Made by a program: the position numbers and the translations under genes | The notes under the pieces: model-generated | Databases searched by the model: none | The model's input: only the letters and a program-made list of their open reading frames with translations | Told to the model about the DNA's origin: nothing | DNA from: an uncultured Candidatus Saccharibacteria bacterium | GTDB taxonomy: Bacteria; Patescibacteriota; Minisyncoccia; JAHIHE01; JAGLIN01 | NCBI GenBank assembly: GCA_964412905.1 | Contig: CAYPQL010000002.1 | Location: forward strand, 1-40,756 | Direction: 5' to 3' | Length of the DNA stretch: 40,756 nt | In this document: piece by piece, positions 1 through 40,756 of the stretch | How positions within the stretch are numbered: position 1 is the first letter of the stretch | How the letters are laid out: every line of letters begins with the position of its first letter

Positions 1-91
1 ATTCCACTGCGGCAAACTTAATTTATACCCATAGAAATGTCGGAAGAACCATCTTAATAAACAGCTTGATGCTCTGAAGAAAGCTCAAGAA

Positions 92-2242
92 GTGTTAATC
101 GATCAAGATATAAGAGAGGGAAAAATAACTCCCGGGATGGTGATGTCGGCTGATAGATTTTCTGGCGCTGTTGGAAGCGAGGGAAAAATTGGTAATTTTA
201 TCAAAGGATTAAGTAATAAACTTTTTGGAAGCGGAAAGCCCGAAAATGTTCAGGGAGAAACTATTGATATTCCAGCGAGAGTAGTTACGGAAGGAGCGGT
301 TCCAACGACCGACAAAAAGAAGGGGGTTATGGATAAAATAAAAGGATTTTTTGGCGGAGGAAAGGCAGGGGAGCAGGAAAAGCCTGCGGATGAAAAAGCG
401 AAAGCGAAAAAAGAGCTGATTGAAAAAATTGGGAGCGCGAATGATATTGATGGCGTTAAAGAGATTTTAACATCCATATTGGGCTTGAAGATTATCAAAG
501 AAGATTCAGAAAAAGATCTAAATAAAATGATGGAATATTTAGAAAGCGGGGAATATGATCAAGTTAAAACATATTTCAATGAACAGAGAGCTTTTATTGA
601 AAAGTCGAGTTTCAGCAAAGAAAATAAAGCCGTCCTTGATAAGTTTTATGCGAAGGCTATTGAGATTGCGGATAGGATGGAAGGCGTGGGCGATGATGGA
701 CTTGAGGTAGGAGAACCTGTTAGAAAAGATATTCCTCGCAGAGGTCGAAGACCGTCCAAGGAAGATTTAGAGCCGAAAGTTTCACGAAATGAAAAATCAG
801 AACCAAAAAAAGAGAGAGAAAATGAAGGAATATTAGATAAGTATAATTTATCTGATGCTTATGAAATTGTGAAAAAAATGGATGAGAATGAAATAAAAAA
901 AGAATGGAGAGCTCATCCAAAACTTAAGATTGAAACTTCAAATAAACCGGTTGTAATAGACGAAGAAGTTATTAAAGATTATAATGAATTGGTCGCACAA
1001 TATGCCATCAAAGAAAATAAAGAAGTCCCATTCTTTTTTGTCGAAGACGCAGAGAATAAGCGTATTGTAAAGATATTTATAGGTGAAGCTAAATCATATG
1101 GCTCAGCGGAATTGAGTCCTCTTACAGCTAAGGCAAAAAATGGGGAGACATTTGCTGCTTGGTGGAATGGGGAAAATAAGAATAAGAATTTATTCAATGG
1201 CAAAAATGGAAAATTTAAGGTGGGAATGGGACACACTCATCCCAAAGGTTATGGGCCTATATTTTCAAATGTAGGAGGAGGCGACTTTGGCCTTGATTAT
1301 AGTTCGGAGTTTGAGTTTAGATCGAGTGCTCTCTTTGCTGTTAATTCTTGCGCGTCTAATATTAGTTTTGTTGGATCGCCAGACACGGGATTAATTAGCG
1401 CTACTGAAGTTAAAAAAGATGGGGTTATTGTTTTTAATCCCATTAGTGTTTTAGCTGAAAAAAAAGCGAAAGAAGAGAAAAAAGAAAAAGGCGTGAAAAC
1501 AAAAGTAGATTTTTTTGGAAGCGGGAGCGGGAAGGAAGGGAAAGAGCAAAAGATTGATGAGAATGAAGTAGAGCCTGTGAAAATAGATGAGCAGACGAAA
1601 GAAGGAATTAAAAAAGGATTAGAGAAAATAAAGAAAAATGACGAGGAAGCCTTTTGGAAAATAGGGGGTCTTGCAAATAGCTTTTCCAAAGATGAAAGAT
1701 TGTTTGGCGATGTTTTTACTAAAGAATGGTTTGATAACTATATGAAAGATATAGGCATAAAGTATGAAGAAATTGAAGGTATTAAAACAAAAGATTTTAT
1801 GGCTGTTGTGAAAGTGGCGTATGAGGAGGTTAAGGGAGAAAAAAAAGATAAGAAAGATCAAGACAAAAAACCGCCAGATGAGCCAATGATAGTAGGCGGA
1901 GGGGGAAGTAAAAAAGGCAAGGAAAAAGAAAATGATGGCTGGAATGAGCGGCGAGAAAATCTTATAGAAAATGTTAAAAAGTATATTTCTAAAAATCTTA
2001 ATCAAGATGAAAAGAAGTTTTTTTTCGAAATAGCAGAAAGTGAATTTGAATATCGTCCATTCGCGATTTTTATAGAAGATATGATTAAAGACAAAAAGAT
2101 GGATAAATTATCCGAATTAAGAAAATATTATAAAGACACTGACGATTTGAAGCTGTCTGTAGGCGATATGATAAACAAGAAGACAAAAAATATAAAAAAG
2201 AAAGAAGAGCAATCGGCTTCTAGGCCAAAAGTAACAGTATAA
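92..2242 (+). CDS. hypothetical Lys/Glu-rich protein (716 aa as tracked) with a possible JAB/MPN-like core
   Basis: Long ORF ending in TAA and followed by a hairpin terminator. The tracked start is GTG and the frame is open from nt 35, so the true start is uncertain. No family recognised over most of its length. GMGHTHPKGYGPIFSNVGGGD (nt 1223-1285) loosely resembles a JAMM HxH..S..D site, but the spacing is off consensus. Confidence 0.6.
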   Translation: MLIDQDIREGKITPGMVMSADRFSGAVGSEGKIGNFIKGLSNKLFGSGKPENVQGETIDIPARVVTEGAVPTTDKKKGVMDKIKGFFGGGKAGEQEKPADEKAKAKKELIEKIGSANDIDGVKEILTSILGLKIIKEDSEKDLNKMMEYLESGEYDQVKTYFNEQRAFIEKSSFSKENKAVLDKFYAKAIEIADRMEGVGDDGLEVGEPVRKDIPRRGRRPSKEDLEPKVSRNEKSEPKKERENEGILDKYNLSDAYEIVKKMDENEIKKEWRAHPKLKIETSNKPVVIDEEVIKDYNELVAQYAIKENKEVPFFFVEDAENKRIVKIFIGEAKSYGSAELSPLTAKAKNGETFAAWWNGENKNKNLFNGKNGKFKVGMGHTHPKGYGPIFSNVGGGDFGLDYSSEFEFRSSALFAVNSCASNISFVGSPDTGLISATEVKKDGVIVFNPISVLAEKKAKEEKKEKGVKTKVDFFGSGSGKEGKEQKIDENEVEPVKIDEQTKEGIKKGLEKIKKNDEEAFWKIGGLANSFSKDERLFGDVFTKEWFDNYMKDIGIKYEEIEGIKTKDFMAVVKVAYEEVKGEKKDKKDQDKKPPDEPMIVGGGGSKKGKEKENDGWNERRENLIENVKKYISKNLNQDEKKFFFEIAESEFEYRPFAIFIEDMIKDKKMDKLSELRKYYKDTDDLKLSVGDMINKKTKNIKKKEEQSASRPKVTV

Positions 2243-2263
2243 AATTTTCTTTTTTTCAAAAAA

Positions 2264-2300
2264 CCAGCTCCGCTTTTTTAAGCGGGGTTTTTGATTTTTT
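2264..2300. terminator. hairpin terminator, usable on both strands
   Basis: Stem GCTCCGC / GCGGGG(T) with an 8-nt loop. It is followed by TTTTTGATTTTTT on the plus strand and preceded by an A-run, which gives a U-run on the minus strand. Confidence 0.6.
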
Positions 2301-2680
2301 CTATGTGGCTTCAGCTGAGGGCGCGCGATGCTTTAGCGTCGCGAGTTTTCAAAATAAATTATGCCTCGTGGCGCAGACGCAAAACGCAAATCGGAGTCCT
2401 TACGAAAGTAAGGAAGTTTTGTCCGGATTTAAACCTGTGATGCTCCTTCCTGACTTTCGTCAGGACTCCGTAATATTAAAATTCTTTAGCGGAAATTTGA
2501 TGCTTAGTGCGGGAACTGGTTTGTAACCAGTTTCTGAATGTTTCTTGCGCGCATAGGATTATCTTATACTTCAAAACAAAAAGAACGGGTTGCAAACCCG
2601 CTCCCGCGACAAAGCTTTAAATTATCCCGCACTTACAACCACCCCTGCTCCTCCTTGAAAAGGAGGGGATTTTATAATTC
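2301..2680. ncRNA. candidate structured RNA, class and strand unassigned
   Basis: Block visibly more GC-rich than its flanks. The only ORFs are two 73-codon frames with no recognisable protein features. Several helices can be drawn. Local helices: CGCGATGC/GCGTCGCG (2329-2348), GAAA-capped CCTTAC/GTAAGG (2398-2413), CCTGAC/GTCAGG (2449-2464) and AACTGGTT/AACCAGTT (2515-2533). Long-range helices: CGGAGTCC (2391-2398) with GGACTCCG (2463-2470), and AGTGCGGGA (2507-2515) with TCCCGCACT (2624-2632). Terminator-like hairpins sit at both ends. Confidence 0.4.
2648..2676 (+). terminator. intrinsic terminator-like hairpin
   Basis: Stem CTCCTCCTT / AAGGAGGGG around a GAA(A) loop, followed by ATTTTATAATT on the plus strand. 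Confidence 0.45.
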
Positions 2681-2689
2681 AAAATATAT

Positions 2690-3445
2690 TCAGCTTTTGA
2701 AAAATAGAATTGTTAGGAAAATAAAACTTCCGATCAATAAATATTTTGATATGTCATAAGCATCTCTCCATGGATAATTCGCGCTTTTCAAAATCTGAAA
2801 GTCTTCAATGAAAATTGTCTCGCAAGCTCTGTCTCCAGAATCGGTTCTTGTCGTGCTGCTTCCTCTTTTGAAATCCTCATTTTTTATTGAATATTCAACC
2901 AAATATCCCTTGAGATAAATTTGGTCTCCTCTTTTCACGCTTAATATTTTTTTATTTATTTCTTCGCTGTTCGACAAAAGGTGATTATTGGAAAGATTCG
3001 CGCTGTTATATTTTGACCAGTCATCTCTTGTTATATTCGGTTTGGAATTCACATAGCAAGTAAAGCTCCCGTTGCTAAATTTCAATTTTTTATATATTCC
3101 AGTTTCTATGTTCTTGTCCCAAATCACGCAAATGTCTTTGATATTCAAATAGTCCTTCCATTTCTCGTGATAATAATCAAGCAAGCTGGAGCTGTGATGA
3201 TAGGAAACAATCATTCCATTAAGCTCATAGTTATAAAGCGGTTTTATGATATAAACAATTCCGTTTTTTTCTATTTCAAACTCTTTTTTATCCGTCTGCG
3301 TCTGGATCGGATCTTTTTTCAGCTCCTCAAGCATCTCTGATTTATCCGGAAGCTTTTCAATTTGGAAATATGAAGCGATAAAAACTATGAGGCTCAAGTA
3401 GAAAATAAGTTTTACGAAACTGCGAATTACGCTTTTTATGCTCAT
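2690..3445 (-). CDS. hypothetical membrane-anchored protein (251 aa)
   Basis: Clean ORF with hydrophobic segments at the N-terminus (LIFYLSLIVFIASYF) and the C-terminus (YLLIGSFIFLTILFF). No family recognised. Confidence 0.65.
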   Translation of the reverse strand: MSIKSVIRSFVKLIFYLSLIVFIASYFQIEKLPDKSEMLEELKKDPIQTQTDKKEFEIEKNGIVYIIKPLYNYELNGMIVSYHHSSSLLDYYHEKWKDYLNIKDICVIWDKNIETGIYKKLKFSNGSFTCYVNSKPNITRDDWSKYNSANLSNNHLLSNSEEINKKILSVKRGDQIYLKGYLVEYSIKNEDFKRGSSTTRTDSGDRACETIFIEDFQILKSANYPWRDAYDISKYLLIGSFIFLTILFFKS

Positions 3446-3482
3446 TGATTTGGATTATAGGACTTATGCGTTTGCCATATTT

Positions 3483-3592
3483 TGTCATTCTGAACTTGTT
3501 TCAGAATCTGTTTCGTGATAGGTTTTGCTATTGTTTGTTTTACAAGCATAGATGTAGCAGGCGAAAGATCCTGAAATAAATTCAGGATGACA
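3483..3592. repeat. palindromic MITE-like element, family B (TGTCATTCTGAA...TTCAGGATGACA)
   Basis: Terminal inverted repeats, each end forming its own local hairpin (ATTCTGAA..TTCAGAAT and ATCCTGAA..TTCAGGAT). A second copy lies at 18890-18995. Confidence 0.75.
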
Positions 3593-3633
3593 AAAAAGCA
3601 TTTTGTAATTCAAAGTACATTCTGCGATTCAAA

Positions 3634-5793
3634 CTAAACCACAATATTAACCAGCCTCCCTTTCACAAATATCACTTTCTTAATTTCTTTCCCTTCAATC
3701 CATTTTTTTACTTTCTCGCTTTCAAGGGCGAGTTTTTTGGCGTCGGTTTCGGAAATATCCGCCATAACCTTGATTTGATCGCGGAGTTTGCCGTTGATTT
3801 GGACTACTAAAATTATTTCTTTTTCTTTGGCTAATTCCGGATTATATTCAGGCCATTTTTGCAAATGAATGCTTTCTTTATTTCCCAGCGCTTCCCAAAT
3901 TTCTTCCGTGATGTGCGGGGCGAAAGGAGAAATTAGAATTAAGAATTTTGAATAATGAATTTTGGATAAATTGGTTTTTTCTCCGCCTTCGGCGGATCCG
4001 CCATAGGCGGACATTTCATTAAGCAAAATCATCAAGGCGGATAGGGCGGTATTGAATTTGAGGTTTTCAATATCTTCTGTGACTTTTTTGATTGTCTTGT
4101 GCAATAATGATTCTAATTTGGAATTTTGACATTGGATATTTGATATTGATTTGACATTTGACATTTGACATTTGACATTCAAATTCCATATCCTTTCCAA
4201 AAACCTATTCATTCCGACTAAACTAGTTGTTGACCACGGGATCGCGTCGCCGTAAGGTCCCATAAACATTTCATAAAGACGCAAAGTGTCGGCGCCATAT
4301 TTTTTTATGACATCGTCCGGGTTGACGACATTGCCGCGAGACTTGCTCATTTTTTGCCCGTCTTCCGCCAAAATCATTCCGTGCGATCGTCTTTTCGCGT
4401 AAGGTTCGGCTGTGTTTACATAGCCGAGATCAAACAAAAACTTGTGCCAAAATCTGGAATATAGCAAATGCAAAGTGGTGTGTTCCATTCCGCCGTTATA
4501 CAAATCAACGGGCATCCAATAGTCTATTAACTTTTTTGAATTTTGAATTTTGAATTTTGAATTTTGAATTTTTTGCATTGCGTATGCGAGGTAATACCAG
4601 CTTGATCCTGCCCAATTCGGCATCGTGTCCGTTTCTCGTTTGGCGTCATTTTTACAAACAGGACATTTCACATTCACCCATTTTTTAATATTAGCGAGCG
4701 GAGACTCTCCAGTATCCGTCGGCTCGTAATTTTTAACATTCGGAAGCTCCAGCGGCAAATCTTTTTCGGAAAGGGGAATGTTTTTTTCCGTGTTTACTAT
4801 TTCAAACTCCCAGCCGACAAGCCCGTTTTTTTCAATTCTACTAAGATAGTCTTTCGTAAAGCTAAAACATTTTTTAAAATCATCAAAACTTTTAATTTTT
4901 ATTTCTGGAATAATATTTTTTATTAAACTTTTTTCTTTATAAAGCTCTTCTAAATTTTTGAAATTATAGACTTTATTGATTTTGACGATTTCAAATTCTC
5001 CGGTATTTTTATTGTTAAACTTGACGAAATCTCCAATTTTAATATTTCCAAAGTATTTATTTTTTTCCTCAGGATTCAAAGCTCTGGTTTCTATGGTTTT
5101 CTTGTTCTCTATGATTTGTTTCCATATATTCTGATCATAAAAACTCAATTCGTTTTTAATTTTTAAATCTTTCAATCCGCAATTCTCGCATTTCACAATC
5201 GGAATCGGCTCGCCCCAATAATGCTGACGAGAAAAGACCCAATCACGGAGCTTGTAATTTACAGCTTTTTTGCCGAGGTTGTCTTTGGAGAGCCAGTCGG
5301 TGATTTGTTCTTTAAATTCTTGTGTTGTTAATCCGTCGAATTTCCCAGAATTTATGGCAACACCATTTTCTGTTAATGCTTTTTCGCCATTTAAAAACGC
5401 ATCCCAGAAAATTTTTAATTCTTGCAGATTTAAAAAATTATTTACTTCATCTTTTTTTATCCAAAGCCCGTCGTGGTTTTTTATCTCTTCTTTTTTTGGC
5501 TCAACAAAACTATCGTCCAATAATTCAATATAAATGCAATTTCTTTCTAAATCATGGCGATTTACATCTTTATGCGCTGCAAAAAAACGACTGTGAATTG
5601 TATTTCCAATTTTTCTCACGACGCGCATATTTTGATAGCCGGATTCTTCTTTTGATTCTCTAATAGCCGCTTCTTCCGCAGTTTCTCCTTTTTCAATGCC
5701 GCCAACAATAAAAGTTTTCCAATCATTCTTGCTTTTACTCCAATCTAAACAGAAATACTCATCTTTATTCCAGTGTTTTATTATAACATCCAC
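3634..5793 (-). CDS. leuS: leucine--tRNA ligase, C-terminal segment (in frame with the N-terminal segment, separated from it by a single TAA)
   Basis: LeuRS hallmarks: VNYKLRDWVFSRQHYWGEPIPIV, the KMSKS loop (DGQKMSKSRGN) and a C-terminal anticodon-binding region. The frame is open continuously from nt 5877 down to the tracked GTG at 5793. Confidence 0.85.
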   Translation of the reverse strand: MDVIIKHWNKDEYFCLDWSKSKNDWKTFIVGGIEKGETAEEAAIRESKEESGYQNMRVVRKIGNTIHSRFFAAHKDVNRHDLERNCIYIELLDDSFVEPKKEEIKNHDGLWIKKDEVNNFLNLQELKIFWDAFLNGEKALTENGVAINSGKFDGLTTQEFKEQITDWLSKDNLGKKAVNYKLRDWVFSRQHYWGEPIPIVKCENCGLKDLKIKNELSFYDQNIWKQIIENKKTIETRALNPEEKNKYFGNIKIGDFVKFNNKNTGEFEIVKINKVYNFKNLEELYKEKSLIKNIIPEIKIKSFDDFKKCFSFTKDYLSRIEKNGLVGWEFEIVNTEKNIPLSEKDLPLELPNVKNYEPTDTGESPLANIKKWVNVKCPVCKNDAKRETDTMPNWAGSSWYYLAYAMQKIQNSKFKIQNSKKLIDYWMPVDLYNGGMEHTTLHLLYSRFWHKFLFDLGYVNTAEPYAKRRSHGMILAEDGQKMSKSRGNVVNPDDVIKKYGADTLRLYEMFMGPYGDAIPWSTTSLVGMNRFLERIWNLNVKCQMSNVKSISNIQCQNSKLESLLHKTIKKVTEDIENLKFNTALSALMILLNEMSAYGGSAEGGEKTNLSKIHYSKFLILISPFAPHITEEIWEALGNKESIHLQKWPEYNPELAKEKEIILVVQINGKLRDQIKVMADISETDAKKLALESEKVKKWIEGKEIKKVIFVKGRLVNIVV
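4150..4177. repeat. heptamer tandem array (TTTGACA x4) inside leuS
   Basis: Direct read. On the coding strand it encodes part of NVKCQMSNVKSISNIQCQ. Degenerate 7-mers extend upstream to about 4130. Confidence 0.9.
4544..4578. repeat. heptamer tandem array (TTTTGAA x5) inside leuS
   Basis: Direct read. Encodes [14 protein letters not shown] with a 7-aa period (3 units = 21 nt). Confidence 0.9.
4780..5175 (-). other. ASCH/PUA-like domain inserted in LeuRS
   Basis: About 130 extra residues lie between the conserved KCENCG and IPLSEKDLPLELP. The segment WKQIIENKKTIETRALNPEEKNKYFGNIKIGDFVKFNNKNTGEFEIVKINKVYNFKNLEEL...GLVGWEFEIV matches the remembered ASCH pattern (G-KT-E-R ... GD ... F ... sfeel ... 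vaieF). Confidence 0.5.
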
Positions 5794-5810
5794 GACTTTT
5801 CTTTCTGTAT
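5390..5810 (-). other. Nudix hydrolase domain inserted in LeuRS
   Basis: A near-perfect Nudix box, GGIEKGETAEEAAIRESKEESGY (nt 5703-5635), fits GX5EX7REUXEEXGU. It lies between the end of the CP1/editing region ([15 protein letters not shown]) and the conserved INSGKFDGL motif. Confidence 0.75.
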
Positions 5811-5877
5811 TTTCTTTATCTTTTCTAATTTTATTTTTTCCTTCACCAATGAATAATGGCGCTACAACTTGTACAAA

Positions 5878-7122
5878 TTACAAATTATACTTCCTCGCAA
5901 ACTCCCAATCTCTTTCATCATGCGCCGGCACGGCCATAATCGCGCCAGTGCCGTAACTCGCTAAAACATAATCCGCGACCCAGACTGGAATTTCTTCTCC
6001 GCTTGCGGGATTAGTTGCCTTAATTCCTTTCAATTCCACTCCCGTTTTTTCTTTCGCCAAATCAGTTCTGTCCAAGTCGGATTTGTTTTTCGCCTGCTCA
6101 ATATACTTTTCAACTTCATCGTAATTTGTAATTTGTAATTTGTAATTTGTAATTAGCTCGTGTTCCGGAGAAATAACCATATAAGTGCAACCGAATAAAG
6201 TATCCGGACGGGTGGTAAATACTTCTACGAAGAATTTTGAATTTTGAATTTTGAATTTTGAATTTATTTGATATTTGGAATTTGATATTTGGAATTTTAT
6301 CACCGCTCCTTCCGATTTGCCAATCCAATTAACTTGTTGTGTTTTGATTTTATCCAAATAATCAACCGTATCCAAATCTTTAATTAGTCTGTCCGCGTAT
6401 TTTGTGATGCGGAGCATCCATTGCTTCATTGTTTTTTTCTCCGCTTTAGCATGGCACCTTTCACATTCGCCCCCGACAACTTCTTCATTGGCTAATCCGA
6501 TTTTGCAGCTTGGGCACCAGTTTATAGACATCCTGGCTTCATAGGCTAATCTGCGCTCGTCAATATATTTATTTACGGAGCTCAACTCCGAGGCTTCGGA
6601 GCTAAGCTCCTTGTCTTTTTCTAAATCTTTCGGAATTTCCAACTCTTCAATCGGCCGCGCTTTATCCAGTTTCTCATCATAAAAACTATTGAATAATTTC
6701 AAAAAAATCCACTGCGTCCACTTGTAATATTCAGGATCAGTGGTGTTTATTTCCCGCGACCAATCAAAACTCGGGCCGTAGCTTTTGATCTGGCGAGTGA
6801 AATTTTTGACATTGTTTTTTGTGACGATTCTGGGGTGCGTCTTTGTCTTAATCGCGAAATTCTCCGTCGGCAATCCGAAAGCGTCCCAGCCGATCGGATA
6901 CATCACATTATATCCGCTCATTCGCTTTTTCCGCGCGACAATATCAATGGCGATATGGCTTCGCAAATGCCCCACATGAAGCCCCGCGCCAGAAGGGTAG
7001 GGGAATTCAATTAGGCAATAATACTTCGGCTTTTTTGAAAAATCCTCAGCACTATAAATCCCGCTCCTATCCCATTCCTTCTGCCACTTTTTCTCAATTT
7101 TCTTCGGATTGTATTTTTGCAT
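5878..7122 (-). CDS. leuS: leucine--tRNA ligase, N-terminal segment (ends at an in-frame TAA, 5880-5878)
   Basis: HIGH motif ([10 protein letters not shown]), a zinc-knuckle region ([13 protein letters not shown]), and editing-domain motifs TTRPDTLFG and [16 protein letters not shown]. Confidence 0.9.
6122..6156. repeat. heptamer tandem array (TAATTTG x4 plus one variant) inside leuS
   Basis: Direct read. Encodes [10 protein letters not shown]. Confidence 0.9.
6232..6298. repeat. compound tandem array (GAATTTT x4-5, then TTTGATATTTGGAA x2) inside leuS
   Basis: Direct read. Encodes [23 protein letters not shown]. Confidence 0.9.
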
Positions 7123-7136
7123 AGATATAATTTTTA

Positions 7137-7370
7137 TTAAACTTCTTTAACATTTTTAACAGAGTTTTCTTTAGGTTCAGGTTTAAGCTCAGGCTTAGAG
7201 GCAATAATCTTGCCTTCGCTTTCAGGAGGTTCTATTATTTGCAATTCTGGATTATTCAATTTCAATTCTTCTAACATTTCTTGTTTTTTTTGTTCCTCAA
7301 GAAAATGAGCCGCTAAAACCACTTCGCTTGGAAGATTGCTCTCATTCTTTTTTGGATTTTCCATACTCAT
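7137..7370 (-). CDS. small acidic hypothetical protein (77 aa)
   Basis: ORF lying between tatD and leuS on the same strand. No SD sequence and low-complexity composition. Confidence 0.4.
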
Positions 7371-7406
7371 AATTTTTAAATTAAAAATTAAAATATTAAA
7401 ATGAAT

Positions 7407-8189
7407 TCATATTCCAAACAATCTCTTTGCATTTTCGCTCGTTGCTTTTTCTATTTTTTCAAAGTCGGTTTTTCTAACCCCAGCTATTTTTTCAGCGACA
7501 TATTTTACAAACAAAGGCTCGTTTCGCTCTCCGCGCTTGGGAATGGGAGCAAGATAAGGGCAGTCTGTTTCAATAAGCATTTTATCAAGAGGCGTATTTT
7601 TTATAACTTTATAAATTTCAGGCTCTCCGTTGAATTCCATTTTGTCTTTATAATAAGTGACAATTCCCGTGAAGCCGATATAAAATCCTAAATCTAAAAA
7701 TTCTTTGGCAATGAGCCAGCTGGCGCAGAAACAATGTATAACTCCTCTCCAATCGGAAGTTTTATAACTTTTCAAAATATCAAGCATATCATTATAAGCG
7801 TCTCGGCAATGAAGTATGATCGGCATATTGTGATTATCCGCCAATTCCAATTGCAATCTGAATGCTTCAATTTGTTTTTCTTGTGGAGATAAATTGCGAA
7901 AATAATCCAAACCTATTTCTCCGACAGCGATGACTTTGTAATGATCCGCAAGCTCTTCTATTTTTTTCAGGCTATGCTCATTGACCGTGTCCGCGTCGTG
8001 AGGATGAATCCCCGCGGAAGCAAAAATATTTTCATACTTCGTGGCAAGCTCGCAGCTTCTTGCGCTGGAATTTAAATCGCATCCGATATTGATCATTTTT
8101 TCTCCGCCACCATCAAAATATCTCGCGATAACTTCCTCGCGATCTTTGTCAAATTCTTTAAAGTCTATGTGGGCGTGTGTGTCTATCAC
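7407..8189 (-). CDS. tatD: TatD-family metal-dependent hydrolase/DNase
   Basis: N-terminal MIDTHAHIDF (HxH), GEIGLDY, and IETDCPYLAP near the C-terminus. Confidence 0.9.
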   Translation of the reverse strand: MIDTHAHIDFKEFDKDREEVIARYFDGGGEKMINIGCDLNSSARSCELATKYENIFASAGIHPHDADTVNEHSLKKIEELADHYKVIAVGEIGLDYFRNLSPQEKQIEAFRLQLELADNHNMPIILHCRDAYNDMLDILKSYKTSDWRGVIHCFCASWLIAKEFLDLGFYIGFTGIVTYYKDKMEFNGEPEIYKVIKNTPLDKMLIETDCPYLAPIPKRGERNEPLFVKYVAEKIAGVRKTDFEKIEKATSENAKRLFGI

Positions 8190-8271
8190 AATTCTATTTT
8201 AATCAATTTAGGGTTGTTTTTTTACCGCTTTGTGATACAATGATAATAAAAGAAATAAGGAGGTGAATACA

Positions 8272-8409
8272 ATGAGTTTAGCTAATGATTTGGGATGGTG
8301 GTGGTTTGAACTGCGCATTGATATCAAGTGGCACAGGAGATGGTACTTGATAATGGCGACGCTCATAGCGTGCGCTATTATTACGCTAACAATAGGCATA
8401 TCAAATTAA
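8272..8409 (+). CDS. candidate small membrane protein (45 aa)
   Basis: Below the ORF-track length cutoff. Strong SD (AAGGAGGTG) 6 nt upstream of the ATG. The product MSLANDLGWWWFELRIDIKWHRRWYLIMATLIACAIITLTIGISN has a Trp/Arg-rich head and one TM helix. Its 3' end overlaps the convergent metG stop by 9 nt. Confidence 0.45.
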   Translation: MSLANDLGWWWFELRIDIKWHRRWYLIMATLIACAIITLTIGISN

Positions 8410-10068
8410 GCGCGGGAACAAGCTCTCGCCTTTTTTTATTTTCGCGCCATGTTTCAATCCGCCCCATTTTTGCGCTTCGGTTAAAGTTTTAGATAATTCT
8501 ACAGCCCTTTCTTTTCCGTCCGCAAACAATTGCGTAAATATTTTATCCGAAGTTTCGGGCATAAACGGGCGAATCATCCATGCGATATGGCGCAAGCTTT
8601 CTAGCAAATTATAAATCACTTTCGCTTTATCTTCCCCTTCCATCTGCCACGGCTTATTTTTTTCAATATATTCATCGCAACTGCTCATAAATTTTCTTGT
8701 CATTTCCAAAGCCTCGTTTAGTTTGAAATTATTTAAGGACTTTTCATAATCCAGCCAAGCATTTTTAATTGTAGTCTCAAATTCTAAATTTCCAATTTCC
8801 AATTTCCAATTTCCAATTTCTATTTTCTCCGCCATCGCCAAAACCCTTGCCGTTAAATTCCCCAGCCCGTTCGCCAGATCTGCTTGATAGATTTCCTCAA
8901 ATCTTTCGTAGGAAAAATCGCCGTCTCCGCCGGAGGGAATTTCTTTGAGGAGAAAATATCGCAAAGCGTCAACGCTTTTATATTTATTAACAACTTCAAA
9001 CGGATCAACAACATTGCCGATGGACTTGCTCATTTTTTGCCCGCCGGAAGTTATAAATCCGTGGACGAATATTTTTTTAGAGAGAGGCAGTTTCGCCGAT
9101 AAAAGCATCGCCGGCCAAATTGCGGCGTGAAATCTCAAAATATCTTTTCCGATTAAATGGATGTCTGCTGGCCAGTATTTTTGGAAATTAACTTGATTAT
9201 CAGACTGTTTAGGAATTGTCATTTCGAGCCCTCGCGAGAAATCTGAATTTTTAGAAATATCTGCGATTTTAGATTTCTCGCTGATGCTCGAAATGACAGG
9301 ATTTTTATTTTTCGCATAGTCTGGATTATCTCCATAACCCAGCGCGGAAATATAATTTGTAAGGGCGTCGCACCAAACATACATTGTCTGAGTTTCGTCG
9401 TCTGGAACCGGCACGCCCCAATCTAAAACGGTTTTGGACCTTGAGAAACTAATGTCTTTCAAGCCGATTTTAACAACATTAAGTATCTCATTTTTTCTGG
9501 ACTCCGGAACAATTTTCAATTCGTCGGATTCTATGAGTTTTTGAATTTTGTCCGAATATTTAGAAAGCTTAAAAAAATAATTTTCTTCCTTGATTTTCTC
9601 TGGCGCTTTTTGATGATTTGGGCAATTGCCATTAATCAAATCTTTTTCAGTGATATATTCCTCGCAGCCAACGCAATAATATCCTTCATAATTTGATTTA
9701 TAAATATCTCCCGCTTCAACAAGCTTCTTCCAAATTTTTTGCGCCGCCGGCCAATGGCGGATTTGATCGGTAGTTCTGATAAAATCGTCATTGGAAACAT
9801 TAAGCCTGTCCAATAACTCTCTGAACTTTACCGAATTTTTATCTACAAAATCCTGCGGCGCCATTTTATTTTTCTCCGCGGTTTTTTTTATTTTTGTGCC
9901 GTTTTCATCTGTTCCCGACAAAAAGAAAACATCCTCGCCAAGCAACCTATGGAACCTCGCCAAAACATCCGCCTGCAAAATTTCCAAAGCATACCCAATA
10001 TGCGGCGCGGCATTGGCATACGCGATTGAAGTGGTTATGTAGAATTTTTTTTGTTTAGGGGTTGACAT
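8401..10068 (-). CDS. metG: methionine--tRNA ligase
   Basis: HIGH-type motif (AAPHIGYALE), KMSKS (GGQKMSKSIGN), a CxxC..CPNH knuckle, and WPADIHLIGKDILRFHAAIWPAML. Confidence 0.93.
   Translation of the reverse strand: MSTPKQKKFYITTSIAYANAAPHIGYALEILQADVLARFHRLLGEDVFFLSGTDENGTKIKKTAEKNKMAPQDFVDKNSVKFRELLDRLNVSNDDFIRTTDQIRHWPAAQKIWKKLVEAGDIYKSNYEGYYCVGCEEYITEKDLINGNCPNHQKAPEKIKEENYFFKLSKYSDKIQKLIESDELKIVPESRKNEILNVVKIGLKDISFSRSKTVLDWGVPVPDDETQTMYVWCDALTNYISALGYGDNPDYAKNKNPVISSISEKSKIADISKNSDFSRGLEMTIPKQSDNQVNFQKYWPADIHLIGKDILRFHAAIWPAMLLSAKLPLSKKIFVHGFITSGGQKMSKSIGNVVDPFEVVNKYKSVDALRYFLLKEIPSGGDGDFSYERFEEIYQADLANGLGNLTARVLAMAEKIEIGNWKLEIGNLEFETTIKNAWLDYEKSLNNFKLNEALEMTRKFMSSCDEYIEKNKPWQMEGEDKAKVIYNLLESLRHIAWMIRPFMPETSDKIFTQLFADGKERAVELSKTLTEAQKWGGLKHGAKIKKGESLFPRLI
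8791..8825. repeat. heptamer tandem array (TCCAATT x4 plus one variant) inside metG
   Basis: Direct read. Encodes EIGNWKLEIGNLE on the coding strand. Confidence 0.9.
9217..9298. repeat. palindromic MITE-like element, family A, inside the metG reading frame
   Basis: TGTCATTTCGAGC..GCGAGAAATCT..AGATTTCTCGC..GCTCGAAATGACA. It is translated in frame as PVISSISEKSKIADISKNSDFSRGLEMT, just upstream of the conserved YWPADIHLIGKD block. Confidence 0.85.
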
Positions 10069-10113
10069 AAAATAATTTGAGATATAAACTACAAATAATC
10101 GGGAGGGATTTTT

Positions 10114-10389
10114 ATGAAGAAAATAAGGAAAAAGCCAGAAATGGATCCGCTGGCTATAAAGATTTTAGAGATTTGCAGAGAATGTAAATCTTTAGCCACA
10201 ATTAGAAACGAGCTAAAGGCGACCTATAAAAATATTGGACCCGTAATAAATCAGTTAGAAGAAGATGGTTTAGTAGAATGCATTGAGGTGTCTGATGAAA
10301 AAAATAAAATAAAAAGAAGTGAATATTCTGTATACATTAAGAATACTTGCTATAAAACCACAAAAAAAGGGGTTGATAAAATAATTTAA
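10114..10389 (+). CDS. small winged-helix DNA-binding protein (MarR/ArsR-like fold)
   Basis: SD GGGAGGG lies 5-6 nt upstream of the ATG. The pattern LAIKILEI...SLATIRNEL....IGPVINQLEEDGLVE is typical of a wHTH recognition helix plus wing. Confidence 0.7.
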   Translation: MKKIRKKPEMDPLAIKILEICRECKSLATIRNELKATYKNIGPVINQLEEDGLVECIEVSDEKNKIKRSEYSVYIKNTCYKTTKKGVDKII

Positions 10390-11051
10390 TGAACAACAAC
10401 AACAAACTCTCCCTTGACTTGGTCAGGGATTATTTTTTTTGCCACATCTTCCGGTTTTCCCCTGTAAATCGTTTCATAGATTTTTGTAAGTTCCCGGCAA
10501 ATGGCTATTTCACGATCGGGGAGATATTTTTGCAAACTGTCCAAGGTTTTCATAATCCTGTGGCAAGATTCGTAAAAAACGGCGGTTCTTTTTTCTTTGG
10601 ATAAATTTTCAAAGAAAGTCTGCCTTCCTTTTTTGTGCGGGACAAATCCGAGGAAAATAAAATTGTCCGTTGGAAATCCGGAAACGCTGAGCGCGGAAAT
10701 GACCGCGGAAGCGCCGGGAATAGGGATTATTTTTACATCAACATTATTATCAACCAAATGCCTAATCAGCAAATTTCCCGGATCGGAAATTCCGGGAGTG
10801 CCGGCGTCGCTCACCAGCGCCAAATTTTTTCCTTCGTTTATCAAACCAATTATTCTATTAATCTTATCCAGCTTGCTGTGCTGATGATAGCTCATCATCG
10901 GCGTTTGAATTTCATACCTGTTTAATAATTTTTTTGTCTGCCTTGTATCCTCGCACAAAATCAAATCCGCCTCTCTTAAAACCCTCAATGCTCTGAGGGT
11001 TATGTCTTCCAGATTTCCGATCGGCGTGGCGATGATGTATAAGTTTGGCAT
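10386..11051 (-). CDS. rsmI: 16S rRNA (cytidine1402-2'-O)-methyltransferase
   Basis: N-terminal LYIIATPIGNLEDITLRALRVLREADLILCEDTR and SDAGTPGISDPG. Confidence 0.9.
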   Translation of the reverse strand: MPNLYIIATPIGNLEDITLRALRVLREADLILCEDTRQTKKLLNRYEIQTPMMSYHQHSKLDKINRIIGLINEGKNLALVSDAGTPGISDPGNLLIRHLVDNNVDVKIIPIPGASAVISALSVSGFPTDNFIFLGFVPHKKGRQTFFENLSKEKRTAVFYESCHRIMKTLDSLQKYLPDREIAICRELTKIYETIYRGKPEDVAKKIIPDQVKGEFVVVVH

Positions 11052-11079
11052 AAATTAGAAATTGGAAATTAGAGATTGG
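11052..11079. repeat. heptamer array (AAATTAG/AAATTGG x4) abutting the rsmI start codon
   Basis: Direct read. It is followed by CAACTACT x2 (11081-11096). Confidence 0.85.
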
Positions 11080-11121
11080 GCAACTACTCAACTACTCTAA
11101 AAAACATTTATCCTAAAAATC

Positions 11122-11207
11122 TGTCATTTCGAACGCCTCGTGAGAAATCTAAGCGTTATAGAAATATCTAAAGTTTATAGATTTCTCGCTAATCGCTCGA
11201 AATGACA
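11122..11207. repeat. palindromic MITE-like element, family A
   Basis: TGTCATTTCGAAC..GTGAGAAATCT..AGATTTCTCGC..GCTCGAAATGACA. Intergenic. Confidence 0.85.
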
Positions 11208-11240
11208 AAAAAGGCGAGTAGTTGCGAAATCGGTAATGTT

Positions 11241-12305
11241 TTATTGTGTTCTTTCACTATCTTTCTCCTTGTGACTGTAAAAATCCCCCAGAACAATTGA
11301 AGCAATCGTGGTGACCGGAATGGCCAGGATAATTCCCATAATCCCGGCGAATTGTCCGCCGATTAGCATAGCGATTATAATTATAACGGGATGAAGGCCG
11401 ACCGATTTTTCCATAACCTTGGGAACAATCAAATAATTTTCAAATTGCTGGATGAAAAAATATAAAATCAAAGTGGCGGCGGCAAGAAAAGGAGAAATTG
11501 TAAAAGCGATGGCAATAGCTGGTATTGCGGACAAGGCTGGACCTATATATGGAATTAATTCCAGAACACCAGCGATTATTCCTAAAACTAGAGCATAAGG
11601 AACGCCAATTATAGACAATCCTATAAATGTCACAAAGCCAATAATAAAACCCAAAAACATTTGTCCCATAAACCATTTTCCAAGCTTAACTTCAATTTTT
11701 TTTATAATCCCAAGAGCTTGATTTCTATATTCAACGGGAACTAATGCTTGAACAAATTTTTCAACTCCATTTTCTTCAACAACAAGATAGAAAGATATAA
11801 CAAGAATAAGCACTGCGGAAAGAAGGCCTCCCAAAAATCCCAAAACACCAACGAGAATATTGGAAGTTACATTTTTTAGAGATGTGCTTGCTTCAAGCAG
11901 GACATTTTGCAAAGGTTCTGAAATATTATAATTAAATGAACCATCGGTAATTAAATTTTGGTCAGATATTGCAGTGAAATCAATTCCGGTATTTTTCATA
12001 TATGTCGGGAAATGGGAAGCCAAAGCGCCGAGTTCTTTGGCAAGGGGAGGCGCTACTAGATAACTAAGCAATCCGAAAAAAAGGAACGCCGCCATAAACA
12101 AACTCGCCGCTCCCGCGACTCTAGGAATTTTTTTCTTTTGCATCTTGTCAACAGCCGGATTCATAATTAAAGCGAGAATTATTGATATAAAAATTATAAA
12201 TATTATGCCTTTCAAATAGACAATTGCGAACAAAGCAAAAATGACTATAAAGAATTTTATAATGCTTTCATACGACAGATCCACGGTTTGTTTTTGATTT
12301 TCCAT
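11241..12305 (-). CDS. AI-2E family transporter (PerM-like permease)
   Basis: Multi-TM protein with the family-typical FIQQFENYLIVPKVM segment. Confidence 0.85.
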   Translation of the reverse strand: MENQKQTVDLSYESIIKFFIVIFALFAIVYLKGIIFIIFISIILALIMNPAVDKMQKKKIPRVAGAASLFMAAFLFFGLLSYLVAPPLAKELGALASHFPTYMKNTGIDFTAISDQNLITDGSFNYNISEPLQNVLLEASTSLKNVTSNILVGVLGFLGGLLSAVLILVISFYLVVEENGVEKFVQALVPVEYRNQALGIIKKIEVKLGKWFMGQMFLGFIIGFVTFIGLSIIGVPYALVLGIIAGVLELIPYIGPALSAIPAIAIAFTISPFLAAATLILYFFIQQFENYLIVPKVMEKSVGLHPVIIIIAMLIGGQFAGIMGIILAIPVTTIASIVLGDFYSHKEKDSERTQ

Positions 12306-12321
12306 AATAATATTTTAGATG

Positions 12322-13584
12322 TTAAAATTTCAAAATCTTCTCAAATATTTTTTTGTTTTTAAACGGGCCGATGATTGCCAGATTCAGCTTGTTATTGACA
12401 AAAATGTCTCGCGCCACTCTTTGGATGTCTTCGCCTGTGACTCTGTCTATTCTAGCAAACTTTTCTTCCAAGGTCAAAATCTTTCCGCTTCCCAATTCTT
12501 GCCCCGCGATAAAATTCGCTACGGAGCTTGACGATTCCATAGATATCACAGTCTGCCCTTTCAGATAATCTTTAGCCCTTTGTATCTCTTCGGCGCTTGC
12601 TTTTTCCCGCTTTATTTTTTTATATTCATCCATAATAAGTTTGATGGCTTCAAGGCACTTTTCATTATTCACGCCGGTCTGCGCCGCCAAATATCCGACA
12701 TCTTTATAATTTTCAGGCGAGGTATAAATATAATAAGCCAGCCCTTTTTCCACGACGGACATATAAAGGCGGGAGCTCATATTTCCTCCGAGCATAATGC
12801 TCAAAATATCCAGCGCGTAAATATCTTTGTGGTTTATGCCATAACCTCGCGCCCCCAGGCATAAATGCGTCTGATCCGTTTTTTTGTATTTCAGAAAAAC
12901 ATTCGGGTTTTTCTGCTTGTCATAAGCTTTGATTTGTTTTTTGGATTTATTTTTGTTTGCCGAATTGAAATAGCGGCCTATTTTATTCTTTACTATTTTC
13001 TCGTCAAAATTTCCCGCGACTGCGACAATGACATTATCGCCTGTGTAATATTTCTTGTAATAATCCAAAAAATCTTTTCTTTGGACGGAGCGCATAGTTT
13101 CTTTGGTTCCGCCGATGTCCCATCCCATAGGGCAATTCGGATATAAGGCTTCTTCGAAAAGAAACGGAATTCTCATCAGCGGATTATCAAGAAACATATT
13201 CAGCTCTTCAATCACCGTTCCTCTTTCCGCTTCAATGTCTTCCGCGGTAAATTTTGAATTCAAAAGCATATCGGAAATGACATCCAACGCCAAATCGCAA
13301 TGCTTGCTGTCGACTTTCGCCCAGAATCCGGTATGTTCTTTTCCCGTGAAAGCGTTGTACGATCCTCCGACGCTGTCCAGCTCTTTGGCGATATCAAGCT
13401 TGGTCGGCCGTTTCGCGGTTCCTTTGAAAAACATATGCTCCAGAAAATGCGAGATCCCTCTGTTCTTTTTGTTCTCGTTTTTTGAGCCGGTTCCGATAAC
13501 GACTAAAACAGTAACGGTTTTTGTTGATTTCATCGGCGCCAAAATAACCCTTACGCCATTAGCCAGTTTTGATTTTTTATACAT
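12322..13584 (-). CDS. M16-family (pitrilysin/insulinase-like) zinc peptidase
   Basis: Inverted zinc motif HxxEH in GISHFLEHMFFKGT, with E..E further downstream (ERGTVIEE). Confidence 0.9.
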   Translation of the reverse strand: MYKKSKLANGVRVILAPMKSTKTVTVLVVIGTGSKNENKKNRGISHFLEHMFFKGTAKRPTKLDIAKELDSVGGSYNAFTGKEHTGFWAKVDSKHCDLALDVISDMLLNSKFTAEDIEAERGTVIEELNMFLDNPLMRIPFLFEEALYPNCPMGWDIGGTKETMRSVQRKDFLDYYKKYYTGDNVIVAVAGNFDEKIVKNKIGRYFNSANKNKSKKQIKAYDKQKNPNVFLKYKKTDQTHLCLGARGYGINHKDIYALDILSIMLGGNMSSRLYMSVVEKGLAYYIYTSPENYKDVGYLAAQTGVNNEKCLEAIKLIMDEYKKIKREKASAEEIQRAKDYLKGQTVISMESSSSVANFIAGQELGSGKILTLEEKFARIDRVTGEDIQRVARDIFVNNKLNLAIIGPFKNKKIFEKILKF

Positions 13585-13594
13585 TCCAATTTTT

Positions 13595-13993
13595 TTAATT
13601 ATTTAATCCGGCGGTTCCCTTATTATTTCCATTATACACAAAAACGCGACAAAGCAACAGATAAAAAATTAAATCTCTTTTGTTGAAGAGATTTATTATT
13701 ATTTCTTGATTATAATTTATTTCAGCCAATAATAATGTTTGATCATTATCATTAGCTTTTTGAAGAAACTTTTTATATAAGCCTATCTCATATAAAGAAA
13801 TCAAAATTTTCCAAAAAGTTTTTAGATAAATTATTTCGTTGTCCATATTTTGTTGCTTTTCTATTTCTCCAATAAATTTTTCTGAATTTGATTTTATCTT
13901 TTCTTTTTTCTCCTCTCTTTTTTTCTTCTCTATCTCTTTCTTTGCTTCTTCTAGCTTTATGTTATCGCGATGTTTGCGAATTAACAAACTCAT
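13595..13993 (-). CDS. hypothetical protein (132 aa)
   Basis: Strong SD (AAGGAGGAG) upstream of the ATG. The N-terminus is K/E-rich. No family recognised. Confidence 0.65.
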   Translation of the reverse strand: MSLLIRKHRDNIKLEEAKKEIEKKKREEKKEKIKSNSEKFIGEIEKQQNMDNEIIYLKTFWKILISLYEIGLYKKFLQKANDNDQTLLLAEINYNQEIIINLFNKRDLIFYLLLCRVFVYNGNNKGTAGLNN

Positions 13994-14037
13994 CTTTTCT
14001 CCTCCTTTTTAATTAGTTCTCGTTGAAATAATTTATT

Positions 14038-14122
14038 TGTCATTTCGAGCATGTCGCGAGAAATCTATAATCTTTAGATATTTCTACATGCTCAGATTTC
14101 TCACGATGCGTTCGAAATGACA
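14038..14122. repeat. palindromic MITE-like element, family A
   Basis: TGTCATTTCGAGC..GCGAGAAATCT..AGATTTCTCAC..GTTCGAAATGACA. Intergenic. Confidence 0.85.
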
Positions 14123-14360
14123 GGACGATAGGACTATTTTAACAAGAGCTAATCAAAATCCAAAAGGCCGGAAACTAGCAGTTTCTAAATGATACGAACT
14201 ACAGACTTTGCTGCTATTATTTTTACATAATAGCGAGGAGAGAGTTTTGCAAAACATATAGCCCGATTAGAATACCGCTAATTATCCGACCTTTTGGATG
14301 CAATGTATAACGGCTAATTGTATCAACATTATAGATGTTTTTTACGGTTTGTCAATAATA

Positions 14361-16588
<2,228 letters not shown>

Positions 16589-16597
16589 GGATTAGTT

Positions 16598-16638
16598 AAA
16601 AGTTTATAAAGTTATAAAGTTATAAAGTTCATAAAGTA
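16598..16638. repeat. 8-mer tandem array (ATAAAGTT-type) directly after the gyrB stop
   Basis: Direct read. It uses the same unit family as the arrays upstream of gyrB. Confidence 0.85.
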
Positions 16639-16678
16639 TTTAGTATCAGGTATTAAGCATAAACTTCCTCGCAAAAAC

Positions 16679-16706
16679 CCCGGATGAAATTTATCCGGGA
16701 TTTTTG
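16679..16706 (+). terminator. intrinsic terminator
   Basis: Stem CCCGGAT / ATCCGGG with a 7-nt loop, followed by ATTTTTG. Confidence 0.7.
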
Positions 16707-16979
16707 AAATGAATTTTTGCATTAAGGCTCCACAGGGCTGATGCCACAATGGAGCCAGCAGCAATGTTTATATGAATTATTGCGGTTTCATAATTTAAGA
16801 AAATGTGCTATATTATAAACAGCGCTATAAAAATATAGGCAAGACCAAAGAAAGAATCATACTGGCGGCAATTAGGCTGATGGCCGCGAATTTGATCGCA
16901 TTTTTTATTTTTTTTGTTTTCATATTGTTATCATTTCCCTTTATATTTTCTTTAATTCAATTCTATCACGATTTAAAAA

Positions 16980-18011
16980 ATGGTCAACATATCCATCAAA
17001 CAAATCACGGACAAATCGCAGTGGGAAAGTTTTGTGATGGCAAATGAGAATACTTTTTTGCAGTCTTGGAATTGGGGGGAGTTTAACAAAAATACGGGAG
17101 AGAGGATTTGGAGGGCGGGGATTTTTGAAGATGATAATTTAAGGGCGGTGGCGCTGGTTATAAAAGTGAAGGCGAGGAGGGGATCGTTTTTGTTTGTGCC
17201 GCAGGGAATGATTATGAATAAAGAATTAGAAATTATGAATCATGAATTATGGAATTTGTTTTTTGAATATTTGAAAAATCTTGGAGAGGAAGAAGAGGTT
17301 GGTTTTGTGAGGATAAGTCCGCTGCTGGATAATACCAAGGAAAATTTGGAGGTTTTTAAATCTTACGGTTTTAGAAGCGCGCCGATTCATATGATGCATC
17401 CGGAGGTGACTTGGGTTTTGGATATTACGAAATCAGAAGATGAGATTATGAAAGAGATGAGAAAGACACATCGCAATTTAATCAGGCGCGCCGAAAAGGA
17501 GGGAGTGGAAATAATCAAAAGCGCGGACGAAAAATATCTGAAAGCGTTTTATTCCATTCACGAGGAAACCGTCCGCCGCCACAAATTTGTGCCGTTTTCT
17601 TATGAATATATCAAAAGCGAAATTGACGCTTTTAAAGGCGATAATCAAATAGAAATATTTTCCGCGAAATACAAGGGCAAAATAATCTCATCGGCGATAA
17701 TCGTTTTTTACGGCGATCAAGCTTTTTATCATCACGGCGCGTCGTCCAGCGAATACGGCAAAATTCCGTCATCATATCTAAACCTTTGGGAAGCTATCAA
17801 AGAAGCGAAAAAACGAGGGAGTAAAACATTCAATTTCTATGGCATTGTGGAAAACAAACCCAATCATCCGTGGAACGGCTTGTCTAAATTCAAAATGGGT
17901 TTTGGCGGATATAAAAAAGAGCTGTTGCATTGCCAAGATTTGCCGCTCTCCGAAAAATATATAATCACTTGGCTTATTGAAATGTTGAGGAAAATTAAGA
18001 GAGGATACTAA
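16980..18011 (+). CDS. FemAB-family peptidoglycan bridge-forming aminoacyltransferase
   Basis: N-terminal FLQSWNWGEF, and C-terminal YHHGASS...YLNLWEAIKEAKKRG...FNFYG, typical of FemX/MurM-type enzymes. A heptamer-like repeat at 17223-17257 encodes ELEIMNHELWN. Confidence 0.8.
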   Translation: MVNISIKQITDKSQWESFVMANENTFLQSWNWGEFNKNTGERIWRAGIFEDDNLRAVALVIKVKARRGSFLFVPQGMIMNKELEIMNHELWNLFFEYLKNLGEEEEVGFVRISPLLDNTKENLEVFKSYGFRSAPIHMMHPEVTWVLDITKSEDEIMKEMRKTHRNLIRRAEKEGVEIIKSADEKYLKAFYSIHEETVRRHKFVPFSYEYIKSEIDAFKGDNQIEIFSAKYKGKIISSAIIVFYGDQAFYHHGASSSEYGKIPSSYLNLWEAIKEAKKRGSKTFNFYGIVENKPNHPWNGLSKFKMGFGGYKKELLHCQDLPLSEKYIITWLIEMLRKIKRGY

Positions 18012-18059
18012 GATTCATATAAACATTTTAACAATACAGCAATTTAGCAATTTAATAAA

Positions 18060-18836
18060 ATGCCAAAATATAAAATAAATCTGAAATCAAAATCGGAGAT
18101 AGCGATTATGCGGGAAGGGGGAAAAATTCTGGCGGATATTTTGAATTTGCTCGCGCAAAAAGCAGCTCCGGGAATTTCGGGAGACGAGCTTAATGAATTG
18201 GCGGAGAGAGAAATAAAAAAACATAACGCGATCCCTTCGTTTTTAAATTATAAAATATATAAAGACGGCATTCCGTTTCCGGCGTCTATTTGTTTTTCCG
18301 TCAATGATGAAATTGTCCACGGATTTCCATTTGGGAAAATATTGAAAGAAGGGGACATCGCTGGCCTTGATTTGGGAATCAAACATAATGGGCTTCATAC
18401 CGATAGCGCGATTACGGTTGGAGCGGGAAAAATAAATGATAAAACCGCCAAGCTTGTTAAAGTCGCGCGCGAGTCATTGTACAAAGGAATTGAGCAGGTA
18501 AAGGTCGGAAACAGATTAGGGGATATAGGTTTTGCGATTCAAAGTTATGTTGAAAAAAATGGGTTCTCGGTGGTCAGGGATTTGGTCGGCCATGGAGTCG
18601 GGAGATCAATTCACGAAGCTCCCGAAGTTCCTAATTTCGGGAAAAGCGGCGAGGGCTTGAAACTGTGCGCGGGAATGACTTTTGCGATAGAGCCGATGAT
18701 AAATGAGGGCAATTATCGCATAAAGTGCGACAAAGATCAATGGACAATCAGAACTCAAGATGGAAAGTTGTCGGCGCATTTTGAACATACGGTCGCGGTG
18801 ACGAATAACGGATGCGAGATTTTGACGGAATATTAA
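18060..18836 (+). CDS. map: type I methionine aminopeptidase
   Basis: Metal-ligand context: DIAGLDLG, GHGVGRSIHE, FAIEPM, FEHTVAVT. Confidence 0.93.
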   Translation: MPKYKINLKSKSEIAIMREGGKILADILNLLAQKAAPGISGDELNELAEREIKKHNAIPSFLNYKIYKDGIPFPASICFSVNDEIVHGFPFGKILKEGDIAGLDLGIKHNGLHTDSAITVGAGKINDKTAKLVKVARESLYKGIEQVKVGNRLGDIGFAIQSYVEKNGFSVVRDLVGHGVGRSIHEAPEVPNFGKSGEGLKLCAGMTFAIEPMINEGNYRIKCDKDQWTIRTQDGKLSAHFEHTVAVTNNGCEILTEY

Positions 18837-18859
18837 GATATTGGATATTAGGATATTAA
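18837..18859. repeat. 7-8-mer array (GATATTGG-type) directly after the map stop
   Basis: Direct read. The same unit family recurs at 33937-33961, and in the complementary orientation at 34171-34210. Confidence 0.8.
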
Positions 18860-18889
18860 TTATTTTGAATTATAAAATATCTTAAAAAC

Positions 18890-18995
18890 TGTCATTCTGA
18901 ATTTATTTCAGAATCTATTACATGCTACATCTAGCCCAAAATAAGCAAATATAACTTTAGCAGTAAGAAGATCCTGAAACAAGTTCAGGATGACA
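18890..18995. repeat. palindromic MITE-like element, family B
   Basis: TGTCATTCTGAATTTATTTCAGAATC ... GATCCTGAAACAAGTTCAGGATGACA. Second copy of the element at 3483-3592. Confidence 0.8.
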
Positions 18996-19078
18996 GAGTT
19001 ATTTTTTGATTCAAAGAAAAAATAATTTGCTTCAATTGAAAAAATATGTTAATTTAAACTTATGGTAAGCTTAAATTT

Positions 19079-20008
19079 ATGCCTTTAAAAAAAGCGATCA
19101 TAGGAAACGAACGGATAGCTGAAATGCTGGGAAAAAGCTATAAATTAGGCAAGCTTTCTCACGCTTATTTGTTTGAAGGTCCGGATCACATCGGCAAAAA
19201 AACTTTGGCTTTGGCGTTTTGCAAATTGCTTTTACAAAATGGCTCTGCGCGGGAGTATGGAGCCAATAGCAGTGATGATAATATTAAAAAAAATCCGGAC
19301 TTGATAGTTTTGCGTCCCGATGAAGACAAAAAGCAGATCGCGATTGAGCAAATTAGAGAGTTGCAAAAAAGTTTGAGCCTTTTTCCGTATTCTTCAAAAT
19401 ATAAAATAGCGATAATTGAGCAAGCCGACAAAATGAGCAAGTCGGCCGCCAACGCGATTTTGAAGACTCTTGAGGAACCGAGCAAAACCACGATTCTGAT
19501 GCTTTTAACATCCAGTCCGAATAATTTGCTTGATACCATCAAGTCGCGCTGCCAAACTTTTAAATTTATGCCGGTAAAAAGAAAGGCGCTTGAAGAATTT
19601 CTGGAAGATAAGGCGAAGGATAAAACGGAGGCGGAAAAAATTATTGAAATTAGCGGATATAAGCCGGGAAAAATCGCGGAGCTGATAAATAATGAAAACA
19701 GGGTCATAGAGCTGTCCGACATAATAAACAAATTTTCTTCTATCGCGCGAAAAAATGATTTTGAGCGGCTTGAAGAAGCCGAGATTGTTTCCAAAAAGGA
19801 GATGGGGGAAATCATTAATTCGCTAGAGCTGTATTCTTTCTATTTCCGAAAAATTTTGCTGAAAGAATACGGCGTGGGTGAAATTAATAAAGATAAAATT
19901 TCCAAGATCAGAAACAATATAAATTTAATAAAAAACACCAAAGAAAATCTTTTGACTAAAAATGTGAACGCGAGGCTGGCTCTGGAAAATTTGTTTTTGC
20001 AGGTTTGA
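19079..20008 (+). CDS. holB: DNA polymerase III subunit delta'
   Basis: Clamp-loader AAA+ pattern: HAYLFEGPDHIGKKTLA, IIEQADKMSKSAANAILKTLEEP, SRCQ. Confidence 0.85.
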   Translation: MPLKKAIIGNERIAEMLGKSYKLGKLSHAYLFEGPDHIGKKTLALAFCKLLLQNGSAREYGANSSDDNIKKNPDLIVLRPDEDKKQIAIEQIRELQKSLSLFPYSSKYKIAIIEQADKMSKSAANAILKTLEEPSKTTILMLLTSSPNNLLDTIKSRCQTFKFMPVKRKALEEFLEDKAKDKTEAEKIIEISGYKPGKIAELINNENRVIELSDIINKFSSIARKNDFERLEEAEIVSKKEMGEIINSLELYSFYFRKILLKEYGVGEINKDKISKIRNNINLIKNTKENLLTKNVNARLALENLFLQV

Positions 20009-20040
20009 ATTAATTTAACGCTAAGAATTTCAATACACTT

Positions 20041-20089
20041 GCCGCGGAGAGGCTTAGCCTCCAAATTGGAGGCTAAGCCTCTCCGCGGC
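20041..20089. repeat. perfect 22-bp-arm palindrome with a 5-nt spacer
   Basis: GCCGCGGAGAGGCTTAGCCTCC AAATT GGAGGCTAAGCCTCTCCGCGGC. Relatively GC-rich, with no flanking T-run on either strand. Lies between holB and the lipoprotein gene. Confidence 0.9.
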
Positions 20090-20117
20090 TATGCGCAAAG
20101 CTTAATCTAAGTAAAGT

Positions 20118-21269
20118 TTGAATATGAACAAAAAAATAAATAAAATATTTCTTTTTTCGCTTGTCGCGCTTATGGCGGTTTCTTTTACCGGCTGCCTTAA
20201 TCTTTCCGGCTCGACGACGGAAGCTCCCGAGAAAAATAATAATCAGGGAGTTTTCAAGTCTGTTGACGGAGGAAAAACATGGGAGCAAAAAGTTGACATT
20301 GAAGGCGGAGGCTTGATTGACAGCGTGAAAATATTGAGTATGAAAATGGACCCGCAAAATAATAATATTTTATATTTGGGAACAACGGAGAACGGCTTGT
20401 ATAAATCTTCAAACGGTGCCGATTCGTGGGAAAAAATAACTGACGAAAATGAAATATTCAATCCAAGCGCGGCTGTCTATGATGTCGCCGTGGAAAAAGG
20501 GAATTCCAATATAATTTATATCGCCACTTTGAATAATGGGCGGGGAGAATTATTAAAAACAGAAGACGGCGGAAAAAGTTGGAAACAAATGTATATTATC
20601 TCAGAGCAAAGCAAGCCTGTTTATGCGGTTGAAATAGATCCAAAATCTCAAAATTTAATTTATATAGGAACAGCTCAAGGCGGATTTATAGGAAGCAAAA
20701 ATTGGGGAAAGGAGTGGGAAGCAATAACATGGTTTGATCCGGGAGTGGAAGTTAAAGATATTTTAATTGATTTTTGGAATACCAATGGCATAATTCTGCG
20801 ATTGAGCAGCGGCCTTGTTAAGTCAATCAATAGGGGAGGTGAATGGGAAAATATAGGAACTAAAATTACAAGTTCTGTTCCTGGAATAAAGGTAGCTGCA
20901 ATTAATTCCATTACAATGCATCCCGCTAATTCGCTCACTATTTATATAACTTATTTAAATTTAGCGCTAATTACAAAAGACGGAGGAAATAAATGGGAAA
21001 AATTAAACACCATAACCCCTTCAAAGACAATTACCGGCACCATTCCTCAAGTTAAGCAAATGGGGATGATAAGAGATATTATCTATTATGGAGCAGGAAA
21101 TGTTTTATATAAAAGCGAAAATGCCGGCGCCACATGGACGATGTATAACATTCCAATCGTTGGAGATGCTCGCTATACAATAAGCGATTACACAAACTCA
21201 GATGTGATTTATGTCGGATCGTTTTATGATCCTCCGCCGAAGAAAAAGAAGGGGTTGCTCGGGTTCTAA
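20118..21269 (+). CDS. BNR/Asp-box repeat lipoprotein (beta-propeller)
   Basis: Signal peptide with a lipobox (LMAVSFTGC). At least 7 Asp-box-like repeats: SVDGGKTW, SSNGADSW, TEDGGKSW, SKNWGKEW, SINRGGEW, TKDGGNKW, SENAGATW. Confidence 0.85.
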   Translation: MNMNKKINKIFLFSLVALMAVSFTGCLNLSGSTTEAPEKNNNQGVFKSVDGGKTWEQKVDIEGGGLIDSVKILSMKMDPQNNNILYLGTTENGLYKSSNGADSWEKITDENEIFNPSAAVYDVAVEKGNSNIIYIATLNNGRGELLKTEDGGKSWKQMYIISEQSKPVYAVEIDPKSQNLIYIGTAQGGFIGSKNWGKEWEAITWFDPGVEVKDILIDFWNTNGIILRLSSGLVKSINRGGEWENIGTKITSSVPGIKVAAINSITMHPANSLTIYITYLNLALITKDGGNKWEKLNTITPSKTITGTIPQVKQMGMIRDIIYYGAGNVLYKSENAGATWTMYNIPIVGDARYTISDYTNSDVIYVGSFYDPPPKKKKGLLGF

Positions 21270-21351
21270 TAGCATACACAAATCAAGCTAATGTTACGCT
21301 AAATTTAACGAAATATTAAAGTTAATGTTAATTCACTAAACAAAAAATCTT

Positions 21352-21906
21352 ATGGAGAATATAAAAACAATTTTAAAAGAAAGCCTTGAAAAAAACAGAG
21401 GGCATTTCAAAAGCGAGATAGGAGCATTTAGCGTAGGGAGGGCGACTCCTTTTTTGGTGGAGGATATTATGATAGATTATTATGGAACTCCGACTCCGCT
21501 TAAGCAGATTGCGTCAATAAGCATTCCTGACGCCAGAAATATCCTTATCAAGCCTTGGGAGAAAAACCAACTTAAAGAAATTGAAAAGGCGATTAACTTA
21601 GCTCAGCTCGGATTTAATCCTGTGAATGACGGCATAACTGTCAGAATCACAGTTCCCCAGCCGACTGAAGAAAGAAGAAAAGACTTGGTAAAAAAGCTTC
21701 ATGAAATTTTAGAGGATGCAAAAATTTCTGTTCGTAATGCCAGGGAAGACGCGATGAAGGAAGTTAAAAAAAAGGAAAAGGACGGCGAGATCAGTGAGGA
21801 CGAAAGATTTCGAGTTCAGGAGGAAATCCAAAAAATTGTGAACGAGGAAAATAAAAAGCTGGAAGAAGAATCGGACAAGAAGGAGAAAGAGATTATGACG
21901 ATTTAA
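21352..21906 (+). CDS. frr: ribosome recycling factor
   Basis: Length and pattern are typical of RRF (VDYYGTPTPLKQIASIS, NPVNDG..IRI.VP.PTEERRKDLVK). Confidence 0.92.
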   Translation: MENIKTILKESLEKNRGHFKSEIGAFSVGRATPFLVEDIMIDYYGTPTPLKQIASISIPDARNILIKPWEKNQLKEIEKAINLAQLGFNPVNDGITVRITVPQPTEERRKDLVKKLHEILEDAKISVRNAREDAMKEVKKKEKDGEISEDERFRVQEEIQKIVNEENKKLEEESDKKEKEIMTI

Positions 21907-22040
21907 ATAGTATAAAGTATCCAGTATTAAGTATCAAGCAAACTTAATACAGGAGCTTAATGCTAATTATATTGAGCATTGGACCAACTTGATATACGGC
22001 ATTTGATGTTTATTTTGGTAAAAAATTTATGAAATACGAG

Positions 22041-22070
22041 CTTAATACTTAATACTAACTACTTAATACT
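22041..22070. repeat. 7-8-mer array (CTTAATA-type) abutting the rseP start
   Basis: Direct read. A complementary-orientation array (GTATTAAG-type) lies at 21908-21939, just after the frr stop. Confidence 0.8.
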
Positions 22071-22073
22071 ATT

Positions 22074-23183
22074 ATGATAATAACTACAATAATTTTATTT
22101 TTGTTGATACTTGGGCTTATAGTGTTTTTTCACGAACTGGGGCATTTTTTTATGGCTAAGCTTTATGGCGTGAAGGTGGATGAGTTTGGAATCGGATTTC
22201 CTCCTAAAATTTTTGGATTTAAAAAAGGGGAAACCGAATATACATTAAACTGGATTCCTTTGGGCGGGTTTGTAAAAATTGTGGGCGAGGACGGGGGCGA
22301 CAAAGACGATCCGAGAAGTTTTTCTTCCAAAAGCATAAGCAAAAGGTTTCAGATAATCTCCGCCGGCGTTTTGATGAATTTTTTTATAGCTTTTGTGATT
22401 TTCAGCTTTATTTTCGCGATTGGCGCTCAAATGAATATTGCGGGAGAAGATTTGTCAAAAGCGAAAAGCGTTGAAAATCAAGAAGTTGTGATCTCAGAAG
22501 TTTTAGAAGAAACTCCTGCAAAAGATGTCGGACTTCAGATAGGAGATGCCATCTTAAAAGCTGATGAAAAAGAAATTAAGAGCATAGAAGATTTGCAAAA
22601 TTATACAAAAGAAAATCTTGGCGAAACTTTAGCTTTAACTATTTCCAGAAATGGCGATGTAAGTGTCAAGGAAATTATTCCCAGAAAAGAATATCCCGAA
22701 AACGAAGGGGCTATGGGAGTTTCTTTGGTGAATACTGCCGAAGTTTCGTTTTCTATTCCAGAAGCTATCAGAAGAGGCTTTGAATGGACCGTGTATTTGA
22801 CAATGTTTATTATTTCCGCTTTCGCGGGAATTCTTTGGAATCTTTTCGCGACCGGAAAAATGGTCGCCGAAGTTTCCGGGCCGGTTGGAATTGCCGCTAT
22901 GACCGGTCAGGCGGCGTCGCTCGGGTTTATCGCGGTTCTGAATTTTATCGCTCTAATCAGCGTAAATCTTGCCATCATTAACGCGCTTCCATTTCCGGCT
23001 CTTGACGGCGGGAGATTATTATTTTTGATTGTTGAAAAAATAAAAGGTTCGCCGCTGAATCAAGCATGGGAAGCAAAAGCGAATAATTTCGGCTTTATGC
23101 TCTTGATGGGCTTGATGATAATCGTAACATTCAAAGATGTTTTGAAGTTTGATGTTTGGGGGAAAGTTATGGGGTTGTTTTAA
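22074..23183 (+). CDS. rseP: RIP (site-2) zinc metalloprotease RseP, M50 family
   Basis: HELGHFFMAK (HExxH), a central PDZ-like segment, and C-terminal NALPFPALDGG. Confidence 0.92.
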   Translation: MIITTIILFLLILGLIVFFHELGHFFMAKLYGVKVDEFGIGFPPKIFGFKKGETEYTLNWIPLGGFVKIVGEDGGDKDDPRSFSSKSISKRFQIISAGVLMNFFIAFVIFSFIFAIGAQMNIAGEDLSKAKSVENQEVVISEVLEETPAKDVGLQIGDAILKADEKEIKSIEDLQNYTKENLGETLALTISRNGDVSVKEIIPRKEYPENEGAMGVSLVNTAEVSFSIPEAIRRGFEWTVYLTMFIISAFAGILWNLFATGKMVAEVSGPVGIAAMTGQAASLGFIAVLNFIALISVNLAIINALPFPALDGGRLLFLIVEKIKGSPLNQAWEAKANNFGFMLLMGLMIIVTFKDVLKFDVWGKVMGLF

Positions 23184-23204
23184 CCTATTAATTTTATTTA
23201 TAGC

Positions 23205-23244
23205 TAGTATAATTTTTCTGACGACCGTCAGAAAAATTATACTA
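23205..23244. repeat. perfect 19-bp-arm palindrome with a 2-nt spacer
   Basis: TAGTATAATTTTTCTGACG AC CGTCAGAAAAATTATACTA. Each arm contains TATAAT. Lies between rseP and the next gene. Confidence 0.9.
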
Positions 23245-23274
23245 TTGGGTTGGAATAAGTATTTAAACAAAAAA

Positions 23275-23640
23275 ATGAAAAAGAAAAGCATCAAAAAGAA
23301 AAAAGAAAAAATGACCATAGATAAATTGGCTGAATTGACACAGAGAGGATTTGAGGCGTTGGGAGGCGAAATGAAAAGTGAAATTAACGGTCTAAGGGGC
23401 GAAATGAAAAGTGAAATCAGCGATTTAAGGGGCGAGACAAAAAGTGAAATCAGCGATTTAAGAGGCGAGATGAAAGAGAAGTTTTATGCAGTTTTAAATA
23501 ATCAAGATCAGATTTTGAAAAGATTGGAGGATTTAGAAACTGATAATACAATGGATGTGTCTGCTCATCGCAGACACGAAGACAAGCTGGAAAGTCATGA
23601 AATAAGGATTGTTGCCGTGGAGAATAAAGTTTTAGCTTGA
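23275..23640 (+). CDS. coiled-coil hypothetical protein with 11-aa tandem repeats
   Basis: The start is moved to ATG 23275 (23311 is also possible) because the tracked 23149 start overlaps rseP and reads through the palindrome. A 33-bp unit occurs 3.3 times (23368-23478) and encodes (L)RGEMKSEIxx. Confidence 0.65.
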   Translation: MKKKSIKKKKEKMTIDKLAELTQRGFEALGGEMKSEINGLRGEMKSEISDLRGETKSEISDLRGEMKEKFYAVLNNQDQILKRLEDLETDNTMDVSAHRRHEDKLESHEIRIVAVENKVLA

Positions 23641-23672
23641 GAAAAATATTTCCGCGGAAATTATGAAACAAA

Positions 23673-23697
23673 AAGAACGAGTTATTAGCTCGTTCTT
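23673..23697. terminator. hairpin between convergent genes (bidirectional terminator candidate)
   Basis: Stem AAGAACGAG / CTCGTTCTT with a 7-nt loop, nested within an outer ATTTCCGC/GCGGAAAT pairing. Confidence 0.55.
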
Positions 23698-23719
23698 GCG
23701 GAAATAAATAAAAAATATA

Positions 23720-24055
23720 TTAATATCCATTTTTAGATAATTCTTTTGGCATTTCTATTTTAAATTCTTTTGTTTCTTTATTTACTTTTATTATATAATT
23801 TTTTTCTTCTAAAAATTTAATTATTGCTTTAATTTTTTCTTCAGTTAGATTTTCTCCTTTTGCATCAATATTTTCTACTTCTTCAAATGGTAATGTTATT
23901 TCAGACAATGTTTTATTTTCACTAAATTCTTGCATCACAGCTCCTTCAACAGCTTGGGTAAAATCTATTATATCACTTTCTTTTAAATTTTCAGGACTCG
24001 CAATATAAATTTCATTCATAATTTTTATATGATTATTAATTAAAACTATAAACAT
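23720..24055 (-). CDS. hypothetical acidic protein (111 aa; alternative start at 24019)
   Basis: ORF only. No motif and no SD recognised. Confidence 0.5.
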   Translation of the reverse strand: MFIVLINNHIKIMNEIYIASPENLKESDIIDFTQAVEGAVMQEFSENKTLSEITLPFEEVENIDAKGENLTEEKIKAIIKFLEEKNYIIKVNKETKEFKIEMPKELSKNGY

Positions 24056-24092
24056 TATATCACACTAAATTAAACAAATCAATACCAAATTT

Positions 24093-24290
24093 ATGCGGCA
24101 ATCAAAACTTTTCGGGAAAACAATTAAAGAGGTTCCGAGGGACGAGGAGATCGTGAACGCGCGGCTTTTGATAAGGGGCGGGTTTGTGGATAAATTGATG
24201 GCGGGAGTTTATACATATCTTCCGCCGGGAAAAAGAGTCTTGGCTAAAATAGAAAACATAATCCGCGAGGAAATGGACGCGATCGGCGGG
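24093..24290 (+). pseudogene. proline--tRNA ligase 5' fragment (66 codons)
   Basis: MRQSKLFGKTIKEVPRDEEIVNARLLIRGGFVDKLMAGVYTYLPPGKRVLAKIENIIREEMDAIGG matches the ProRS N-terminus. Similarity ends at 24290, and the frame then reads unrelated sequence to the stop at 24344. Confidence 0.8.
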
Positions 24291-24292
24291 CC

Positions 24293-24570
24293 GTCAAAGC
24301 GGATCTGGCCGCGATTGTTTCTATCGCGTTGCCGGAGGGCGTGAAAGGGTTTGTGTTTCGCGACGGCGTTTTTATCTGCGATATAAAATTTTCAGTCAAT
24401 CTGGCATCTTTATTAAGGTATGATTTAATAAAGGTAGCCGAAGCCAATATGGCCTTAGTGGGAAAAGACGAAAAGTTGGAATTTACGGCGACTTGAAAGG
24501 CTTGACCGGAGGCACGATACAGGAAATAAAAATGCTGGAGCTGGGGAGCGGGGAGGAAAGTGAAAAGTAA
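24293..24570 (+). pseudogene. decayed C-terminal remnant of a DUF2130-family gene
   Basis: Frame A (24293-24496) reads KADLAAIVSIALPEGVKGFVFRDGVFICD...LIKVAEANMALVGKDEKLE. Frame B (24481-24570) reads IYGDLKGLTGGTIQEIKMLELGS. Both resemble, from memory, the two ends of the DUF2130 C-terminal region, joined by a deletion plus a frameshift. No N-terminal part is present. Confidence 0.55.
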
Positions 24571-24586
24571 TTTGTTTAAATAACAC

Positions 24587-25948
24587 ATGAAATCACCAAT
24601 TTTAAATTCACCATATTTTGAACCGGGTCGTCATTTTAAAGCTGACGAACGCGGCCTAACCGAAGATATCGTTGAAAGCCGCCGGCCAAGCAGTTTTTAT
24701 ATTCCTGTTTCTCGCGCTAAGACGAAACAAAAAAAGATGGAGTTTAACACTGCTGAAGGCGCTTTTGGCAGTGAATTACAAAAAGAAAATGAATTTATCA
24801 ATAAACTTCGCGCGAAAATAAAAAATTGGCGCGCAAACGGATACGCCGGAATTACAAAAACATCTCGCGATTTGCTTTCTTATTGGCAAGATGACACAAG
24901 GGAAAACAAACTTTTCTTTTGCCAAATTGAAGCGCTTGAAACTCTTATTTATATAAATGAAGTTGCTGAAAAAGCCGGCGAAAGCTGGATTATTAGCGAG
25001 CTAAAAAAAGCATCTGCGGAAGCGAATCCGGGTCTTTATCGTTTAGCTTTTAAAATGGCAACCGGATCAGGGAAGACAGTTGTGATGGCAATGATTATCG
25101 CTTATAACACGCTGAACAAAATTCGCTATCCACAAGACACTCGATTTACCGATACTTTTGCTATTATTACCCCCGGCATTACCATTCGCGATAGATTAAA
25201 TGTTCTTTTGCCGAATGATTCAAAAAATTATTATAAAGAGCGTGCGGTTGTTTCGCCGCAGGATCTTGATTTATTGCAACAGGCAAATATTTTTATAACA
25301 AATTTTCATCAATTAGAACAAAGACAAAATTCGCGATTCCAAGTTGGCGGAGTTATGAAAGCGGCCGGACTTTTAAAAAATGAAGCGATGAAAGAAAGCC
25401 CGGGCGCTATGGTCAATCGCGCGTTTAAAAGTATTTTGAATAAATCGCGCGTCTTAGTAATCAATGACGAAGCCCATCATTGTTATCGAGAAAAGCCGAC
25501 GGAAGAAAAACTTGCTGGTGAAGACAGGAAAGAAGCGGACGAAAATAACAAAGCCGCTCGCGTGTGGCTGAGCGGATTGGAAGCGCTATCTAAAAAAATG
25601 TCGGTCAATGCGGTAATTGACTTATCTGCCACGCCTTATTTTCTTAGGGGTTCGGGATATCAGGAAGGCACAATGTTTCCCTGGACTATTTATGATTTTT
25701 CATTATTAGACGCTTTGGAATGCGGGGTAGTAAAAATTCCGCGTTTACCTGTCGAATCAGATACGGTTGGCAATGATGATATTCCGGAATTTCGCAATCT
25801 TTGGCTTCATGTTTCCGACGCGTTGCCTAAAAAAGGAATGAAAACCGGCGGTAAAGATTATTTATCTTCCAATGTGTTGCCTAAAACTCTTCAAGAAGCG
25901 CTGATGTCACTGTATGGCAATTACGAAGAAAAATACTATCGGCGTTAG
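24587..25948 (+). CDS. res: Type III-like restriction enzyme Res subunit, N-terminal part (helicase lobe 1; ends at an in-frame TAG)
   Basis: Motif I (MATGSGKTVVM), motif II (VINDEAHHC) and motif III (DLSATP). N-terminal ILNSPYFEPGRHF is typical of this Res family. Confidence 0.85.
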   Translation: MKSPILNSPYFEPGRHFKADERGLTEDIVESRRPSSFYIPVSRAKTKQKKMEFNTAEGAFGSELQKENEFINKLRAKIKNWRANGYAGITKTSRDLLSYWQDDTRENKLFFCQIEALETLIYINEVAEKAGESWIISELKKASAEANPGLYRLAFKMATGSGKTVVMAMIIAYNTLNKIRYPQDTRFTDTFAIITPGITIRDRLNVLLPNDSKNYYKERAVVSPQDLDLLQQANIFITNFHQLEQRQNSRFQVGGVMKAAGLLKNEAMKESPGAMVNRAFKSILNKSRVLVINDEAHHCYREKPTEEKLAGEDRKEADENNKAARVWLSGLEALSKKMSVNAVIDLSATPYFLRGSGYQEGTMFPWTIYDFSLLDALECGVVKIPRLPVESDTVGNDDIPEFRNLWLHVSDALPKKGMKTGGKDYLSSNVLPKTLQEALMSLYGNYEEKYYRR

Positions 25949-25978
25949 GAGGAAGAAAAAAATAAAAATCAAACCGTA

Positions 25979-27544
25979 ATGCCGCCGGTAATGATTATTG
26001 TGTGTAATAATACGGCGGTTTCTGAATTGGTTTATCGTTGGATCGCTGGATTTGAACGCGAGACTCCAAGCGGAAAGATAAAAATTGAAGAAGGTAATTT
26101 GAAAATTTTTAGAAATGAAGACGGCACGCGTTTTTTTGACAAGCCCAATACTCTCATAATCGATAGCCACCAATTGGAAAGCGGCGAAAAAATTGATGAT
26201 AATTTTAAAAAAATATTTGCGGCTGAAATTAAAGATTTTCACAAAGAATATAAAAAGCGTTTTCCCGGCCGCGAAGAGCCGACTGACGAGGAGTTGCTCC
26301 GCGAGGTCATGAATACTGTCGGCAAGCCCGGCAAACTGGGAGAAAATATCAAATGCGTGGTTTCAGTTTCAATGCTCACGGAGGGATGGGATGTAAACAC
26401 CGTCACACATATTCTTGGCATTCGCGCTTTTTCCACTCAATTACTTTGCGAGCAGGTTGTCGGTCGCGCGTTGCGCCGGGTTGATTATAGTGTTGATGAA
26501 TCTACGGGATTTTTATCCGAAGAATACGCCGAGGTTTATGGCGTGCCTTTTAGTTTTTTGAAAGTAGGCGGCGAGACGGCGCCAAAACCGCCAAAAGTTA
26601 TTCATCGCGTTCATGCGCTGCCGGATCGCGAACAATATGAAATCACATATCCGCGCGTAGAGGGTTATCGTTATGAATTAAATGAAACTAAACTGGCCGC
26701 AAAATTCAGCGAGGAATCAAAAACAATTATTGAAAACGAGCCGACGGAAGTTACTCTTGGCGGAGTAATTGGCGAGGAGACCTTGGAAACACTGGAAAAA
26801 ATAAAAGAACGACGCGAAGGCGAGGTAATTATCCGTTTATCAAAGGCTCTTCTTAAACGCTATTATACTGATGCCGAAGGTGCAGAAAAATATTGGCTTT
26901 TTCCGCAATTGCAAAAAATTACCGAAGAATATGTCAAAAAATATGTTGTGCTAAAAGACAGAATGGTTATCGGTTATCTTACTATGGGAGAATATTTTTC
27001 CGGCGCGCTTACCAAGATTCAGCAAGCGATTATTTTTGAAAATTTGGAATATCAAAAAGATAAACAGCTTTTGCCGATTCTTGCGCCTTATGACACGATC
27101 GGTTCAACTCGTTACATCGATTTTTTAACGACGAAAGAAGTCGGAGAAACGACAAAAAGCCATATCAATTATGTCGTGGCGGATACTGAAGAATGGGAGC
27201 AAGGCGTTGCCAAAAAACTGGAACAAATGTCTGAAGTTTTAGCGTATGTTAAAAATCAAAATATGGGTTTTTCTATTCCTTACGAGCATCAAGGCGTAGC
27301 CCATCAATATTTGCCGGATTTTATCGCGATTTTGGAAATGCCGGATAAAAGTAAGCTTAACTTGTTAATTGAAGTAACCGGCAAAAAAGAAGATAAGAAA
27401 AAAATGAAAATCAAGACCACTCGCGATCTTTGGGTGCCGGCAATCAATAATTTCGGCAAATATGGCAAGTGGGCGATTTTGGAAGTTCAAGATATTCATG
27501 AAACGCAAAATTTGATACACTCTTTAATAAATTTACAAGAATAA
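25979..27544 (+). CDS. res: Type III-like restriction enzyme Res subunit, C-terminal part (helicase lobe 2 plus PD-(D/E)xK nuclease)
   Basis: Same frame as 24587-25948, with only TAG 25946-25948 intervening. PPVMIIVCNNT, motif V (MLTEGWDVNTV), motif VI (QVVGRALRR), and a C-terminal nuclease-like YLPDF...LLIEVTGKK. Confidence 0.85.
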   Translation: MPPVMIIVCNNTAVSELVYRWIAGFERETPSGKIKIEEGNLKIFRNEDGTRFFDKPNTLIIDSHQLESGEKIDDNFKKIFAAEIKDFHKEYKKRFPGREEPTDEELLREVMNTVGKPGKLGENIKCVVSVSMLTEGWDVNTVTHILGIRAFSTQLLCEQVVGRALRRVDYSVDESTGFLSEEYAEVYGVPFSFLKVGGETAPKPPKVIHRVHALPDREQYEITYPRVEGYRYELNETKLAAKFSEESKTIIENEPTEVTLGGVIGEETLETLEKIKERREGEVIIRLSKALLKRYYTDAEGAEKYWLFPQLQKITEEYVKKYVVLKDRMVIGYLTMGEYFSGALTKIQQAIIFENLEYQKDKQLLPILAPYDTIGSTRYIDFLTTKEVGETTKSHINYVVADTEEWEQGVAKKLEQMSEVLAYVKNQNMGFSIPYEHQGVAHQYLPDFIAILEMPDKSKLNLLIEVTGKKEDKKKMKIKTTRDLWVPAINNFGKYGKWAILEVQDIHETQNLIHSLINLQE

Positions 27545-27551
27545 GTTTTAT

Positions 27552-29180
27552 ATGGTTAAAACAACAGAGGAACAATTTAAAAAATGGTTAGAAACGCCTG
27601 AGGAAGGATTGCATTTAGAATTTAAAAAAGCTGAAAATAATTTTAATAAATCAAAAGATTTGCCCGATTATTGCGCTGCTTTGGCGAACGAAAGGGGTGG
27701 TAAATTGATTTTAGGTGTTACCAATGATAGGATTGTGACTGGTACAAGAGTTTTTTCTGGAACAGTCCAGACACTGCCAAATGACCTTATGCAGTTGATA
27801 GGAATCAGAATTGATATTGAAGAATTTTTTTATGAAGGCGAACGAGTTTTAATTTTTCATATTCCCAGCCGTCCGATTGGCAAGGCCATTAAATCAAATA
27901 AGGTTTATTGGATGCGAGCCGGCAGTTCTTTGGTTCCGATGGATGAGGAAACGCTTAAAAATATCTTTAATGAAAATATAGTTGATTTTTCAAGTCAAAT
28001 AGTCCATGGCATGATTCTTGCGGATATTAGTGGCGAGGCAATAGATATTTTTCGGAACAAATGGGCGAAAAAACAAAACCAACCGAAATATCTTGAATTT
28101 TCTGACGAAAAAACTTTACGCGAAGTTGGTTTGATGGATGAAAATAATGGCATAACATATGCCGCATTAATTTTATTTGGAAATAAAAATAAAATCGATC
28201 AATTTATTCCTTGCGCGGAAATAAGTTATGAATGGCGAATGTCCAATACGATAGAACATGATTTCCGTGCTAATTGGCGCGAACCATTTTTTAAAGTTTA
28301 CAATGCTATCTGGCAGGAAACTAACAATAGAAATATCAGATTTCCTTATCAAGAAGGTTTCGTTCAGCGAGAAATATTGGCTTTTTCTGAAAAAGTAATT
28401 CGTGAAGCGGTTTTAAATGCTGTGGCCCACAGGGATTATTCAATTCAAAACGGCTGGATTTTCATAAAAGCCTCTCCATATGAATATAAAATCGAAAGTC
28501 CTGGCGGTTTTTTGCCCGGTATAACGGAGGACAATGCTATAGATCGTCGTGCGACAAGAAATAGGCTTATTTGTGAAATTTTTGAAAAAGCAGGTTTAGT
28601 AGAACGCTCTGGCCAAGGAATTGATCTTATCTTTGAGATTACAATCAGAGAAGGAAAGGGTCTCCCGAGTTTTAAGGGTACGGATAATTATCGAGTAGTT
28701 ATTAATATTCCAGCCGAAGTAAAAGATTTTGGCTTTGTTAAATTTATTGAAAAGATAGCGAACGAAAAACAGCTTAACTTTTCTACAGAAGAAATTATTG
28801 AATTGGAAAGGATAAAAGAAAATGGAAAAATAAAAGGAAACAAGTTTATAAAGAAATTTTTAAGTTTAGGGATTATTGAAAAAGTTGGTAAAACAAGTAA
28901 TTTGTCATATATGTTATCGCATAGATATTATATTAATGAAGGAAAATCTGGCGTTTATACACGAATAGCCGGTTTATCGAGGGAAGAAAAGAAGCAGTTG
29001 ATCCTTAATCATATTCAAAAAAATAAAAAAGGATACGCTAAGGATTTTAAAGACGGGCTTTCTGACATTAAATCAAAAGATGTGTCAAACTTTTTGCAAG
29101 AATTAAAAAAAGAAGGGAAAATAATTCATAAAGGATCAGATAGAAGCGGCTATTGGGAAATTCAAGTTAGCAGTAATTAG
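27552..29180 (+). CDS. Schlafen-like AlbA_2 domain plus HATPase_c_4 (RecG-C-like) ATP-binding protein with a C-terminal wHTH
   Basis: N-terminal EGLHLEFKKA....LPDYCAALANERGGKLILGV fits the AlbA_2 pattern. The middle region REAVLNAVAHRDYS...IESPGGFLPGIT...RNRLICEIFEKAGLVERSGQGI fits the HATPase_c_4 pattern. It starts 7 nt after the res stop. Confidence 0.8.
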   Translation: MVKTTEEQFKKWLETPEEGLHLEFKKAENNFNKSKDLPDYCAALANERGGKLILGVTNDRIVTGTRVFSGTVQTLPNDLMQLIGIRIDIEEFFYEGERVLIFHIPSRPIGKAIKSNKVYWMRAGSSLVPMDEETLKNIFNENIVDFSSQIVHGMILADISGEAIDIFRNKWAKKQNQPKYLEFSDEKTLREVGLMDENNGITYAALILFGNKNKIDQFIPCAEISYEWRMSNTIEHDFRANWREPFFKVYNAIWQETNNRNIRFPYQEGFVQREILAFSEKVIREAVLNAVAHRDYSIQNGWIFIKASPYEYKIESPGGFLPGITEDNAIDRRATRNRLICEIFEKAGLVERSGQGIDLIFEITIREGKGLPSFKGTDNYRVVINIPAEVKDFGFVKFIEKIANEKQLNFSTEEIIELERIKENGKIKGNKFIKKFLSLGIIEKVGKTSNLSYMLSHRYYINEGKSGVYTRIAGLSREEKKQLILNHIQKNKKGYAKDFKDGLSDIKSKDVSNFLQELKKEGKIIHKGSDRSGYWEIQVSSN

Positions 29181-29333
29181 CAGTAATTTAGATGTAATTT
29201 TAATAACAAGCGCTTGTTATAAAGGAAAACCGGTTATTAAATTAGATGTAAATATAACAAATCATCAATGGTTATAAAATGATAATTTTAATGTTTTTTA
29301 TAAATAAACCTTTAAAATAATTTTTTAATAATT

Positions 29334-31826
29334 ATGCCGAGAAAAAAAACAATACTGCCGGTAACTGCCGCATCGGTTAAATCTTATAAACACAAAAATA
29401 AGCGTGTTCGCATTCCGACACAAGAAGAATCGATCAAACTTTCGGCGCGCGAGAAACAACCGGTTAAAACAAAATATGATTATGATCCGTCGCTGGATCC
29501 GCAATTAATTTGGGCCGGCAAAAAAGAGCAAGGCGCGGAATTGGCTGTGCCGACCGTGCCGATTTATGTGCAGGAAAAAATCGCGCCGGAGGCGATTATC
29601 GCGCGCCTAAAGCAGGGGACAAAAGAAGAAACCCAGTATTCTCTTTTTGGCGAAACGGCGCAAGAGCAGTTTGATAAAACAATAGAATTTTATAAGCATG
29701 AGGATAATTGGCAAAACCGTATGATTCTGGGCGATTCACTTTTGGTAATGAATAGCTTGCTGGAAAAAGAAGGTATGCGCGGACGGGTACAGATGATTTA
29801 TATTGATCCGCCATATGGAATCAAGTTTGGCTCTAATTGGCAGGTTTCCACGAGAAAACGGGATGTGAAAGATAATAAGCTGGAGGACTTTATTCGCCAA
29901 CCGGAACAGGTTAAGGCCTTTCGCGATACTTGGGAATTAGGTATTCATTCTTATCTTTCTTATTTGCGCGATCGGCTTTTAGTTGCCCGCGAGCTTCTAA
30001 CTGAAGGCGGAAGTTGTTTTGTGCAGATAAGCGATGAAAATGTGCATTTGGTCAGGAATTTAATGGATGAGGTATTTGGAAGTAATAATTTTGTAAGTCA
30101 AATTACATTAAAACGGGCTTCGGTTATGTTTACTAAAAAATATATAAAAAGCGATGTTTATTATGTTGTTTGGTTTGCAAAAGACATTGATCATTTGAAG
30201 TATCGCCAAATATACAAAGAACAAACCTTACAAGAATTTGCGGATAGCTCAGGTTCACATTTGTGGTTTGAGGAAGCAAATACAAAACAATGTACTAAAG
30301 CAACGCCAGAACAAAGGAAAAACATCGAAAAATATTTAAAAAATAATCCATCCCTAATTCCATTTTCGACACTTGGATTGAATGCCCAGGGCATAGAAAA
30401 ACAAAAACCTTTTAATTTTAAAGGGAAAGATTATTTTCCTCCAAAGGGGACTCAGTGGAAAAGCTCCTATATTGGCTTACAAAAATTGGTTGATATCGGA
30501 AGACTAATTATCGAAGGAAATAATATTAGATATAAATATTACCACAAAGATTATCCTGTTAGTGAAATGGGGAATTATTGGGAATCAATAGGCGCACCGG
30601 GAGATAAAATATATGTTGTTCAAACAAGCGAAGAAATTAATCGGCGTTGTATTTTATTAACAACCGATCCGGGCGATTTGGTTTTAGACCCGACTTGCGG
30701 CTCCGGAACGACTGCTTTTGTCGCCGAGCAGTGGGGTAGGCGATGGATTACCATTGATACTTCTCGCGTTTCTTTGGCGTTGGCGCGCACACGACTAATG
30801 ACGGCTAAATTTTCATGTTATAAACTCAAAGATAGACATAGCGTTTCAGCCGGATTTGAATATAAAACCGTGCCGCATGTGACTTTAAAATCTCTCGCCA
30901 ATGATGAGCCGGCGGAGCGGGAAGTTTTATACGATCAGCCGTTTGAAAATAAAGATATTGTTCGCGTGTCTGGTCCGTTCACGGTTGAATCTCTTTCGCC
31001 GCATCGAGTTTCCGACGCGCAAGAAATGCTTTCTTCCGAGCGATTTGTGGAAACGATTGTCAGTAATCTTTTGAAATCCGGCGTACAAACCGGTGAAAAA
31101 GGCGCGCGGGTGGAATTTGTAAATCTGGATATTTTGCCGAGTGGCCCGGAAGTGCAGGCCGTCGGAGAATATAAAACTAATGACGGATTGAAAAAAGTCG
31201 CGGTTTCTATTGGCCCTGAATTTGGCAGTATTGACGATGATTTCATTCGCGATGCCTCCACTATTGCCAAGAAATTCGCCGATCTTCTCGTAATTGCCGC
31301 TACATCTTTTGAAGCATCGGCGTTTTCCGAGCCGACACAAGTCAATGGTTTGCAAATAATGAAAGTAAAAATCAACCCGGATTTGTCTATGGGCGATTTG
31401 CTTAAAAAAACCAGCTCTGGCAATTTATTTATCGCCTTTGGCGAGCCGGAAGTGAAAATTAAAGAAACAAAAGATGGCGTGACGGTGGAAATTGTCGGCG
31501 TGGATATTTATGATCCGGTAAAAAGCGAAATTCGTTCTAGTGGCTCTGGCGATCCGGAACATGAAATTGCCGCATGGTTTATTGATACCAATTACAATAA
31601 AGAAGCGTTTTTTGTAACTCATGCCTACTTCTTGGGCGCTAATAAGCCGTATGAGAAACTAAAAAAAGCGCTGAAAGCCGATATTGACGAGGCTGCGTGG
31701 GAAGAATTATATTCCACAATTTCCCGACCGTTTGCAAAACCAAAAACCGGCAAAATCGCTGTGAAAGTTATCAATCATTATGGCGATGAAGTTATGAAAA
31801 TTATTGAAATTAAACAAGGGAGGTGA
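29334..31826 (+). CDS. mod: Type III-like DNA methyltransferase Mod (beta-class N6A/N4C MTase)
   Basis: Motif IV (IYIDPPYG) lies upstream of motif I (LDPTCGSGTTAFVA), which is the beta permutation typical of Mod. N-terminal DPSLDPQLIWAGK...PIYVQEKI is typical of the family partnered with this Res type. Confidence 0.88.
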   Translation: MPRKKTILPVTAASVKSYKHKNKRVRIPTQEESIKLSAREKQPVKTKYDYDPSLDPQLIWAGKKEQGAELAVPTVPIYVQEKIAPEAIIARLKQGTKEETQYSLFGETAQEQFDKTIEFYKHEDNWQNRMILGDSLLVMNSLLEKEGMRGRVQMIYIDPPYGIKFGSNWQVSTRKRDVKDNKLEDFIRQPEQVKAFRDTWELGIHSYLSYLRDRLLVARELLTEGGSCFVQISDENVHLVRNLMDEVFGSNNFVSQITLKRASVMFTKKYIKSDVYYVVWFAKDIDHLKYRQIYKEQTLQEFADSSGSHLWFEEANTKQCTKATPEQRKNIEKYLKNNPSLIPFSTLGLNAQGIEKQKPFNFKGKDYFPPKGTQWKSSYIGLQKLVDIGRLIIEGNNIRYKYYHKDYPVSEMGNYWESIGAPGDKIYVVQTSEEINRRCILLTTDPGDLVLDPTCGSGTTAFVAEQWGRRWITIDTSRVSLALARTRLMTAKFSCYKLKDRHSVSAGFEYKTVPHVTLKSLANDEPAEREVLYDQPFENKDIVRVSGPFTVESLSPHRVSDAQEMLSSERFVETIVSNLLKSGVQTGEKGARVEFVNLDILPSGPEVQAVGEYKTNDGLKKVAVSIGPEFGSIDDDFIRDASTIAKKFADLLVIAATSFEASAFSEPTQVNGLQIMKVKINPDLSMGDLLKKTSSGNLFIAFGEPEVKIKETKDGVTVEIVGVDIYDPVKSEIRSSGSGDPEHEIAAWFIDTNYNKEAFFVTHAYFLGANKPYEKLKKALKADIDEAAWEELYSTISRPFAKPKTGKIAVKVINHYGDEVMKIIEIKQGR

Positions 31827-32212
31827 TTAAAATTTATAATTAAATCTATTTTTAGATAATAATTAGTGTGCAACTTTGCCCCCTATTGCTAGGCGCTTTC
31901 GTTTGTTTTGTAATGATAATGCGCAAGTTATTGCGCGATAAAATATAAAAGTGAAGCATAATAAAACAACAGATGCGCGCCTCGGCTTATCACTTGAATA
32001 AATTTTGTTTAGTCGTCAATAAAAATTTATAATCCGTAGCAAGAGAACACCTCGTGGTGTTTTTAAAGACACGCAGAGTGTTCGCAATTTTTATGTTTTT
32101 TCTTTACAAATAATATCAATAGTGGTATTTTATCTATGTGCCGTGGAAAAACACACGGGGAGATAAATATAATTCATCTCAATAACTTTAAGTAAAATAA
32201 TCATACTAAATC

Positions 32213-33934
32213 ATGAAATTTTCTAAATATTTTTTAAAAACTGCCAAAAATGTATCCAATGAAGATAAAAGCGTTTCAGCAAAACTTCTTAAACAGGGCG
32301 GATTTATTCGCGAATCCGTTGCCGGGCGCTATTATTTCCTGCCTATTGGGCAGAAAGTACAACAAAAAATAATGCAAGTTATAAAGGAAGAAATGGATTC
32401 TGCGGGGGCGCAAGAAATGGTCACGCCAATTTTACATCCGTTGGAATTATGGAAAGAAACGAACAGAATCAATACTGCCGGTTTTGAGCTAATGAAAGTT
32501 AAAGATCGCCGGGGCGCGGAATTTGCTTTGGGCGGCACTGCGGAAGAAATGTTCGTTGATCTGATTCGCCAATATAAATTAAGTTACCGCGATTTGCCTT
32601 TTCAGATTTATCAATTTTCGCCGAAGTTTCGCGATGAATTGCGCGCTCGCGGAGGATTGCTTCGGGTACGGGAATTTATAATGAAAGACGGTTATTCATT
32701 TCATAAAGACGAAGAAGATTTTAAAGTTGAGTATGAAAAAATGAAAAAGGTTTACACTAGAATATTCGACCGGCTAGGTTTAAAAACTTCTATTGTAGAA
32801 TCTGATAACGGATATATCGGCGGAGAATATTGCCATGAGTTTATTGTTGAGTCAGAAATTGGAGAAAGCGCTTATTTTATCGCGGAAAAAGGTGAATATG
32901 CCGCGCACGAAGATATTGCCGTATTTAAAAAAGAGATTAAGAATAAGGAGGAGGTACAGCAGTTATTGAAAGAGGTTGATGCTGAACGAGGGGCGACAAT
33001 GGAAGACGGGGTTAAATTTCATAAATTACCTCTTTGGCAACAGATCAAAGACGTTCTCTTTGTGGATGATAAAAAAAGATTTATTCTGGCAATTATCAGA
33101 GGTGATTTTGATGTGAATGAAGTTAAATTAAAAAATCTTATTAAATCGACCACACTAAGACATGCAACAGATGAAGAGATTAGAGAACAAATTAAATCAG
33201 AACCGGGTTTTATTTCTCCGGTCGGAATTAAAAAAGGAATTGATAAAAATGTTGAGCTTGTTATTGCAGCTGATGATTCCTTAAGAACAATCGCCAATGC
33301 TTATGGCGGAAGCAATAGGAAAAACAAGGATCTTTTGAATGTGAATATTGATAGAGATTATGAGCCGGATATGGAAGGTGACATTGCTTTAGCAAAAGCC
33401 GGATATGAAGCGCTTGGCAGCGCGGGTAAGCTGTTTGAAAAATGCGGGATTGAAGTTGGAAATATTTTTCAACTTGGATATCATTACTCAAATAAAATGA
33501 AAGGCGCTGTTTATATTAACGCGGAAGGGAAGGAAAAGCCATATTATATGGGTTCTTATGGAATTGGCATTGGGCGAACAATGGCGGCTATTGTTGAAAA
33601 ATATAACGACCAAAACGGCATCATCTGGCCGAAATCAATCGCGCCGTATCAAGTTCATTTGATTTCTTTGGGCGGCGATGAAGCTGTTATAAAAGAATCG
33701 GAAAAGATATATGATTCTTTACAAAAGGAAAAAATTGAAGTATTATATGACGACCGCGACGAATCGGCGGGAATAAAATTCAAAGACTCGGATTTAATCG
33801 GAATTCCGCTTAGAATCGTGGTTAGCAAGAAGACCATGGAGAAAAATAACGTTGAAATAAAAAGAAGAGACAAAGATAATTCTGAACTTGTTAAAATTAG
33901 CGATTTAATAAATTTTTTAGAGAAAAATAAATAA
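32213..33934 (+). CDS. proS: proline--tRNA ligase (bacterial type, intact)
   Basis: Class II motifs (FRDELRARGGLLRVREFIMKDGYSF; GSYGIGIGR), an internal insertion domain and a C-terminal anticodon-binding domain. Length 573 aa. Confidence 0.92.
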   Translation: MKFSKYFLKTAKNVSNEDKSVSAKLLKQGGFIRESVAGRYYFLPIGQKVQQKIMQVIKEEMDSAGAQEMVTPILHPLELWKETNRINTAGFELMKVKDRRGAEFALGGTAEEMFVDLIRQYKLSYRDLPFQIYQFSPKFRDELRARGGLLRVREFIMKDGYSFHKDEEDFKVEYEKMKKVYTRIFDRLGLKTSIVESDNGYIGGEYCHEFIVESEIGESAYFIAEKGEYAAHEDIAVFKKEIKNKEEVQQLLKEVDAERGATMEDGVKFHKLPLWQQIKDVLFVDDKKRFILAIIRGDFDVNEVKLKNLIKSTTLRHATDEEIREQIKSEPGFISPVGIKKGIDKNVELVIAADDSLRTIANAYGGSNRKNKDLLNVNIDRDYEPDMEGDIALAKAGYEALGSAGKLFEKCGIEVGNIFQLGYHYSNKMKGAVYINAEGKEKPYYMGSYGIGIGRTMAAIVEKYNDQNGIIWPKSIAPYQVHLISLGGDEAVIKESEKIYDSLQKEKIEVLYDDRDESAGIKFKDSDLIGIPLRIVVSKKTMEKNNVEIKRRDKDNSELVKISDLINFLEKNK

Positions 33935-33987
33935 TAGATATTGGATGTTTGAAGTATTATCTTAAATTACAAAATGCTATTTTAGTT

Positions 33988-34100
33988 TGTCATCTCGAAA
34001 TGAGCATCAGCGATTGAGAGATCTAAAAGCTATATTTAAATCAACCGTTCTTTCCGTATTCTATTGTTCATAGATTTCTCGCGACACGCTCGAAATGACA
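33988..34100. repeat. palindromic MITE-like element, family A (longer, degenerate copy)
   Basis: The left end TGTCATCTCGAAATGAGC is degenerate. The right end AGATTTCTCGCGACACGCTCGAAATGACA is canonical. Confidence 0.65.
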
Positions 34101-34170
34101 AATATGTTATTTCGTAATTCAAAGATATTAGATATTATTTTTTTTACTGTAATTAAAAGAAATTATTATC

Positions 34171-34210
34171 TTAATATCCAATTATCCAATTATCCAATAT
34201 TAATATCCAT
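34171..34210. repeat. 8-mer array (TATCCAAT x3 plus variants) abutting the mreB start
   Basis: Direct read. It is the complement of the GATATTGG-type arrays at 18837 and 33937. Confidence 0.85.
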
Positions 34211-34213
34211 TTT

Positions 34214-35266
34214 ATGTTAAACAAACTCTTCGGCTACCTAAGCCATGACATCGGAATAGATCTGGGAACGGCGAATACTCTTGTCTATGTAAAAGGCAAG
34301 GGGATCATTATCAACGAGCCGTCCGTAGTCGCCTTGAACAAGAAAACAGGGCGGATTTTGGCGATCGGAAAAGAGGCGAAAAAAATGGTTGGCAAGACTC
34401 CGTCGCATATCGTAGCCACTCGCCCGCTTGTTGACGGAGTAATTTCCGATTTTGAAGTCACCGAGCAAATGCTCAGATATTTTATTGAAAAAGTGCACAA
34501 AGAATCTTTCGCGCTTTTTCCGCGGCCGAGAGTCGTGGTCGGCGTTCCTTCCGGCGTGACGGAAGTTGAAAAAAAAGCGGTAATAGACGCAACCGTAAGC
34601 GCCGGAGCGAGAGAGGCGTATCTGATTGAAGAGCCGATGGCGGCGGCGATCGGAGTCCGTCTTCCGGTGCAAGAAGCGGCGGGAAATATGATCGTTGATA
34701 TTGGGGGAGGAACGACCGAAGTCGCTGTCATATCTCTAGGAGGAATCGTGGCAAGCAGAAGCCTTAGGATCGCCGGAGACGAGCTGAATGAAAATATAGT
34801 CCAGTTTGCGAGAGACGAGGCTAATTTGCTGTTGGGAGAAAAAACCGCGGAGAATATAAAAATAGGGATCGGCTCGGCCTATTTTCAAGAAGAAAAAATG
34901 GAAATGTCAATGCGCGGAAGGGATCTAGTCACCGGACTTCCGAAAGAGGTTCTGGTAAATGATGAGCAAATCAGAAAAGCTCTGGCAAAGTCTGTCAAGG
35001 TTTTGGTTGATAACATCAAAGCCACCATAGAAGAAACCCCGCCCGAACTTGTGGCGGACATAATGACCAGAGGAATTATCCTTGTCGGCGGCGGCGCCTT
35101 GCTTCGCGGGTTGGACAAATTGGTAAGCGAGCAGACAAGAATGCCCGTGAAAGTGGCGGACGATCCTCTCACGGCCGTGGCCCGCGGCGCCGGAATTGTT
35201 TTGGAAGACATAGAAAAATTAAGAGAAGTCCTCCTCTCCATGGAAAATGAAAGAGCGCCGGAGTAG
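34214..35266 (+). CDS. mreB: rod shape-determining protein MreB
   Basis: Actin-fold motifs: DIGIDLGTANTLVY, IVDIGGGTTEVAVISLGG, GIILVGGGALLRGL. Confidence 0.95.
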   Translation: MLNKLFGYLSHDIGIDLGTANTLVYVKGKGIIINEPSVVALNKKTGRILAIGKEAKKMVGKTPSHIVATRPLVDGVISDFEVTEQMLRYFIEKVHKESFALFPRPRVVVGVPSGVTEVEKKAVIDATVSAGAREAYLIEEPMAAAIGVRLPVQEAAGNMIVDIGGGTTEVAVISLGGIVASRSLRIAGDELNENIVQFARDEANLLLGEKTAENIKIGIGSAYFQEEKMEMSMRGRDLVTGLPKEVLVNDEQIRKALAKSVKVLVDNIKATIEETPPELVADIMTRGIILVGGGALLRGLDKLVSEQTRMPVKVADDPLTAVARGAGIVLEDIEKLREVLLSMENERAPE

Positions 35267-35325
35267 ATCAATTTGGAATCGGTAATCAATAATTTGGGAT
35301 TGATGAATTAAGAGCCTAATAAATT

Positions 35326-36150
35326 ATGGCCAAAGAAATTAATGTAAAAATAGGAACTTTTGTTTTTTTATTGCTGGCGGCTTTGTCGCTGATTTTTTTG
35401 AATAAGGCGGGATATTTGAATCAGACAAAGAATTTTGCGGCCTATTTCGCGGGGAATATTATGGAAATATTCCAATCGTCGTCAAACAAGATAAGCGATT
35501 TTTTCTGGACGATCAAAAACATAAGCGAATTTAAAAATGAAAACATAAGGCTCCAAGAAGAAAATTTGAAAATGAATTATGAAATTTCAATGTCAAAAGA
35601 AATTCAAAGGGAAAATGATGTCTTGAGAAAACAATTTGAGTTTTCCAAAAAAAGCTGCTCCGAAGAAATTTGCGTAAAATGGAAAATGGCCGGTGTCATA
35701 GGAAGAGATCCCGGCAATTTCGGCAAGCAAGTTTTTATTGATCTGGGAAGCGCCGATGGAATTCAAGAAGGACAGGCGGTCGTCGCATCGGGAGGATTGC
35801 TGGTCGGAAAAGTGGCGGAAGTTTTTGGCGGCTTTTCAAAAATTACGCTTATAACGGACCCGAAAAGCTCCGTCAATTCCATAACCCAAACCGGCAGGGC
35901 GAACGGCGTCGTCAAAGGCAGTTATGCGACGGGAGTAAAACTGGAAATGATAAATCAATCGGAAGATCTTGCCGTCGGCGACCTGGTCATAACTTCCGGG
36001 CTGGAAGATAAAATTCCCAAAGGATTGATTATTGGGAAAGTTTCGCGGGTTGAAGAATCCGCGAATAAGGTTTTCAAATCGGCGCAAATAGATATGTTCG
36101 CGGATTTTAACCGCATGGAAGAAATATTCATAGCAAACAAATATGATTAA
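35326..36150 (+). CDS. mreC: rod shape-determining protein MreC
   Basis: N-terminal TM segment, a coiled coil (ENIRLQEENLKM) and a C-terminal GDLVITSGLEDKIPKGLIIGKV. Lies directly downstream of mreB. Confidence 0.85.
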   Translation: MAKEINVKIGTFVFLLLAALSLIFLNKAGYLNQTKNFAAYFAGNIMEIFQSSSNKISDFFWTIKNISEFKNENIRLQEENLKMNYEISMSKEIQRENDVLRKQFEFSKKSCSEEICVKWKMAGVIGRDPGNFGKQVFIDLGSADGIQEGQAVVASGGLLVGKVAEVFGGFSKITLITDPKSSVNSITQTGRANGVVKGSYATGVKLEMINQSEDLAVGDLVITSGLEDKIPKGLIIGKVSRVEESANKVFKSAQIDMFADFNRMEEIFIANKYD

Positions 36151-36664
36151 TGAAAATGTGGAAAATCTTATATTCATCCCTCTTTTGTTTATTTTTTTAT
36201 TTTTGCAAATTACTTTTATTCCTCAGCTTTTCCCCGAGAATTGCGCGCCGAATATTATTCTTATTCTATTGATAGCGGCCGCTGTTATAGACGCCAAGTC
36301 GGCGAATATATTTTTTGTTTCTTTTTTTGTTGGATTTATTATGGATATTTTTTCGGGAGATTCTTTCGGATTCATCACTCTCGGCGTTCTTTCGGCGATC
36401 TTTGTTTCATCCTACTTAAGCTATTATTTTCTGAAAGAATTATTTTCGCGCAATCTGATTATGATTTCAGTTTCCGCCGTTTTGGCTTATAATGCCGCGT
36501 ATATTTTTCTGATCAGCATCGGCGATTTTTATCAAACTTTTTCTAACATAAGACAATTTCTATTTATAATTTTCTTTCAAATAATTTACGCGCTAATCCT
36601 GATTTATCCTTTAACTTATATTCTTTTAAGCAAAAATGAAAAAAGATTATTTCATAAAAAATAA
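36143..36664 (+). CDS. mreD: rod shape-determining protein MreD (by position and topology)
   Basis: Polytopic hydrophobic 173-aa ORF overlapping the mreC stop, in the standard mreBCD order. Confidence 0.7.
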   Translation: MINENVENLIFIPLLFIFLFLQITFIPQLFPENCAPNIILILLIAAAVIDAKSANIFFVSFFVGFIMDIFSGDSFGFITLGVLSAIFVSSYLSYYFLKELFSRNLIMISVSAVLAYNAAYIFLISIGDFYQTFSNIRQFLFIIFFQIIYALILIYPLTYILLSKNEKRLFHKK

Positions 36665-38537
36665 AAACAGAAAAGCTCTTGATATGGAAGAGTTTTTTTT
36701 AGACTCCGCGGCCAAGGACGGCGGCAGCATTGAGATTCCTTTGGACGATAAAAACATAAAAACATTCAAAAAAATATTTTTTCTTATTTTACTGGCGCTT
36801 GTTCTTCAAGCGGCGTATTTGCAAATAATAAAAGGAGAGCGTTACGCGGAGATTTCGGAAAATAATTATAAAAGAGCCGTTGCCATAAAATCTCCGAGAG
36901 GAATAATCTATGACAAATTCGGCAAGCAAATCGTTTATAATGTGCCGATTTTTGATCTCGTTATCATCCCGTCTGATTTTCTGAAAGATAAAAACAGCGT
37001 GAAGCAAAAAACGGAAAAGCTTTCCGAAATAACTGAGATGCCTAAAGATAATTTGGAAGATCAGATTAATAAGATGGACGGATTTTCATATCAGCCGGTT
37101 CTGGTTTTGGGGAATATAGAAAAAGACAAAGCGCTGATCATGGAAGAAAAGATAAAAGGAATTGACGGAGCGGAGCTTGAAAAAAACGCCGGACGAAATT
37201 ATATTGATGGCGAATATGTTTCAAACATAATAGGCTATAGCGGCAGAATAAATGAAACTGAATTAGAAAATTATCCCGGATATTTTCTTACTGATACGAT
37301 AGGAAAAGACGGGCTGGAATTGTTTTATGAAAAACGGCTCAGAGGGGAGTATGGGAAAGAAGAAATTGAAGTGGATTCTTTCGGGAAAAAAATAAGGACG
37401 GTAAAAAAAGAAGACCCTGTTTCCGGTGGTAATTTGATTTTGAATATGGATTTTGAATTGCAGAAAAAAATATATAATGAGCTGGAAAAAGTTATCACGG
37501 AAATCAAAACCGGAGCGGGAGCTTCCGTTGTTGCCATAAATCCGAAAAACGGCGCGGTTCTGGCGCTGGTTAATTTTCCTTCTTACGACAATAATCTTTT
37601 CGCAAAAGGCATAAGTTTCGGTGATTATAATAAATTGCTGAACGATAAAACCAGCCCGCTTTTTAATCGTTCAATTGCCGGGGAATATCCGCCGGGATCA
37701 ACTTTCAAAATGGCGGTCGGCGCCGGCGTTTTGCAGGAAAAAATTATATCTCCCAATTATAAAATAATTGATAAAGGGGTAATTTATGTCGGATCCTATT
37801 CTTTTTTGGGCTGGAAAGCGCTGGGCGCGGTTGATTTTATAAAGGCGGTTTCCCAGTCTTCCAATATTTATTTTTATACGGTCGGCGGAGGATACGGCGA
37901 AATAGAAGGACTGGGAGCTGAGAGAATTAAAAAATACGCGAAATTGTTCGGGTTTGGAAGCGCGCTGGGCATTGATCTTCCCGGAGAAAAATCGGGGCTT
38001 GTTCCGAACGAACAATGGAAAAAAGACACTAGAAATGAAATATGGTATATCGGAGACACTTATCATATGTCAATCGGACAAGGCGATGTTTTGGCGACCC
38101 CCCTTCAAGTCGCAAGCTATATCGCCGCGATTGCCAACGGCGGAAAATTATTTCAGCCGCAAGTGGTTGACAAGGTTATAGATTCTGAGGGAAATATAAT
38201 TGAAGACATAAATCCGAAAATAATCAGGGAAAATTTCATAGACGCGTTCAATTTGGAATGGATTCAAAAGGGAATGAGAGAAAATGTCGCGTCCGGTTCC
38301 GGAATAGCGCTCAAAGATTTGCAGTTTGAAGTTGCCGGAAAAACCGGAACCGCGCAATATTACGGCAATCAAAAAACGCATGCCTGGTATGTCGCATACG
38401 CTCCTTACAACGATCCTGAAATCGCTTTGGCAATTATAGTTGAAGGCGGAGGAGAAGGCCACACCACCGCCGTGCCGATCGCGAAGGAAGTTTTGAGGTG
38501 GTATTTTGAAACTAGGAAATTAGAAATTAGAAATTAG
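36636..38537 (+). CDS. mrdA: penicillin-binding protein 2 (elongasome transpeptidase)
   Basis: STFK (PPGSTFKM), SxN (SQSSN) and KTGT (AGKTGTAQ) motifs, plus an N-terminal TM anchor. The last residues (RKLEIRN) are encoded by a heptamer array. Confidence 0.92.
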   Translation: MKKDYFIKNKNRKALDMEEFFLDSAAKDGGSIEIPLDDKNIKTFKKIFFLILLALVLQAAYLQIIKGERYAEISENNYKRAVAIKSPRGIIYDKFGKQIVYNVPIFDLVIIPSDFLKDKNSVKQKTEKLSEITEMPKDNLEDQINKMDGFSYQPVLVLGNIEKDKALIMEEKIKGIDGAELEKNAGRNYIDGEYVSNIIGYSGRINETELENYPGYFLTDTIGKDGLELFYEKRLRGEYGKEEIEVDSFGKKIRTVKKEDPVSGGNLILNMDFELQKKIYNELEKVITEIKTGAGASVVAINPKNGAVLALVNFPSYDNNLFAKGISFGDYNKLLNDKTSPLFNRSIAGEYPPGSTFKMAVGAGVLQEKIISPNYKIIDKGVIYVGSYSFLGWKALGAVDFIKAVSQSSNIYFYTVGGGYGEIEGLGAERIKKYAKLFGFGSALGIDLPGEKSGLVPNEQWKKDTRNEIWYIGDTYHMSIGQGDVLATPLQVASYIAAIANGGKLFQPQVVDKVIDSEGNIIEDINPKIIRENFIDAFNLEWIQKGMRENVASGSGIALKDLQFEVAGKTGTAQYYGNQKTHAWYVAYAPYNDPEIALAIIVEGGGEGHTTAVPIAKEVLRWYFETRKLEIRN

Positions 38538-38549
38538 AAATTGGAGATG
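38515..38549. repeat. heptamer array (GAAATTA/TAGAAAT x4-5) spanning the mrdA stop
   Basis: Direct read. Same unit family as the arrays at 11052-11079 and (in complement) 8791-8825. Confidence 0.9.
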
Positions 38550-38590
38550 AAAAATAATAAATTATCTTGAATTGCGAAATGAGTTGAAAG

Positions 38591-38675
38591 TGTCATTTCG
38601 AGCACCTTGCGAGAAATCTGTATGCGGGAGAAATATCTAAAGTTTATAGATTTCTCGTTGATACTCGAAATGACA
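38591..38675. repeat. palindromic MITE-like element, family A
   Basis: TGTCATTTCGAGC..GCGAGAAATCT..AGATTTCTCGT..ACTCGAAATGACA. Intergenic. Confidence 0.85.
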
Positions 38676-38704
38676 AATTTTATTTAGATAAAATATTATA
38701 TCTT

Positions 38705-39085
38705 ATGAACACTCACGAACAAAATTGCGAACAGATATTTTGCAGGGCGTGCCAGGTTTTGAAACTTGACGGTTTTTCGTTTAAGCCGAAAGTGATCAGG
38801 GCGGGGGACGGGTACGTGAGGAACTATAAGTTGGGTTATACAAACTTGAAATCAAAACTTGTCGTGGTTGACATATACACGCAAAAGACGAAGAAGCAAA
38901 AAAAATACAGCGGCATTCTGGCTGTAATCGCGCACGAGCTGGCGCATCACCAGAAAAAGCCCTATCGCCAATTTTATAAATTTCGCTGGATAAACCGCAT
39001 TCACTATCCCGAATTTTACGAGCGGGTGACGAAAAATATTGAGAAGTTTAAAAAGGATGAATTGCTGAGGCAGCTTTATGAATAA
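38705..39085 (+). CDS. small HExxH protein (YgjP/SprT-like metallopeptidase fold suspected)
   Basis: AVIAHELAHH followed by H..EFY..V resembles the DUF45/YgjP signature. N-terminal Cys pair (CEQIFCRAC). Confidence 0.6.
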   Translation: MNTHEQNCEQIFCRACQVLKLDGFSFKPKVIRAGDGYVRNYKLGYTNLKSKLVVVDIYTQKTKKQKKYSGILAVIAHELAHHQKKPYRQFYKFRWINRIHYPEFYERVTKNIEKFKKDELLRQLYE

Positions 39086-39096
39086 AATAAAATAAA

Positions 39097-39134
39097 TTTT
39101 CAATTTTCAATTTCTAATTTTCATTAAATTTTCA
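39097..39134. repeat. heptamer array (TTTTCAA-type) abutting the mnmA start
   Basis: Direct read. Confidence 0.85.
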
Positions 39135-40253
39135 ATGAAACAATTTTCAAATAAAAAAAAAGTAATTGTGGGAATGTCGGGGGGAGTGGATTCTGCGGTG
39201 GCGGCGATATTGCTTAAAAATCAAGGCTATGAAGTCGCGGGGGTTTTTATGCATTTTTGGCATGATGTCGCGGATAAGCTGGAAAATATTGATATGCGTA
39301 TAGAAAATAAATGTTGCAGCCGCGAGGCGGAGGAAAGCGCGAGGAAGGTGGCGCAGAAGCTGGGGATTAAATTTTACTCCGTCAATGTTTCCAAAGAATT
39401 TAAGAAAGCTGTCGTGGATTATTTTCTTGATGAATATAATTCTGGCAGAACGCCAAATCCGTGCGTGGAATGCAATCGTGAAATTAAGTTTGGCATAATG
39501 ATAGACAAAGCATTGGCGATGGGCGCGGATTATGTGGCGACGGGACACTATGTCAGAAAACTAAAAACTAAAAACGAAAAACGAAAAACGGTTTATAAAT
39601 TGCTAAAAGCTAAAGACGCAAATAAGGATCAGTCGTATTTTCTTTATACTCTAACTCAAAAGAAATTGAAGCATTGCTTGTTTCCGATAGGGGATTATAC
39701 AAAGACGGAAGTTAGGGAAATGGCTAAAAAATACAAACTTGAAATTCACGACAAAAAAGAGAGTCAAGAAATTTGTTTTATCCAAACAAAATATTACGGA
39801 GATTTTTTGAGGAAATATCTGAAATTAGTTCCGGGGAAAATAGTTGATAAAAATGGCAATATGTTAGGAGAACACAAAGGACTGCCTCTTTACACAATCG
39901 GACAGAGAAGAGACATCGGAATCGGCGGAACCGGGCCGTATTATGTGGTTGGAATGAACCGCAGAAAAAATCAGCTTATCGTAAGCGATAATATAAATGA
40001 TAAAAATTTATTTTCAAAAGAGCTTATTGCCAAAAAAGTAAATTGGATTTCGGGAAACATTCCTAATTTCCCTCTTAAAATAAAAGCAAAAGTAAGATAT
40101 AGAATGAGCGAAGAATTTGCGGTTGTAGATAAAATCAAAGAAAAATACGCAATAAAATTTTTAAAACCCCAGCGCGCGGTTATGCCAGGACAATCAATTG
40201 TTTTTTATAAAGGAGACGAGCTGTTTGGCGGAGGGATTATAGAAAAGCGATAA
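39135..40253 (+). CDS. mnmA: tRNA 2-thiouridine(34) synthase MnmA
   Basis: PP-loop (VIVGMSGGVDSAVAA), NPCVECNREIKFG and DQSYFLY. Confidence 0.93.
   Translation: MKQFSNKKKVIVGMSGGVDSAVAAILLKNQGYEVAGVFMHFWHDVADKLENIDMRIENKCCSREAEESARKVAQKLGIKFYSVNVSKEFKKAVVDYFLDEYNSGRTPNPCVECNREIKFGIMIDKALAMGADYVATGHYVRKLKTKNEKRKTVYKLLKAKDANKDQSYFLYTLTQKKLKHCLFPIGDYTKTEVREMAKKYKLEIHDKKESQEICFIQTKYYGDFLRKYLKLVPGKIVDKNGNMLGEHKGLPLYTIGQRRDIGIGGTGPYYVVGMNRRKNQLIVSDNINDKNLFSKELIAKKVNWISGNIPNFPLKIKAKVRYRMSEEFAVVDKIKEKYAIKFLKPQRAVMPGQSIVFYKGDELFGGGIIEKR
39557..39591. repeat. heptamer array (AAAACTA x2, AAAACGA x2, AAAACGG) inside mnmA
   Basis: Direct read. Encodes KLKTKNEKRKT. Confidence 0.9.
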
Positions 40254-40327
40254 AAATTACCATCCTGCAACTATTTGCTTGACAGGATTGTTATAATAAT
40301 GTTATATTCTTTTTAGGAGAGATATCT

Positions 40328-40507
40328 ATGTCAGAACCAAAGATTGACAAAGAAAATGCGCAAAGGATTACTAGAAATATTTTAGCAGAGGCTGAAAGAA
40401 GAAGAGGGGAACAAAAAAAGGAACATAATCTTCAAGTAAAATATGAGGGAGAAAAAAGAAGATCGGAAATGCTAGGTAGATTTATTGAAGTAATTCAAGG
40501 AGTTTAA
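40328..40507 (+). CDS. small basic/helical hypothetical protein (59 aa)
   Basis: Below the ORF-track cutoff. SD TAGGAGAG lies about 8 nt upstream of the ATG, and a clean terminator follows the ORF. Confidence 0.55.
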   Translation: MSEPKIDKENAQRITRNILAEAERRRGEQKKEHNLQVKYEGEKRRSEMLGRFIEVIQGV

Positions 40508-40543
40508 TTTTAAATGTTTGTTTTAAAATAACCAAAGCAAACG

Positions 40544-40570
40544 AAAGGACAAAAGTCCTTTATTTTTTTA
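40544..40570 (+). terminator. intrinsic terminator
   Basis: Stem AAAGGAC / GTCCTTT with loop AAAA, followed by ATTTTTTTA. Confidence 0.75.
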
Positions 40571-40614
40571 TTTATTTAGGCTATAATGGGTTTGTTGCGG
40601 ACAGTGCAATAATA

Positions 40615-40661
40615 TACTTAATACTTAATACTTAATACTTAATACTTAATACTTAATACTT
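40615..40661. repeat. heptamer tandem array (TACTTAA x6-7) running into the alaS ATG
   Basis: Direct read. The last unit overlaps the start codon (TACTTATG). Confidence 0.92.
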
Positions 40662-40748
40662 ATGCTCACTTCCAAAGAACTTCGTAAAAAATATATTGAA
40701 TTTTTTAAAGATAAAAACCACAAGGAAATTCCGTCATATTTTACTTGA
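40662..40748 (+). pseudogene. alaS: alanine--tRNA ligase 5' end, interrupted at codon 29 (window edge)
   Basis: MLTSKELRKKYIEFFKDKNHKEIPS matches the AlaRS N-terminus, but the frame hits TGA at 40746-40748. A shifted frame reads ILLEDY, as expected for AlaRS, which suggests a 1-nt indel near 40737. Confidence 0.4.
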
Positions 40749-40756
40749 AGATTATG

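Follow-up and report, generated by a model that had tools for sequence, protein, structure and literature searches.

The locus described here raises the question why a bacterial leucyl-tRNA synthetase (LeuRS) should carry a complete Nudix domain inside its own editing domain, and what such a domain might do there. Extra domains of aminoacyl-tRNA synthetases are well known in eukaryotes and are mostly terminal and non-catalytic. Literature searches turned up no account of LeuRS-Nudix or ProRS-Nudix proteins, and no paper on a second complete enzyme lodged within the editing domain of a bacterial LeuRS and conserved across much of Patescibacteria.

The window, by which the whole analysed stretch of 40,756 nucleotides is meant, comes from an uncultured Candidatus Saccharibacteria bacterium, one of the Patescibacteria (CPR) with a tiny genome. 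Its translation contains one LeuRS reading frame on the minus strand, at positions 3634-7122, interrupted once. The main features of this frame are given in the direction of translation.

5878..7122, minus strand: LeuRS N-terminal ORF, 414 aa (PF13603, E=9.5e-52; PF00133)
6967-6978, minus strand: HVGH (HIGH motif), N-terminal ORF
6199-6216, minus strand: TTRPDT of CP1, N-terminal ORF
5908-5925, minus strand: AHDERD of CP1, N-terminal ORF
5878..5880, minus strand: in-frame TAA separating CP1 from the Nudix module; ...KYNL directly precedes it and module residue 1 follows (translation)
5362..5877, minus strand: Nudix module, 172 aa (FVQVVAPLFIGEG...ALTENG), supported by the Pfam NUDIX envelope (5437-5736), the family alignment, AF2 and Foldseek
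5635..5703, minus strand: Nudix box GGIEKGETAEEAAIRESKEESGY, residues G59-Y81 of the module, with metal-binding E74, E77 and E78
3634..5361, minus strand: rest of LeuRS, ending in the stop codon TAG (PF00133, PF08264, PF13603 positions 152-184)
5224-5247, minus strand: RDWVFSRQ, C-terminal part
4339-4353, minus strand: KMSKS, C-terminal part

The LeuRS scaffold is intact and of bacterial type. The N-terminal ORF comprises the first of the two halves of the Rossmann fold together with the greater part of CP1, the editing domain, and its last residues, ...ARKYNL, are followed by the TAA. Downstream of the Nudix insert the LeuRS frame resumes with ...INSGKFDGL...RDWVFSRQHYWGEPIPI, and this part encodes the end of CP1 (INSGKFDGL), the other half of the catalytic core and the anticodon-binding and C-terminal domains. 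HIGH, KMSKS, a CP1 domain with TTRPDT and AHDxRD, and the anticodon-binding domain are all present, together with matches to PF00133, PF13603 and PF08264. Like canonical LeuRS (T. thermophilus 1H3N/2BYT, E. coli 4AQ7/4ARC), the window protein has these motifs and the anticodon-binding and C-terminal domains; it differs by about 148 additional residues at loop 363-373 and by 132 aa inserted behind the CxxC knuckle. A single uninterrupted LeuRS coding sequence is lacking in the window copy, where the in-frame TAA at 5878-5880 breaks it. The initial annotation had hinted at this break by speaking of a read-through protein, and had left the stop codon itself unstated.

The same annotation had claimed a Nudix domain with a near-consensus Nudix box inside LeuRS, and both claims are borne out: a complete Nudix domain is nested in the CP1 editing domain. 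A profile search of the translated insert recovers PF00293 NUDIX with E=5e-12 and a score of 46.3 bits, the gathering threshold being 21.1. The box obeys GX5EX7REUXEEXGU with one deviation, Ser at the U that follows RE (the first U), where relatives have Ala or Ile. An AF2 model of the module is confident (pLDDT 93.9, pTM 0.87), and Foldseek connects it to Nudix structures with probability 1.0, giving 506 PDB matches at E<=1e-3 with TMt up to 0.81. All of the PDB matches listed are Nudix proteins, and the model has the alpha/beta/alpha sandwich of the Nudix fold. Around the box, the module displays a family-specific N-terminal leader with an invariant R26, a KHW motif, an HKxxNR motif and W139.

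Position and extent of the insert needed some correction. It had been placed after the end of CP1 and before INSGKFDGL. It does lie between CP1 residues and INSGKFDGL, but inside CP1, since positions 2-134 of PF13603 precede it and positions 152-184 follow it. The extent first proposed, 5390-5810 or about 140 residues, covers the core of a module that as a whole occupies 5362-5877 (172 residues). In the alignment to T. thermophilus LeuRS, 159 query residues take the place of an 11-residue loop (residues 363-373), and the AHD-to-RDW spacing reaches 229 residues in the window LeuRS, versus about 85 in E. coli. An intron or a self-splicing insert was rejected because both flanks keep codon-by-codon collinearity with relatives, and a Hint domain is absent; NUDIX is the only Pfam domain in the insert, with no intein or homing-endonuclease domain. 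Furthermore, the insert shares the purifying selection of its host, and in a homologue model it is folded and loops out from the mature protein. The model of the full-length homologue P0032, which is 56% identical to the window protein (AF2 pLDDT 85), can be superposed on the LeuRS of E. coli and T. thermophilus (TM 0.83-0.86).

The Nudix insert is a conserved trait of Patescibacteria and not a peculiarity of the window. A word-indexed protein search gave one relative and later 12; the wider set comes from an exhaustive search and a genome scan. The latter found the insert at this loop in the genomes of 43 Patescibacteria species, and in species-level loci of this group the AHD-to-RDW spacing is 221-244 residues. 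In the exhaustive search, 384 protein clusters (50% identity) match the module family at E<=1e-3; among the best 150 of these 384, 98 are LeuRS-linked, about 30 free-standing and one is a ProRS, a class II synthetase. Two or three module copies are present in 13 of the 98 LeuRS-linked clusters, and there are two recurrent insertion sites in LeuRS, A and B, both of which flank CP1. Free-standing copies of the family occur in Paceibacterota, and similarity analysis leaves site-A, site-B and free-standing copies interleaved. Gene neighbourhoods of two free-standing copies were uninformative apart from an alpha/beta-hydrolase gene adjoining one of them; an RRM-domain gene also adjoins a free-standing copy. 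Because the module family is fused to class I and class II synthetases, its distribution provides "Rosetta stone" evidence for a functional link to aminoacylation.

Substitution of catalytic Glu residues, envisaged earlier as a sign of a degenerate relic, is not seen in the window, where all of them are present. Across 152 family copies the metal-binding triad is about 99% conserved, box variants included; among LeuRS-embedded copies E74 is kept in 102/103, E77 in 100/103 and E78 in 103/103. The family alignment also reveals R26, K103, N106, R107 and W139 as nearly invariant. About 14% of copies have co-varying E65Q and R73A/M in the box. A Moranbacteria-type subset, embedded and free-standing, shows Gln for the Glu of GX5E and Ala, Thr, Asn or Met for the box Arg. 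In ProRS-linked copies the box is shortened. The E65Q/R73A co-variation is read as loss of a structural salt bridge and not of a catalytic residue, E65 and R73 being presumably paired as in MutT. Values of dN/dS are 0.09-0.14 for the module, on a par with the 0.06-0.11 of the LeuRS core, and likewise on the window's own lineage, so that the module is under purifying selection. As the full Mg2+-binding Glu triad is kept, the module is predicted to be active, most probably hydrolysing some nucleoside-polyphosphate compound.

Dinucleoside polyphosphates are by-products of adenylate-forming synthetases. Our best guess is that such compounds (Ap4A, Ap3A, ApnN) would be the substrate. ApnA hydrolases and RppH are the closest relatives of known structure, so that the idea of an Ap4A hydrolase is plausible. 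The best PDB profile match is the lupin Ap4A hydrolase 1F3Y (E=4e-7), with AvrM14 and an Aquifex Ap4A hydrolase next. Structural neighbours in Foldseek include the Ap4A hydrolases of Aquifex (3I7U), C. elegans (1KTG) and Chlamydia (CT771) and the Ap6A hydrolase Ndx1 of Thermus (1VC8). They also include RppH (4S2X, 6VCP, 7SP3), MutT1, NudI and a CTP pyrophosphohydrolase, and the first-ranked match is 2AZW, a MutT/Nudix family protein. MutT-type enzymes, NTPases and decapping enzymes score nearly equal to ApnA hydrolases in both profile and structure searches, and identity of the module to any characterised enzyme is 15-21%. The Ap4A idea draws further indirect support from the independent fusion of the module family to the class II ProRS.

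Subfamily motifs, as defined in PMC5389931, were then compared. ApnA hydrolases are described there, after Dunn et al. 1999, as having an X-loop Tyr some 16-18 residues beyond the box. At +17/+18 the window module has an aromatic pair, but Phe-Phe and not Tyr; in the family, Tyr is present at +17 in 33/152 copies and at +18 in 78/152, the others having Phe. The Pro that marks the ADP-ribose pyrophosphatase subfamily is absent (at +15 or +16 in 0/152 copies), as is the motif of the NADH pyrophosphatase (NudC) subfamily (SQPWPFPxS after the box in 0/152 copies). No NCBIfam equivalog threshold is attained by the module; RppH models give the highest matches, and the RppH equivalogs (NF001934-NF001938) reach at best 30.9 bits against a cut-off of 118. 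Compared with the ApnA Nudix hydrolases 1F3Y, 3I7U (aq_158), 1KTG and 1VC8, the module has the same fold and box, a similar size (about 135-165 aa) and also an aromatic residue about 17 residues beyond the box. It differs from them by its own leader, xFxGxGxxxxRxDxPxxER, and by the KHW/KHP and HKxxNR motifs; moreover, these enzymes are free-standing and have the X-loop Tyr, whereas the window module is embedded in a synthetase, has Phe-Phe and is only predicted to be active.

Class I synthetases belong to the HIGH superfamily. A fusion of related design is NadM-Nudix, in which a HIGH-superfamily nucleotidyltransferase, NMN adenylyltransferase, is joined to a Nudix ADP-ribose pyrophosphatase in one chain (NF003790, PMC7824862), the Nudix part acting on a product related to adenylyl-transfer chemistry (PMC7824862). 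That fusion is terminal and bears ADPRase signatures, whereas the LeuRS module sits within an editing-domain loop and has no ADPRase Pro.

We propose that a Nudix pyrophosphohydrolase of free-standing type was inserted in frame, at an ancient date, into a CP1 surface loop close to the C-terminal end of that domain, a loop corresponding to T. thermophilus residues 363-373, and that the insert would then have been inherited across Patescibacteria. The module would form an independent Nudix fold projecting from an otherwise normal bacterial LeuRS and would hydrolyse dinucleoside polyphosphates made by the synthetase, its tether to LeuRS ensuring constitutive one-to-one expression and local clearance. 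In the window, a template-switch-like mutation within a heptamer repeat would have produced the TAA at the N-terminal boundary of the module. Taken as a whole (ancient insertion, active ApnA-clearing module, and a TAA that is a lesion, a variant or an artefact), this reading is advanced tentatively, as one that may well be right. LeuRS-Nudix would offer a concrete test case for cellular control of synthetase-made Ap4A.

A different account makes the module a house-cleaning passenger: a nucleotide-pool sanitiser, MutT-like or NTP-pyrophosphatase-like, with no mechanistic link to leucylation, for which LeuRS, in these tiny genomes, would be a permissive and constitutively expressed carrier whose surface loops have taken up small hydrolase genes. 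It is rather unlikely in our view, yet it is fed by several observations. The LeuRS of P0016, 70% identical to the window protein, and those of L003 and L006 carry a Ham1/ITPase domain (PF01725, E=3e-58), that of P0087 has HAD_2, and those of P0010 and P0012 have Ser_hydrolase (alpha/beta-hydrolase), all in other LeuRS loops. As these inserts in sister LeuRS are unrelated to Nudix, the tie between the module and the chemistry of LeuRS may be unspecific, and insertion may point to a permissive host more than to a chemistry in common. The first rank of 2AZW, the high ranks of MutT1, NudI and the CTP pyrophosphohydrolase, and the free-standing copies interleaved with those of sites A and B point in the same direction. 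Nevertheless, the other inserts are younger and have a far narrower distribution than the Nudix insert, whose best sequence-profile matches are ApnA hydrolases and not MutT; two recurrent CP1-flanking sites, as many as three copies and an occurrence in ProRS too are more than random capture predicts. The packing of Nudix, Ham1, HAD and alpha/beta-hydrolase domains into loops of one essential protein looks like a minimal-genome habit, and it bears on how reduced genomes keep accessory enzymes expressed.

The stop codon of the window lies in one of two related repeats, for neither of which a strand is assigned:

5872..5887: heptamer mini-array TACAAAT x2.3, holding the TAA; exact inverted copy of part of 6121-6154
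6121..6154: perfect heptamer array GTAATTT x4.9 in the LeuRS coding sequence, encoding 11 residues (repeat analysis)

At the position of the TAA, relatives have GAG, GAA, GAT or CCG (Glu, Asp or Pro). The 16-nt stretch that holds it is an inverted copy of the array 235 nt upstream, with four matches where none is expected by chance, and it differs from relatives by six base changes in 9 nt with length unchanged. Array 6121-6154 is the likely template for the change. Reassignment of TAA was rejected because it terminates 16/26 ORFs in the window. No ATG follows the TAA; the only start is GTG at 5793, use of which would remove the invariant R26 and the leader of the module. Among 43 species-level Patescibacteria loci, several of which end at contig edges, no other table-11 interruption was found at the junction; the LeuRS of L013 is continuous only if TGA is read as sense. 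A recurrent natural split was rejected: P0085, P0127 and P0108 looked like Nudix-first gene calls, yet in each case the LeuRS ORF at the locus is continuous, and P0010 is simply cut by the end of its contig. Exact-sequence look-up of both window ORFs returned no record, and metagenome DNA scans with the sequence flanking the TAA gave no second assembly of the species. On our reading the TAA is not an evolved split but a lesion of very recent date, a variant of the strain or an artefact of assembly; if real and not bypassed, it would prevent synthesis of the fused protein.

It is improbable that leuS of the window is genuinely broken or split, as a fresh pseudogene, a minority strain variant or a LeuRS made in two pieces, one of 414 aa and a C-terminal one with Nudix and the rest of LeuRS. 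LeuRS is essential, and the window holds no second copy; the sequence beyond the TAA is free of decay, a downstream ATG is missing and about 50 relatives supply no second example. A broken or split allele would still account for a single TAA, a standard stop in the window, in a frame otherwise collinear with relatives, and for a change that resembles one templated event and not random sequencing noise. In Aquifex, LeuRS is split elsewhere, after the catalytic core, and is encoded by two genes, each with its own start. The heterodimeric alpha/beta LeuRS of Aquifex aeolicus (PDB 3O0A, 3PZ5 'subunit alpha') is a precedent for a two-polypeptide enzyme, but a natural split of this type, with two conserved genes having their own starts, was rejected for the window, where one stop lies in a continuous frame, no ATG follows and no relative is split. 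The LeuRS-Nudix architecture matters for annotation, as such genes are easily mis-called as fragments.

Of comparably low probability is a broader view, in which patescibacterial synthetases would serve as a platform for nucleotide-hydrolysing domains working in cis with aminoacylation. Nudix would add a third hydrolytic site to the synthetic and editing ones, destroying adenylate-derived products (Ap4A/ApnN and perhaps non-cognate or toxic aminoacyl-adenylate mimics) or repairing the tRNA acceptor end. Its two CP1-flanking sites, its presence in as many as three copies and its independent occurrence in ProRS would then reflect repeated recruitment, and heptamer tracts in variable loops would act as recombination or template-switch hot spots yielding both the cassettes and the TAA of the window.

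CP1 is the domain that receives the tRNA 3' end, and both recurrent insertion sites flank it. The module could accordingly be imagined as an RNA- or tRNA-end enzyme, RppH-, NudC- or Dcp2-like, acting on a 5'-triphosphate, an NAD cap or a pyrophosphorylated or differently blocked tRNA(Leu) end, with LeuRS presenting the acceptor end to it; we regard this as quite improbable. RppH (with or without RNA), AvrM14, NudC, NUDT12 and Dcp2 are among the best sequence or structure matches, E. coli RppH (NudH/YgdP) being a high-ranking structural neighbour; the highest NCBIfam matches are RppH models, and the RRM-domain gene beside one free-standing copy would fit as well. The RppH matches fail to separate RNA ends from ApnA as substrates, because RppH also hydrolyses ApnA, and the RppH equivalog scores stay far under the cut-off (31 vs 118 bits). 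The partner of RppH is DapF, not a synthetase. No RNA-binding features were identified in the module, unlike RppH, and free-standing copies are without an RNA-binding extension.

That the Nudix fold is a non-catalytic structural prop, or a nucleotide sensor modulating editing or aminoacylation, is very improbable: non-enzymatic Nudix members are known (PMC5389931), and the Moranbacteria-type subset and the shortened ProRS-linked box would agree with such a role, but E74, E77 and E78 persist even in the variants, E65Q and R73A co-vary, which we read as a lost salt bridge, and purifying selection is strong over the entire module.

The window LeuRS contains other additions as well, one of which follows CENCG:

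4780..5175, minus strand: second in-frame insert, 132 aa (LKDLKIK...TIETRALNPEE...KNGLVGWEFE)

It is common to L001, P0016 and P0032 and missing in L003-L006. Pfam and PDB profile searches gave no match for it, and an ASCH-like identity, which was considered, is unsupported by either; within the P0032 model its pLDDT is about 65-86. A 47-aa insert is present at 6550-6690, together with several heptamer-encoded peptides.

The leucyl-tRNA synthetase (LeuRS) of the window is of bacterial type and is encoded in one reading frame (3634-7122, minus strand), in which Pfam matches the class I catalytic domain, the editing domain (PF13603) and the anticodon-binding domain. All defining motifs of bacterial LeuRS are present; the gene itself is interrupted. 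Amid these domains lies a match to NUDIX (PF00293; E=5e-12; 46.3 bits, gathering score 21.1), so that the profile search proposed in the initial annotation recovers the Nudix domain which that annotation had placed inside LeuRS. Its position between LeuRS blocks stands as well, but not its location after the editing region: the PF13603 model is split by the insert, with model positions 2-134 preceding and 152-184 following it, and the module is therefore nested within the CP1 editing domain. Loop 363-373 of Thermus thermophilus LeuRS (11 residues) is replaced by 159 residues in the window, and the flanks align to residues 243-362 and 374-443. The near-consensus Nudix box is real, with one deviation:

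5635-5703, minus strand: Nudix box GGIEKGETAEEAAIRESKEESGY, which fits GX5EX7REUXEEXGU except for Ser at the first hydrophobic position

LeuRS-Nudix is a conserved trait and not a curiosity of the window. With each species represented by a single genome, a scan recovered 43 loci, an undercount because it was restricted to the motifs KHW[NE]KDE and R[KE]DKENTE. Their labels are mostly Patescibacteria and include Moranbacteria, Parcubacteria/Paceibacterota, Taylorbacteria, Nomurabacteria, Saccharibacteria and Gracilibacteria; two short contigs with labels of other phyla are probably mis-binned. In this survey of orthologues, also suggested initially, all 43 LeuRS ORFs contain a Nudix match at the identical position, with an AHD-to-RDW spacing of 221-244 residues. 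The ORFs are mostly continuous, several being cut by contig ends. In the Gracilibacteria locus L013 (5920-6252) the frame is broken solely by TGA codons under table 11, which fits the lineage's reading of TGA as Gly but does not fit a split gene. At loci L051 and L052, public gene calls (P0127 and P0108) begin at an internal Met, the start of the Nudix module; the LeuRS ORFs are continuous (907 and 952 aa), and gene callers apparently mistake such multi-insert synthetases for fragments. LeuRS-Nudix proteins can already be found in public databases, labelled automatically from Pfam; a full-text literature search for Nudix modules within LeuRS or ProRS yielded no paper that describes one. A known parallel is offered by the bifunctional NadM-Nudix enzymes, in which a HIGH-superfamily adenylyltransferase carries a terminally fused Nudix domain (PMC7824862), whereas that of the window is nested in CP1.

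An exhaustive profile-free search over 1.84 billion representatives yielded 384 clusters of this Nudix family at E<=1e-3 and 181 at E<=1e-10. Among the best 150 of the 384, LeuRS sequence is present in 98, of which 13 contain two or three Nudix copies, the extra ones at a second site that immediately precedes CP1. About 30 of these 150 are free-standing proteins of 150-210 aa, annotated as "NUDIX hydrolase" in Candidatus Paceibacterota. Their N-terminal leader, xFxGxGxxxxRxDxPxxER, is also that of the LeuRS insert; the inserted unit is thus a whole gene's worth of protein. One free-standing copy (P0153, locus L048, 131-1446) follows an alpha/beta-hydrolase gene of the same strand after 66 nt, a pair which recalls the combination of Nudix and Ser-hydrolase within some LeuRS proteins. 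One more of the best 150 is an archaeal-type ProRS (P0078, 643 aa) in which the module separates the anticodon-binding domain from the C-terminal domain. P0024, P0093, P0054, P0117 and P0125 are listed with it, and several shorter proteins resemble fragments of anticodon-binding domain plus Nudix. In this ProRS-linked group the Nudix box is one residue shorter and its Arg is changed to Lys, Asn or Asp.

The Nudix is not the only addition to LeuRS. Near relatives carry other complete hydrolases in frame at other loops, alongside one to three Nudix copies, and the window itself contains further inserts and repeats:

Inserts and repeats in LeuRS of relatives and in the window
Anticodon-binding region of P0016, L003 and L006: Ham1/ITPase (PF01725), E=3e-58
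After the second zinc knuckle of P0087: HAD_2 phosphatase
Before CP1 of P0010 and P0012: Ser_hydrolase/alpha-beta hydrolase
4780-5175, minus strand: second LeuRS insert, 132 aa, in frame after the CENCG zinc knuckle
6550-6690, minus strand: 47-aa insert in the LeuRS catalytic domain, acidic, helical-looking, clade-specific
4534-4572, 5872-5887, 6121-6154 and 6232-6297: heptamer tandem repeats in LeuRS
8787-8827: heptamer tandem repeat in MetRS
38516-38564 and 40614-40662: further heptamer tandem repeats (all arrays perfect or near-perfect, within coding sequence)

In view of these hydrolases and the second window insert, LeuRS in these organisms looks like a general carrier of small enzymes, mostly nucleotide-sanitising ones, among which the Nudix may just be the oldest passenger; this is the leading alternative to an ApnA-type role. 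The 132-aa insert (motifs KTIETRALNPEE, GNIKIGD and KNGLVGWEFE) is common to L001, P0016 and P0032 and absent from L003-L006; it has no family match in Pfam or a PDB sequence search, and a likeness to ASCH/PUA-like domains is no more than an impression. Shorter forms of the 47-aa insert occur in L001-L006 and P0016, and more distant relatives lack it. Heptamer units include TTTTGAA, GTAATTT, GAATTTT, AATTTCC and ATACTTA, with several arrays of about 4.9 copies (34 nt), and encode peptides such as EIGNWKLEIGN; similar QISNSK/ISNFQF peptides are found in the distant relatives L001, L007, L052 and P0032. The arrays are placed at loops with variable inserts in relatives, including the site of extra Nudix or Ham1 domains.

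An AlphaFold2 model of the window module, built on an alignment of free-standing relatives, is very confident (pLDDT 93.9, pTM 0.87) and matches Nudix structures with probability 1.0. The full-length homologue P0032 shares 56% identity with the window protein and has the Nudix as well as the second insert; it was modelled with pLDDT 85 and pTM 0.78 (about 84-93 pLDDT in its Nudix segment) and superposes on the LeuRS of Escherichia coli and of T. thermophilus (target-normalised TM 0.83-0.86). In this model the LeuRS scaffold is predicted to be intact, with the Nudix module as a folded excursion. Among the 103 copies embedded in LeuRS, R26, K103, N106, R107 and W139 are near-invariant, and the catalytic glutamates E74, E77 and E78 are kept in 102, 100 and 103, respectively, contrary to what a degenerate relic would display; a non-catalytic module is a less likely reading. 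The co-varying changes E65Q and R73A/M, seen in about 14% of embedded and free-standing copies alike, are read as loss of a structural salt bridge, residues 65 and 73 being presumably paired as in MutT. Among close relatives dN/dS is 0.09-0.14 for the module against 0.06-0.11 for the LeuRS core, values that are approximate because dS is near saturation.

Profile, box and fold all place the module in the Nudix superfamily. The family profile matches lupin Ap4A hydrolase best (1F3Y, E=4e-7), followed by the decapping effector AvrM14, Aquifex Ap4A hydrolase, NudC/NUDT12 and Dcp2. The structure search is headed by 2AZW, a MutT/Nudix family protein, and continues with Aquifex Ap4A hydrolase, E. coli RppH, Ndx1 (Ap6A), Caenorhabditis elegans Ap4A hydrolase, mycobacterial MutT1 and Rv2985, and CT771. 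Nudix specificity is associated with an "X-loop" (PMC5389931), which lies some 17 residues beyond the box; there the family has an F/Y pair, with Tyr at +18 in 78 of 152 copies and Phe-Phe in the window. The module reaches no NCBIfam equivalog threshold, and none of the 152 copies has the ADPRase Pro or the NADH motif; assignment to the RppH equivalog, ADPRase or NudC is thereby rejected. Because of these matches, the X-loop, the missing ADPRase and NADH motifs and the independent fusions to LeuRS and ProRS, an ApnA-type compound is the best single guess for the predicted substrate, at identities of 15-21% to characterised enzymes. Activity on RNA or tRNA ends is less likely.

The full read-through protein envisaged initially corresponds to one LeuRS frame, but a single TAA (5878-5880), then unflagged, interrupts it directly after ...ARKYNL, adjoining the first residue of the module. 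TAA is the usual stop in the window, ending 16 of 26 long ORFs, and recoding is therefore ruled out as its explanation. Around the stop the window reads TTG TAA TTT GTA CAA and its relatives TTG GAG ATA AGA CAA, six changes in nine bases at the same length. The 16-mer containing the stop (5872-5887) reproduces, exactly and in inverted orientation, sequence of the perfect heptamer array that the same gene carries at 6121-6154; four matches are observed against none expected by chance. We infer from these sequences that the stop probably arose in one templated (template-switch-like) event, not by scattered errors. The remaining LeuRS frame downstream has no ATG start; its sole start, GTG at 5793, would remove the module leader including the invariant R26. 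No Shine-Dalgarno motif is recognisable in the 25 nt upstream of 25 long ORFs of the window, whose leaders are merely AT-rich, which suggests Shine-Dalgarno-independent initiation and makes initiation signals hard to judge. Exact-sequence look-ups of ORFs and metagenome DNA scans found no second assembly of the species for checking base calls at the stop. There is no decay 3' of it, dN/dS against relatives being as low as in stop-free lineages. The heterodimeric LeuRS of Aquifex is a known parallel for a LeuRS made of two polypeptides. For the window, we conclude that the TAA does not mark an evolved split but is either of recent origin, a variant of the strain or an artefact.

Follow-up and report, generated by a model that had tools for sequence, protein, structure and literature searches.

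Conserved AT-rich heptamer arrays, probably working elements, at gene boundaries of a Candidatus Paceibacterota bacterium

Why do short AT-rich units, repeated several times in tandem, stand directly against the start and stop codons of so many genes in one stretch of DNA, and do they have a role there? We addressed this question in the window (the whole 40,756-nt stretch analysed), whose host is a Candidatus Paceibacterota bacterium (Patescibacteria), and in loci of its relatives, designated below by L numbers.

Occurrence and placement of the arrays

A first-pass annotation had placed such arrays at a series of gene boundaries. TRF and direct reading confirmed them 5' of rsmI, rseP, mreB, mnmA, and alaS and 3' of gyrB, map, frr, and mrdA (Table 1). 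Three further sites held up in part: the array 5' of map is present but weak, the proS 3' site has only about two imperfect units and no TRF call, and the repeat at the Schlafen-like gene exists but, with a period of 10 and 2.2 copies, is no heptamer array. At a score of at least 38 and at least three copies, TRF reports 16 period-7, five period-8, and three period-9 rows in the window, whereas Markov shuffles of it (order 1, 3, and 5) average 0.01-0.03 period-7 rows and never exceed one. With 16 rows where a shuffled window yields about 0.02, chance from base composition fails to account for them. The claimed preference for gene boundaries is also borne out, as 13 of the 23 curated arrays are mostly intergenic in a window that is 87.7% coding and 12% non-coding (binomial p = 5e-7), and most of these intergenic arrays are separated from a start or stop codon by 0-6 nt. 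Of the curated arrays, nine are located within ORFs: leuS has six, and metG, femAB, and mnmA have one apiece. A tenth, at the annotated gyrB start, has a 55% ORF overlap. Over 495 kb of Paceibacteria loci the repeats number 86 for period 7, 18 for period 8, and nine for period 9, with a count of at most four for every other period, and the period-7 density is 14 times that of 1.14 Mb of control loci. The units are not strictly locus-specific, contrary to what had been proposed, but they do fall into recurring families, found also at non-orthologous loci of other genomes.

The annotation had furthermore set array-preceded genes without an SD motif against four small genes with strong ones. All four strong SDs are present (ORFs at 8272, +; 10114, +; 13993, -; 40328, +) and array-preceded genes do lack the motif, but this is no special trait, being shared by 29 of the 32 genes listed. 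Because only three of the 32 (plus the ORF at 8272, which is outside this list) have an SD-like motif, the contrast is meaningless: the absence of SD is genome-wide and no property of array-bearing genes.

Table 1. Repeat arrays and inverted pairs in the window
Position	Strand	Feature	Basis	Remarks
3928..3970	-	imperfect (AAAATTC)-type array, leuS 3' part	TRF period 7/14	in leuS ORF
4125..4179	-	(TGTCAAA)n array in leuS, translated NVKCQMSNVKSISNIQCQ	TRF, translation	almost identical in L069; RdgB/HAM1 domain at this site in other relatives
4534..4572	-	perfect (AAAATTC)5.6, 39 nt, in frame in leuS, 13 residues	TRF, translation	different insert (GC hairpin) in L069
5872..5887	-	(ATTTGTA)2.3 with in-frame leuS TAA at 5878-5880		inverted partner of 6121-6154
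6121..6154	-	perfect (AAATTAC)4.9 in leuS, 11 residues	TRF, relatives compared	degenerate period-7 tract in L071 ortholog, same register, length unchanged
6232..6297	-	(AAAATTC)4.9 and 14-mer repeats in leuS, 20 residues	TRF, homologues	insertion hot spot among LeuRS homologues
7378..7402	.	(AAATTAA)3 array, 5 nt 3' of tatD stop	TRF	
8787..8827	-	(GGAAATT)n array, in frame within metG	TRF, inverted-repeat search	reverse complement of rsmI 5' array, 2.2 kb apart
11052..11079	-	(TAATTTC/CAATTTC)n array adjoining rsmI ATG (1 nt from start)	TRF, direct reading	
11081..11237	.	(CAACTACT)2.1 at 11081-11097 and inverted partner 11216-11237	TRF, inverted-repeat search	brackets palindromic MITE 11121-11212
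14355..14460	+	inverted pair (ATAAAGTTC)n / (GAACTTTAT)n, 27-nt gap between arms		upstream of gyrB, between two predicted divergent promoters; predicted fold dG -36.1, z -7.8
16594..16637	+	(ATAAAGTT)5.4 array, 6 nt 3' of gyrB stop	TRF	complementary to 14419-14464
17211..17256	+	degenerate (ATTATGA)6, in frame in FemAB-family gene	TRF, direct reading	variant units avoid stop codons
18027..18054	+	(TTTAGCAA)3.5 array, 6 nt 5' of map ATG	TRF	75% matches
18830..18858	+	(GATATTRG)3.8 array across map stop	TRF	
21909..21938	+	arm 1, (AGTATNA)4-AGC, begins 2 nt 3' of frr stop	TRF, inverted-repeat search	
22041..22070	+	arm 2, GC(TTAATAC)n, ends ~3 nt 5' of rseP ATG	TRF, inverted-repeat search	reverse complement of frr arm 1 over 100-nt loop; fold z -4.4; 88% identity with L003
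29167..29197	+	decamer (TTAGCAGTAA), 2.2 to ~3 copies, spans Schlafen/AlbA_2 gene stop	TRF (29167-29188), direct reading	
33937..33961	+	weak (GATATTGG)-type tract right after proS stop		partner of 34175-34209; MITE between the two
34175..34209	+	(TATCCAAT)3-4 array, ends 4 nt 5' of mreB ATG	TRF	
38516..38564	+	(GAAATTA)4+ array forming last codons and stop of mrdA	TRF	30 nt identical in L076
39095..39136	+	(AATTTTC/AATTTCT)n array adjoining mnmA ATG		inverted partner of 38516-38564; two units more in L076
39557..39590	+	(AAAACKA)4.9 array, in frame within mnmA	TRF	GC hairpin and (AAATCCC)4 at this site in L076
40614..40662	+	perfect (ATACTTA)7, 7.0 copies, last unit overlaps alaS ATG	TRF, direct reading	same family as rseP arm; no partner found within the window

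Inverted pairing and junction geometry

For 19 arrays in a set of 69 (about a quarter) an inverted partner lies within 1 kb, and for only one a direct partner; about two thirds have no partner detected. A wider search across all Paceibacteria loci lists 30 pairs. In most co-directional pairs, arm 1 follows a stop codon at a distance of 0-6 nt and arm 2 stops 0-10 nt short of the following start, an array in front of a start usually having its reverse-complement partner 3' of the preceding stop. For the spacers, predicted folding energies (dG) range from -28 to -52 kcal/mol, with z-scores between -3.5 and -8. This pairing and folding do not support the earlier suggestion that the pre-start arrays are unstructured AU-rich leaders, although the start-proximal arm may have a leader role. 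At the same junction, unit families differ across lineages and the inverted-pair layout is kept. Arrays occur at 14% of co-directional, 15% of convergent, and 12% of divergent junctions, a near-equality that argues against a role specific to operon-internal coupling, and the spacers that carry them are longer than those that do not (151 vs 62 nt). Mismatches between arms, read on the sense strand, comprise 30 G:U and 25 A:C; such a lack of wobble bias gives no positive sign of selection on pairing at the RNA level.

Conservation between species

Between species with near-saturated four-fold sites (identity 0.32-0.44), orthologous arms retain 81-100% identity, whereas the loops diverge. The frr/rseP arms share 81-88% identity among the window, L003, and L005. 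At mreB, arm 2 and the leader are the same in L001 and L005 over 41 of 41 positions (44 columns in a longer alignment), the loop and the flanking third positions having diverged, and an (TAACATNT)n array 3' of rseP is common to L001, L005, and L004. Orthologous arrays keep both their unit and their copy number at this near-saturation of synonymous sites, and within the leuS arrays 57 of 64 synonymous third positions agree, where the rate for the same amino acids beyond the arrays predicts 45.4. The start-codon-side arm is the better conserved half. Arms have also decayed independently in some lineages (arm 1 in the window, arm 2 in L005), one arm is missing from L004, and both are missing from L002, which shows that the elements are dispensable. 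The arms are conserved by identity rather than by covariation, so that a sequence-reading factor fits as well as a stem. Judged from these comparisons, many arrays are too strongly conserved to be footprints alone, and are probably functional elements, not products of chance or junk.

Arrays within genes

The arrays in leuS, metG, and mnmA are read in frame and are stop-free except for a small leuS tract that creates a TAA; the perfect ones in leuS and metG contain no sense-strand stop, although four of the five would give stops if read antisense. At this small tract (5872-5887) the window reads TAATTTGTA, compared with CCGATAAAA in L069 and GAGATAAAG in L071, a 9-nt replacement of the same length that created both the premature TAA and an inverted partner for an array at a distance of 230 nt. 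By its sequence, the replacement is a quasipalindrome template-switch signature, of the short-range kind already known (PMC7202029, PMC8604942). Premature stops lie beside repeats in two aminoacyl-tRNA synthetase ORFs, and one mnmA site carries different array units in close relatives. The idea that the arrays are footprints of a repeat-spreading process gains partial support from the leuS signature and from these differing mnmA units, but does not account for the strong conservation of many arrays. Two independent assemblies of one relative, 99.99% identical over 11 kb and thus near-clonal and a weak test, show no copy-number difference in 13 shared TRF-listed tracts.

Comparison with known repeat systems

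We know of no report of such heptamer arrays from Patescibacteria. Mrazek et al. in 2007 reportedly described long simple sequence repeats of 5-11 nt in which heptamers dominate, and Mazel et al. in 1990 are said to have found cyanobacterial STRR heptamers with GC-containing fixed sequences as units. Both resemble the arrays in being heptamer-dominant, scattered, mostly non-coding, not linked to phase-variable genes, and of proposed slippage origin; neither study reportedly mentions stop-arm/start-arm hairpins or conservation past synonymous saturation. The TAACTGA heptamer direct repeats of marine Beggiatoaceae, some Cyanobacteria, and Bacteroidetes (MacGregor 2015, PMC4679880) are likewise tandem heptamers in 2-6 or more copies, mostly intergenic and a few nt 5' of starts, in SD-poor genomes with occasional ORF copies. 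They consist, however, of a single unit with one indirect repeat reported (PMC4679880), whereas here dozens of AT-rich units fall into a few recurring families, a large share are paired with a reverse complement across a spacer, and cross-species conservation is demonstrated.

REP/BIME, REPIN, and Correia/ERIC-type MITEs, which affect mRNA stability, processing, or termination (PMC3116915, PMC10969869), share with the arrays the nature of short extragenic inverted repeats forming junction hairpins, in dispersed families with nested insertions. Unlike them, the arrays have tandem-periodic, very AT-rich arms, show no RAYT, transposase, or target-site duplication in the loci read, and occupy divergent junctions as frequently as other types. 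Rickettsia palindromic elements and Borg repeats (PMC10969869, PMC9879509) also make in-frame peptide inserts at tolerant sites, including in essential genes, but the former are palindromes of 100-150 bp and the latter are direct repeats, perfect and fast-evolving, with in-gene unit lengths divisible by 3, whereas the arrays are old and their 7-nt unit, read in all three frames, yields 7-residue repeats. Template-switch mutagenesis (PMC7202029, PMC8604942), with its clustered same-length change complementary to a nearby repeat, corresponds to the leuS 5872-5887 case; as a mutational mechanism and not an element class, it explains the origin of a partner but not its conservation.

Possible origin and role of the arrays

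The explanation that we tentatively favour, a real possibility although well short of assured, is that slippage and template switching make the arrays and selection keeps many of them as stem-forming junction elements. The tracts, AT-rich and mostly of heptamers with some octamers or nonamers, belong to a repeat system present across Paceibacteria. Replication slippage in 7-nt steps appears to create, resize, and homogenise the tracts, and short-range template switching to make the inverted copies. A filter leaves, in spacers, arms set against the preceding gene's stop and the following gene's start and, within genes, arrays at insertion-tolerant sites, almost all in frame and stop-free. At several junctions selection holds both arms near constant, with the loop free to drift and to take nested MITEs. 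The two arms may pair as an AU-rich stem of 25-35 bp, either as RNA in the transcript or as DNA that is single-stranded or extruded, which would close off the spacer, keep the stop before it and the start region after it in a fixed context, and shield expression from the loop contents.

It is unlikely that the arrays are instead mutational or selfish by-products without function, made by heptamer slippage and fold-back or template switching in a lineage perhaps poor in mismatch repair, and persisting only where harmless. Such by-products would agree with the indifference to junction type, the lack of G:U bias, the presence of arrays in essential genes (one making a premature stop), the decayed or missing arms, and the extra length of array spacers, as insertions would give; among long SSRs, heptamers also predominate in many bacteria, a prevalence ascribed to polymerase slippage (Mrazek 2007, as relayed in PMC4679880). 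Neutral DNA, however, would not stay 41/41 or 81-88% identical at such four-fold divergence, the loop between the arms does diverge, and coding arrays are over-conserved at synonymous sites. Conservation by sequence and not covariation would equally suit putative binding sites of a protein that reads tandem heptamers, whether nucleoid-associated and minor-groove-reading on A-tract DNA or of cold-shock-domain or S1 type on leader RNA, inverted pairs giving symmetric or bridged binding. In line with this, a few unit families recur in many genomes at non-orthologous loci (AAAATTC in eight genomes, AAGTATT in seven arrays), an AATT core occurs in 40% of units vs 8% of random 7-mers, unit GC is 22%, junction type makes no difference to occurrence, and S1, Csp, or CsrA binding has been proposed for the Beggiatoaceae TAACTGA repeats just 5' of starts (PMC4679880). 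We nevertheless consider such a reader unlikely, since dozens of units are too many for one sequence-specific protein, no candidate has been identified, and arm complementarity, which this model does not need, is strongly enriched.

Slightly less likely still is a mobile origin, in which the inverted pairs would be small palindromic elements (MITE, REPIN, or foldback-like) with terminal inverted repeats heptamer-periodic by chance, spread by an enzyme encoded elsewhere in the genome. An AGTATTA element does keep non-periodic details, namely its AAGC/GCTT inner end and a third unit of variant sequence, both at non-orthologous loci and in several genomes, including a compact hairpin of ~80 nt in L071, other MITEs are nested in loops, and REPINs are also inverted repeat doublets (PMC3116915). 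Against this, inspection revealed no target-site duplication at any pair, the loci read contain no linked transposase or RAYT gene, many arrays lack a partner or have a unique unit, and orthologous persistence past synonymous saturation is unusual for MITEs. The first-pass proposal of slippage-prone contingency loci, whose copy number would switch or tune adjacent genes as heptamer SSRs upstream of Haemophilus hmw genes do (PMC8262952, PMC12721329), is very improbable: one junction differs by two units between the window and L076, but the neighbours are core housekeeping genes, in-gene arrays are in frame, copy number is kept across species, and the near-clonal assemblies do not differ. An assembly or sequencing artefact, which the metagenomic origin of the window and the premature stops beside repeats might suggest, is scarcely credible, as the same arrays occur at orthologous sites of independent MAGs and of metagenome contigs from other studies, and the proteins of database homologues match the in-gene arrays.

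Heptamer arrays at gene boundaries

Tandem Repeats Finder (TRF) returned 84 rows for the whole window, which a filter of score at least 38 and at least three copies reduced to 16 period-7, 5 period-8, and 3 period-9 rows, whereas sequences generated under Markov models of order 1, 3, and 5 had a mean of 0.01-0.03 period-7 rows per sequence, with a maximum of one. Although the window is 87.7% coding, 13 of the 23 curated arrays are mostly intergenic (p = 5e-7), and the majority of these lie no more than 6 nt from a start or stop codon. The first-pass annotation had described heptamer and octamer arrays abutting starts and stops, and TRF together with direct reading recovered every one of its sites in the window; the arrays before rsmI, map, rseP, mreB, mnmA, and alaS are indeed 0-6 nt from the ATG, while the proS 3' and Schlafen sites exist but are weak, the latter being a decamer in 2.2 copies. 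Nine of the curated arrays are found within ORFs, a point that annotation did not make (leuS has six; metG, a FemAB-family gene, and mnmA have one apiece).

These elements extend well beyond the window. In 495 kb of Paceibacteria loci sampled around frr, leuS, and the small gene lying between mrdA and mnmA, the best non-overlapping arrays comprise 86 of period 7, 18 of period 8, and 9 of period 9, with at most four for each other period. In 1.14 Mb of control loci from Acidobacteriota and Myxococcota, retrieved with the identical query, the per-base density of period-7 arrays is 14 times lower, and the periods spread broadly, with multiples of three dominating. Distant relatives (marker-protein identity 40-54%, GC 43-55%) also carry arrays, patchily, and one related locus, L002, has none in 20 kb. 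Unit GC is 22%, an AATT core is present in 40% of the units versus 8% of random 7-mers, and unit families recur, including AAAATTC (nine arrays in eight genomes) and AAGTATT (seven arrays). The arrays are thus a Paceibacteria-wide class of heptamer simple-sequence elements, and our literature searches found no published report of such arrays in Patescibacteria. This group represents a very large and nearly uncultured share of bacterial diversity whose expression signals are poorly known. Because the arrays fill gaps between genes, are conserved beyond synonymous saturation, and occur class-wide with a sharp 7-nt period, they offer a concrete handle on how genes are marked or coupled in reduced genomes, and they bear on the thirty-year-old question of the role of bacterial heptamer repeats.

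Inverted pairs and their geometry

A key feature overlooked in the first reading by eye is that arrays frequently occur as reverse-complement pairs (see the table). In a partner search at an ungapped score of at least 14 within 1 kb, 19 of 69 arrays (eight loci) have an inverted partner and only one has a direct partner, so that pairing is not a by-product of a small unit vocabulary. A wider search of all Paceibacteria loci gave 30 pairs, with gaps of 10 to ~1,100 nt, mostly 10-100 nt. In most co-directional pairs the first arm starts 0-6 nt past the upstream stop codon or includes it, and the second finishes 0-10 nt ahead of the downstream ATG. Folding predictions are strong (dG -28 to -52 kcal/mol, z-scores -3.5 to -8), and the loops, variable in length, commonly enclose a nested GC hairpin or a miniature palindromic element (MITE). 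A rule by which the purine or the pyrimidine arm comes first relative to transcription is true in the window and fails in four other loci, L001 (at mreB/mreC), L103, L106, and L112.

Upstream of gyrB, a perfect promoter (TTGACA-16-TATAAT) abuts the array pair; promoter and terminator scans were otherwise uninformative. The true gyrB start is likely 14537, not 14438, and because the conserved GyrB N-terminus begins at that position, the pair probably lies between two divergent promoters. The GC skew changes sign in the same region.

Array pairs and other features located in the window
Feature	Site	Position	Description
Array pair	frr 3' and rseP 5'		(AGTATNA)4 and (TAATACT)4, 34 nt, 85% complementary, loop of 100 nt
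Array pair	two arms upstream of gyrB
Array pair	gyrB 5' arm and gyrB 3' array
Array pair	proS 3' and mreB 5'
Array pair	mrdA 3' and mnmA 5'
Array pair	metG internal array and rsmI 5'
Array pair	two tracts within leuS
Weak array	proS 3'	33937-33961	about two imperfect units
Promoter	gyrB upstream	14355 to 14328 (-)	TTGACA-16-TATAAT
GC skew sign change	near 14 kb	~14000-14540
Terminator-like site	~40 nt downstream of gyrB 3' array	16679-16699	nearest such site to an array
MITE-like copy	metG	9217-9298	31-aa in-frame insert in MetRS relative to L071
MITE-like copy		11121-11212
MITE-like copy		14033-14123
MITE-like copy		~33995-34125
MITE-like copy		~38585-38690
LeuRS gene	leuS	3634-7122 (-)	NUDIX domain inserted in editing-domain region; second insert of ~130 aa
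In-frame TAA	leuS	5878-5880 (-)
GC double hairpin		3982-4011	TCCGCC-NNNN-GGCGGA x2
Inverted repeat	ORF 40328 and alaS, to window end	40424-40450 and 40730-40756	27 nt, 96% complementary
Small ORFs with strong SD		8272 (+), 10114 (+), 13993 (-), 40328 (+)
Island	rseP-proS	24093-33934	~8 kb, missing in relatives
Conserved small gene	between mrdA and mnmA	38705-39085	126-aa protein with HExxH motif
Protein repeat	orf23149	23365-23475	33-nt unit x3.4 (87% matches), 11 residues
Perfect palindrome	holB-BNR spacer	20041-20089	24 nt
Perfect palindrome	just after rseP	23205-23244	19 nt

Conservation between species

Four-fold-site identity between the window and the related locus L003 is 0.39 in frr and 0.41 in rseP; it is 0.32 in frr between the window and L005 and 0.44 in mreB between L001 and L005, all values close to the composition floor, which for genomes this rich in AT is estimated at ~0.34. 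Arm identity at frr/rseP is nonetheless 81-88% among the window, L003, and L005, with a variant third unit in common. The arm preceding mreB and its short leader are the same in L001 and L005 (41/41 positions; 44 columns in another alignment), and this latter alignment shows divergence in the loop and at third codon positions on either side. L001 and L005 share an octamer array after rseP, which L004 has in degenerate form, and the mrdA 3' array of the window equals that of L076 over 30 nt. Within the leuS arrays, 57 of 64 synonymous third positions are identical between the window and L069, against 45.4 expected from identical amino acids elsewhere in the gene. Since concerted evolution, within an array or between arms, leaves the between-species substitution rate unlowered, these alignments point to purifying selection at the nucleotide level. 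The unit family may differ by lineage at one junction while the pair layout stays, as at proS-mreB (window versus L001 and L005) and frr-rseP (L001 versus the others), and in some lineages the arms have decayed independently.

Arrays within genes and template switching

Successive 7-nt units fall in all three reading frames, so that in-gene arrays encode 7-residue peptide repeats (KIQNSKF and ITNYKLQ, for example). Selection acts as a filter on these arrays: the sense strand is free of stops in all five perfect arrays of leuS and metG, although in four of them the other strand would give stops, and the variant units of the degenerate FemAB array also avoid them. The perfect (AAATTAC) array of the window and L069 matches, codon for codon, a degenerate period-7 tract in L071, so that it is old and has been homogenised without net length change. 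One mnmA internal site holds (AAAACKA)5 in the window and a GC hairpin plus (AAATCCC)4 in L076, and at one LeuRS site some homologues have arrays, others a translated palindromic element, and others nothing. The 7-nt period itself is probably set by slippage.

The leuS gene is one frame of 1,163 codons (terminal stop counted) with a single in-frame TAA; database LeuRS homologues are uninterrupted, and homologues have Pro, Glu, or Asn at this position. The site reads AAT TTG TAA TTT GTA in the window, AAT TTG CCG ATA AAA in L069, and GGG TTG GAG ATA AAG in L071; nine bases have been swapped at constant length, and the replacement yields (AATTTGT)2.3, which is reverse-complementary to the (AAATTAC)4.9 array lying 230 nt upstream. 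Judged from these alignments, the 9-base replacement is a signature of quasipalindrome template switching (PMC7202029, PMC8604942), and we count it as the one established event of this kind. Possible explanations of the TAA are a genuine nonsense mutation, a variant within the population, or read-through. The 27-nt inverted repeat at the end of the window has one arm in the small ORF 40328, and the other overwrites alaS codons 25-32 and introduces a TGA at codon 29; it may represent a second case of template switching affecting a gene for an aminoacyl-tRNA synthetase. Heptamer units can, as the arrays show, enter essential enzymes as peptide repeats and template switching can break the genes encoding them, two outcomes that annotation pipelines should expect.

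Other insertions were seen in the same genes. In relatives, LeuRS proteins (840-1370 aa) vary in their inserts, which may be NUDIX, RdgB/HAM1, alpha/beta-hydrolase-type, or ASCH-like. The window, leuS of L069, and mnmA of L076 carry a small double hairpin, rich in GC, as an in-frame insert translated as ...GGSAEGG...; that of L069 is flanked by ATTTCCAGTTTC direct repeats, and in relatives similar elements occupy other sites of the same genes.

Comparison with known repeats and possible roles

The 16 period-7 rows, against ~0.02 in shuffles, are long simple-sequence repeats of the Mrazek type (tandem units of 5-11 nt above composition expectation). Cyanobacterial STRRs are intergenic tandem heptamers with the fixed units CCCCAGT, TTGGTCA, and CAACAGT; the arrays match them in period and intergenic bias but differ in their units (GC 22%). 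CRISPR repeats are ~23-55 nt long and separated by unique spacers, whereas the units described here measure 7-9 nt and run head to tail. As in the TAACTGA-type repeats of Beggiatoaceae, direct heptamers lie close to starts (0-6 nt from six ATGs), but the TAACTGA unit itself forms no such array in the window or its closest relatives; one array of the related locus L088 has the canonical unit AACTGAT, a rotation of it. REP/REPIN elements are extragenic, hairpin-forming inverted doublets of a short repeat, present in many copies per genome and associated with a RAYT (TnpA_REP) gene; the genome fragments read here have inverted doublets and dispersed families, and no RAYT gene was seen in the annotated loci (2-40 kb fragments per genome). 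Intrinsic terminators combine a short GC-rich stem, a 3-8 nt loop, and a U-tract, unlike the 25-35 bp AT-rich array stems with their gaps of 10 to ~1,100 nt, and none of the nine terminator-like sites in the window, a number equal to the shuffle level, falls on an array. Rfam at gathering threshold and a tRNA scan gave no matches and no tRNAs in the window. Among viral contigs, AGTATTAAGTATTAAGC had 11 matches, ten of them without repeat context and apparently in phage genes (including two recurring sequences); the match in L127 runs on into a short tandem repeat. The closest described systems are the TAACTGA repeats (PMC4679880), Mrazek-type long SSRs, cyanobacterial STRRs, and REP/REPIN-type hairpins (PMC3116915), none of which unites many unit families, pairing of a stop arm with a start arm, and conservation beyond synonymous saturation.

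Contingency loci vary in copy number between closely related strains; the window and L076 are two units apart at one array (mnmA 5'). Against contingency loci and assembly artefact, two independent, though near-clonal, assemblies of one population (L069 and L070, 99.99% identical) are identical, copy number included, across 13 shared repeat tracts, and MAGs and contigs obtained in other studies carry the arrays at orthologous positions. Phase-variable tracts put a gene in or out of frame or sit in promoters of surface or virulence genes; here the neighbours are the housekeeping genes leuS, metG, gyrB, map, frr, rseP, mreB, mrdA, mnmA, and alaS, and the in-gene arrays stay in frame. A mobile foldback element is a live alternative. 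MITEs have terminal inverted repeats plus a target-site duplication; inverted arms are present, but inspection by eye revealed no such duplication at the pairs examined. Equally live is a protein that reads the heptamers. The favoured, inferred reading is that selection keeps the arms as a stem, whether of RNA or of DNA, which would insulate or couple the flanking genes. A simple RNA-coupling role is argued against by the arm mismatches, which on the sense strand (30 G:U versus 25 A:C) have no bias indicative of selection for RNA-level pairing, by the absence of a preference for co-directional junctions (arrays occupy 14% of co-directional junctions, against 15% of convergent and 12% of divergent ones), by the probable placement of the gyrB-upstream pair between divergent promoters, and by independent arm decay in some lineages. 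A more specific proposal, which we advance as a long shot, is that the heptamer-armed stems are a dedicated, conserved junction cis-signal of Paceibacteria poor in Shine-Dalgarno (SD) motifs, read by a trans-acting factor. This factor could be the ribosome, passed from the stop codon over the base of the stem to the following start as a prokaryotic counterpart of ribosome shunting, or a protein measuring tandem 7-nt units. In that case the 7-nt period and AATT core would result from how the arrays are written or read (by staggered-nick duplication, say, or by a heptamer-footprint binding domain) and not from generic slippage.

A palindromic MITE-like family of ~85 nt (TGTCATTTCGAGC...GCTCGAAATGACA) has five copies in the window; those other than the metG one adjoin array arms or lie between arms. 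At the corresponding site downstream of mrdA, the MITE in L076 belongs to another family.

Genomic context

Pfam annotation describes a housekeeping region, in which the minus strand encodes leuS, tatD, metG, rsmI, an AI-2E transporter, and an M16 peptidase, and the plus strand gyrB, FemAB, map, holB, a BNR protein, frr, rseP, proS, mreBCD, mrdA, and mnmA. The closest genomes are Candidatus Paceibacterota/Patescibacteria MAGs (RRF identity 73-81%), and an exact look-up of the window RRF in public assemblies gave no record. Gene order is the same in the nearest genomes except for the island, and synteny departs after mnmA.

SD motifs are missing from most genes of the window. The first-pass annotation had noted that genes preceded by arrays lack an SD, a contrast that collapses since only 3 of the 32 listed genes have any SD-like motif; the missing SD before array-bearing genes is therefore a property of the genome, not of the arrays. 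The strong SDs reported at four small ORFs are real, and almost no other gene has one. The product of the ORF at 8272 resembles a small membrane peptide, and this ORF overlaps, in antisense, the 3' end of metG.

The island encodes a ResIII helicase, a restriction-endonuclease-like protein, a Schlafen/AlbA_2 protein, and an N6/N4 DNA methylase. Within it, orf24093 is a 66-aa N-terminal leftover of the ancestral proS, and the current proS has a foreign 5' part carrying an editing domain. The conserved small gene, whose product has only a weak PepO-like match, invariably separates mrdA from mnmA in close relatives, and the array pair brackets it. The repeat in orf23149 is unrelated to the heptamer arrays. 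The two perfect palindromes, both non-repetitive hairpins, may be terminators.

Follow-up and report, generated by a model that had tools for sequence, protein, structure and literature searches.

A REP-type hairpin doublet in frame within metG of a Patescibacteria genome, and a GIY-YIG gene found between related hairpins

Palindromic repeats described before and the repeat copies of the window

RPE-1, the first described of the Rickettsia palindromic elements (RPEs), is about 100-150 bp long and reportedly forms a single long hairpin. RPEs reportedly lie in frame within essential protein genes, where, as Ogata and co-workers are said to have found in 2000, they add surface peptides while function is kept. 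The CGTC-tagged REPs, families CGTC-1 to CGTC-4, were described by Di Nocera, De Gregorio and Rocco (2013, BMC Genomics 14:522; PMC3733652) as a superfamily with an unpaired CGTC tag (TGTC in many repeats, and CCTC as a further variant), an 8-9 bp stem starting A-T/T-A, a 4-5-nt loop and an unpaired 3-nt tail that is mostly CCA. Head-to-head dimers with the tags outside and the partners 1-100 bp apart predominate, and the REPs are mostly intergenic, preferring positions just after ORFs where the gene context is unidirectional or convergent (PMC3733652). Occasionally, however, doublets are intragenic and in frame, encoding 20-30 amino acids in genes that include those of tRNA synthetases; thus the glycyl (GlyRS-beta) and isoleucyl (IleRS) enzymes of Erythrobacter litoralis carry in-frame CGTC-1 doublets that are read V.P...AGMT (PMC3733652). 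The same survey equated Rickettsia RPE-4 and RPE-6 with CGTC-4 and CGTC-1, recorded hosts in five phyla and found no dedicated transposase or associated enzyme (PMC3733652). In a second group of systems, the REPINs and RAYTs (Bertels and Rainey, 2011, PMC3116915; Nunvar, 2010; Ton-Hoang, 2012, PMC3333891), inverted doublets of REP hairpins exist as many gene-less copies that are thought to be moved in trans by a single-copy, hairpin-flanked gene (PMC3116915, PMC3333891).

The window analysed here, a 40.7-kb stretch of DNA from an uncultured Candidatus Saccharibacteria bacterium, holds 13 REP units of two stem families, A and B, arranged as six doublets, all with their tags outward, and one singleton. 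One doublet lies inside the methionyl-tRNA synthetase gene, and the features concerned are as follows.

8401-10068, minus strand: metG, methionyl-tRNA synthetase (MetRS), intact ORF of 555 aa
9196-9324, minus strand: full lineage-specific MetRS loop segment, residues ~249-291, 42-43 codons (43 aa by MAFFT)
9217-9298, no strand: family A head-to-head doublet of TGTC-tagged REP hairpins, 82 bp, within metG, a near-perfect palindrome
11122-11207, no strand: family A REP doublet, intergenic, 33 nt downstream of an AI-2E transporter gene
14038-14122, no strand: family A REP doublet between divergent genes, upstream of gyrB
38591-38675, no strand: family A REP doublet, intergenic, 53 nt downstream of a PBP2 gene
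34074-34100, minus strand: single family A REP unit, TGTC-ATTTCGAGC-GTGTC-GCGAGAAAT-CTA, between proS and mreB
3483-3592, no strand: family B REP doublet, TGTC-ATYCTGAA-5-nt loop-TTCAGRAT-CT, 41 nt downstream of a C-terminal LeuRS ORF
18890-18995, no strand: family B REP doublet, 53 nt downstream of map

A TGTC tag precedes every one of the 13 units, the loop is 4 or 5 nt in all of them, and the tails read CTA, CTG or CTT. In family A the stem is 9 bp long (ATTTCGAGC/GCGAGAAAT) and positions 6-7 are both G.A mismatches; the family B stem is a perfect 8 bp (ATYCTGAA/TTCAGRAT). The 13-nt terminus occurs nine times in the window against 1.3 expected, a count reached in none of 100 shuffles, and its sites are the pairs 9217/9298, 11122/11207, 14038/14122 and 38591/38675 together with the single unit ending at 34100. 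This shared terminus, along with an inner repeat common to the aligned family A copies (GAGAAATCT/AGATTTCTC), bears out an earlier, sequence-only reading that had grouped the metG element with the copies at 11122, 14038 and 38591, and it adds the single unit at 34074. At five of the six intergenic sites a co-directional gene ends 33-139 nt upstream; the sixth is in a divergent region. Across the whole window Rfam returned nothing at gathering thresholds and only generic hairpin (miRNA precursor) noise at relaxed ones, and a literature search for the terminus as literal text returned only unrelated PCR primers.

In their tag (the TGTC variant), stem, loop, head-to-head dimers and intergenic downstream placement, the window units are those of the CGTC superfamily, and the metG doublet (read VISS...LEMT) shares its reading frame with the E. 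litoralis CGTC-1 doublets. Relative to the REPs of the 2013 survey, the stem with two G.A pairs is new, the tail is CTN rather than CCA, hosts outside the five phyla are added (Patescibacteria, Chloroflexota, Nitrospirota, KSB1 and more), and a GIY-YIG gene stands between units of this kind. Like the RPEs, the metG element is a palindromic repeat in frame in an essential gene and adds a peptide absent from orthologues; it differs from them in lineage and probably in sequence, and the link rests on the equation of RPE-4 and RPE-6 with CGTC families (PMC3733652). Because the unit has CGTC/TGTC superfamily anatomy and RPE-4 and RPE-6 belong to that superfamily, the resemblance to RPEs probably goes beyond mere analogy. 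The sequence-only reading had held that an RPE-like event in an unrelated lineage and in an aminoacyl-tRNA synthetase would be notable; such an event is not new in kind, the GlyRS and IleRS doublets of E. litoralis being precedents (PMC3733652).

With REPINs the family shares inverted doublets, gene-less copies and the absence of target-site duplication, whereas the REPIN/RAYT tag is GTAG (GT[AG]G) rather than TGTC. The RAYT enzyme is an HUH-Y1 transposase (PF01797), while a Pfam search of the 30 window ORFs found no Y1 or other transposase gene and no GIY-YIG gene, and it is in other genomes that a GIY-YIG gene stands between TGTC units. A trans-acting enzyme for this genome is therefore not seen in the 40.7 kb that are visible.

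A GIY-YIG gene between hairpins and the structure of the repeat

The family is found in many bacterial phyla with its modular architecture conserved, and in some genomes a GIY-YIG gene occupies exactly the variable centre of the doublet, as at L088:7281-7630, where the layout is TGTC-hairpin, a 98-aa GIY-YIG ORF (7307-7603) and hairpin-GACA. A Flagellimonas copy (L255) is a further full-length element, and complete genomes rich in REPs include those of Mucilaginibacter conchicola, Thermonema rossianum and Flagellimonas flava. Among 80 GIY-YIG loci chosen by protein similarity alone, an outward-oriented tagged hairpin adjoins the gene in 60 (0.55 in shuffles), and tagged hairpins stand on both sides of it in 28 (0 in shuffles). 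The protein, of about 95 aa, matches Pfam PF01541 over the catalytic domain only, and its closest solved relatives are stand-alone GIY-YIG proteins of the UPF0213/YhbQ type, the structural-genomics entries 1zg2 (BH0048, E = 8e-8) and 1ywl (EF2693, E = 9e-7); no protein of this type is encoded in the window. The literature searched held no mobile-element role or hairpin association for the UPF0213/YhbQ family, and to our knowledge UPF0213 proteins have no known activity. Since the hairpins flank the gene with their tags outward, the 82-bp element may be a gene-less derivative of such an arrangement; the GIY-YIG link, which rests on statistical association, is a lead.

The relation could run in reverse, with REP doublets serving as the target into whose centre a free-standing gene for a GIY-YIG homing endonuclease inserts, and something else spreading the doublets. 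GIY-YIG enzymes are classic homing endonucleases, which the weak TIGR01453 similarity of the protein fits, the gene sits precisely in the doublet centre, and most doublets are gene-less, the gene being present in only 4 of 118 loci. We nevertheless consider this reversal unlikely, given that it leaves the spread of the doublets without explanation, that the ~95-aa proteins lack the extension by which GIY-YIG homing enzymes typically bind DNA, and that stem sequence and gene change in step between lineages (ATTCCTGC among Flavobacteriia, ATCCTGAGC among Clostridia and ATTTCGACC elsewhere), as a cognate enzyme/site pair predicts. The alternative we favour, that the GIY-YIG protein is itself the mobilising nuclease, is plausible and is put forward tentatively.

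Another possibility for the metG element is a MITE in the strict sense, that is, an IS deletion derivative with 13-bp terminal inverted repeats, moved by a DDE transposase with target-site duplication. Its identical inverted termini, its size (82-86 bp across copies) and its several dispersed copies are what such an element would show, but the structure is a different one. A search pattern that put no constraint on the tested positions retrieved 123 distinct elements, in which stem position 8 pairs inside its own unit (G-C 83, A-T 64, A-C plus G-T 5), with compensatory G-C to A-T changes within units, and is uncorrelated between arms (66 same, 57 different). This covariation shows that the conserved structure is a hairpin within each arm and not the pairing of terminus with terminus. 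Nor did flanking sequence point to a MITE: for duplications of 1 to 8 nt, left and right flanks of 128 copies matched no more often than in a re-pairing control. The lone unit at 34074-34100 and the lack of a transposase in the window argue further against it, as does the fact that in other genomes such ends enclose a gene for a GIY-YIG nuclease and not for a DDE transposase. We therefore regard a classical MITE as quite improbable and treat the element as a pair of hairpins.

The same 128 copies gave no target consensus save a weak depletion of G directly before the tag. Loops in other phyla range from 3 to 29 nt, and the commonest tails in the census are CTC, CTT and CTG; CCA is rare and occurs in the ATTCCTGC/ATTCCCGC families. 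A Pfam search was also made of the long stop-free stretches that surround copies in other phyla; the only convincing second in-frame case was an alpha-L-rhamnosidase (L110) with a copy between two domains; most of the long stop-free stretches were set aside as lying upstream of the true start or as high-G+C noise.

The doublet inside metG and the MetRS linker

The identity of the 555-aa ORF as MetRS is supported by PDB matches up to E = 1e-125 and by Pfam domains of class I tRNA synthetases, and the palindromic repeat within it (TGTCATTTCGAGC...GCTCGAAATGACA) has exactly the extent, 9217-9298, that had been read from the sequence. Its left unit (9217-9242, plus strand) is TGTC-ATTTCGAGC-CCTC-GCGAGAAAT-CTG and its right unit (9273-9298, minus strand) is TGTC-ATTTCGAGC-ATCA-GCGAGAAAT-CTA. 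The arms of the palindrome, 31 nt each, are 84% complementary. Predicted folding energies are -43.6 kcal/mol (z = -10.3) for the plus strand and -39.2 kcal/mol (z = -8.6) for the mRNA strand, with none of 200 shuffles as good.

On the coding (minus) strand the doublet is free of stops (VISSISEKSKIADISKNSDFSRGLEMT), and its in-frame translation had been given correctly; in the three intergenic copies 0, 0 and 3 of six frames are open, a contrast in line with selection on the metG copy. A segment of ~28-30 aa directly N-terminal to a conserved block had also been claimed, of which the lineage specificity stands and the dimensions do not: the element itself comes to 27 codons plus 1 nt, the segment, between the YISALGYGD and FQKYWPAD blocks, to 42-43 codons, and 13 residues separate the element from the YWPAD block. 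The segment is made up of the 82-nt doublet and ~44 nt of extra flanking sequence, and while 82 nt is not divisible by three, doublet and flanks together, at 126 nt, are. The insertion history is not that of a simple single event.

Alignment with orthologues confirmed that the insert is lineage-specific. It is absent from all 119 MetRS relatives among the matches listed. The baseline loop measures 12 aa, against 3-4 aa for solved structures. The closest listed orthologue (P0002/L001), 83% identical, is likewise without it, in keeping with the proposed RPE-like insertion of a lineage-specific peptide, and has a different, 44-bp perfect palindrome there. Other inserts occupy the same loop in 45 of the 120 related MetRS listed, and these come from at least 10 unrelated palindrome families. 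Alignments to PDB entries break at residues 250/297, skipping 251-296. An AF2 model of the enzyme (mean pLDDT 87, pTM 0.87) is confident except at residues 251-288, which have pLDDT below 50 and no secondary structure, and Foldseek matches it to 4dlp with a TM-score, normalised to the target, of 0.93; the model thus predicts a disordered insert in an enzyme whose fold stays intact.

A family A doublet lies just downstream of metG in L001 and none lies there in the window, a difference that, with shared genes at 84-92% nucleotide identity, suggests recent turnover. As the metG-tatD spacers of the window and of the doublet-bearing L001 were unalignable and gave no pair of empty and filled sites, we infer recent transposition from presence and absence only. 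In the neighbouring LeuRS of relatives, inserted domains were searched for TGTC boundary units and none was found.

Could the insert have been selected, either as a functional MetRS addition (e.g. an RNA- or partner-binding peptide) or as a regulatory hairpin in the metG mRNA? The aminoacyl-tRNA synthetases of reduced genomes do gain appended peptides, the hairpin is very stable, and the loop is repeatedly occupied in relatives. The occupying sequences, however, are unrelated to one another at both peptide and DNA level, and the metG peptide is predicted to be disordered and is confined to one sequence cluster. The insert also has no Rfam match above noise and, where a terminator-like tail was looked for, none. 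The string CUGAUG...GAAA of the metG copy recalls a hammerhead, a reading we rejected since the motif occurs in one copy only and lacks stem II. We consider selection for function very improbable, and the insert is most likely a neutral passenger.

Misassembly, with a repeat copy misplaced in metG or two metG alleles joined at the repeat, could affect a multi-copy repeat in a metagenome assembly. Here, at 82 nt vs 85-86 nt, the metG copy stands apart as a variant that matches no other copy exactly, its coding frame is stop-free and kept in frame by its flanks, both halves of metG match one orthologue, and other palindromes stand at the same codon positions of orthologues in independent assemblies; an artefact is extremely improbable. 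Finally, a strong hairpin within a gene brings to mind T4 gene 60 and its translational bypass, but excision of the insert from the mRNA or its bypass by the ribosome can be virtually dismissed, since the copy is in frame and stop-free (only ~15% of shuffled 84-nt frames are open at 38% G+C), Rfam found no intron or ribozyme signature in it, and removal of 82 nt would shift the frame.

Proposed reading: a gene-less doublet in a tolerant linker

We are highly confident in the core statement that the 82-bp sequence is a gene-less REP-type hairpin doublet, in frame in a MetRS linker. Two units, each with a TGTC tag, a 9-bp stem, a 4-5-nt loop and a CTN tail, make up the doublet, facing each other with the tags outward. 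One copy of a family dispersed in the genome, mostly just downstream of genes, would have landed in metG, at a short surface linker between the helix ...DALTNYISAL and the strand ...HLIGKDI. There it would have persisted because the linker tolerates extra residues and because this copy has no stops and, counted with its flanks, a length divisible by three. It would be translated as a disordered loop, on the assumption that the ribosome reads through the -39 kcal/mol hairpin. Mobility would most likely depend on a nuclease supplied in trans whose cutting and joining is single-stranded or directed by hairpins, and for which the best candidate is the ~95-aa GIY-YIG (UPF0213/YhbQ-like) protein. 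This explanation as a whole, a REP doublet in a tolerant linker together with the mobility proposed for it, we consider likely.

A broader possibility, which we hold more loosely still than the GIY-YIG step itself, is that the TGTC/CGTC REPs are non-autonomous offspring of a ~350-bp selfish element in which two hairpins, tags outward, enclose the GIY-YIG gene as the missing mobiliser, a GIY-YIG counterpart of the RAYT/REPIN pair, and that the MetRS linker of the Paceibacteria is an 'insertion trap' for repeated invasions by these and other hairpin elements.

The metG case extends the known translation of REP/RPE doublets in essential genes to the ultra-small Patescibacteria, and adds an uncatalogued stem family common to many phyla. 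Two by-products matter more than this original finding. One 12-residue MetRS linker has been independently invaded by at least 10 palindrome families in close relatives, and thus offers a natural assay for insertion tolerance and for the origin of new peptide segments. The placement of hairpins around a tiny GIY-YIG gene is tight, orientation-specific and found across phyla, and makes its product a testable candidate for the mover of CGTC-type REPs and related RPEs, a question left by the 2013 survey. If true, this would assign a role to the uncharacterised UPF0213 family.

The metG copy and the MetRS loop

The 82-bp palindrome at 9217-9298 (TGTCATTTCGAGCCCTCGCGAGAAATCTGAA...TTTAGATTTCTCGCTGATGCTCGAAATGACA) has two 31-nt arms that are 84% complementary, and folds with an energy of -43.6 kcal/mol (z = -10.3) on the window strand and -39.2 kcal/mol (z = -8.6) on the mRNA strand. 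The window contains nine occurrences of its 13-nt terminus, where chance would give 1.3, and all window copies have the inner repeat GAGAAATCT/AGATTTCTC in common.

MetRS gene and repeats of stem families A and B in the window
8401-10068, minus strand: methionyl-tRNA synthetase (MetRS) ORF, 555 aa (PDB matches, E = 1e-125, and Pfam domains)
Starts 9217, 11122, 14038, 38591: full family A copies (13-nt terminus matches)
End at 34100: single family A unit (13-nt terminus match)
3483-3592 and 18890-18995: family B doublets (unit-anatomy scan)

The sequence-only reading placed the element in frame within metG, in one family with the copies at 11122, 14038 and 38591, and this is borne out by the shared 13-nt termini, the inner repeat and the translation of the ORF (VISSISEKSKIADISKNSDFSRGLEMT). 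The metG copy is 82 nt long and open in its coding frame, whereas the three intergenic copies measure 85-86 nt and have 0 of 6, 0 of 6 and 3 of 6 frames open. The element is thus not intrinsically coding, and the metG copy has been either filtered by selection or trimmed since insertion.

Alignments of MetRS with PDB entries are interrupted at query residues 250 and 297, between which solved structures have 3-4 residues; the GY-to-KY/W stretch measures 12 aa across Patescibacteria. The orthologue alignment also supports lineage specificity, the VISS...LEMT segment being absent from all 119 relatives listed. In the closest of these (P0002, 83% identity), this position is instead occupied by a perfect 44-bp palindrome, AAAACGGAGCTCAACTCCGAAGCTTCGGAGTTGAGCTCCGTTTT. 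An AlphaFold model based on 56 sequences (pLDDT 87, pTM 0.87 overall) superposes on MetRS structures with a target-normalised TM-score of 0.93, while residues 251-288 have pLDDT <50 and no predicted secondary structure. In total, the extra segment spans 126 nt, of which ∼44 nt flank the doublet; these contain short motifs (DY-K, KQSDN) that recur beside other inserts in relatives, a sequence likeness that suggests an older layer of insertion.

Among the best 120 relatives aligned, 45 have at least eight extra residues at exactly this site. Other sites also carry inserts, clade-inherited in appearance, and palindrome-like peptides occur at only two of them, in one sequence each. The main-site inserts belong to at least ten unrelated families, and the examples examined at the DNA level are palindromes. 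This hot spot could reflect either targeting or mere tolerance.

Inserts at the MetRS main site in loci from other genomes
L203, L201: TGTC monomer, TGTC-ATTCCCGC-GAAG-GCGGGAAT-CCA, translated CHSREGGNP
L200: TGTC heterodimer, translated in the third frame
L124: TGTC monomer
L120, L123: palindrome CCCCTCTTGAGAGGGG
L122: palindrome CGAGGTTCAACCTCG
L202: palindrome GGAGTTCA...TGAACTCC
L166: G/C-rich palindrome

Tagged hairpins and the REP superfamily

Each arm of the metG-type element is itself a tagged hairpin, made up of TGTC, a 9-bp stem (ATTTCGAGC...GCGAGAAAT) in which two pairs are G.A, a loop of 4-5 nt and a CTN tail. Scanning for this anatomy identified 13 units in the window: nine of family A, arranged as four doublets and one singleton, and four of family B (TGTC, ATYCTGAA, 5 nt, TTCAGRAT). 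The tags point outward in all six doublets. These units closely match the CGTC-tagged REPs of Di Nocera et al. (2013; PMC3733652), in which the tag is frequently altered to TGTC, 8-9 bp stems open with A/T pairs, loops are 4-5 nt, the tail is 3 nt (mostly CCA), dimers are mainly head-to-head and there is no dedicated transposase. The metG element is therefore a member of this described superfamily. The comparison with Rickettsia palindromic elements (RPEs) was right in substance: the repeat is in frame, and its superfamily takes in RPE-6 and RPE-4 of Rickettsia conorii, equated with CGTC-1 and CGTC-4 respectively (PMC3733652).

Strict TGTC units number 13 in the 40.7-kb window against 17 in 982 kb of other Patescibacteria MetRS neighbourhoods, which means that they have expanded in the source genome. 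In L001, the locus encoding P0002, genes are 84-92% identical in DNA to the window; a family A doublet lies shortly after metG, at a position empty in the window, and the L001 MetRS loop lacks one. Of the window's six intergenic sites, five follow a co-directional gene, 33-139 nt downstream, a placement also reported for REPs.

A cross-phylum scan of one genome per species, using only the two termini as pattern and allowing R/Y at one stem position, matched at least 118 loci, those listed including Chloroflexota, Bacteroidota, Beta-, Gamma- and Deltaproteobacteria, Nitrospirota, KSB1, anammox bacteria and others. The inner stem (GAGAAATCT/AGATTTCTC) is found in nearly all of them although it was absent from the search pattern. 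The free stem position pairs inside its own arm (G-C 83 and A-T 64, versus 5 for A-C and G-T together) and shows no correlation with the other arm (same in 66, different in 57); the conserved module is therefore the unit hairpin, not the long palindrome. A MITE identity is unlikely, since target-site duplication, a defining mark of MITEs, is absent among 128 copies; nor is there a clear target motif among them.

In a Chloroflexota MAG (JAKOPZ010000353.1; L110:288-360) the same repeat family is read in frame as AVISSGARNL...RRLEMT, between the Bac_rhamnosid_N and Bac_rhamnosid domains of an alpha-L-rhamnosidase. This is a convincing second intragenic case, in another phylum and in the reading frame of the metG copy. 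A family A doublet also occurs in CAMCME010000049.1 (L035), labelled 'MAG: Rickettsia typhi'; because R. typhi is reported to lack CGTC repeats (PMC3733652), the bin label or contig assignment may be wrong.

Other repeats and inserts in the window

An in-frame tract of the heptamer GAAATTG in metG (about 8780-8830) encodes EIGNWKLEIGN, in a variable region of lower AF2 confidence (residues 411-430). Intergenic GAAATTG tracts (11052-11079, 38517-38558) lie ∼40 nt from the doublets at 11122 and 38591, and similar GAATTTT tracts lie within the LeuRS ORFs (4523-4578, 6224-6296). LeuRS (3634-7122) is split within its editing domain: the N part (5878-7122) has 414 aa, and the C part (3634-5793, minus strand), of 719 aa, starts with a NUDIX domain. 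In relatives (L001, L200, L201) it is either split likewise or encoded by one ORF of 1172-1287 aa into which PDDEXK_3, Ser_hydrolase or NTP_transf_5 domains are inserted, and no TGTC units border these domain inserts. The C part, in a second affected aaRS, has an in-frame palindromic insert at 3982-4011, a tandem pair of short hairpins (TCCGCCTTCGGCGGA and TCCGCCATAGGCGGA) encoding the nine residues SAYGGSAEG, which are missing in the three closest orthologues (L001, L200, L201); the window holds no other copies of these hairpins.

Other strong palindromes, with no relation to the TGTC family, lie at 20041-20089, 2392-2470 and 23205-23244; among them are one between holB and the adjacent gene, with 24-bp arms that match perfectly, one with 25-bp arms, itself partially conserved in L001, and one inside the stop-free ORF 23149-23640, with perfect arms of 19 bp. 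This ORF has no Pfam match and contains three tandem 33-nt coding repeats (GGCGAAATGAAAAGTGAAAT...) at 23365-23475. A restriction/defence-like cluster lies amid housekeeping genes at 24587-31826, with a ResIII helicase, a protein with a weak endonuclease-domain match, a Schlafen/AlbA_2 and HATPase_c_4 protein and an 830-aa N6/N4 DNA methylase.

A GIY-YIG gene between tagged hairpins

No transposase of any kind is encoded in the window. Where copies cluster in other genomes, inspection showed a small GIY-YIG ORF (PF01541) next to them at 4 of the 118 matches listed. In a deltaproteobacterial MAG the layout is TGTC-ATTTCGACC-GCA-GGGAGAAAT-CTTG followed by an ORF of 98 aa, its stop codon directly adjoining AGATTTCTCCCTTCGGTCGAAATGACA, 350 bp in all, with the gene in the position of the doublets' variable centre. 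Such elements also exist in Patescibacteria.

Complete mini-elements: outward-tagged TGTC hairpin, ∼95-aa GIY-YIG ORF, inverted hairpin
L088:7281-7630: deltaproteobacterial MAG
L222:1165-1512: Roizmanbacteria MAG, same layout
L255:1446-1809: cultured Flagellimonas flava, same layout

In the reverse test, 80 loci from many phyla were chosen by GIY-YIG protein similarity alone. A sense-strand tagged hairpin lies within 150 bp upstream of the gene at 46 loci and an antisense-strand one within 120 bp downstream at 42, with hairpins on both sides at 28 and on at least one side at 60, against 0.55 (at least one) and 0 (both) in shuffled sequences. Hairpins facing the other way are far fewer (11 upstream, 20 downstream), and more than 300 bp from the gene the background amounts to 0.056 units per 190 bp. 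In 17 cases the downstream hairpin begins 0-8 nt past the stop codon, and in six it provides the stop codon itself. Flanking stems vary with lineage (ATTCCTGC in Flavobacteriia, ATCCTGAGC in Clostridia, ATTTCGACC elsewhere), and the nearest proteins of solved structure are 1zg2 and 1ywl, uncharacterised entries of UPF0213. Like REPtrons, the mini-elements have clusters of gene-less units close by; in the literature searched, whose coverage was incomplete, we found no report linking a GIY-YIG gene to REPs.

On the simplest reading, the gene-less doublets, the metG copy included, would derive from such a mini-element and be moved by its GIY-YIG nuclease. The relation might also run in reverse, the GIY-YIG gene homing into doublets.

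An RPE-like event in an aaRS had been singled out as notable, and its occurrence stands. Its novelty as a kind of event does not, because the superfamily is described and in-frame doublets are already reported in tRNA synthetases of Erythrobacter litoralis, GlyRS-beta (VVPAKAGTS...IPASAGMT) and IleRS (VTPAEAGVS...IPASAGMT; PMC3733652 supplement), read in the same frame as VISS...LEMT here. The metG case is thus not new in kind; its interest is raised by the insertion hot spot in MetRS and by the association with GIY-YIG genes.

Follow-up and report, generated by a model that had tools for sequence, protein, structure and literature searches.

A discrete cassette, composed of a Schlafen-family open reading frame (ORF) and a 3′ repeat array, has been inserted between the res and mod genes of a mobile Type III-like restriction–modification (R-M) system whose normal form is res–mod. 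The cassette lies in the window, which is the whole 40,756-nucleotide stretch of DNA analyzed here, and its product, a bacterial relative of the antiviral Schlafen RNases of humans, belongs to the prokaryotic Schlafen–GHKL ATPase–HTH proteins (the pSlfn "HisKinase-HTH" or "Schlatpase-HTH" class). The interpretation we favor, which we regard as about evenly poised between right and wrong, is that the Schlafen–GHKL–wHTH gene forms an R-M-inserted cassette whose product would, by homology, be a tRNA-cleaving second-layer effector, with putative tethering or regulation through contacts between its winged helix-turn-helix (wHTH) domains and the repeats. The locus is a further case of the R-M/BREX-associated Schlafen class described in 2026, and the previously unremarked repeat array is a new feature of Schlafen–GHKL–wHTH genes. 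The relevant features are:

24281–24570, + strand: degraded DUF2130 remnant 5′ of res, located by blastn against the homologous locus L001
24587–25948, + strand: res N-terminal ORF (SF2 helicase half), 453 aa, Pfam ResIII, with a premature TAG at its end
25946–25948, + strand: in-frame nonsense codon TAG replacing Tyr454 of res (L001 has TAT)
25979–27544, + strand: res C-terminal ORF, 521 aa, in frame with the N-terminal ORF and encoding the helicase C half and the RE_endonuc nuclease domain
27517–29326, + strand: inserted Schlafen cassette (new res 3′ tail, ORF, repeats and spacer), absent from the relative L092
27552–29180, + strand: Schlafen ORF, 542 aa, from the ORF list
27603–27941, + strand: Schlafen/AlbA_2 nuclease domain, aa 18–130 (Pfam SLFN_AlbA_2, E = 3.7e-14)
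28389–28706, + strand: GHKL (Bergerat) ATPase core, aa ~280–385, with E285-x3-N289, SPGG (316–319) and ERSGQG (351–356)
28728–29162, + strand: two tandem winged helices, aa 393–455 and 477–537, from AlphaFold secondary structure
29167–29251, + strand: four TTAGMWGTAA direct repeats starting at 29167, 29177, 29188 and 29242 and overlapping the stop codon
29181–29333, + strand: AT-rich spacer of 153 nt between the Schlafen gene and mod
29334–31826, + strand: mod, 830 aa, N6_N4 methyltransferase of the Type III class

The boundaries of the cassette were defined by blastn against L092, the closest res–mod relative (Res 94% identical), in which the two genes are 20 nt apart; the match stops at position 27516 and restarts at 29327. 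Relatives with Res proteins 80–94% identical carry res and mod 2–20 nt apart or slightly overlapping, and the Schlafen gene is absent. Because res and mod are adjacent in these close relatives, the Schlafen gene is an insertion. Res precedes mod in the window, an order shared by each of the five distinct relatives compared (L085, L086, L087, L088/L089 and L092), and on this sequence comparison res-then-mod is the native order of the BPTD_3080 R-M family and no anomaly. An earlier, sequence-only reading of this DNA had taken res–X–mod for an unusual order, which is wrong for this family. Its description of the placement is borne out by the coordinates: the res stop codon (TAA, 27542–27544) is followed by 7 nt and the Schlafen ATG at 27552, and an AT-rich gap of 153 nt (17% GC in the near-identical L001 copy) precedes mod. 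The res–Schlafen–mod layout recurs in L001 (Schlafen 96% identical) and L090 (68%). The same R-M system is thus available with the cassette (L001 and L090) and without it (the five relatives above), providing a natural comparison. The central part of mod (30110–30605) could not be aligned to L092 with blastn, as might be expected of an exchanged target-recognition region.

The host operon has the parts of a Type III system: its Res joins an SF2 helicase to a C-terminal endonuclease, and its Mod is of the N6_N4 methyltransferase class. Both res ORFs match a single NCBIfam family, NF046055 ("BPTD_3080 family restriction endonuclease"), the N-terminal ORF over positions 2–449 of 970 (E = 1.7e-164) and the C-terminal ORF over positions 459–968 (E = 3e-164); the Pfam RE_endonuc match is weak. 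Mod matches the PADLOC MTase_III model at 1.6e-200.

The domain architecture proposed in the sequence-only reading, AlbA_2 followed by HATPase_c_4 and wHTH, was confirmed. Both enzymatic domains score above their Pfam cut-offs (53.7 versus 25.3 bits for AlbA_2; 44.9 versus 26 bits for HATPase_c_4 at aa 313–380, E = 1.2e-11), and the winged helices were recovered from an AlphaFold model of the 542-aa protein (pLDDT 83), with Foldseek matches to AspA, MecI and DsrD and a weak Pfam match to DUF2250. The catalytic motif Ex4(E/D)xK is present as E18-GLHL-E23-F-K25 and the Schlafen box as C41-AALAN-46 (SAFAN-like), as defined in PMC13056530 and bioRxiv 10.64898/2026.05.29.728809. Residues E18, E23, K25, A43 and N46 are invariant across 61 homologues. 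A point against the favored interpretation is that the triad's third acidic residue occupies no fixed alignment column. E285 and N289, the counterparts of RzAgo E314/N318, are likewise invariant in these homologues. The RNase active-site motif and the ATP/Mg-binding motif are both intact. In a PDB profile search, the AlbA_2 region aligned with the catalytic region of SLFN12, SLFN14, SLFN11 and SLFN8 (E = 9e-6 to 3e-3), while Foldseek matched the Schlafen C-lobe fold to SLFN12, SLFN11, SLFN14, SLFN5 and the SAMD9 tRNase (probability 1.0) and the GHKL core to PDK2 and histidine-kinase CA domains. A full-length homologue of known structure, DIP2311 of Corynebacterium diphtheriae (Protein Data Bank 3LMM, structural genomics), is ~18% identical and was retrieved with a profile E of 5e-27 over aa 4–376 and a Foldseek E of 7e-28. 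Among existing models, PADLOC returned only partial matches to pAgo-associated Schlafens and NCBIfam returned nothing, so neither holds a model for the Schlafen–GHKL–wHTH protein.

Proteins of this class have been catalogued recently. The order PF04326, PF13749 and HTH, the Ex4(E/D)xK and E-x3-N motifs and the nearness to defense genes are shared with the pSlfn HisKinase-HTH and Schlatpase proteins (PMC13056530; bioRxiv 10.64898/2026.05.29.728809). HisKinase-HTH is the commonest pSlfn class, at 19% of pSlfns (Taboada et al., Nat Microbiol 2026, PMC13056530), the Schlafen–ATPase pair occurs in about 60,000 proteins and an HTH is found in >90% of Schlatpase tails (bioRxiv 10.64898/2026.05.29.728809). 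Schlafen–GHKL–HTH is the largest class of prokaryotic Schlafens, and the 3′ repeat array supplies a candidate DNA ligand for its HTH. Schlafen–ATPase–DNA-binding proteins have been reported as "tightly associated" with R-M, BREX and type I CRISPR (PMC13462974), and Schlafen–minimal histidine kinase–wHTH proteins as "backup suicidal effectors" in BREX/BR loci (PMC12839542). The same protein class in methylation-based restriction operons is represented by Clusters 7 and 2 of PMC13462974 and in PMC12839542. These catalogues cover BREX/BR and unspecified R-M systems, whereas the host here is a Type III-like system of the BPTD_3080 family and the insertion is polymorphic; PMC13056530 and bioRxiv 10.64898/2026.05.29.728809 contain no biochemical characterization of a stand-alone member and mention neither a position between res and mod of a Type III system nor 3′ repeat arrays.

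The proposed biochemical role draws on homologous systems. SLFN-pAgo couples ATP-driven tetramerization to tRNA cleavage (bioRxiv 10.64898/2026.05.29.728809). RzAgo (Runella zeae) contains a homologous Schlafen–GHKL module, to which the PADLOC pAgo model aligns at aa 6–301 (1e-10), but senses DNA through an RNA-guided Argonaute core, whereas the protein in the window has two wHTH domains and no guide-binding module. By homology to RzAgo, Cash and RorSlfn5, a triggered Schlafen nuclease would cleave tRNA and abort the infection, and the protein would act as a second-layer effector that shares a transcript with the restriction system and is transferred together with it.

To place the gene in a wider context, we surveyed 73 homologue loci, assigning R-M-like context with seed profiles. 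The survey comprised 23 mod–Schlafen–res loci, three res–Schlafen–mod loci, two truncated mod–Schlafen loci, eight Hma loci and five in which the gene lies beside an R-M system; the remaining 32 of 73 fall in no R-M-like operon per the seed profiles, some of them beside housekeeping genes, and their lack of an assignable defense context weighs against the favored interpretation. The family thus recurs in R-M loci, with 26 of 73 genes located between two genes of Type III systems, which represent two unrelated Type III families and both gene orders. The eight Hma/BREX-related operons have the layout SNF2-NOV_C, Schlafen, DUF1156 and HEPN-DUF499, and the Hma/Type-1 BR loci L071 and L081–L084 reproduce exactly the published BR context. 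The junction of the cassette to the upstream gene is usually −4 to +8 nt, in Type III and Hma/BREX-related loci alike. Embedding between the two R-M genes recurs far beyond chance.

The sequence-only reading had proposed an R-M-guarded second effector. The second-effector part agrees with the 2026 hypothesis (PMC12839542, PMC13462974). The guarding part, modeled on PrrC, was not supported. It would have the Schlafen protein held latent by direct contact with the Res/Mod complex until an anti-restriction factor from a phage knocks out the R-M enzyme and thereby frees the tRNase. The gene does lie inside the operon, tightly coupled to the upstream R-M gene, and the between-gene position is preferred over a flanking one (26 versus about five loci). 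Of seven pSlfn constructs assayed in E. coli without partner genes, HisKinase types included, only the DUF262 and Ig-like fusions conferred protection (PMC13056530); this weighs against the favored interpretation, and the failure of the HisKinase types would fit partner dependence. Against this, the mirror-tree correlations, which measure co-phylogeny and not binding, are weak across 16 loci for Schlafen–Res (r = 0.39) and Schlafen–Mod (r = 0.48) compared with Mod–Res (0.96). Genomic contexts are interspersed over the Schlafen tree, one clade is embedded in unrelated systems beside Mod, Res or an SNF2 helicase, and 32 of 73 homologues lie in no R-M-like operon recognized by the seed profiles. 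In the window itself, the Schlafen ORF is uninterrupted although res contains a premature stop.

The resemblance to PrrC is also limited in kind. PrrC combines an ABC-ATPase-like domain with an anticodon-nuclease domain and has a fold unrelated to Schlafen. A nuclease gene amid R-M genes is common to both loci (here with gaps of 7 and 153 nt), but EcoprrI is a Type Ic hsd system, and the only matches found for the protein in the window with Pfam, PADLOC, PDB and Foldseek were to Schlafen, GHKL and wHTH, with no PrrC homology. We consider a PrrC-like guard unlikely, and no evidence indicates that the trigger depends on contacts with the protein's own Res or Mod.

The 3′ repeat array provides a different potential partner for the protein. 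The motif TTAGMWGTAA occurs six times in the whole window against 0.44 expected, four of them in the array, and a 24-bp palindrome (29200–29223) lies between the third and fourth copies. At least three repeat copies were found at 67% of Schlafen 3′ ends but at only 11% of 316 control 3′ ends (p = 1.4e-23). In homologues, the first copy is located at the stop codon, the spacing peaks at 10–11 nt and the repeats often form two clusters 50–70 nt apart. The motifs are lineage-specific, their orientation is reversed in some lineages (ATCTA versus TAGAT), and one motif is common to proteins from different phyla that are merely 47–60% identical. Motif similarity follows wHTH identity when N-terminal identity is controlled (partial r = 0.21, p = 0.0005). 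The repeats are probably docking sites for the Schlafen protein's own wHTH domains, judging from these comparisons of sequence. A search for a second repeat cluster, covering the region 5′ of the operon and the rest of the loci, gave scattered background singletons only, and no description of repeat arrays at prokaryotic Schlafen genes was found in the searchable literature. We also considered the repeats as the recognition site of Mod, which is suggested in L030, L031 and L038 by, for example, AGACC inside TTCTAGACC, but this is not general. L006 carries TTAGMWGTAA three times in tandem 3′ of its Schlafen stop codon, and because the same motif occurs with an R-M neighbor (the window) and without one (L006), a general Mod site was rejected.

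Comparable arrays are known from partition and replication systems. ParR binds the 11-bp repeats of parC on plasmid R1, and Rep–iteron systems employ tandem winged helices. The arrays described here share one-turn-phased direct repeats, often in two clusters, beside a tandem-wHTH gene, and the wHTH folds are similar by Foldseek to the centromere binder AspA. They differ in lacking accompanying partition or replication genes and in being located 3′ of a nuclease gene, and here binding is putative. In the favored interpretation of an inserted second-layer effector cassette, the anatomy suggests that the wHTH domains would bind the adjacent array, and that binding may tether or regulate the protein as well as transcription entering the downstream R-M gene. 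If the repeats are docking sites, they would account for the silencing of a potentially toxic RNase and for its connection to restriction systems.

A bolder extension, speculative and in our judgment improbable, treats the cassette as a mobile ORF with its own operator array. The wHTH–repeat complex on the host chromosome would hold an ATP-gated tRNase latent and gate transcription into the downstream restriction or methylase gene. Damage to the host's DNA, foreign DNA titrating the complex away or altered methylation of the repeats could abolish it during infection, and its loss would free the nuclease. Such a DNA-tethered guard would be distinct from PrrC, Cash and SLFN-pAgo.

The array also lends partial support to the fallback offered in the sequence-only reading, a transcriptional regulator of the island. 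Here, a DNA-binding regulator or insulator, C-protein-like, would bind the 3′ repeats and control the downstream R-M gene, with the Schlafen and GHKL domains being sensory or structural. The two wHTH domains seen with AlphaFold and Foldseek and the helically phased repeats placed exactly between the Schlafen gene and its downstream neighbor fit this idea, as does the historical label of COG2865, "predicted transcriptional regulator." However, the nuclease and ATPase motifs are invariant in 61 sequences from many phyla, and L016, L022 and L080 have arrays even though the gene that follows is convergent or unrelated. Most loci have res downstream whereas the window has mod, so that no single R-M timing logic fits. 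C proteins, moreover, are HTH proteins of ~80–100 aa acting at palindromic C-boxes upstream of their own or the res gene, whereas the 542-aa protein in the window has enzymatic domains and its direct repeats lie 3′. Pure regulation is, on balance, quite unlikely. A promoter and terminator scan of 23100–32300 was uninformative, with a site count equal to the shuffled expectation and no terminator in the Schlafen–mod interval.

The state of the island raises the question of whether the element serves defense at all. The in-frame TAG in res separates two halves that are unbroken in L001–L003 (the L001 Res is 985 aa). An alternative genetic code was rejected, as the codon is TAG, the other ORFs read normally with table 11 and L001 has TAT at this position. 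In L001, the gene preceding res is a DUF2130 gene; window positions 24281–24475 correspond to L001 6561–6755 (83%) and those from 24478 onward to L001 6927 onward (blastn), with 171 nt lost between. With res disrupted and DUF2130 degraded, the island may be decaying in the source genome, and it stands alone in a housekeeping region between rseP and proS-mreBCD. In addition, 30% of pSlfn genes are not near defense genes (PMC13056530). These observations could fit another role, for instance in RNA or DNA metabolism ("RecG-related"), with the position being a relic of horizontal transfer and the island on its way to loss. Yet all three genes are under purifying selection, with dN/dS at 0.09 in the Schlafen gene and ~0.05 in both res halves and in mod (range 0.045–0.09). 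Because dN/dS is low in the res halves, the Schlafen gene and mod, the nonsense change would be either a very recent event or an error of sequencing. The intact L001 copy is located amid Fic, Shedu (SduA_C) and AbiEii genes, and embedding in R-M-like operons recurs, leaving a non-defense or decaying element very unlikely. The sequence-only reading had missed the in-frame TAG, along with the native res-then-mod order and the recurrence across 73 homologues.

An endoribonuclease gene with a tandem, lineage-specific array on the same strand might also recall a Type III toxin–antitoxin pair in which repeats transcribed in the 3′ UTR would, as RNA, inhibit the Schlafen RNase or serve as its substrate, in the manner of ToxI repeats and ToxN, but this is highly improbable, as ToxIN-like systems encode inhibitory RNAs in ~34–45-nt tandem repeats upstream of the gene, whereas the units here are 10–11 nt rather than about 36 nt, lie downstream, are phased at the DNA helical repeat, are reversed in some lineages and, in the spacer (29181–29333), show no RNA structure beyond chance (fold z 0.11) and no Rfam match. 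No tRNA genes were found in the window.

Searching a plasmid collection recovered distant homologues only (22–28% identical), which belong to another subfamily. Those on Sulfitobacter and Phaeobacter plasmids, 23% identical, also have the arrangement methyltransferase–Schlafen–helicase, and an Aeromonas IncU plasmid carries a Schlafen homologue beside a Type I system. The Phaeobacter and Sulfitobacter plasmids (mod–Schlafen–res) and the Aeromonas IncU plasmid thus provide culturable models.

By alignment with its relatives, the Schlafen gene between res and mod was inserted into an operon that otherwise runs res-mod. The sequence-only reading had treated res-Schlafen-mod as a departure from canonical order, which comparison does not sustain. 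In five distinct relatives with Res 80-94% identical (L085, L086, L087, L088/L089 and L092), res is followed by mod at 2-20 nt or with slight overlap and no gene between them, so res then mod is the native order and the textbook mod-res has not been turned round. In the comparison with L092, whose Res is 94% identical, homology breaks off at 27516 and restarts at 29327, which delimits the inserted segment.

Features of the window (forward-strand coordinates)
24281-24570, DUF2130 gene remnant upstream of res, intact in the nearest relative (L001)
24587..25948 and 25979..27544, res as two ORFs in one frame
25946-25948, in-frame TAG dividing res into these ORFs
~27517-29326, inserted segment (new res tail, Schlafen ORF and 3' spacer), from the L092 comparison
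27552..29180, + strand, Schlafen-GHKL-wHTH ORF, 542 aa
29167-29251, TTAGMWGTAA direct repeats, overlapping the Schlafen stop codon

A second, diverged res-Schlafen-mod example, L090 (Schlafen 68%, Res 75% identical), forms one clade of the Schlafen protein tree with the window and L001 (contig JAHILZ010000055, a Patescibacteria MAG; Schlafen 96% identical). The central part of mod (30110-30605) is unalignable to L092 mod, which is otherwise 87-88% identical, consistent with an exchanged target-recognition region of different specificity. BPTD_3080-family Res is extraordinarily conserved, 77-94% identical across many phyla, and serine recombinase or phage genes often lie beside the R-M cassette in the five relatives that have res and mod adjacent; this cassette looks very mobile and is probably phage- or element-borne. 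Hosts of the Res homologues P0121-P0240 include Patescibacteria, Omnitrophota, Brocadiales and Zixibacteria, among others; serine recombinases, terminase or FtsK-like genes often adjoin the homologues in L085-L089 and L092.

The spacing read from the window was correct: the Schlafen start codon lies 7 nt past the upstream stop, and a very AT-rich spacer of 153 nt precedes mod. The assignment of the neighbours as res and mod held by profile, with one defect. The mod product is an 830-aa N6_N4 methyltransferase (PADLOC MTase_III, E 1.6e-200), and both parts of res hit NCBIfam NF046055 ('BPTD_3080 family restriction endonuclease'), the first over its positions 2-449 and the second over 459-968, but the TAG splits res. 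L001, 93.5% identical and gap-free over 24478-31814, has TAT (Tyr) at this codon and an intact Res of 985 aa; in this alignment the stop is a single-base change relative to L001. Window/L001 dN/dS comes to 0.09 for Schlafen, 0.05 for mod and 0.045-0.05 for the two parts of res, and the low values in both parts mean that the nonsense mutation is very recent or that the TAG is a sequencing/assembly error. The DUF2130 gene, which precedes res by 16 nt in L001 and lies after mod in L085, may be a further accessory gene of this R-M family.

To place the insertion in a wider setting, the 80 best loci encoding Schlafen relatives (39-96% identity) were fetched and ORFs called in each. Neighbours were labelled with profiles seeded from the window Res/Mod and from neighbours in the fetched loci, and the labels were checked by pooled Pfam and PADLOC scans of the genes at -1 and +1. 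The contexts below cover 73 homologues, all full-length and non-redundant; the window, L090 and L091 are among them.

Genomic contexts of the Schlafen gene
mod-Schlafen-res, 23/73 loci, another Type III family (Res/Mod 25-27% identical to those of the window)
mod-Schlafen at a contig end, 2/73 loci
res-Schlafen-mod, 3/73 loci
directly beside a mod-res pair, 4/73 loci
near a Type I system, 1/73 loci
inside Hma/Type-1 BREX-related operons, 8/73 loci (SNF2-NOV_C helicase / Schlafen / DUF1156 methylase / HEPN-DUF499 ATPase)
without assignment by the seeded profiles, 32/73 loci

Embedding in R-M-like operons, first seen at this one locus, thus recurs among the 73 homologues; it is far beyond chance and bound to no single partner family or upstream gene. 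Embedded loci typically show an upstream junction of -4 to +8 nt and a downstream gap of 47-320 nt, a pattern that the window matches exactly. Homologues 23% identical, in a methyltransferase-Schlafen-helicase layout, occur on Sulfitobacter and Phaeobacter plasmids from cultured hosts, and a distant homologue precedes hsdM-hsdS on an Aeromonas IncU plasmid. One mod-Schlafen-res locus (L044) carries an extra gene for a 917-aa AAA_21/SMC-like ATPase (5025-7775) between mod and Schlafen, where it is one more accessory gene inserted at this position. At four loci the -1 gene also encodes an AlbA_2/Schlafen domain, giving tandem Schlafen genes.

We give about an even chance to the Schlafen gene being a self-contained tRNase cassette that acts as a second-layer effector. 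The sequence-only reading had raised, as one possibility, a latent effector masked by Res/Mod, as PrrC is, and this fared poorly. Over the 16 mod-Schlafen-res loci that are complete, the distance correlation is r 0.96 for Mod-Res, versus 0.39 for Schlafen-Res and 0.48 for Schlafen-Mod, and contexts are intermixed on the Schlafen tree. Between the window and L001, dS is ~0.1 over Schlafen aa 1-385 and 0.50 in the wHTH region (window 27552-29177 against L001 10001-11626), and 0.35-0.43 for res; this mosaic suggests that lineages have recently exchanged the enzymatic part of the gene by recombination. Together these observations indicate that the cassette is swapped among hosts and does not co-evolve with one cognate partner. 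For many close relatives there is also no R-M neighbour, and in the window the Schlafen ORF is intact although res is broken. The evidence argues against a specific protein-protein mask, which we consider unlikely, while a functional link to R-M is still compatible with it.

The protein itself is as the sequence-only reading described it, with Pfam, AlphaFold2, Foldseek and a sequence-profile search in agreement. Pfam places SLFN_AlbA_2 (PF04326) at aa 18-130 (E 3.7e-14) and HATPase_c_4 (PF13749) at aa 313-380 (E 1.2e-11), both well over curated cut-offs, and a weak wHTH match at aa 474-523. The AlphaFold2 model (input of 61 homologues, mean pLDDT 83) begins with an alpha/beta domain, continues into an alpha/beta sandwich and ends in a pair of winged helices (aa 393-455 and 477-537). 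By Foldseek, the full chain resembles uncharacterised DIP2311 (PDB 3LMM, E 7e-28), the N-terminus SLFN12/11/14/5 and the SAMD9 tRNase, the middle region PDK and histidine-kinase ATP-binding domains, and the tail wHTH proteins including AspA, MecI and DsrD. The Schlafen catalytic motif Ex4(E/D)xK (defined in PMC13056530) is present as E18-x4-E23-x-K25, together with an AALAN Schlafen box, and E285/N289 correspond to the GHKL Mg/gamma-phosphate residues E314/N318 of RzAgo (Runella zeae SLFN-pAgo). All are invariant in 61 homologues from many phyla, which fits poorly with a protein that does nothing but regulate; a mainly regulatory or insulating role is slightly less likely than masking, and a non-defence protein or decaying relic is improbable.

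The 3' end of the gene carries a repeat array. From the final codons into the spacer, the window sequence runs TTAGCAGTAA TTAGCAGTAA t TTAGATGTAA, then TTAGATGTAA 54 nt on; TTAGMWGTAA has six matches in 40.7 kb (0.44 expected window-wide), four of them within 85 nt. A near-perfect 24-bp palindrome (TTAATAACAAGC/GCTTGTTATAAA, 29200-29223) lies between the third and fourth copies, with no T-run after it. L006, whose protein is 60% identical and has no R-M neighbour, carries ATTAGATGTA three times in tandem directly past the stop codon (11618-11650). At least three copies of some 9-mer, allowing up to one mismatch, occur at 67% of Schlafen 3' ends versus 11% of 316 control gene ends taken from these loci (mean copies 3.29 versus 1.93; Mann-Whitney p 1.4e-23). 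Copy spacing peaks sharply at 10-11 nt (88/211 intervals) versus a flat distribution at control ends, and the first copy begins at the stop codon (median offset 0).

Direct repeats with this phasing accompany nearly every Schlafen-GHKL-wHTH gene surveyed, often as two clusters 50-70 nt apart; no repeat clusters were found elsewhere in the surveyed loci. Further cases are L030, L039, L043, L058, L070, L071, L075, L079, L080 and L094 (5607-5646). The Sulfitobacter spacer (61 nt) holds TAAGAAAG three times against 0.10 expected, and in the Phaeobacter copy the corresponding positions are taken by two units of TACGAAAG and one of TAAGAAAG. Motifs differ by lineage (TTAGAT-type, TCTAGAC, TACATTT, ACATAAAAC, and CGCAAT and GTGCAAT in the Hma clade), and the same motif is common to proteins 47-60% identical from different phyla. 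Motif similarity tracks wHTH identity with the N-terminal region controlled (partial r 0.21, permutation p 0.0005); with the two regions exchanged, the partial correlation is 0.05. Most economically, the repeats are candidate sites to which the pair of winged helices in the protein itself would bind, in which case the mobile unit would be the ORF plus its operator array. The window repeat region does not look like an RNA element: its predicted folding is no stronger than expected at random, and nothing in Rfam matches it. RNA-repeat antitoxin logic is the least probable of the explanations weighed.

In the self-contained cassette reading, the Schlafen tRNase would be gated by ATP-dependent oligomerisation and would probably dock on the repeats 3' of its gene; insertion into an R-M operon would provide co-expression and co-transfer. 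RzAgo shows ATP-driven tetramerisation and tRNA cleavage (bioRxiv 10.64898/2026.05.29.728809); the same preprint names the Schlafen+GHKL pair 'Schlatpase', finds an HTH at the end of most such proteins and documents module exchange with R-M proteins. Taboada et al. (PMC13056530) count 'HisKinase-HTH' as 19% of prokaryotic Schlafens; among seven constructs in E. coli, HisKinase-type included, only DUF262 and Ig-like fusions gave defence. The Cash paper (PMC13462974) names R-M, BREX and type I CRISPR as systems with which Schlafen-ATPase-DNA-binding proteins are 'tightly associated', their activation mechanism being stated as unknown, and a BREX survey (PMC12839542) calls Schlafen-minimal histidine kinase-wHTH proteins from at least 1,017 taxa 'backup suicidal effectors'. 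The second-effector idea is therefore a rediscovery, matching a hypothesis already in print. New here are the insertion polymorphism, the Type III embedding in both gene orders and the 3' repeat arrays, of which we found no earlier description in the searchable literature.

The window island is flanked by rseP and proS-mreB-mreC-PBP2, a housekeeping region, and the window chromosome also holds gyrB, frr and metG; in L001 the Schlafen cassette is surrounded by Fic, Shedu (SduA_C) and AbiEii genes. A 163-aa ORF overlapping the rseP end (23149-23640) weakly matches the mycoplasma MG_279/MG_280 two-TM family (E 4e-5, well under cut-off) and is probably a small membrane protein or a non-gene.
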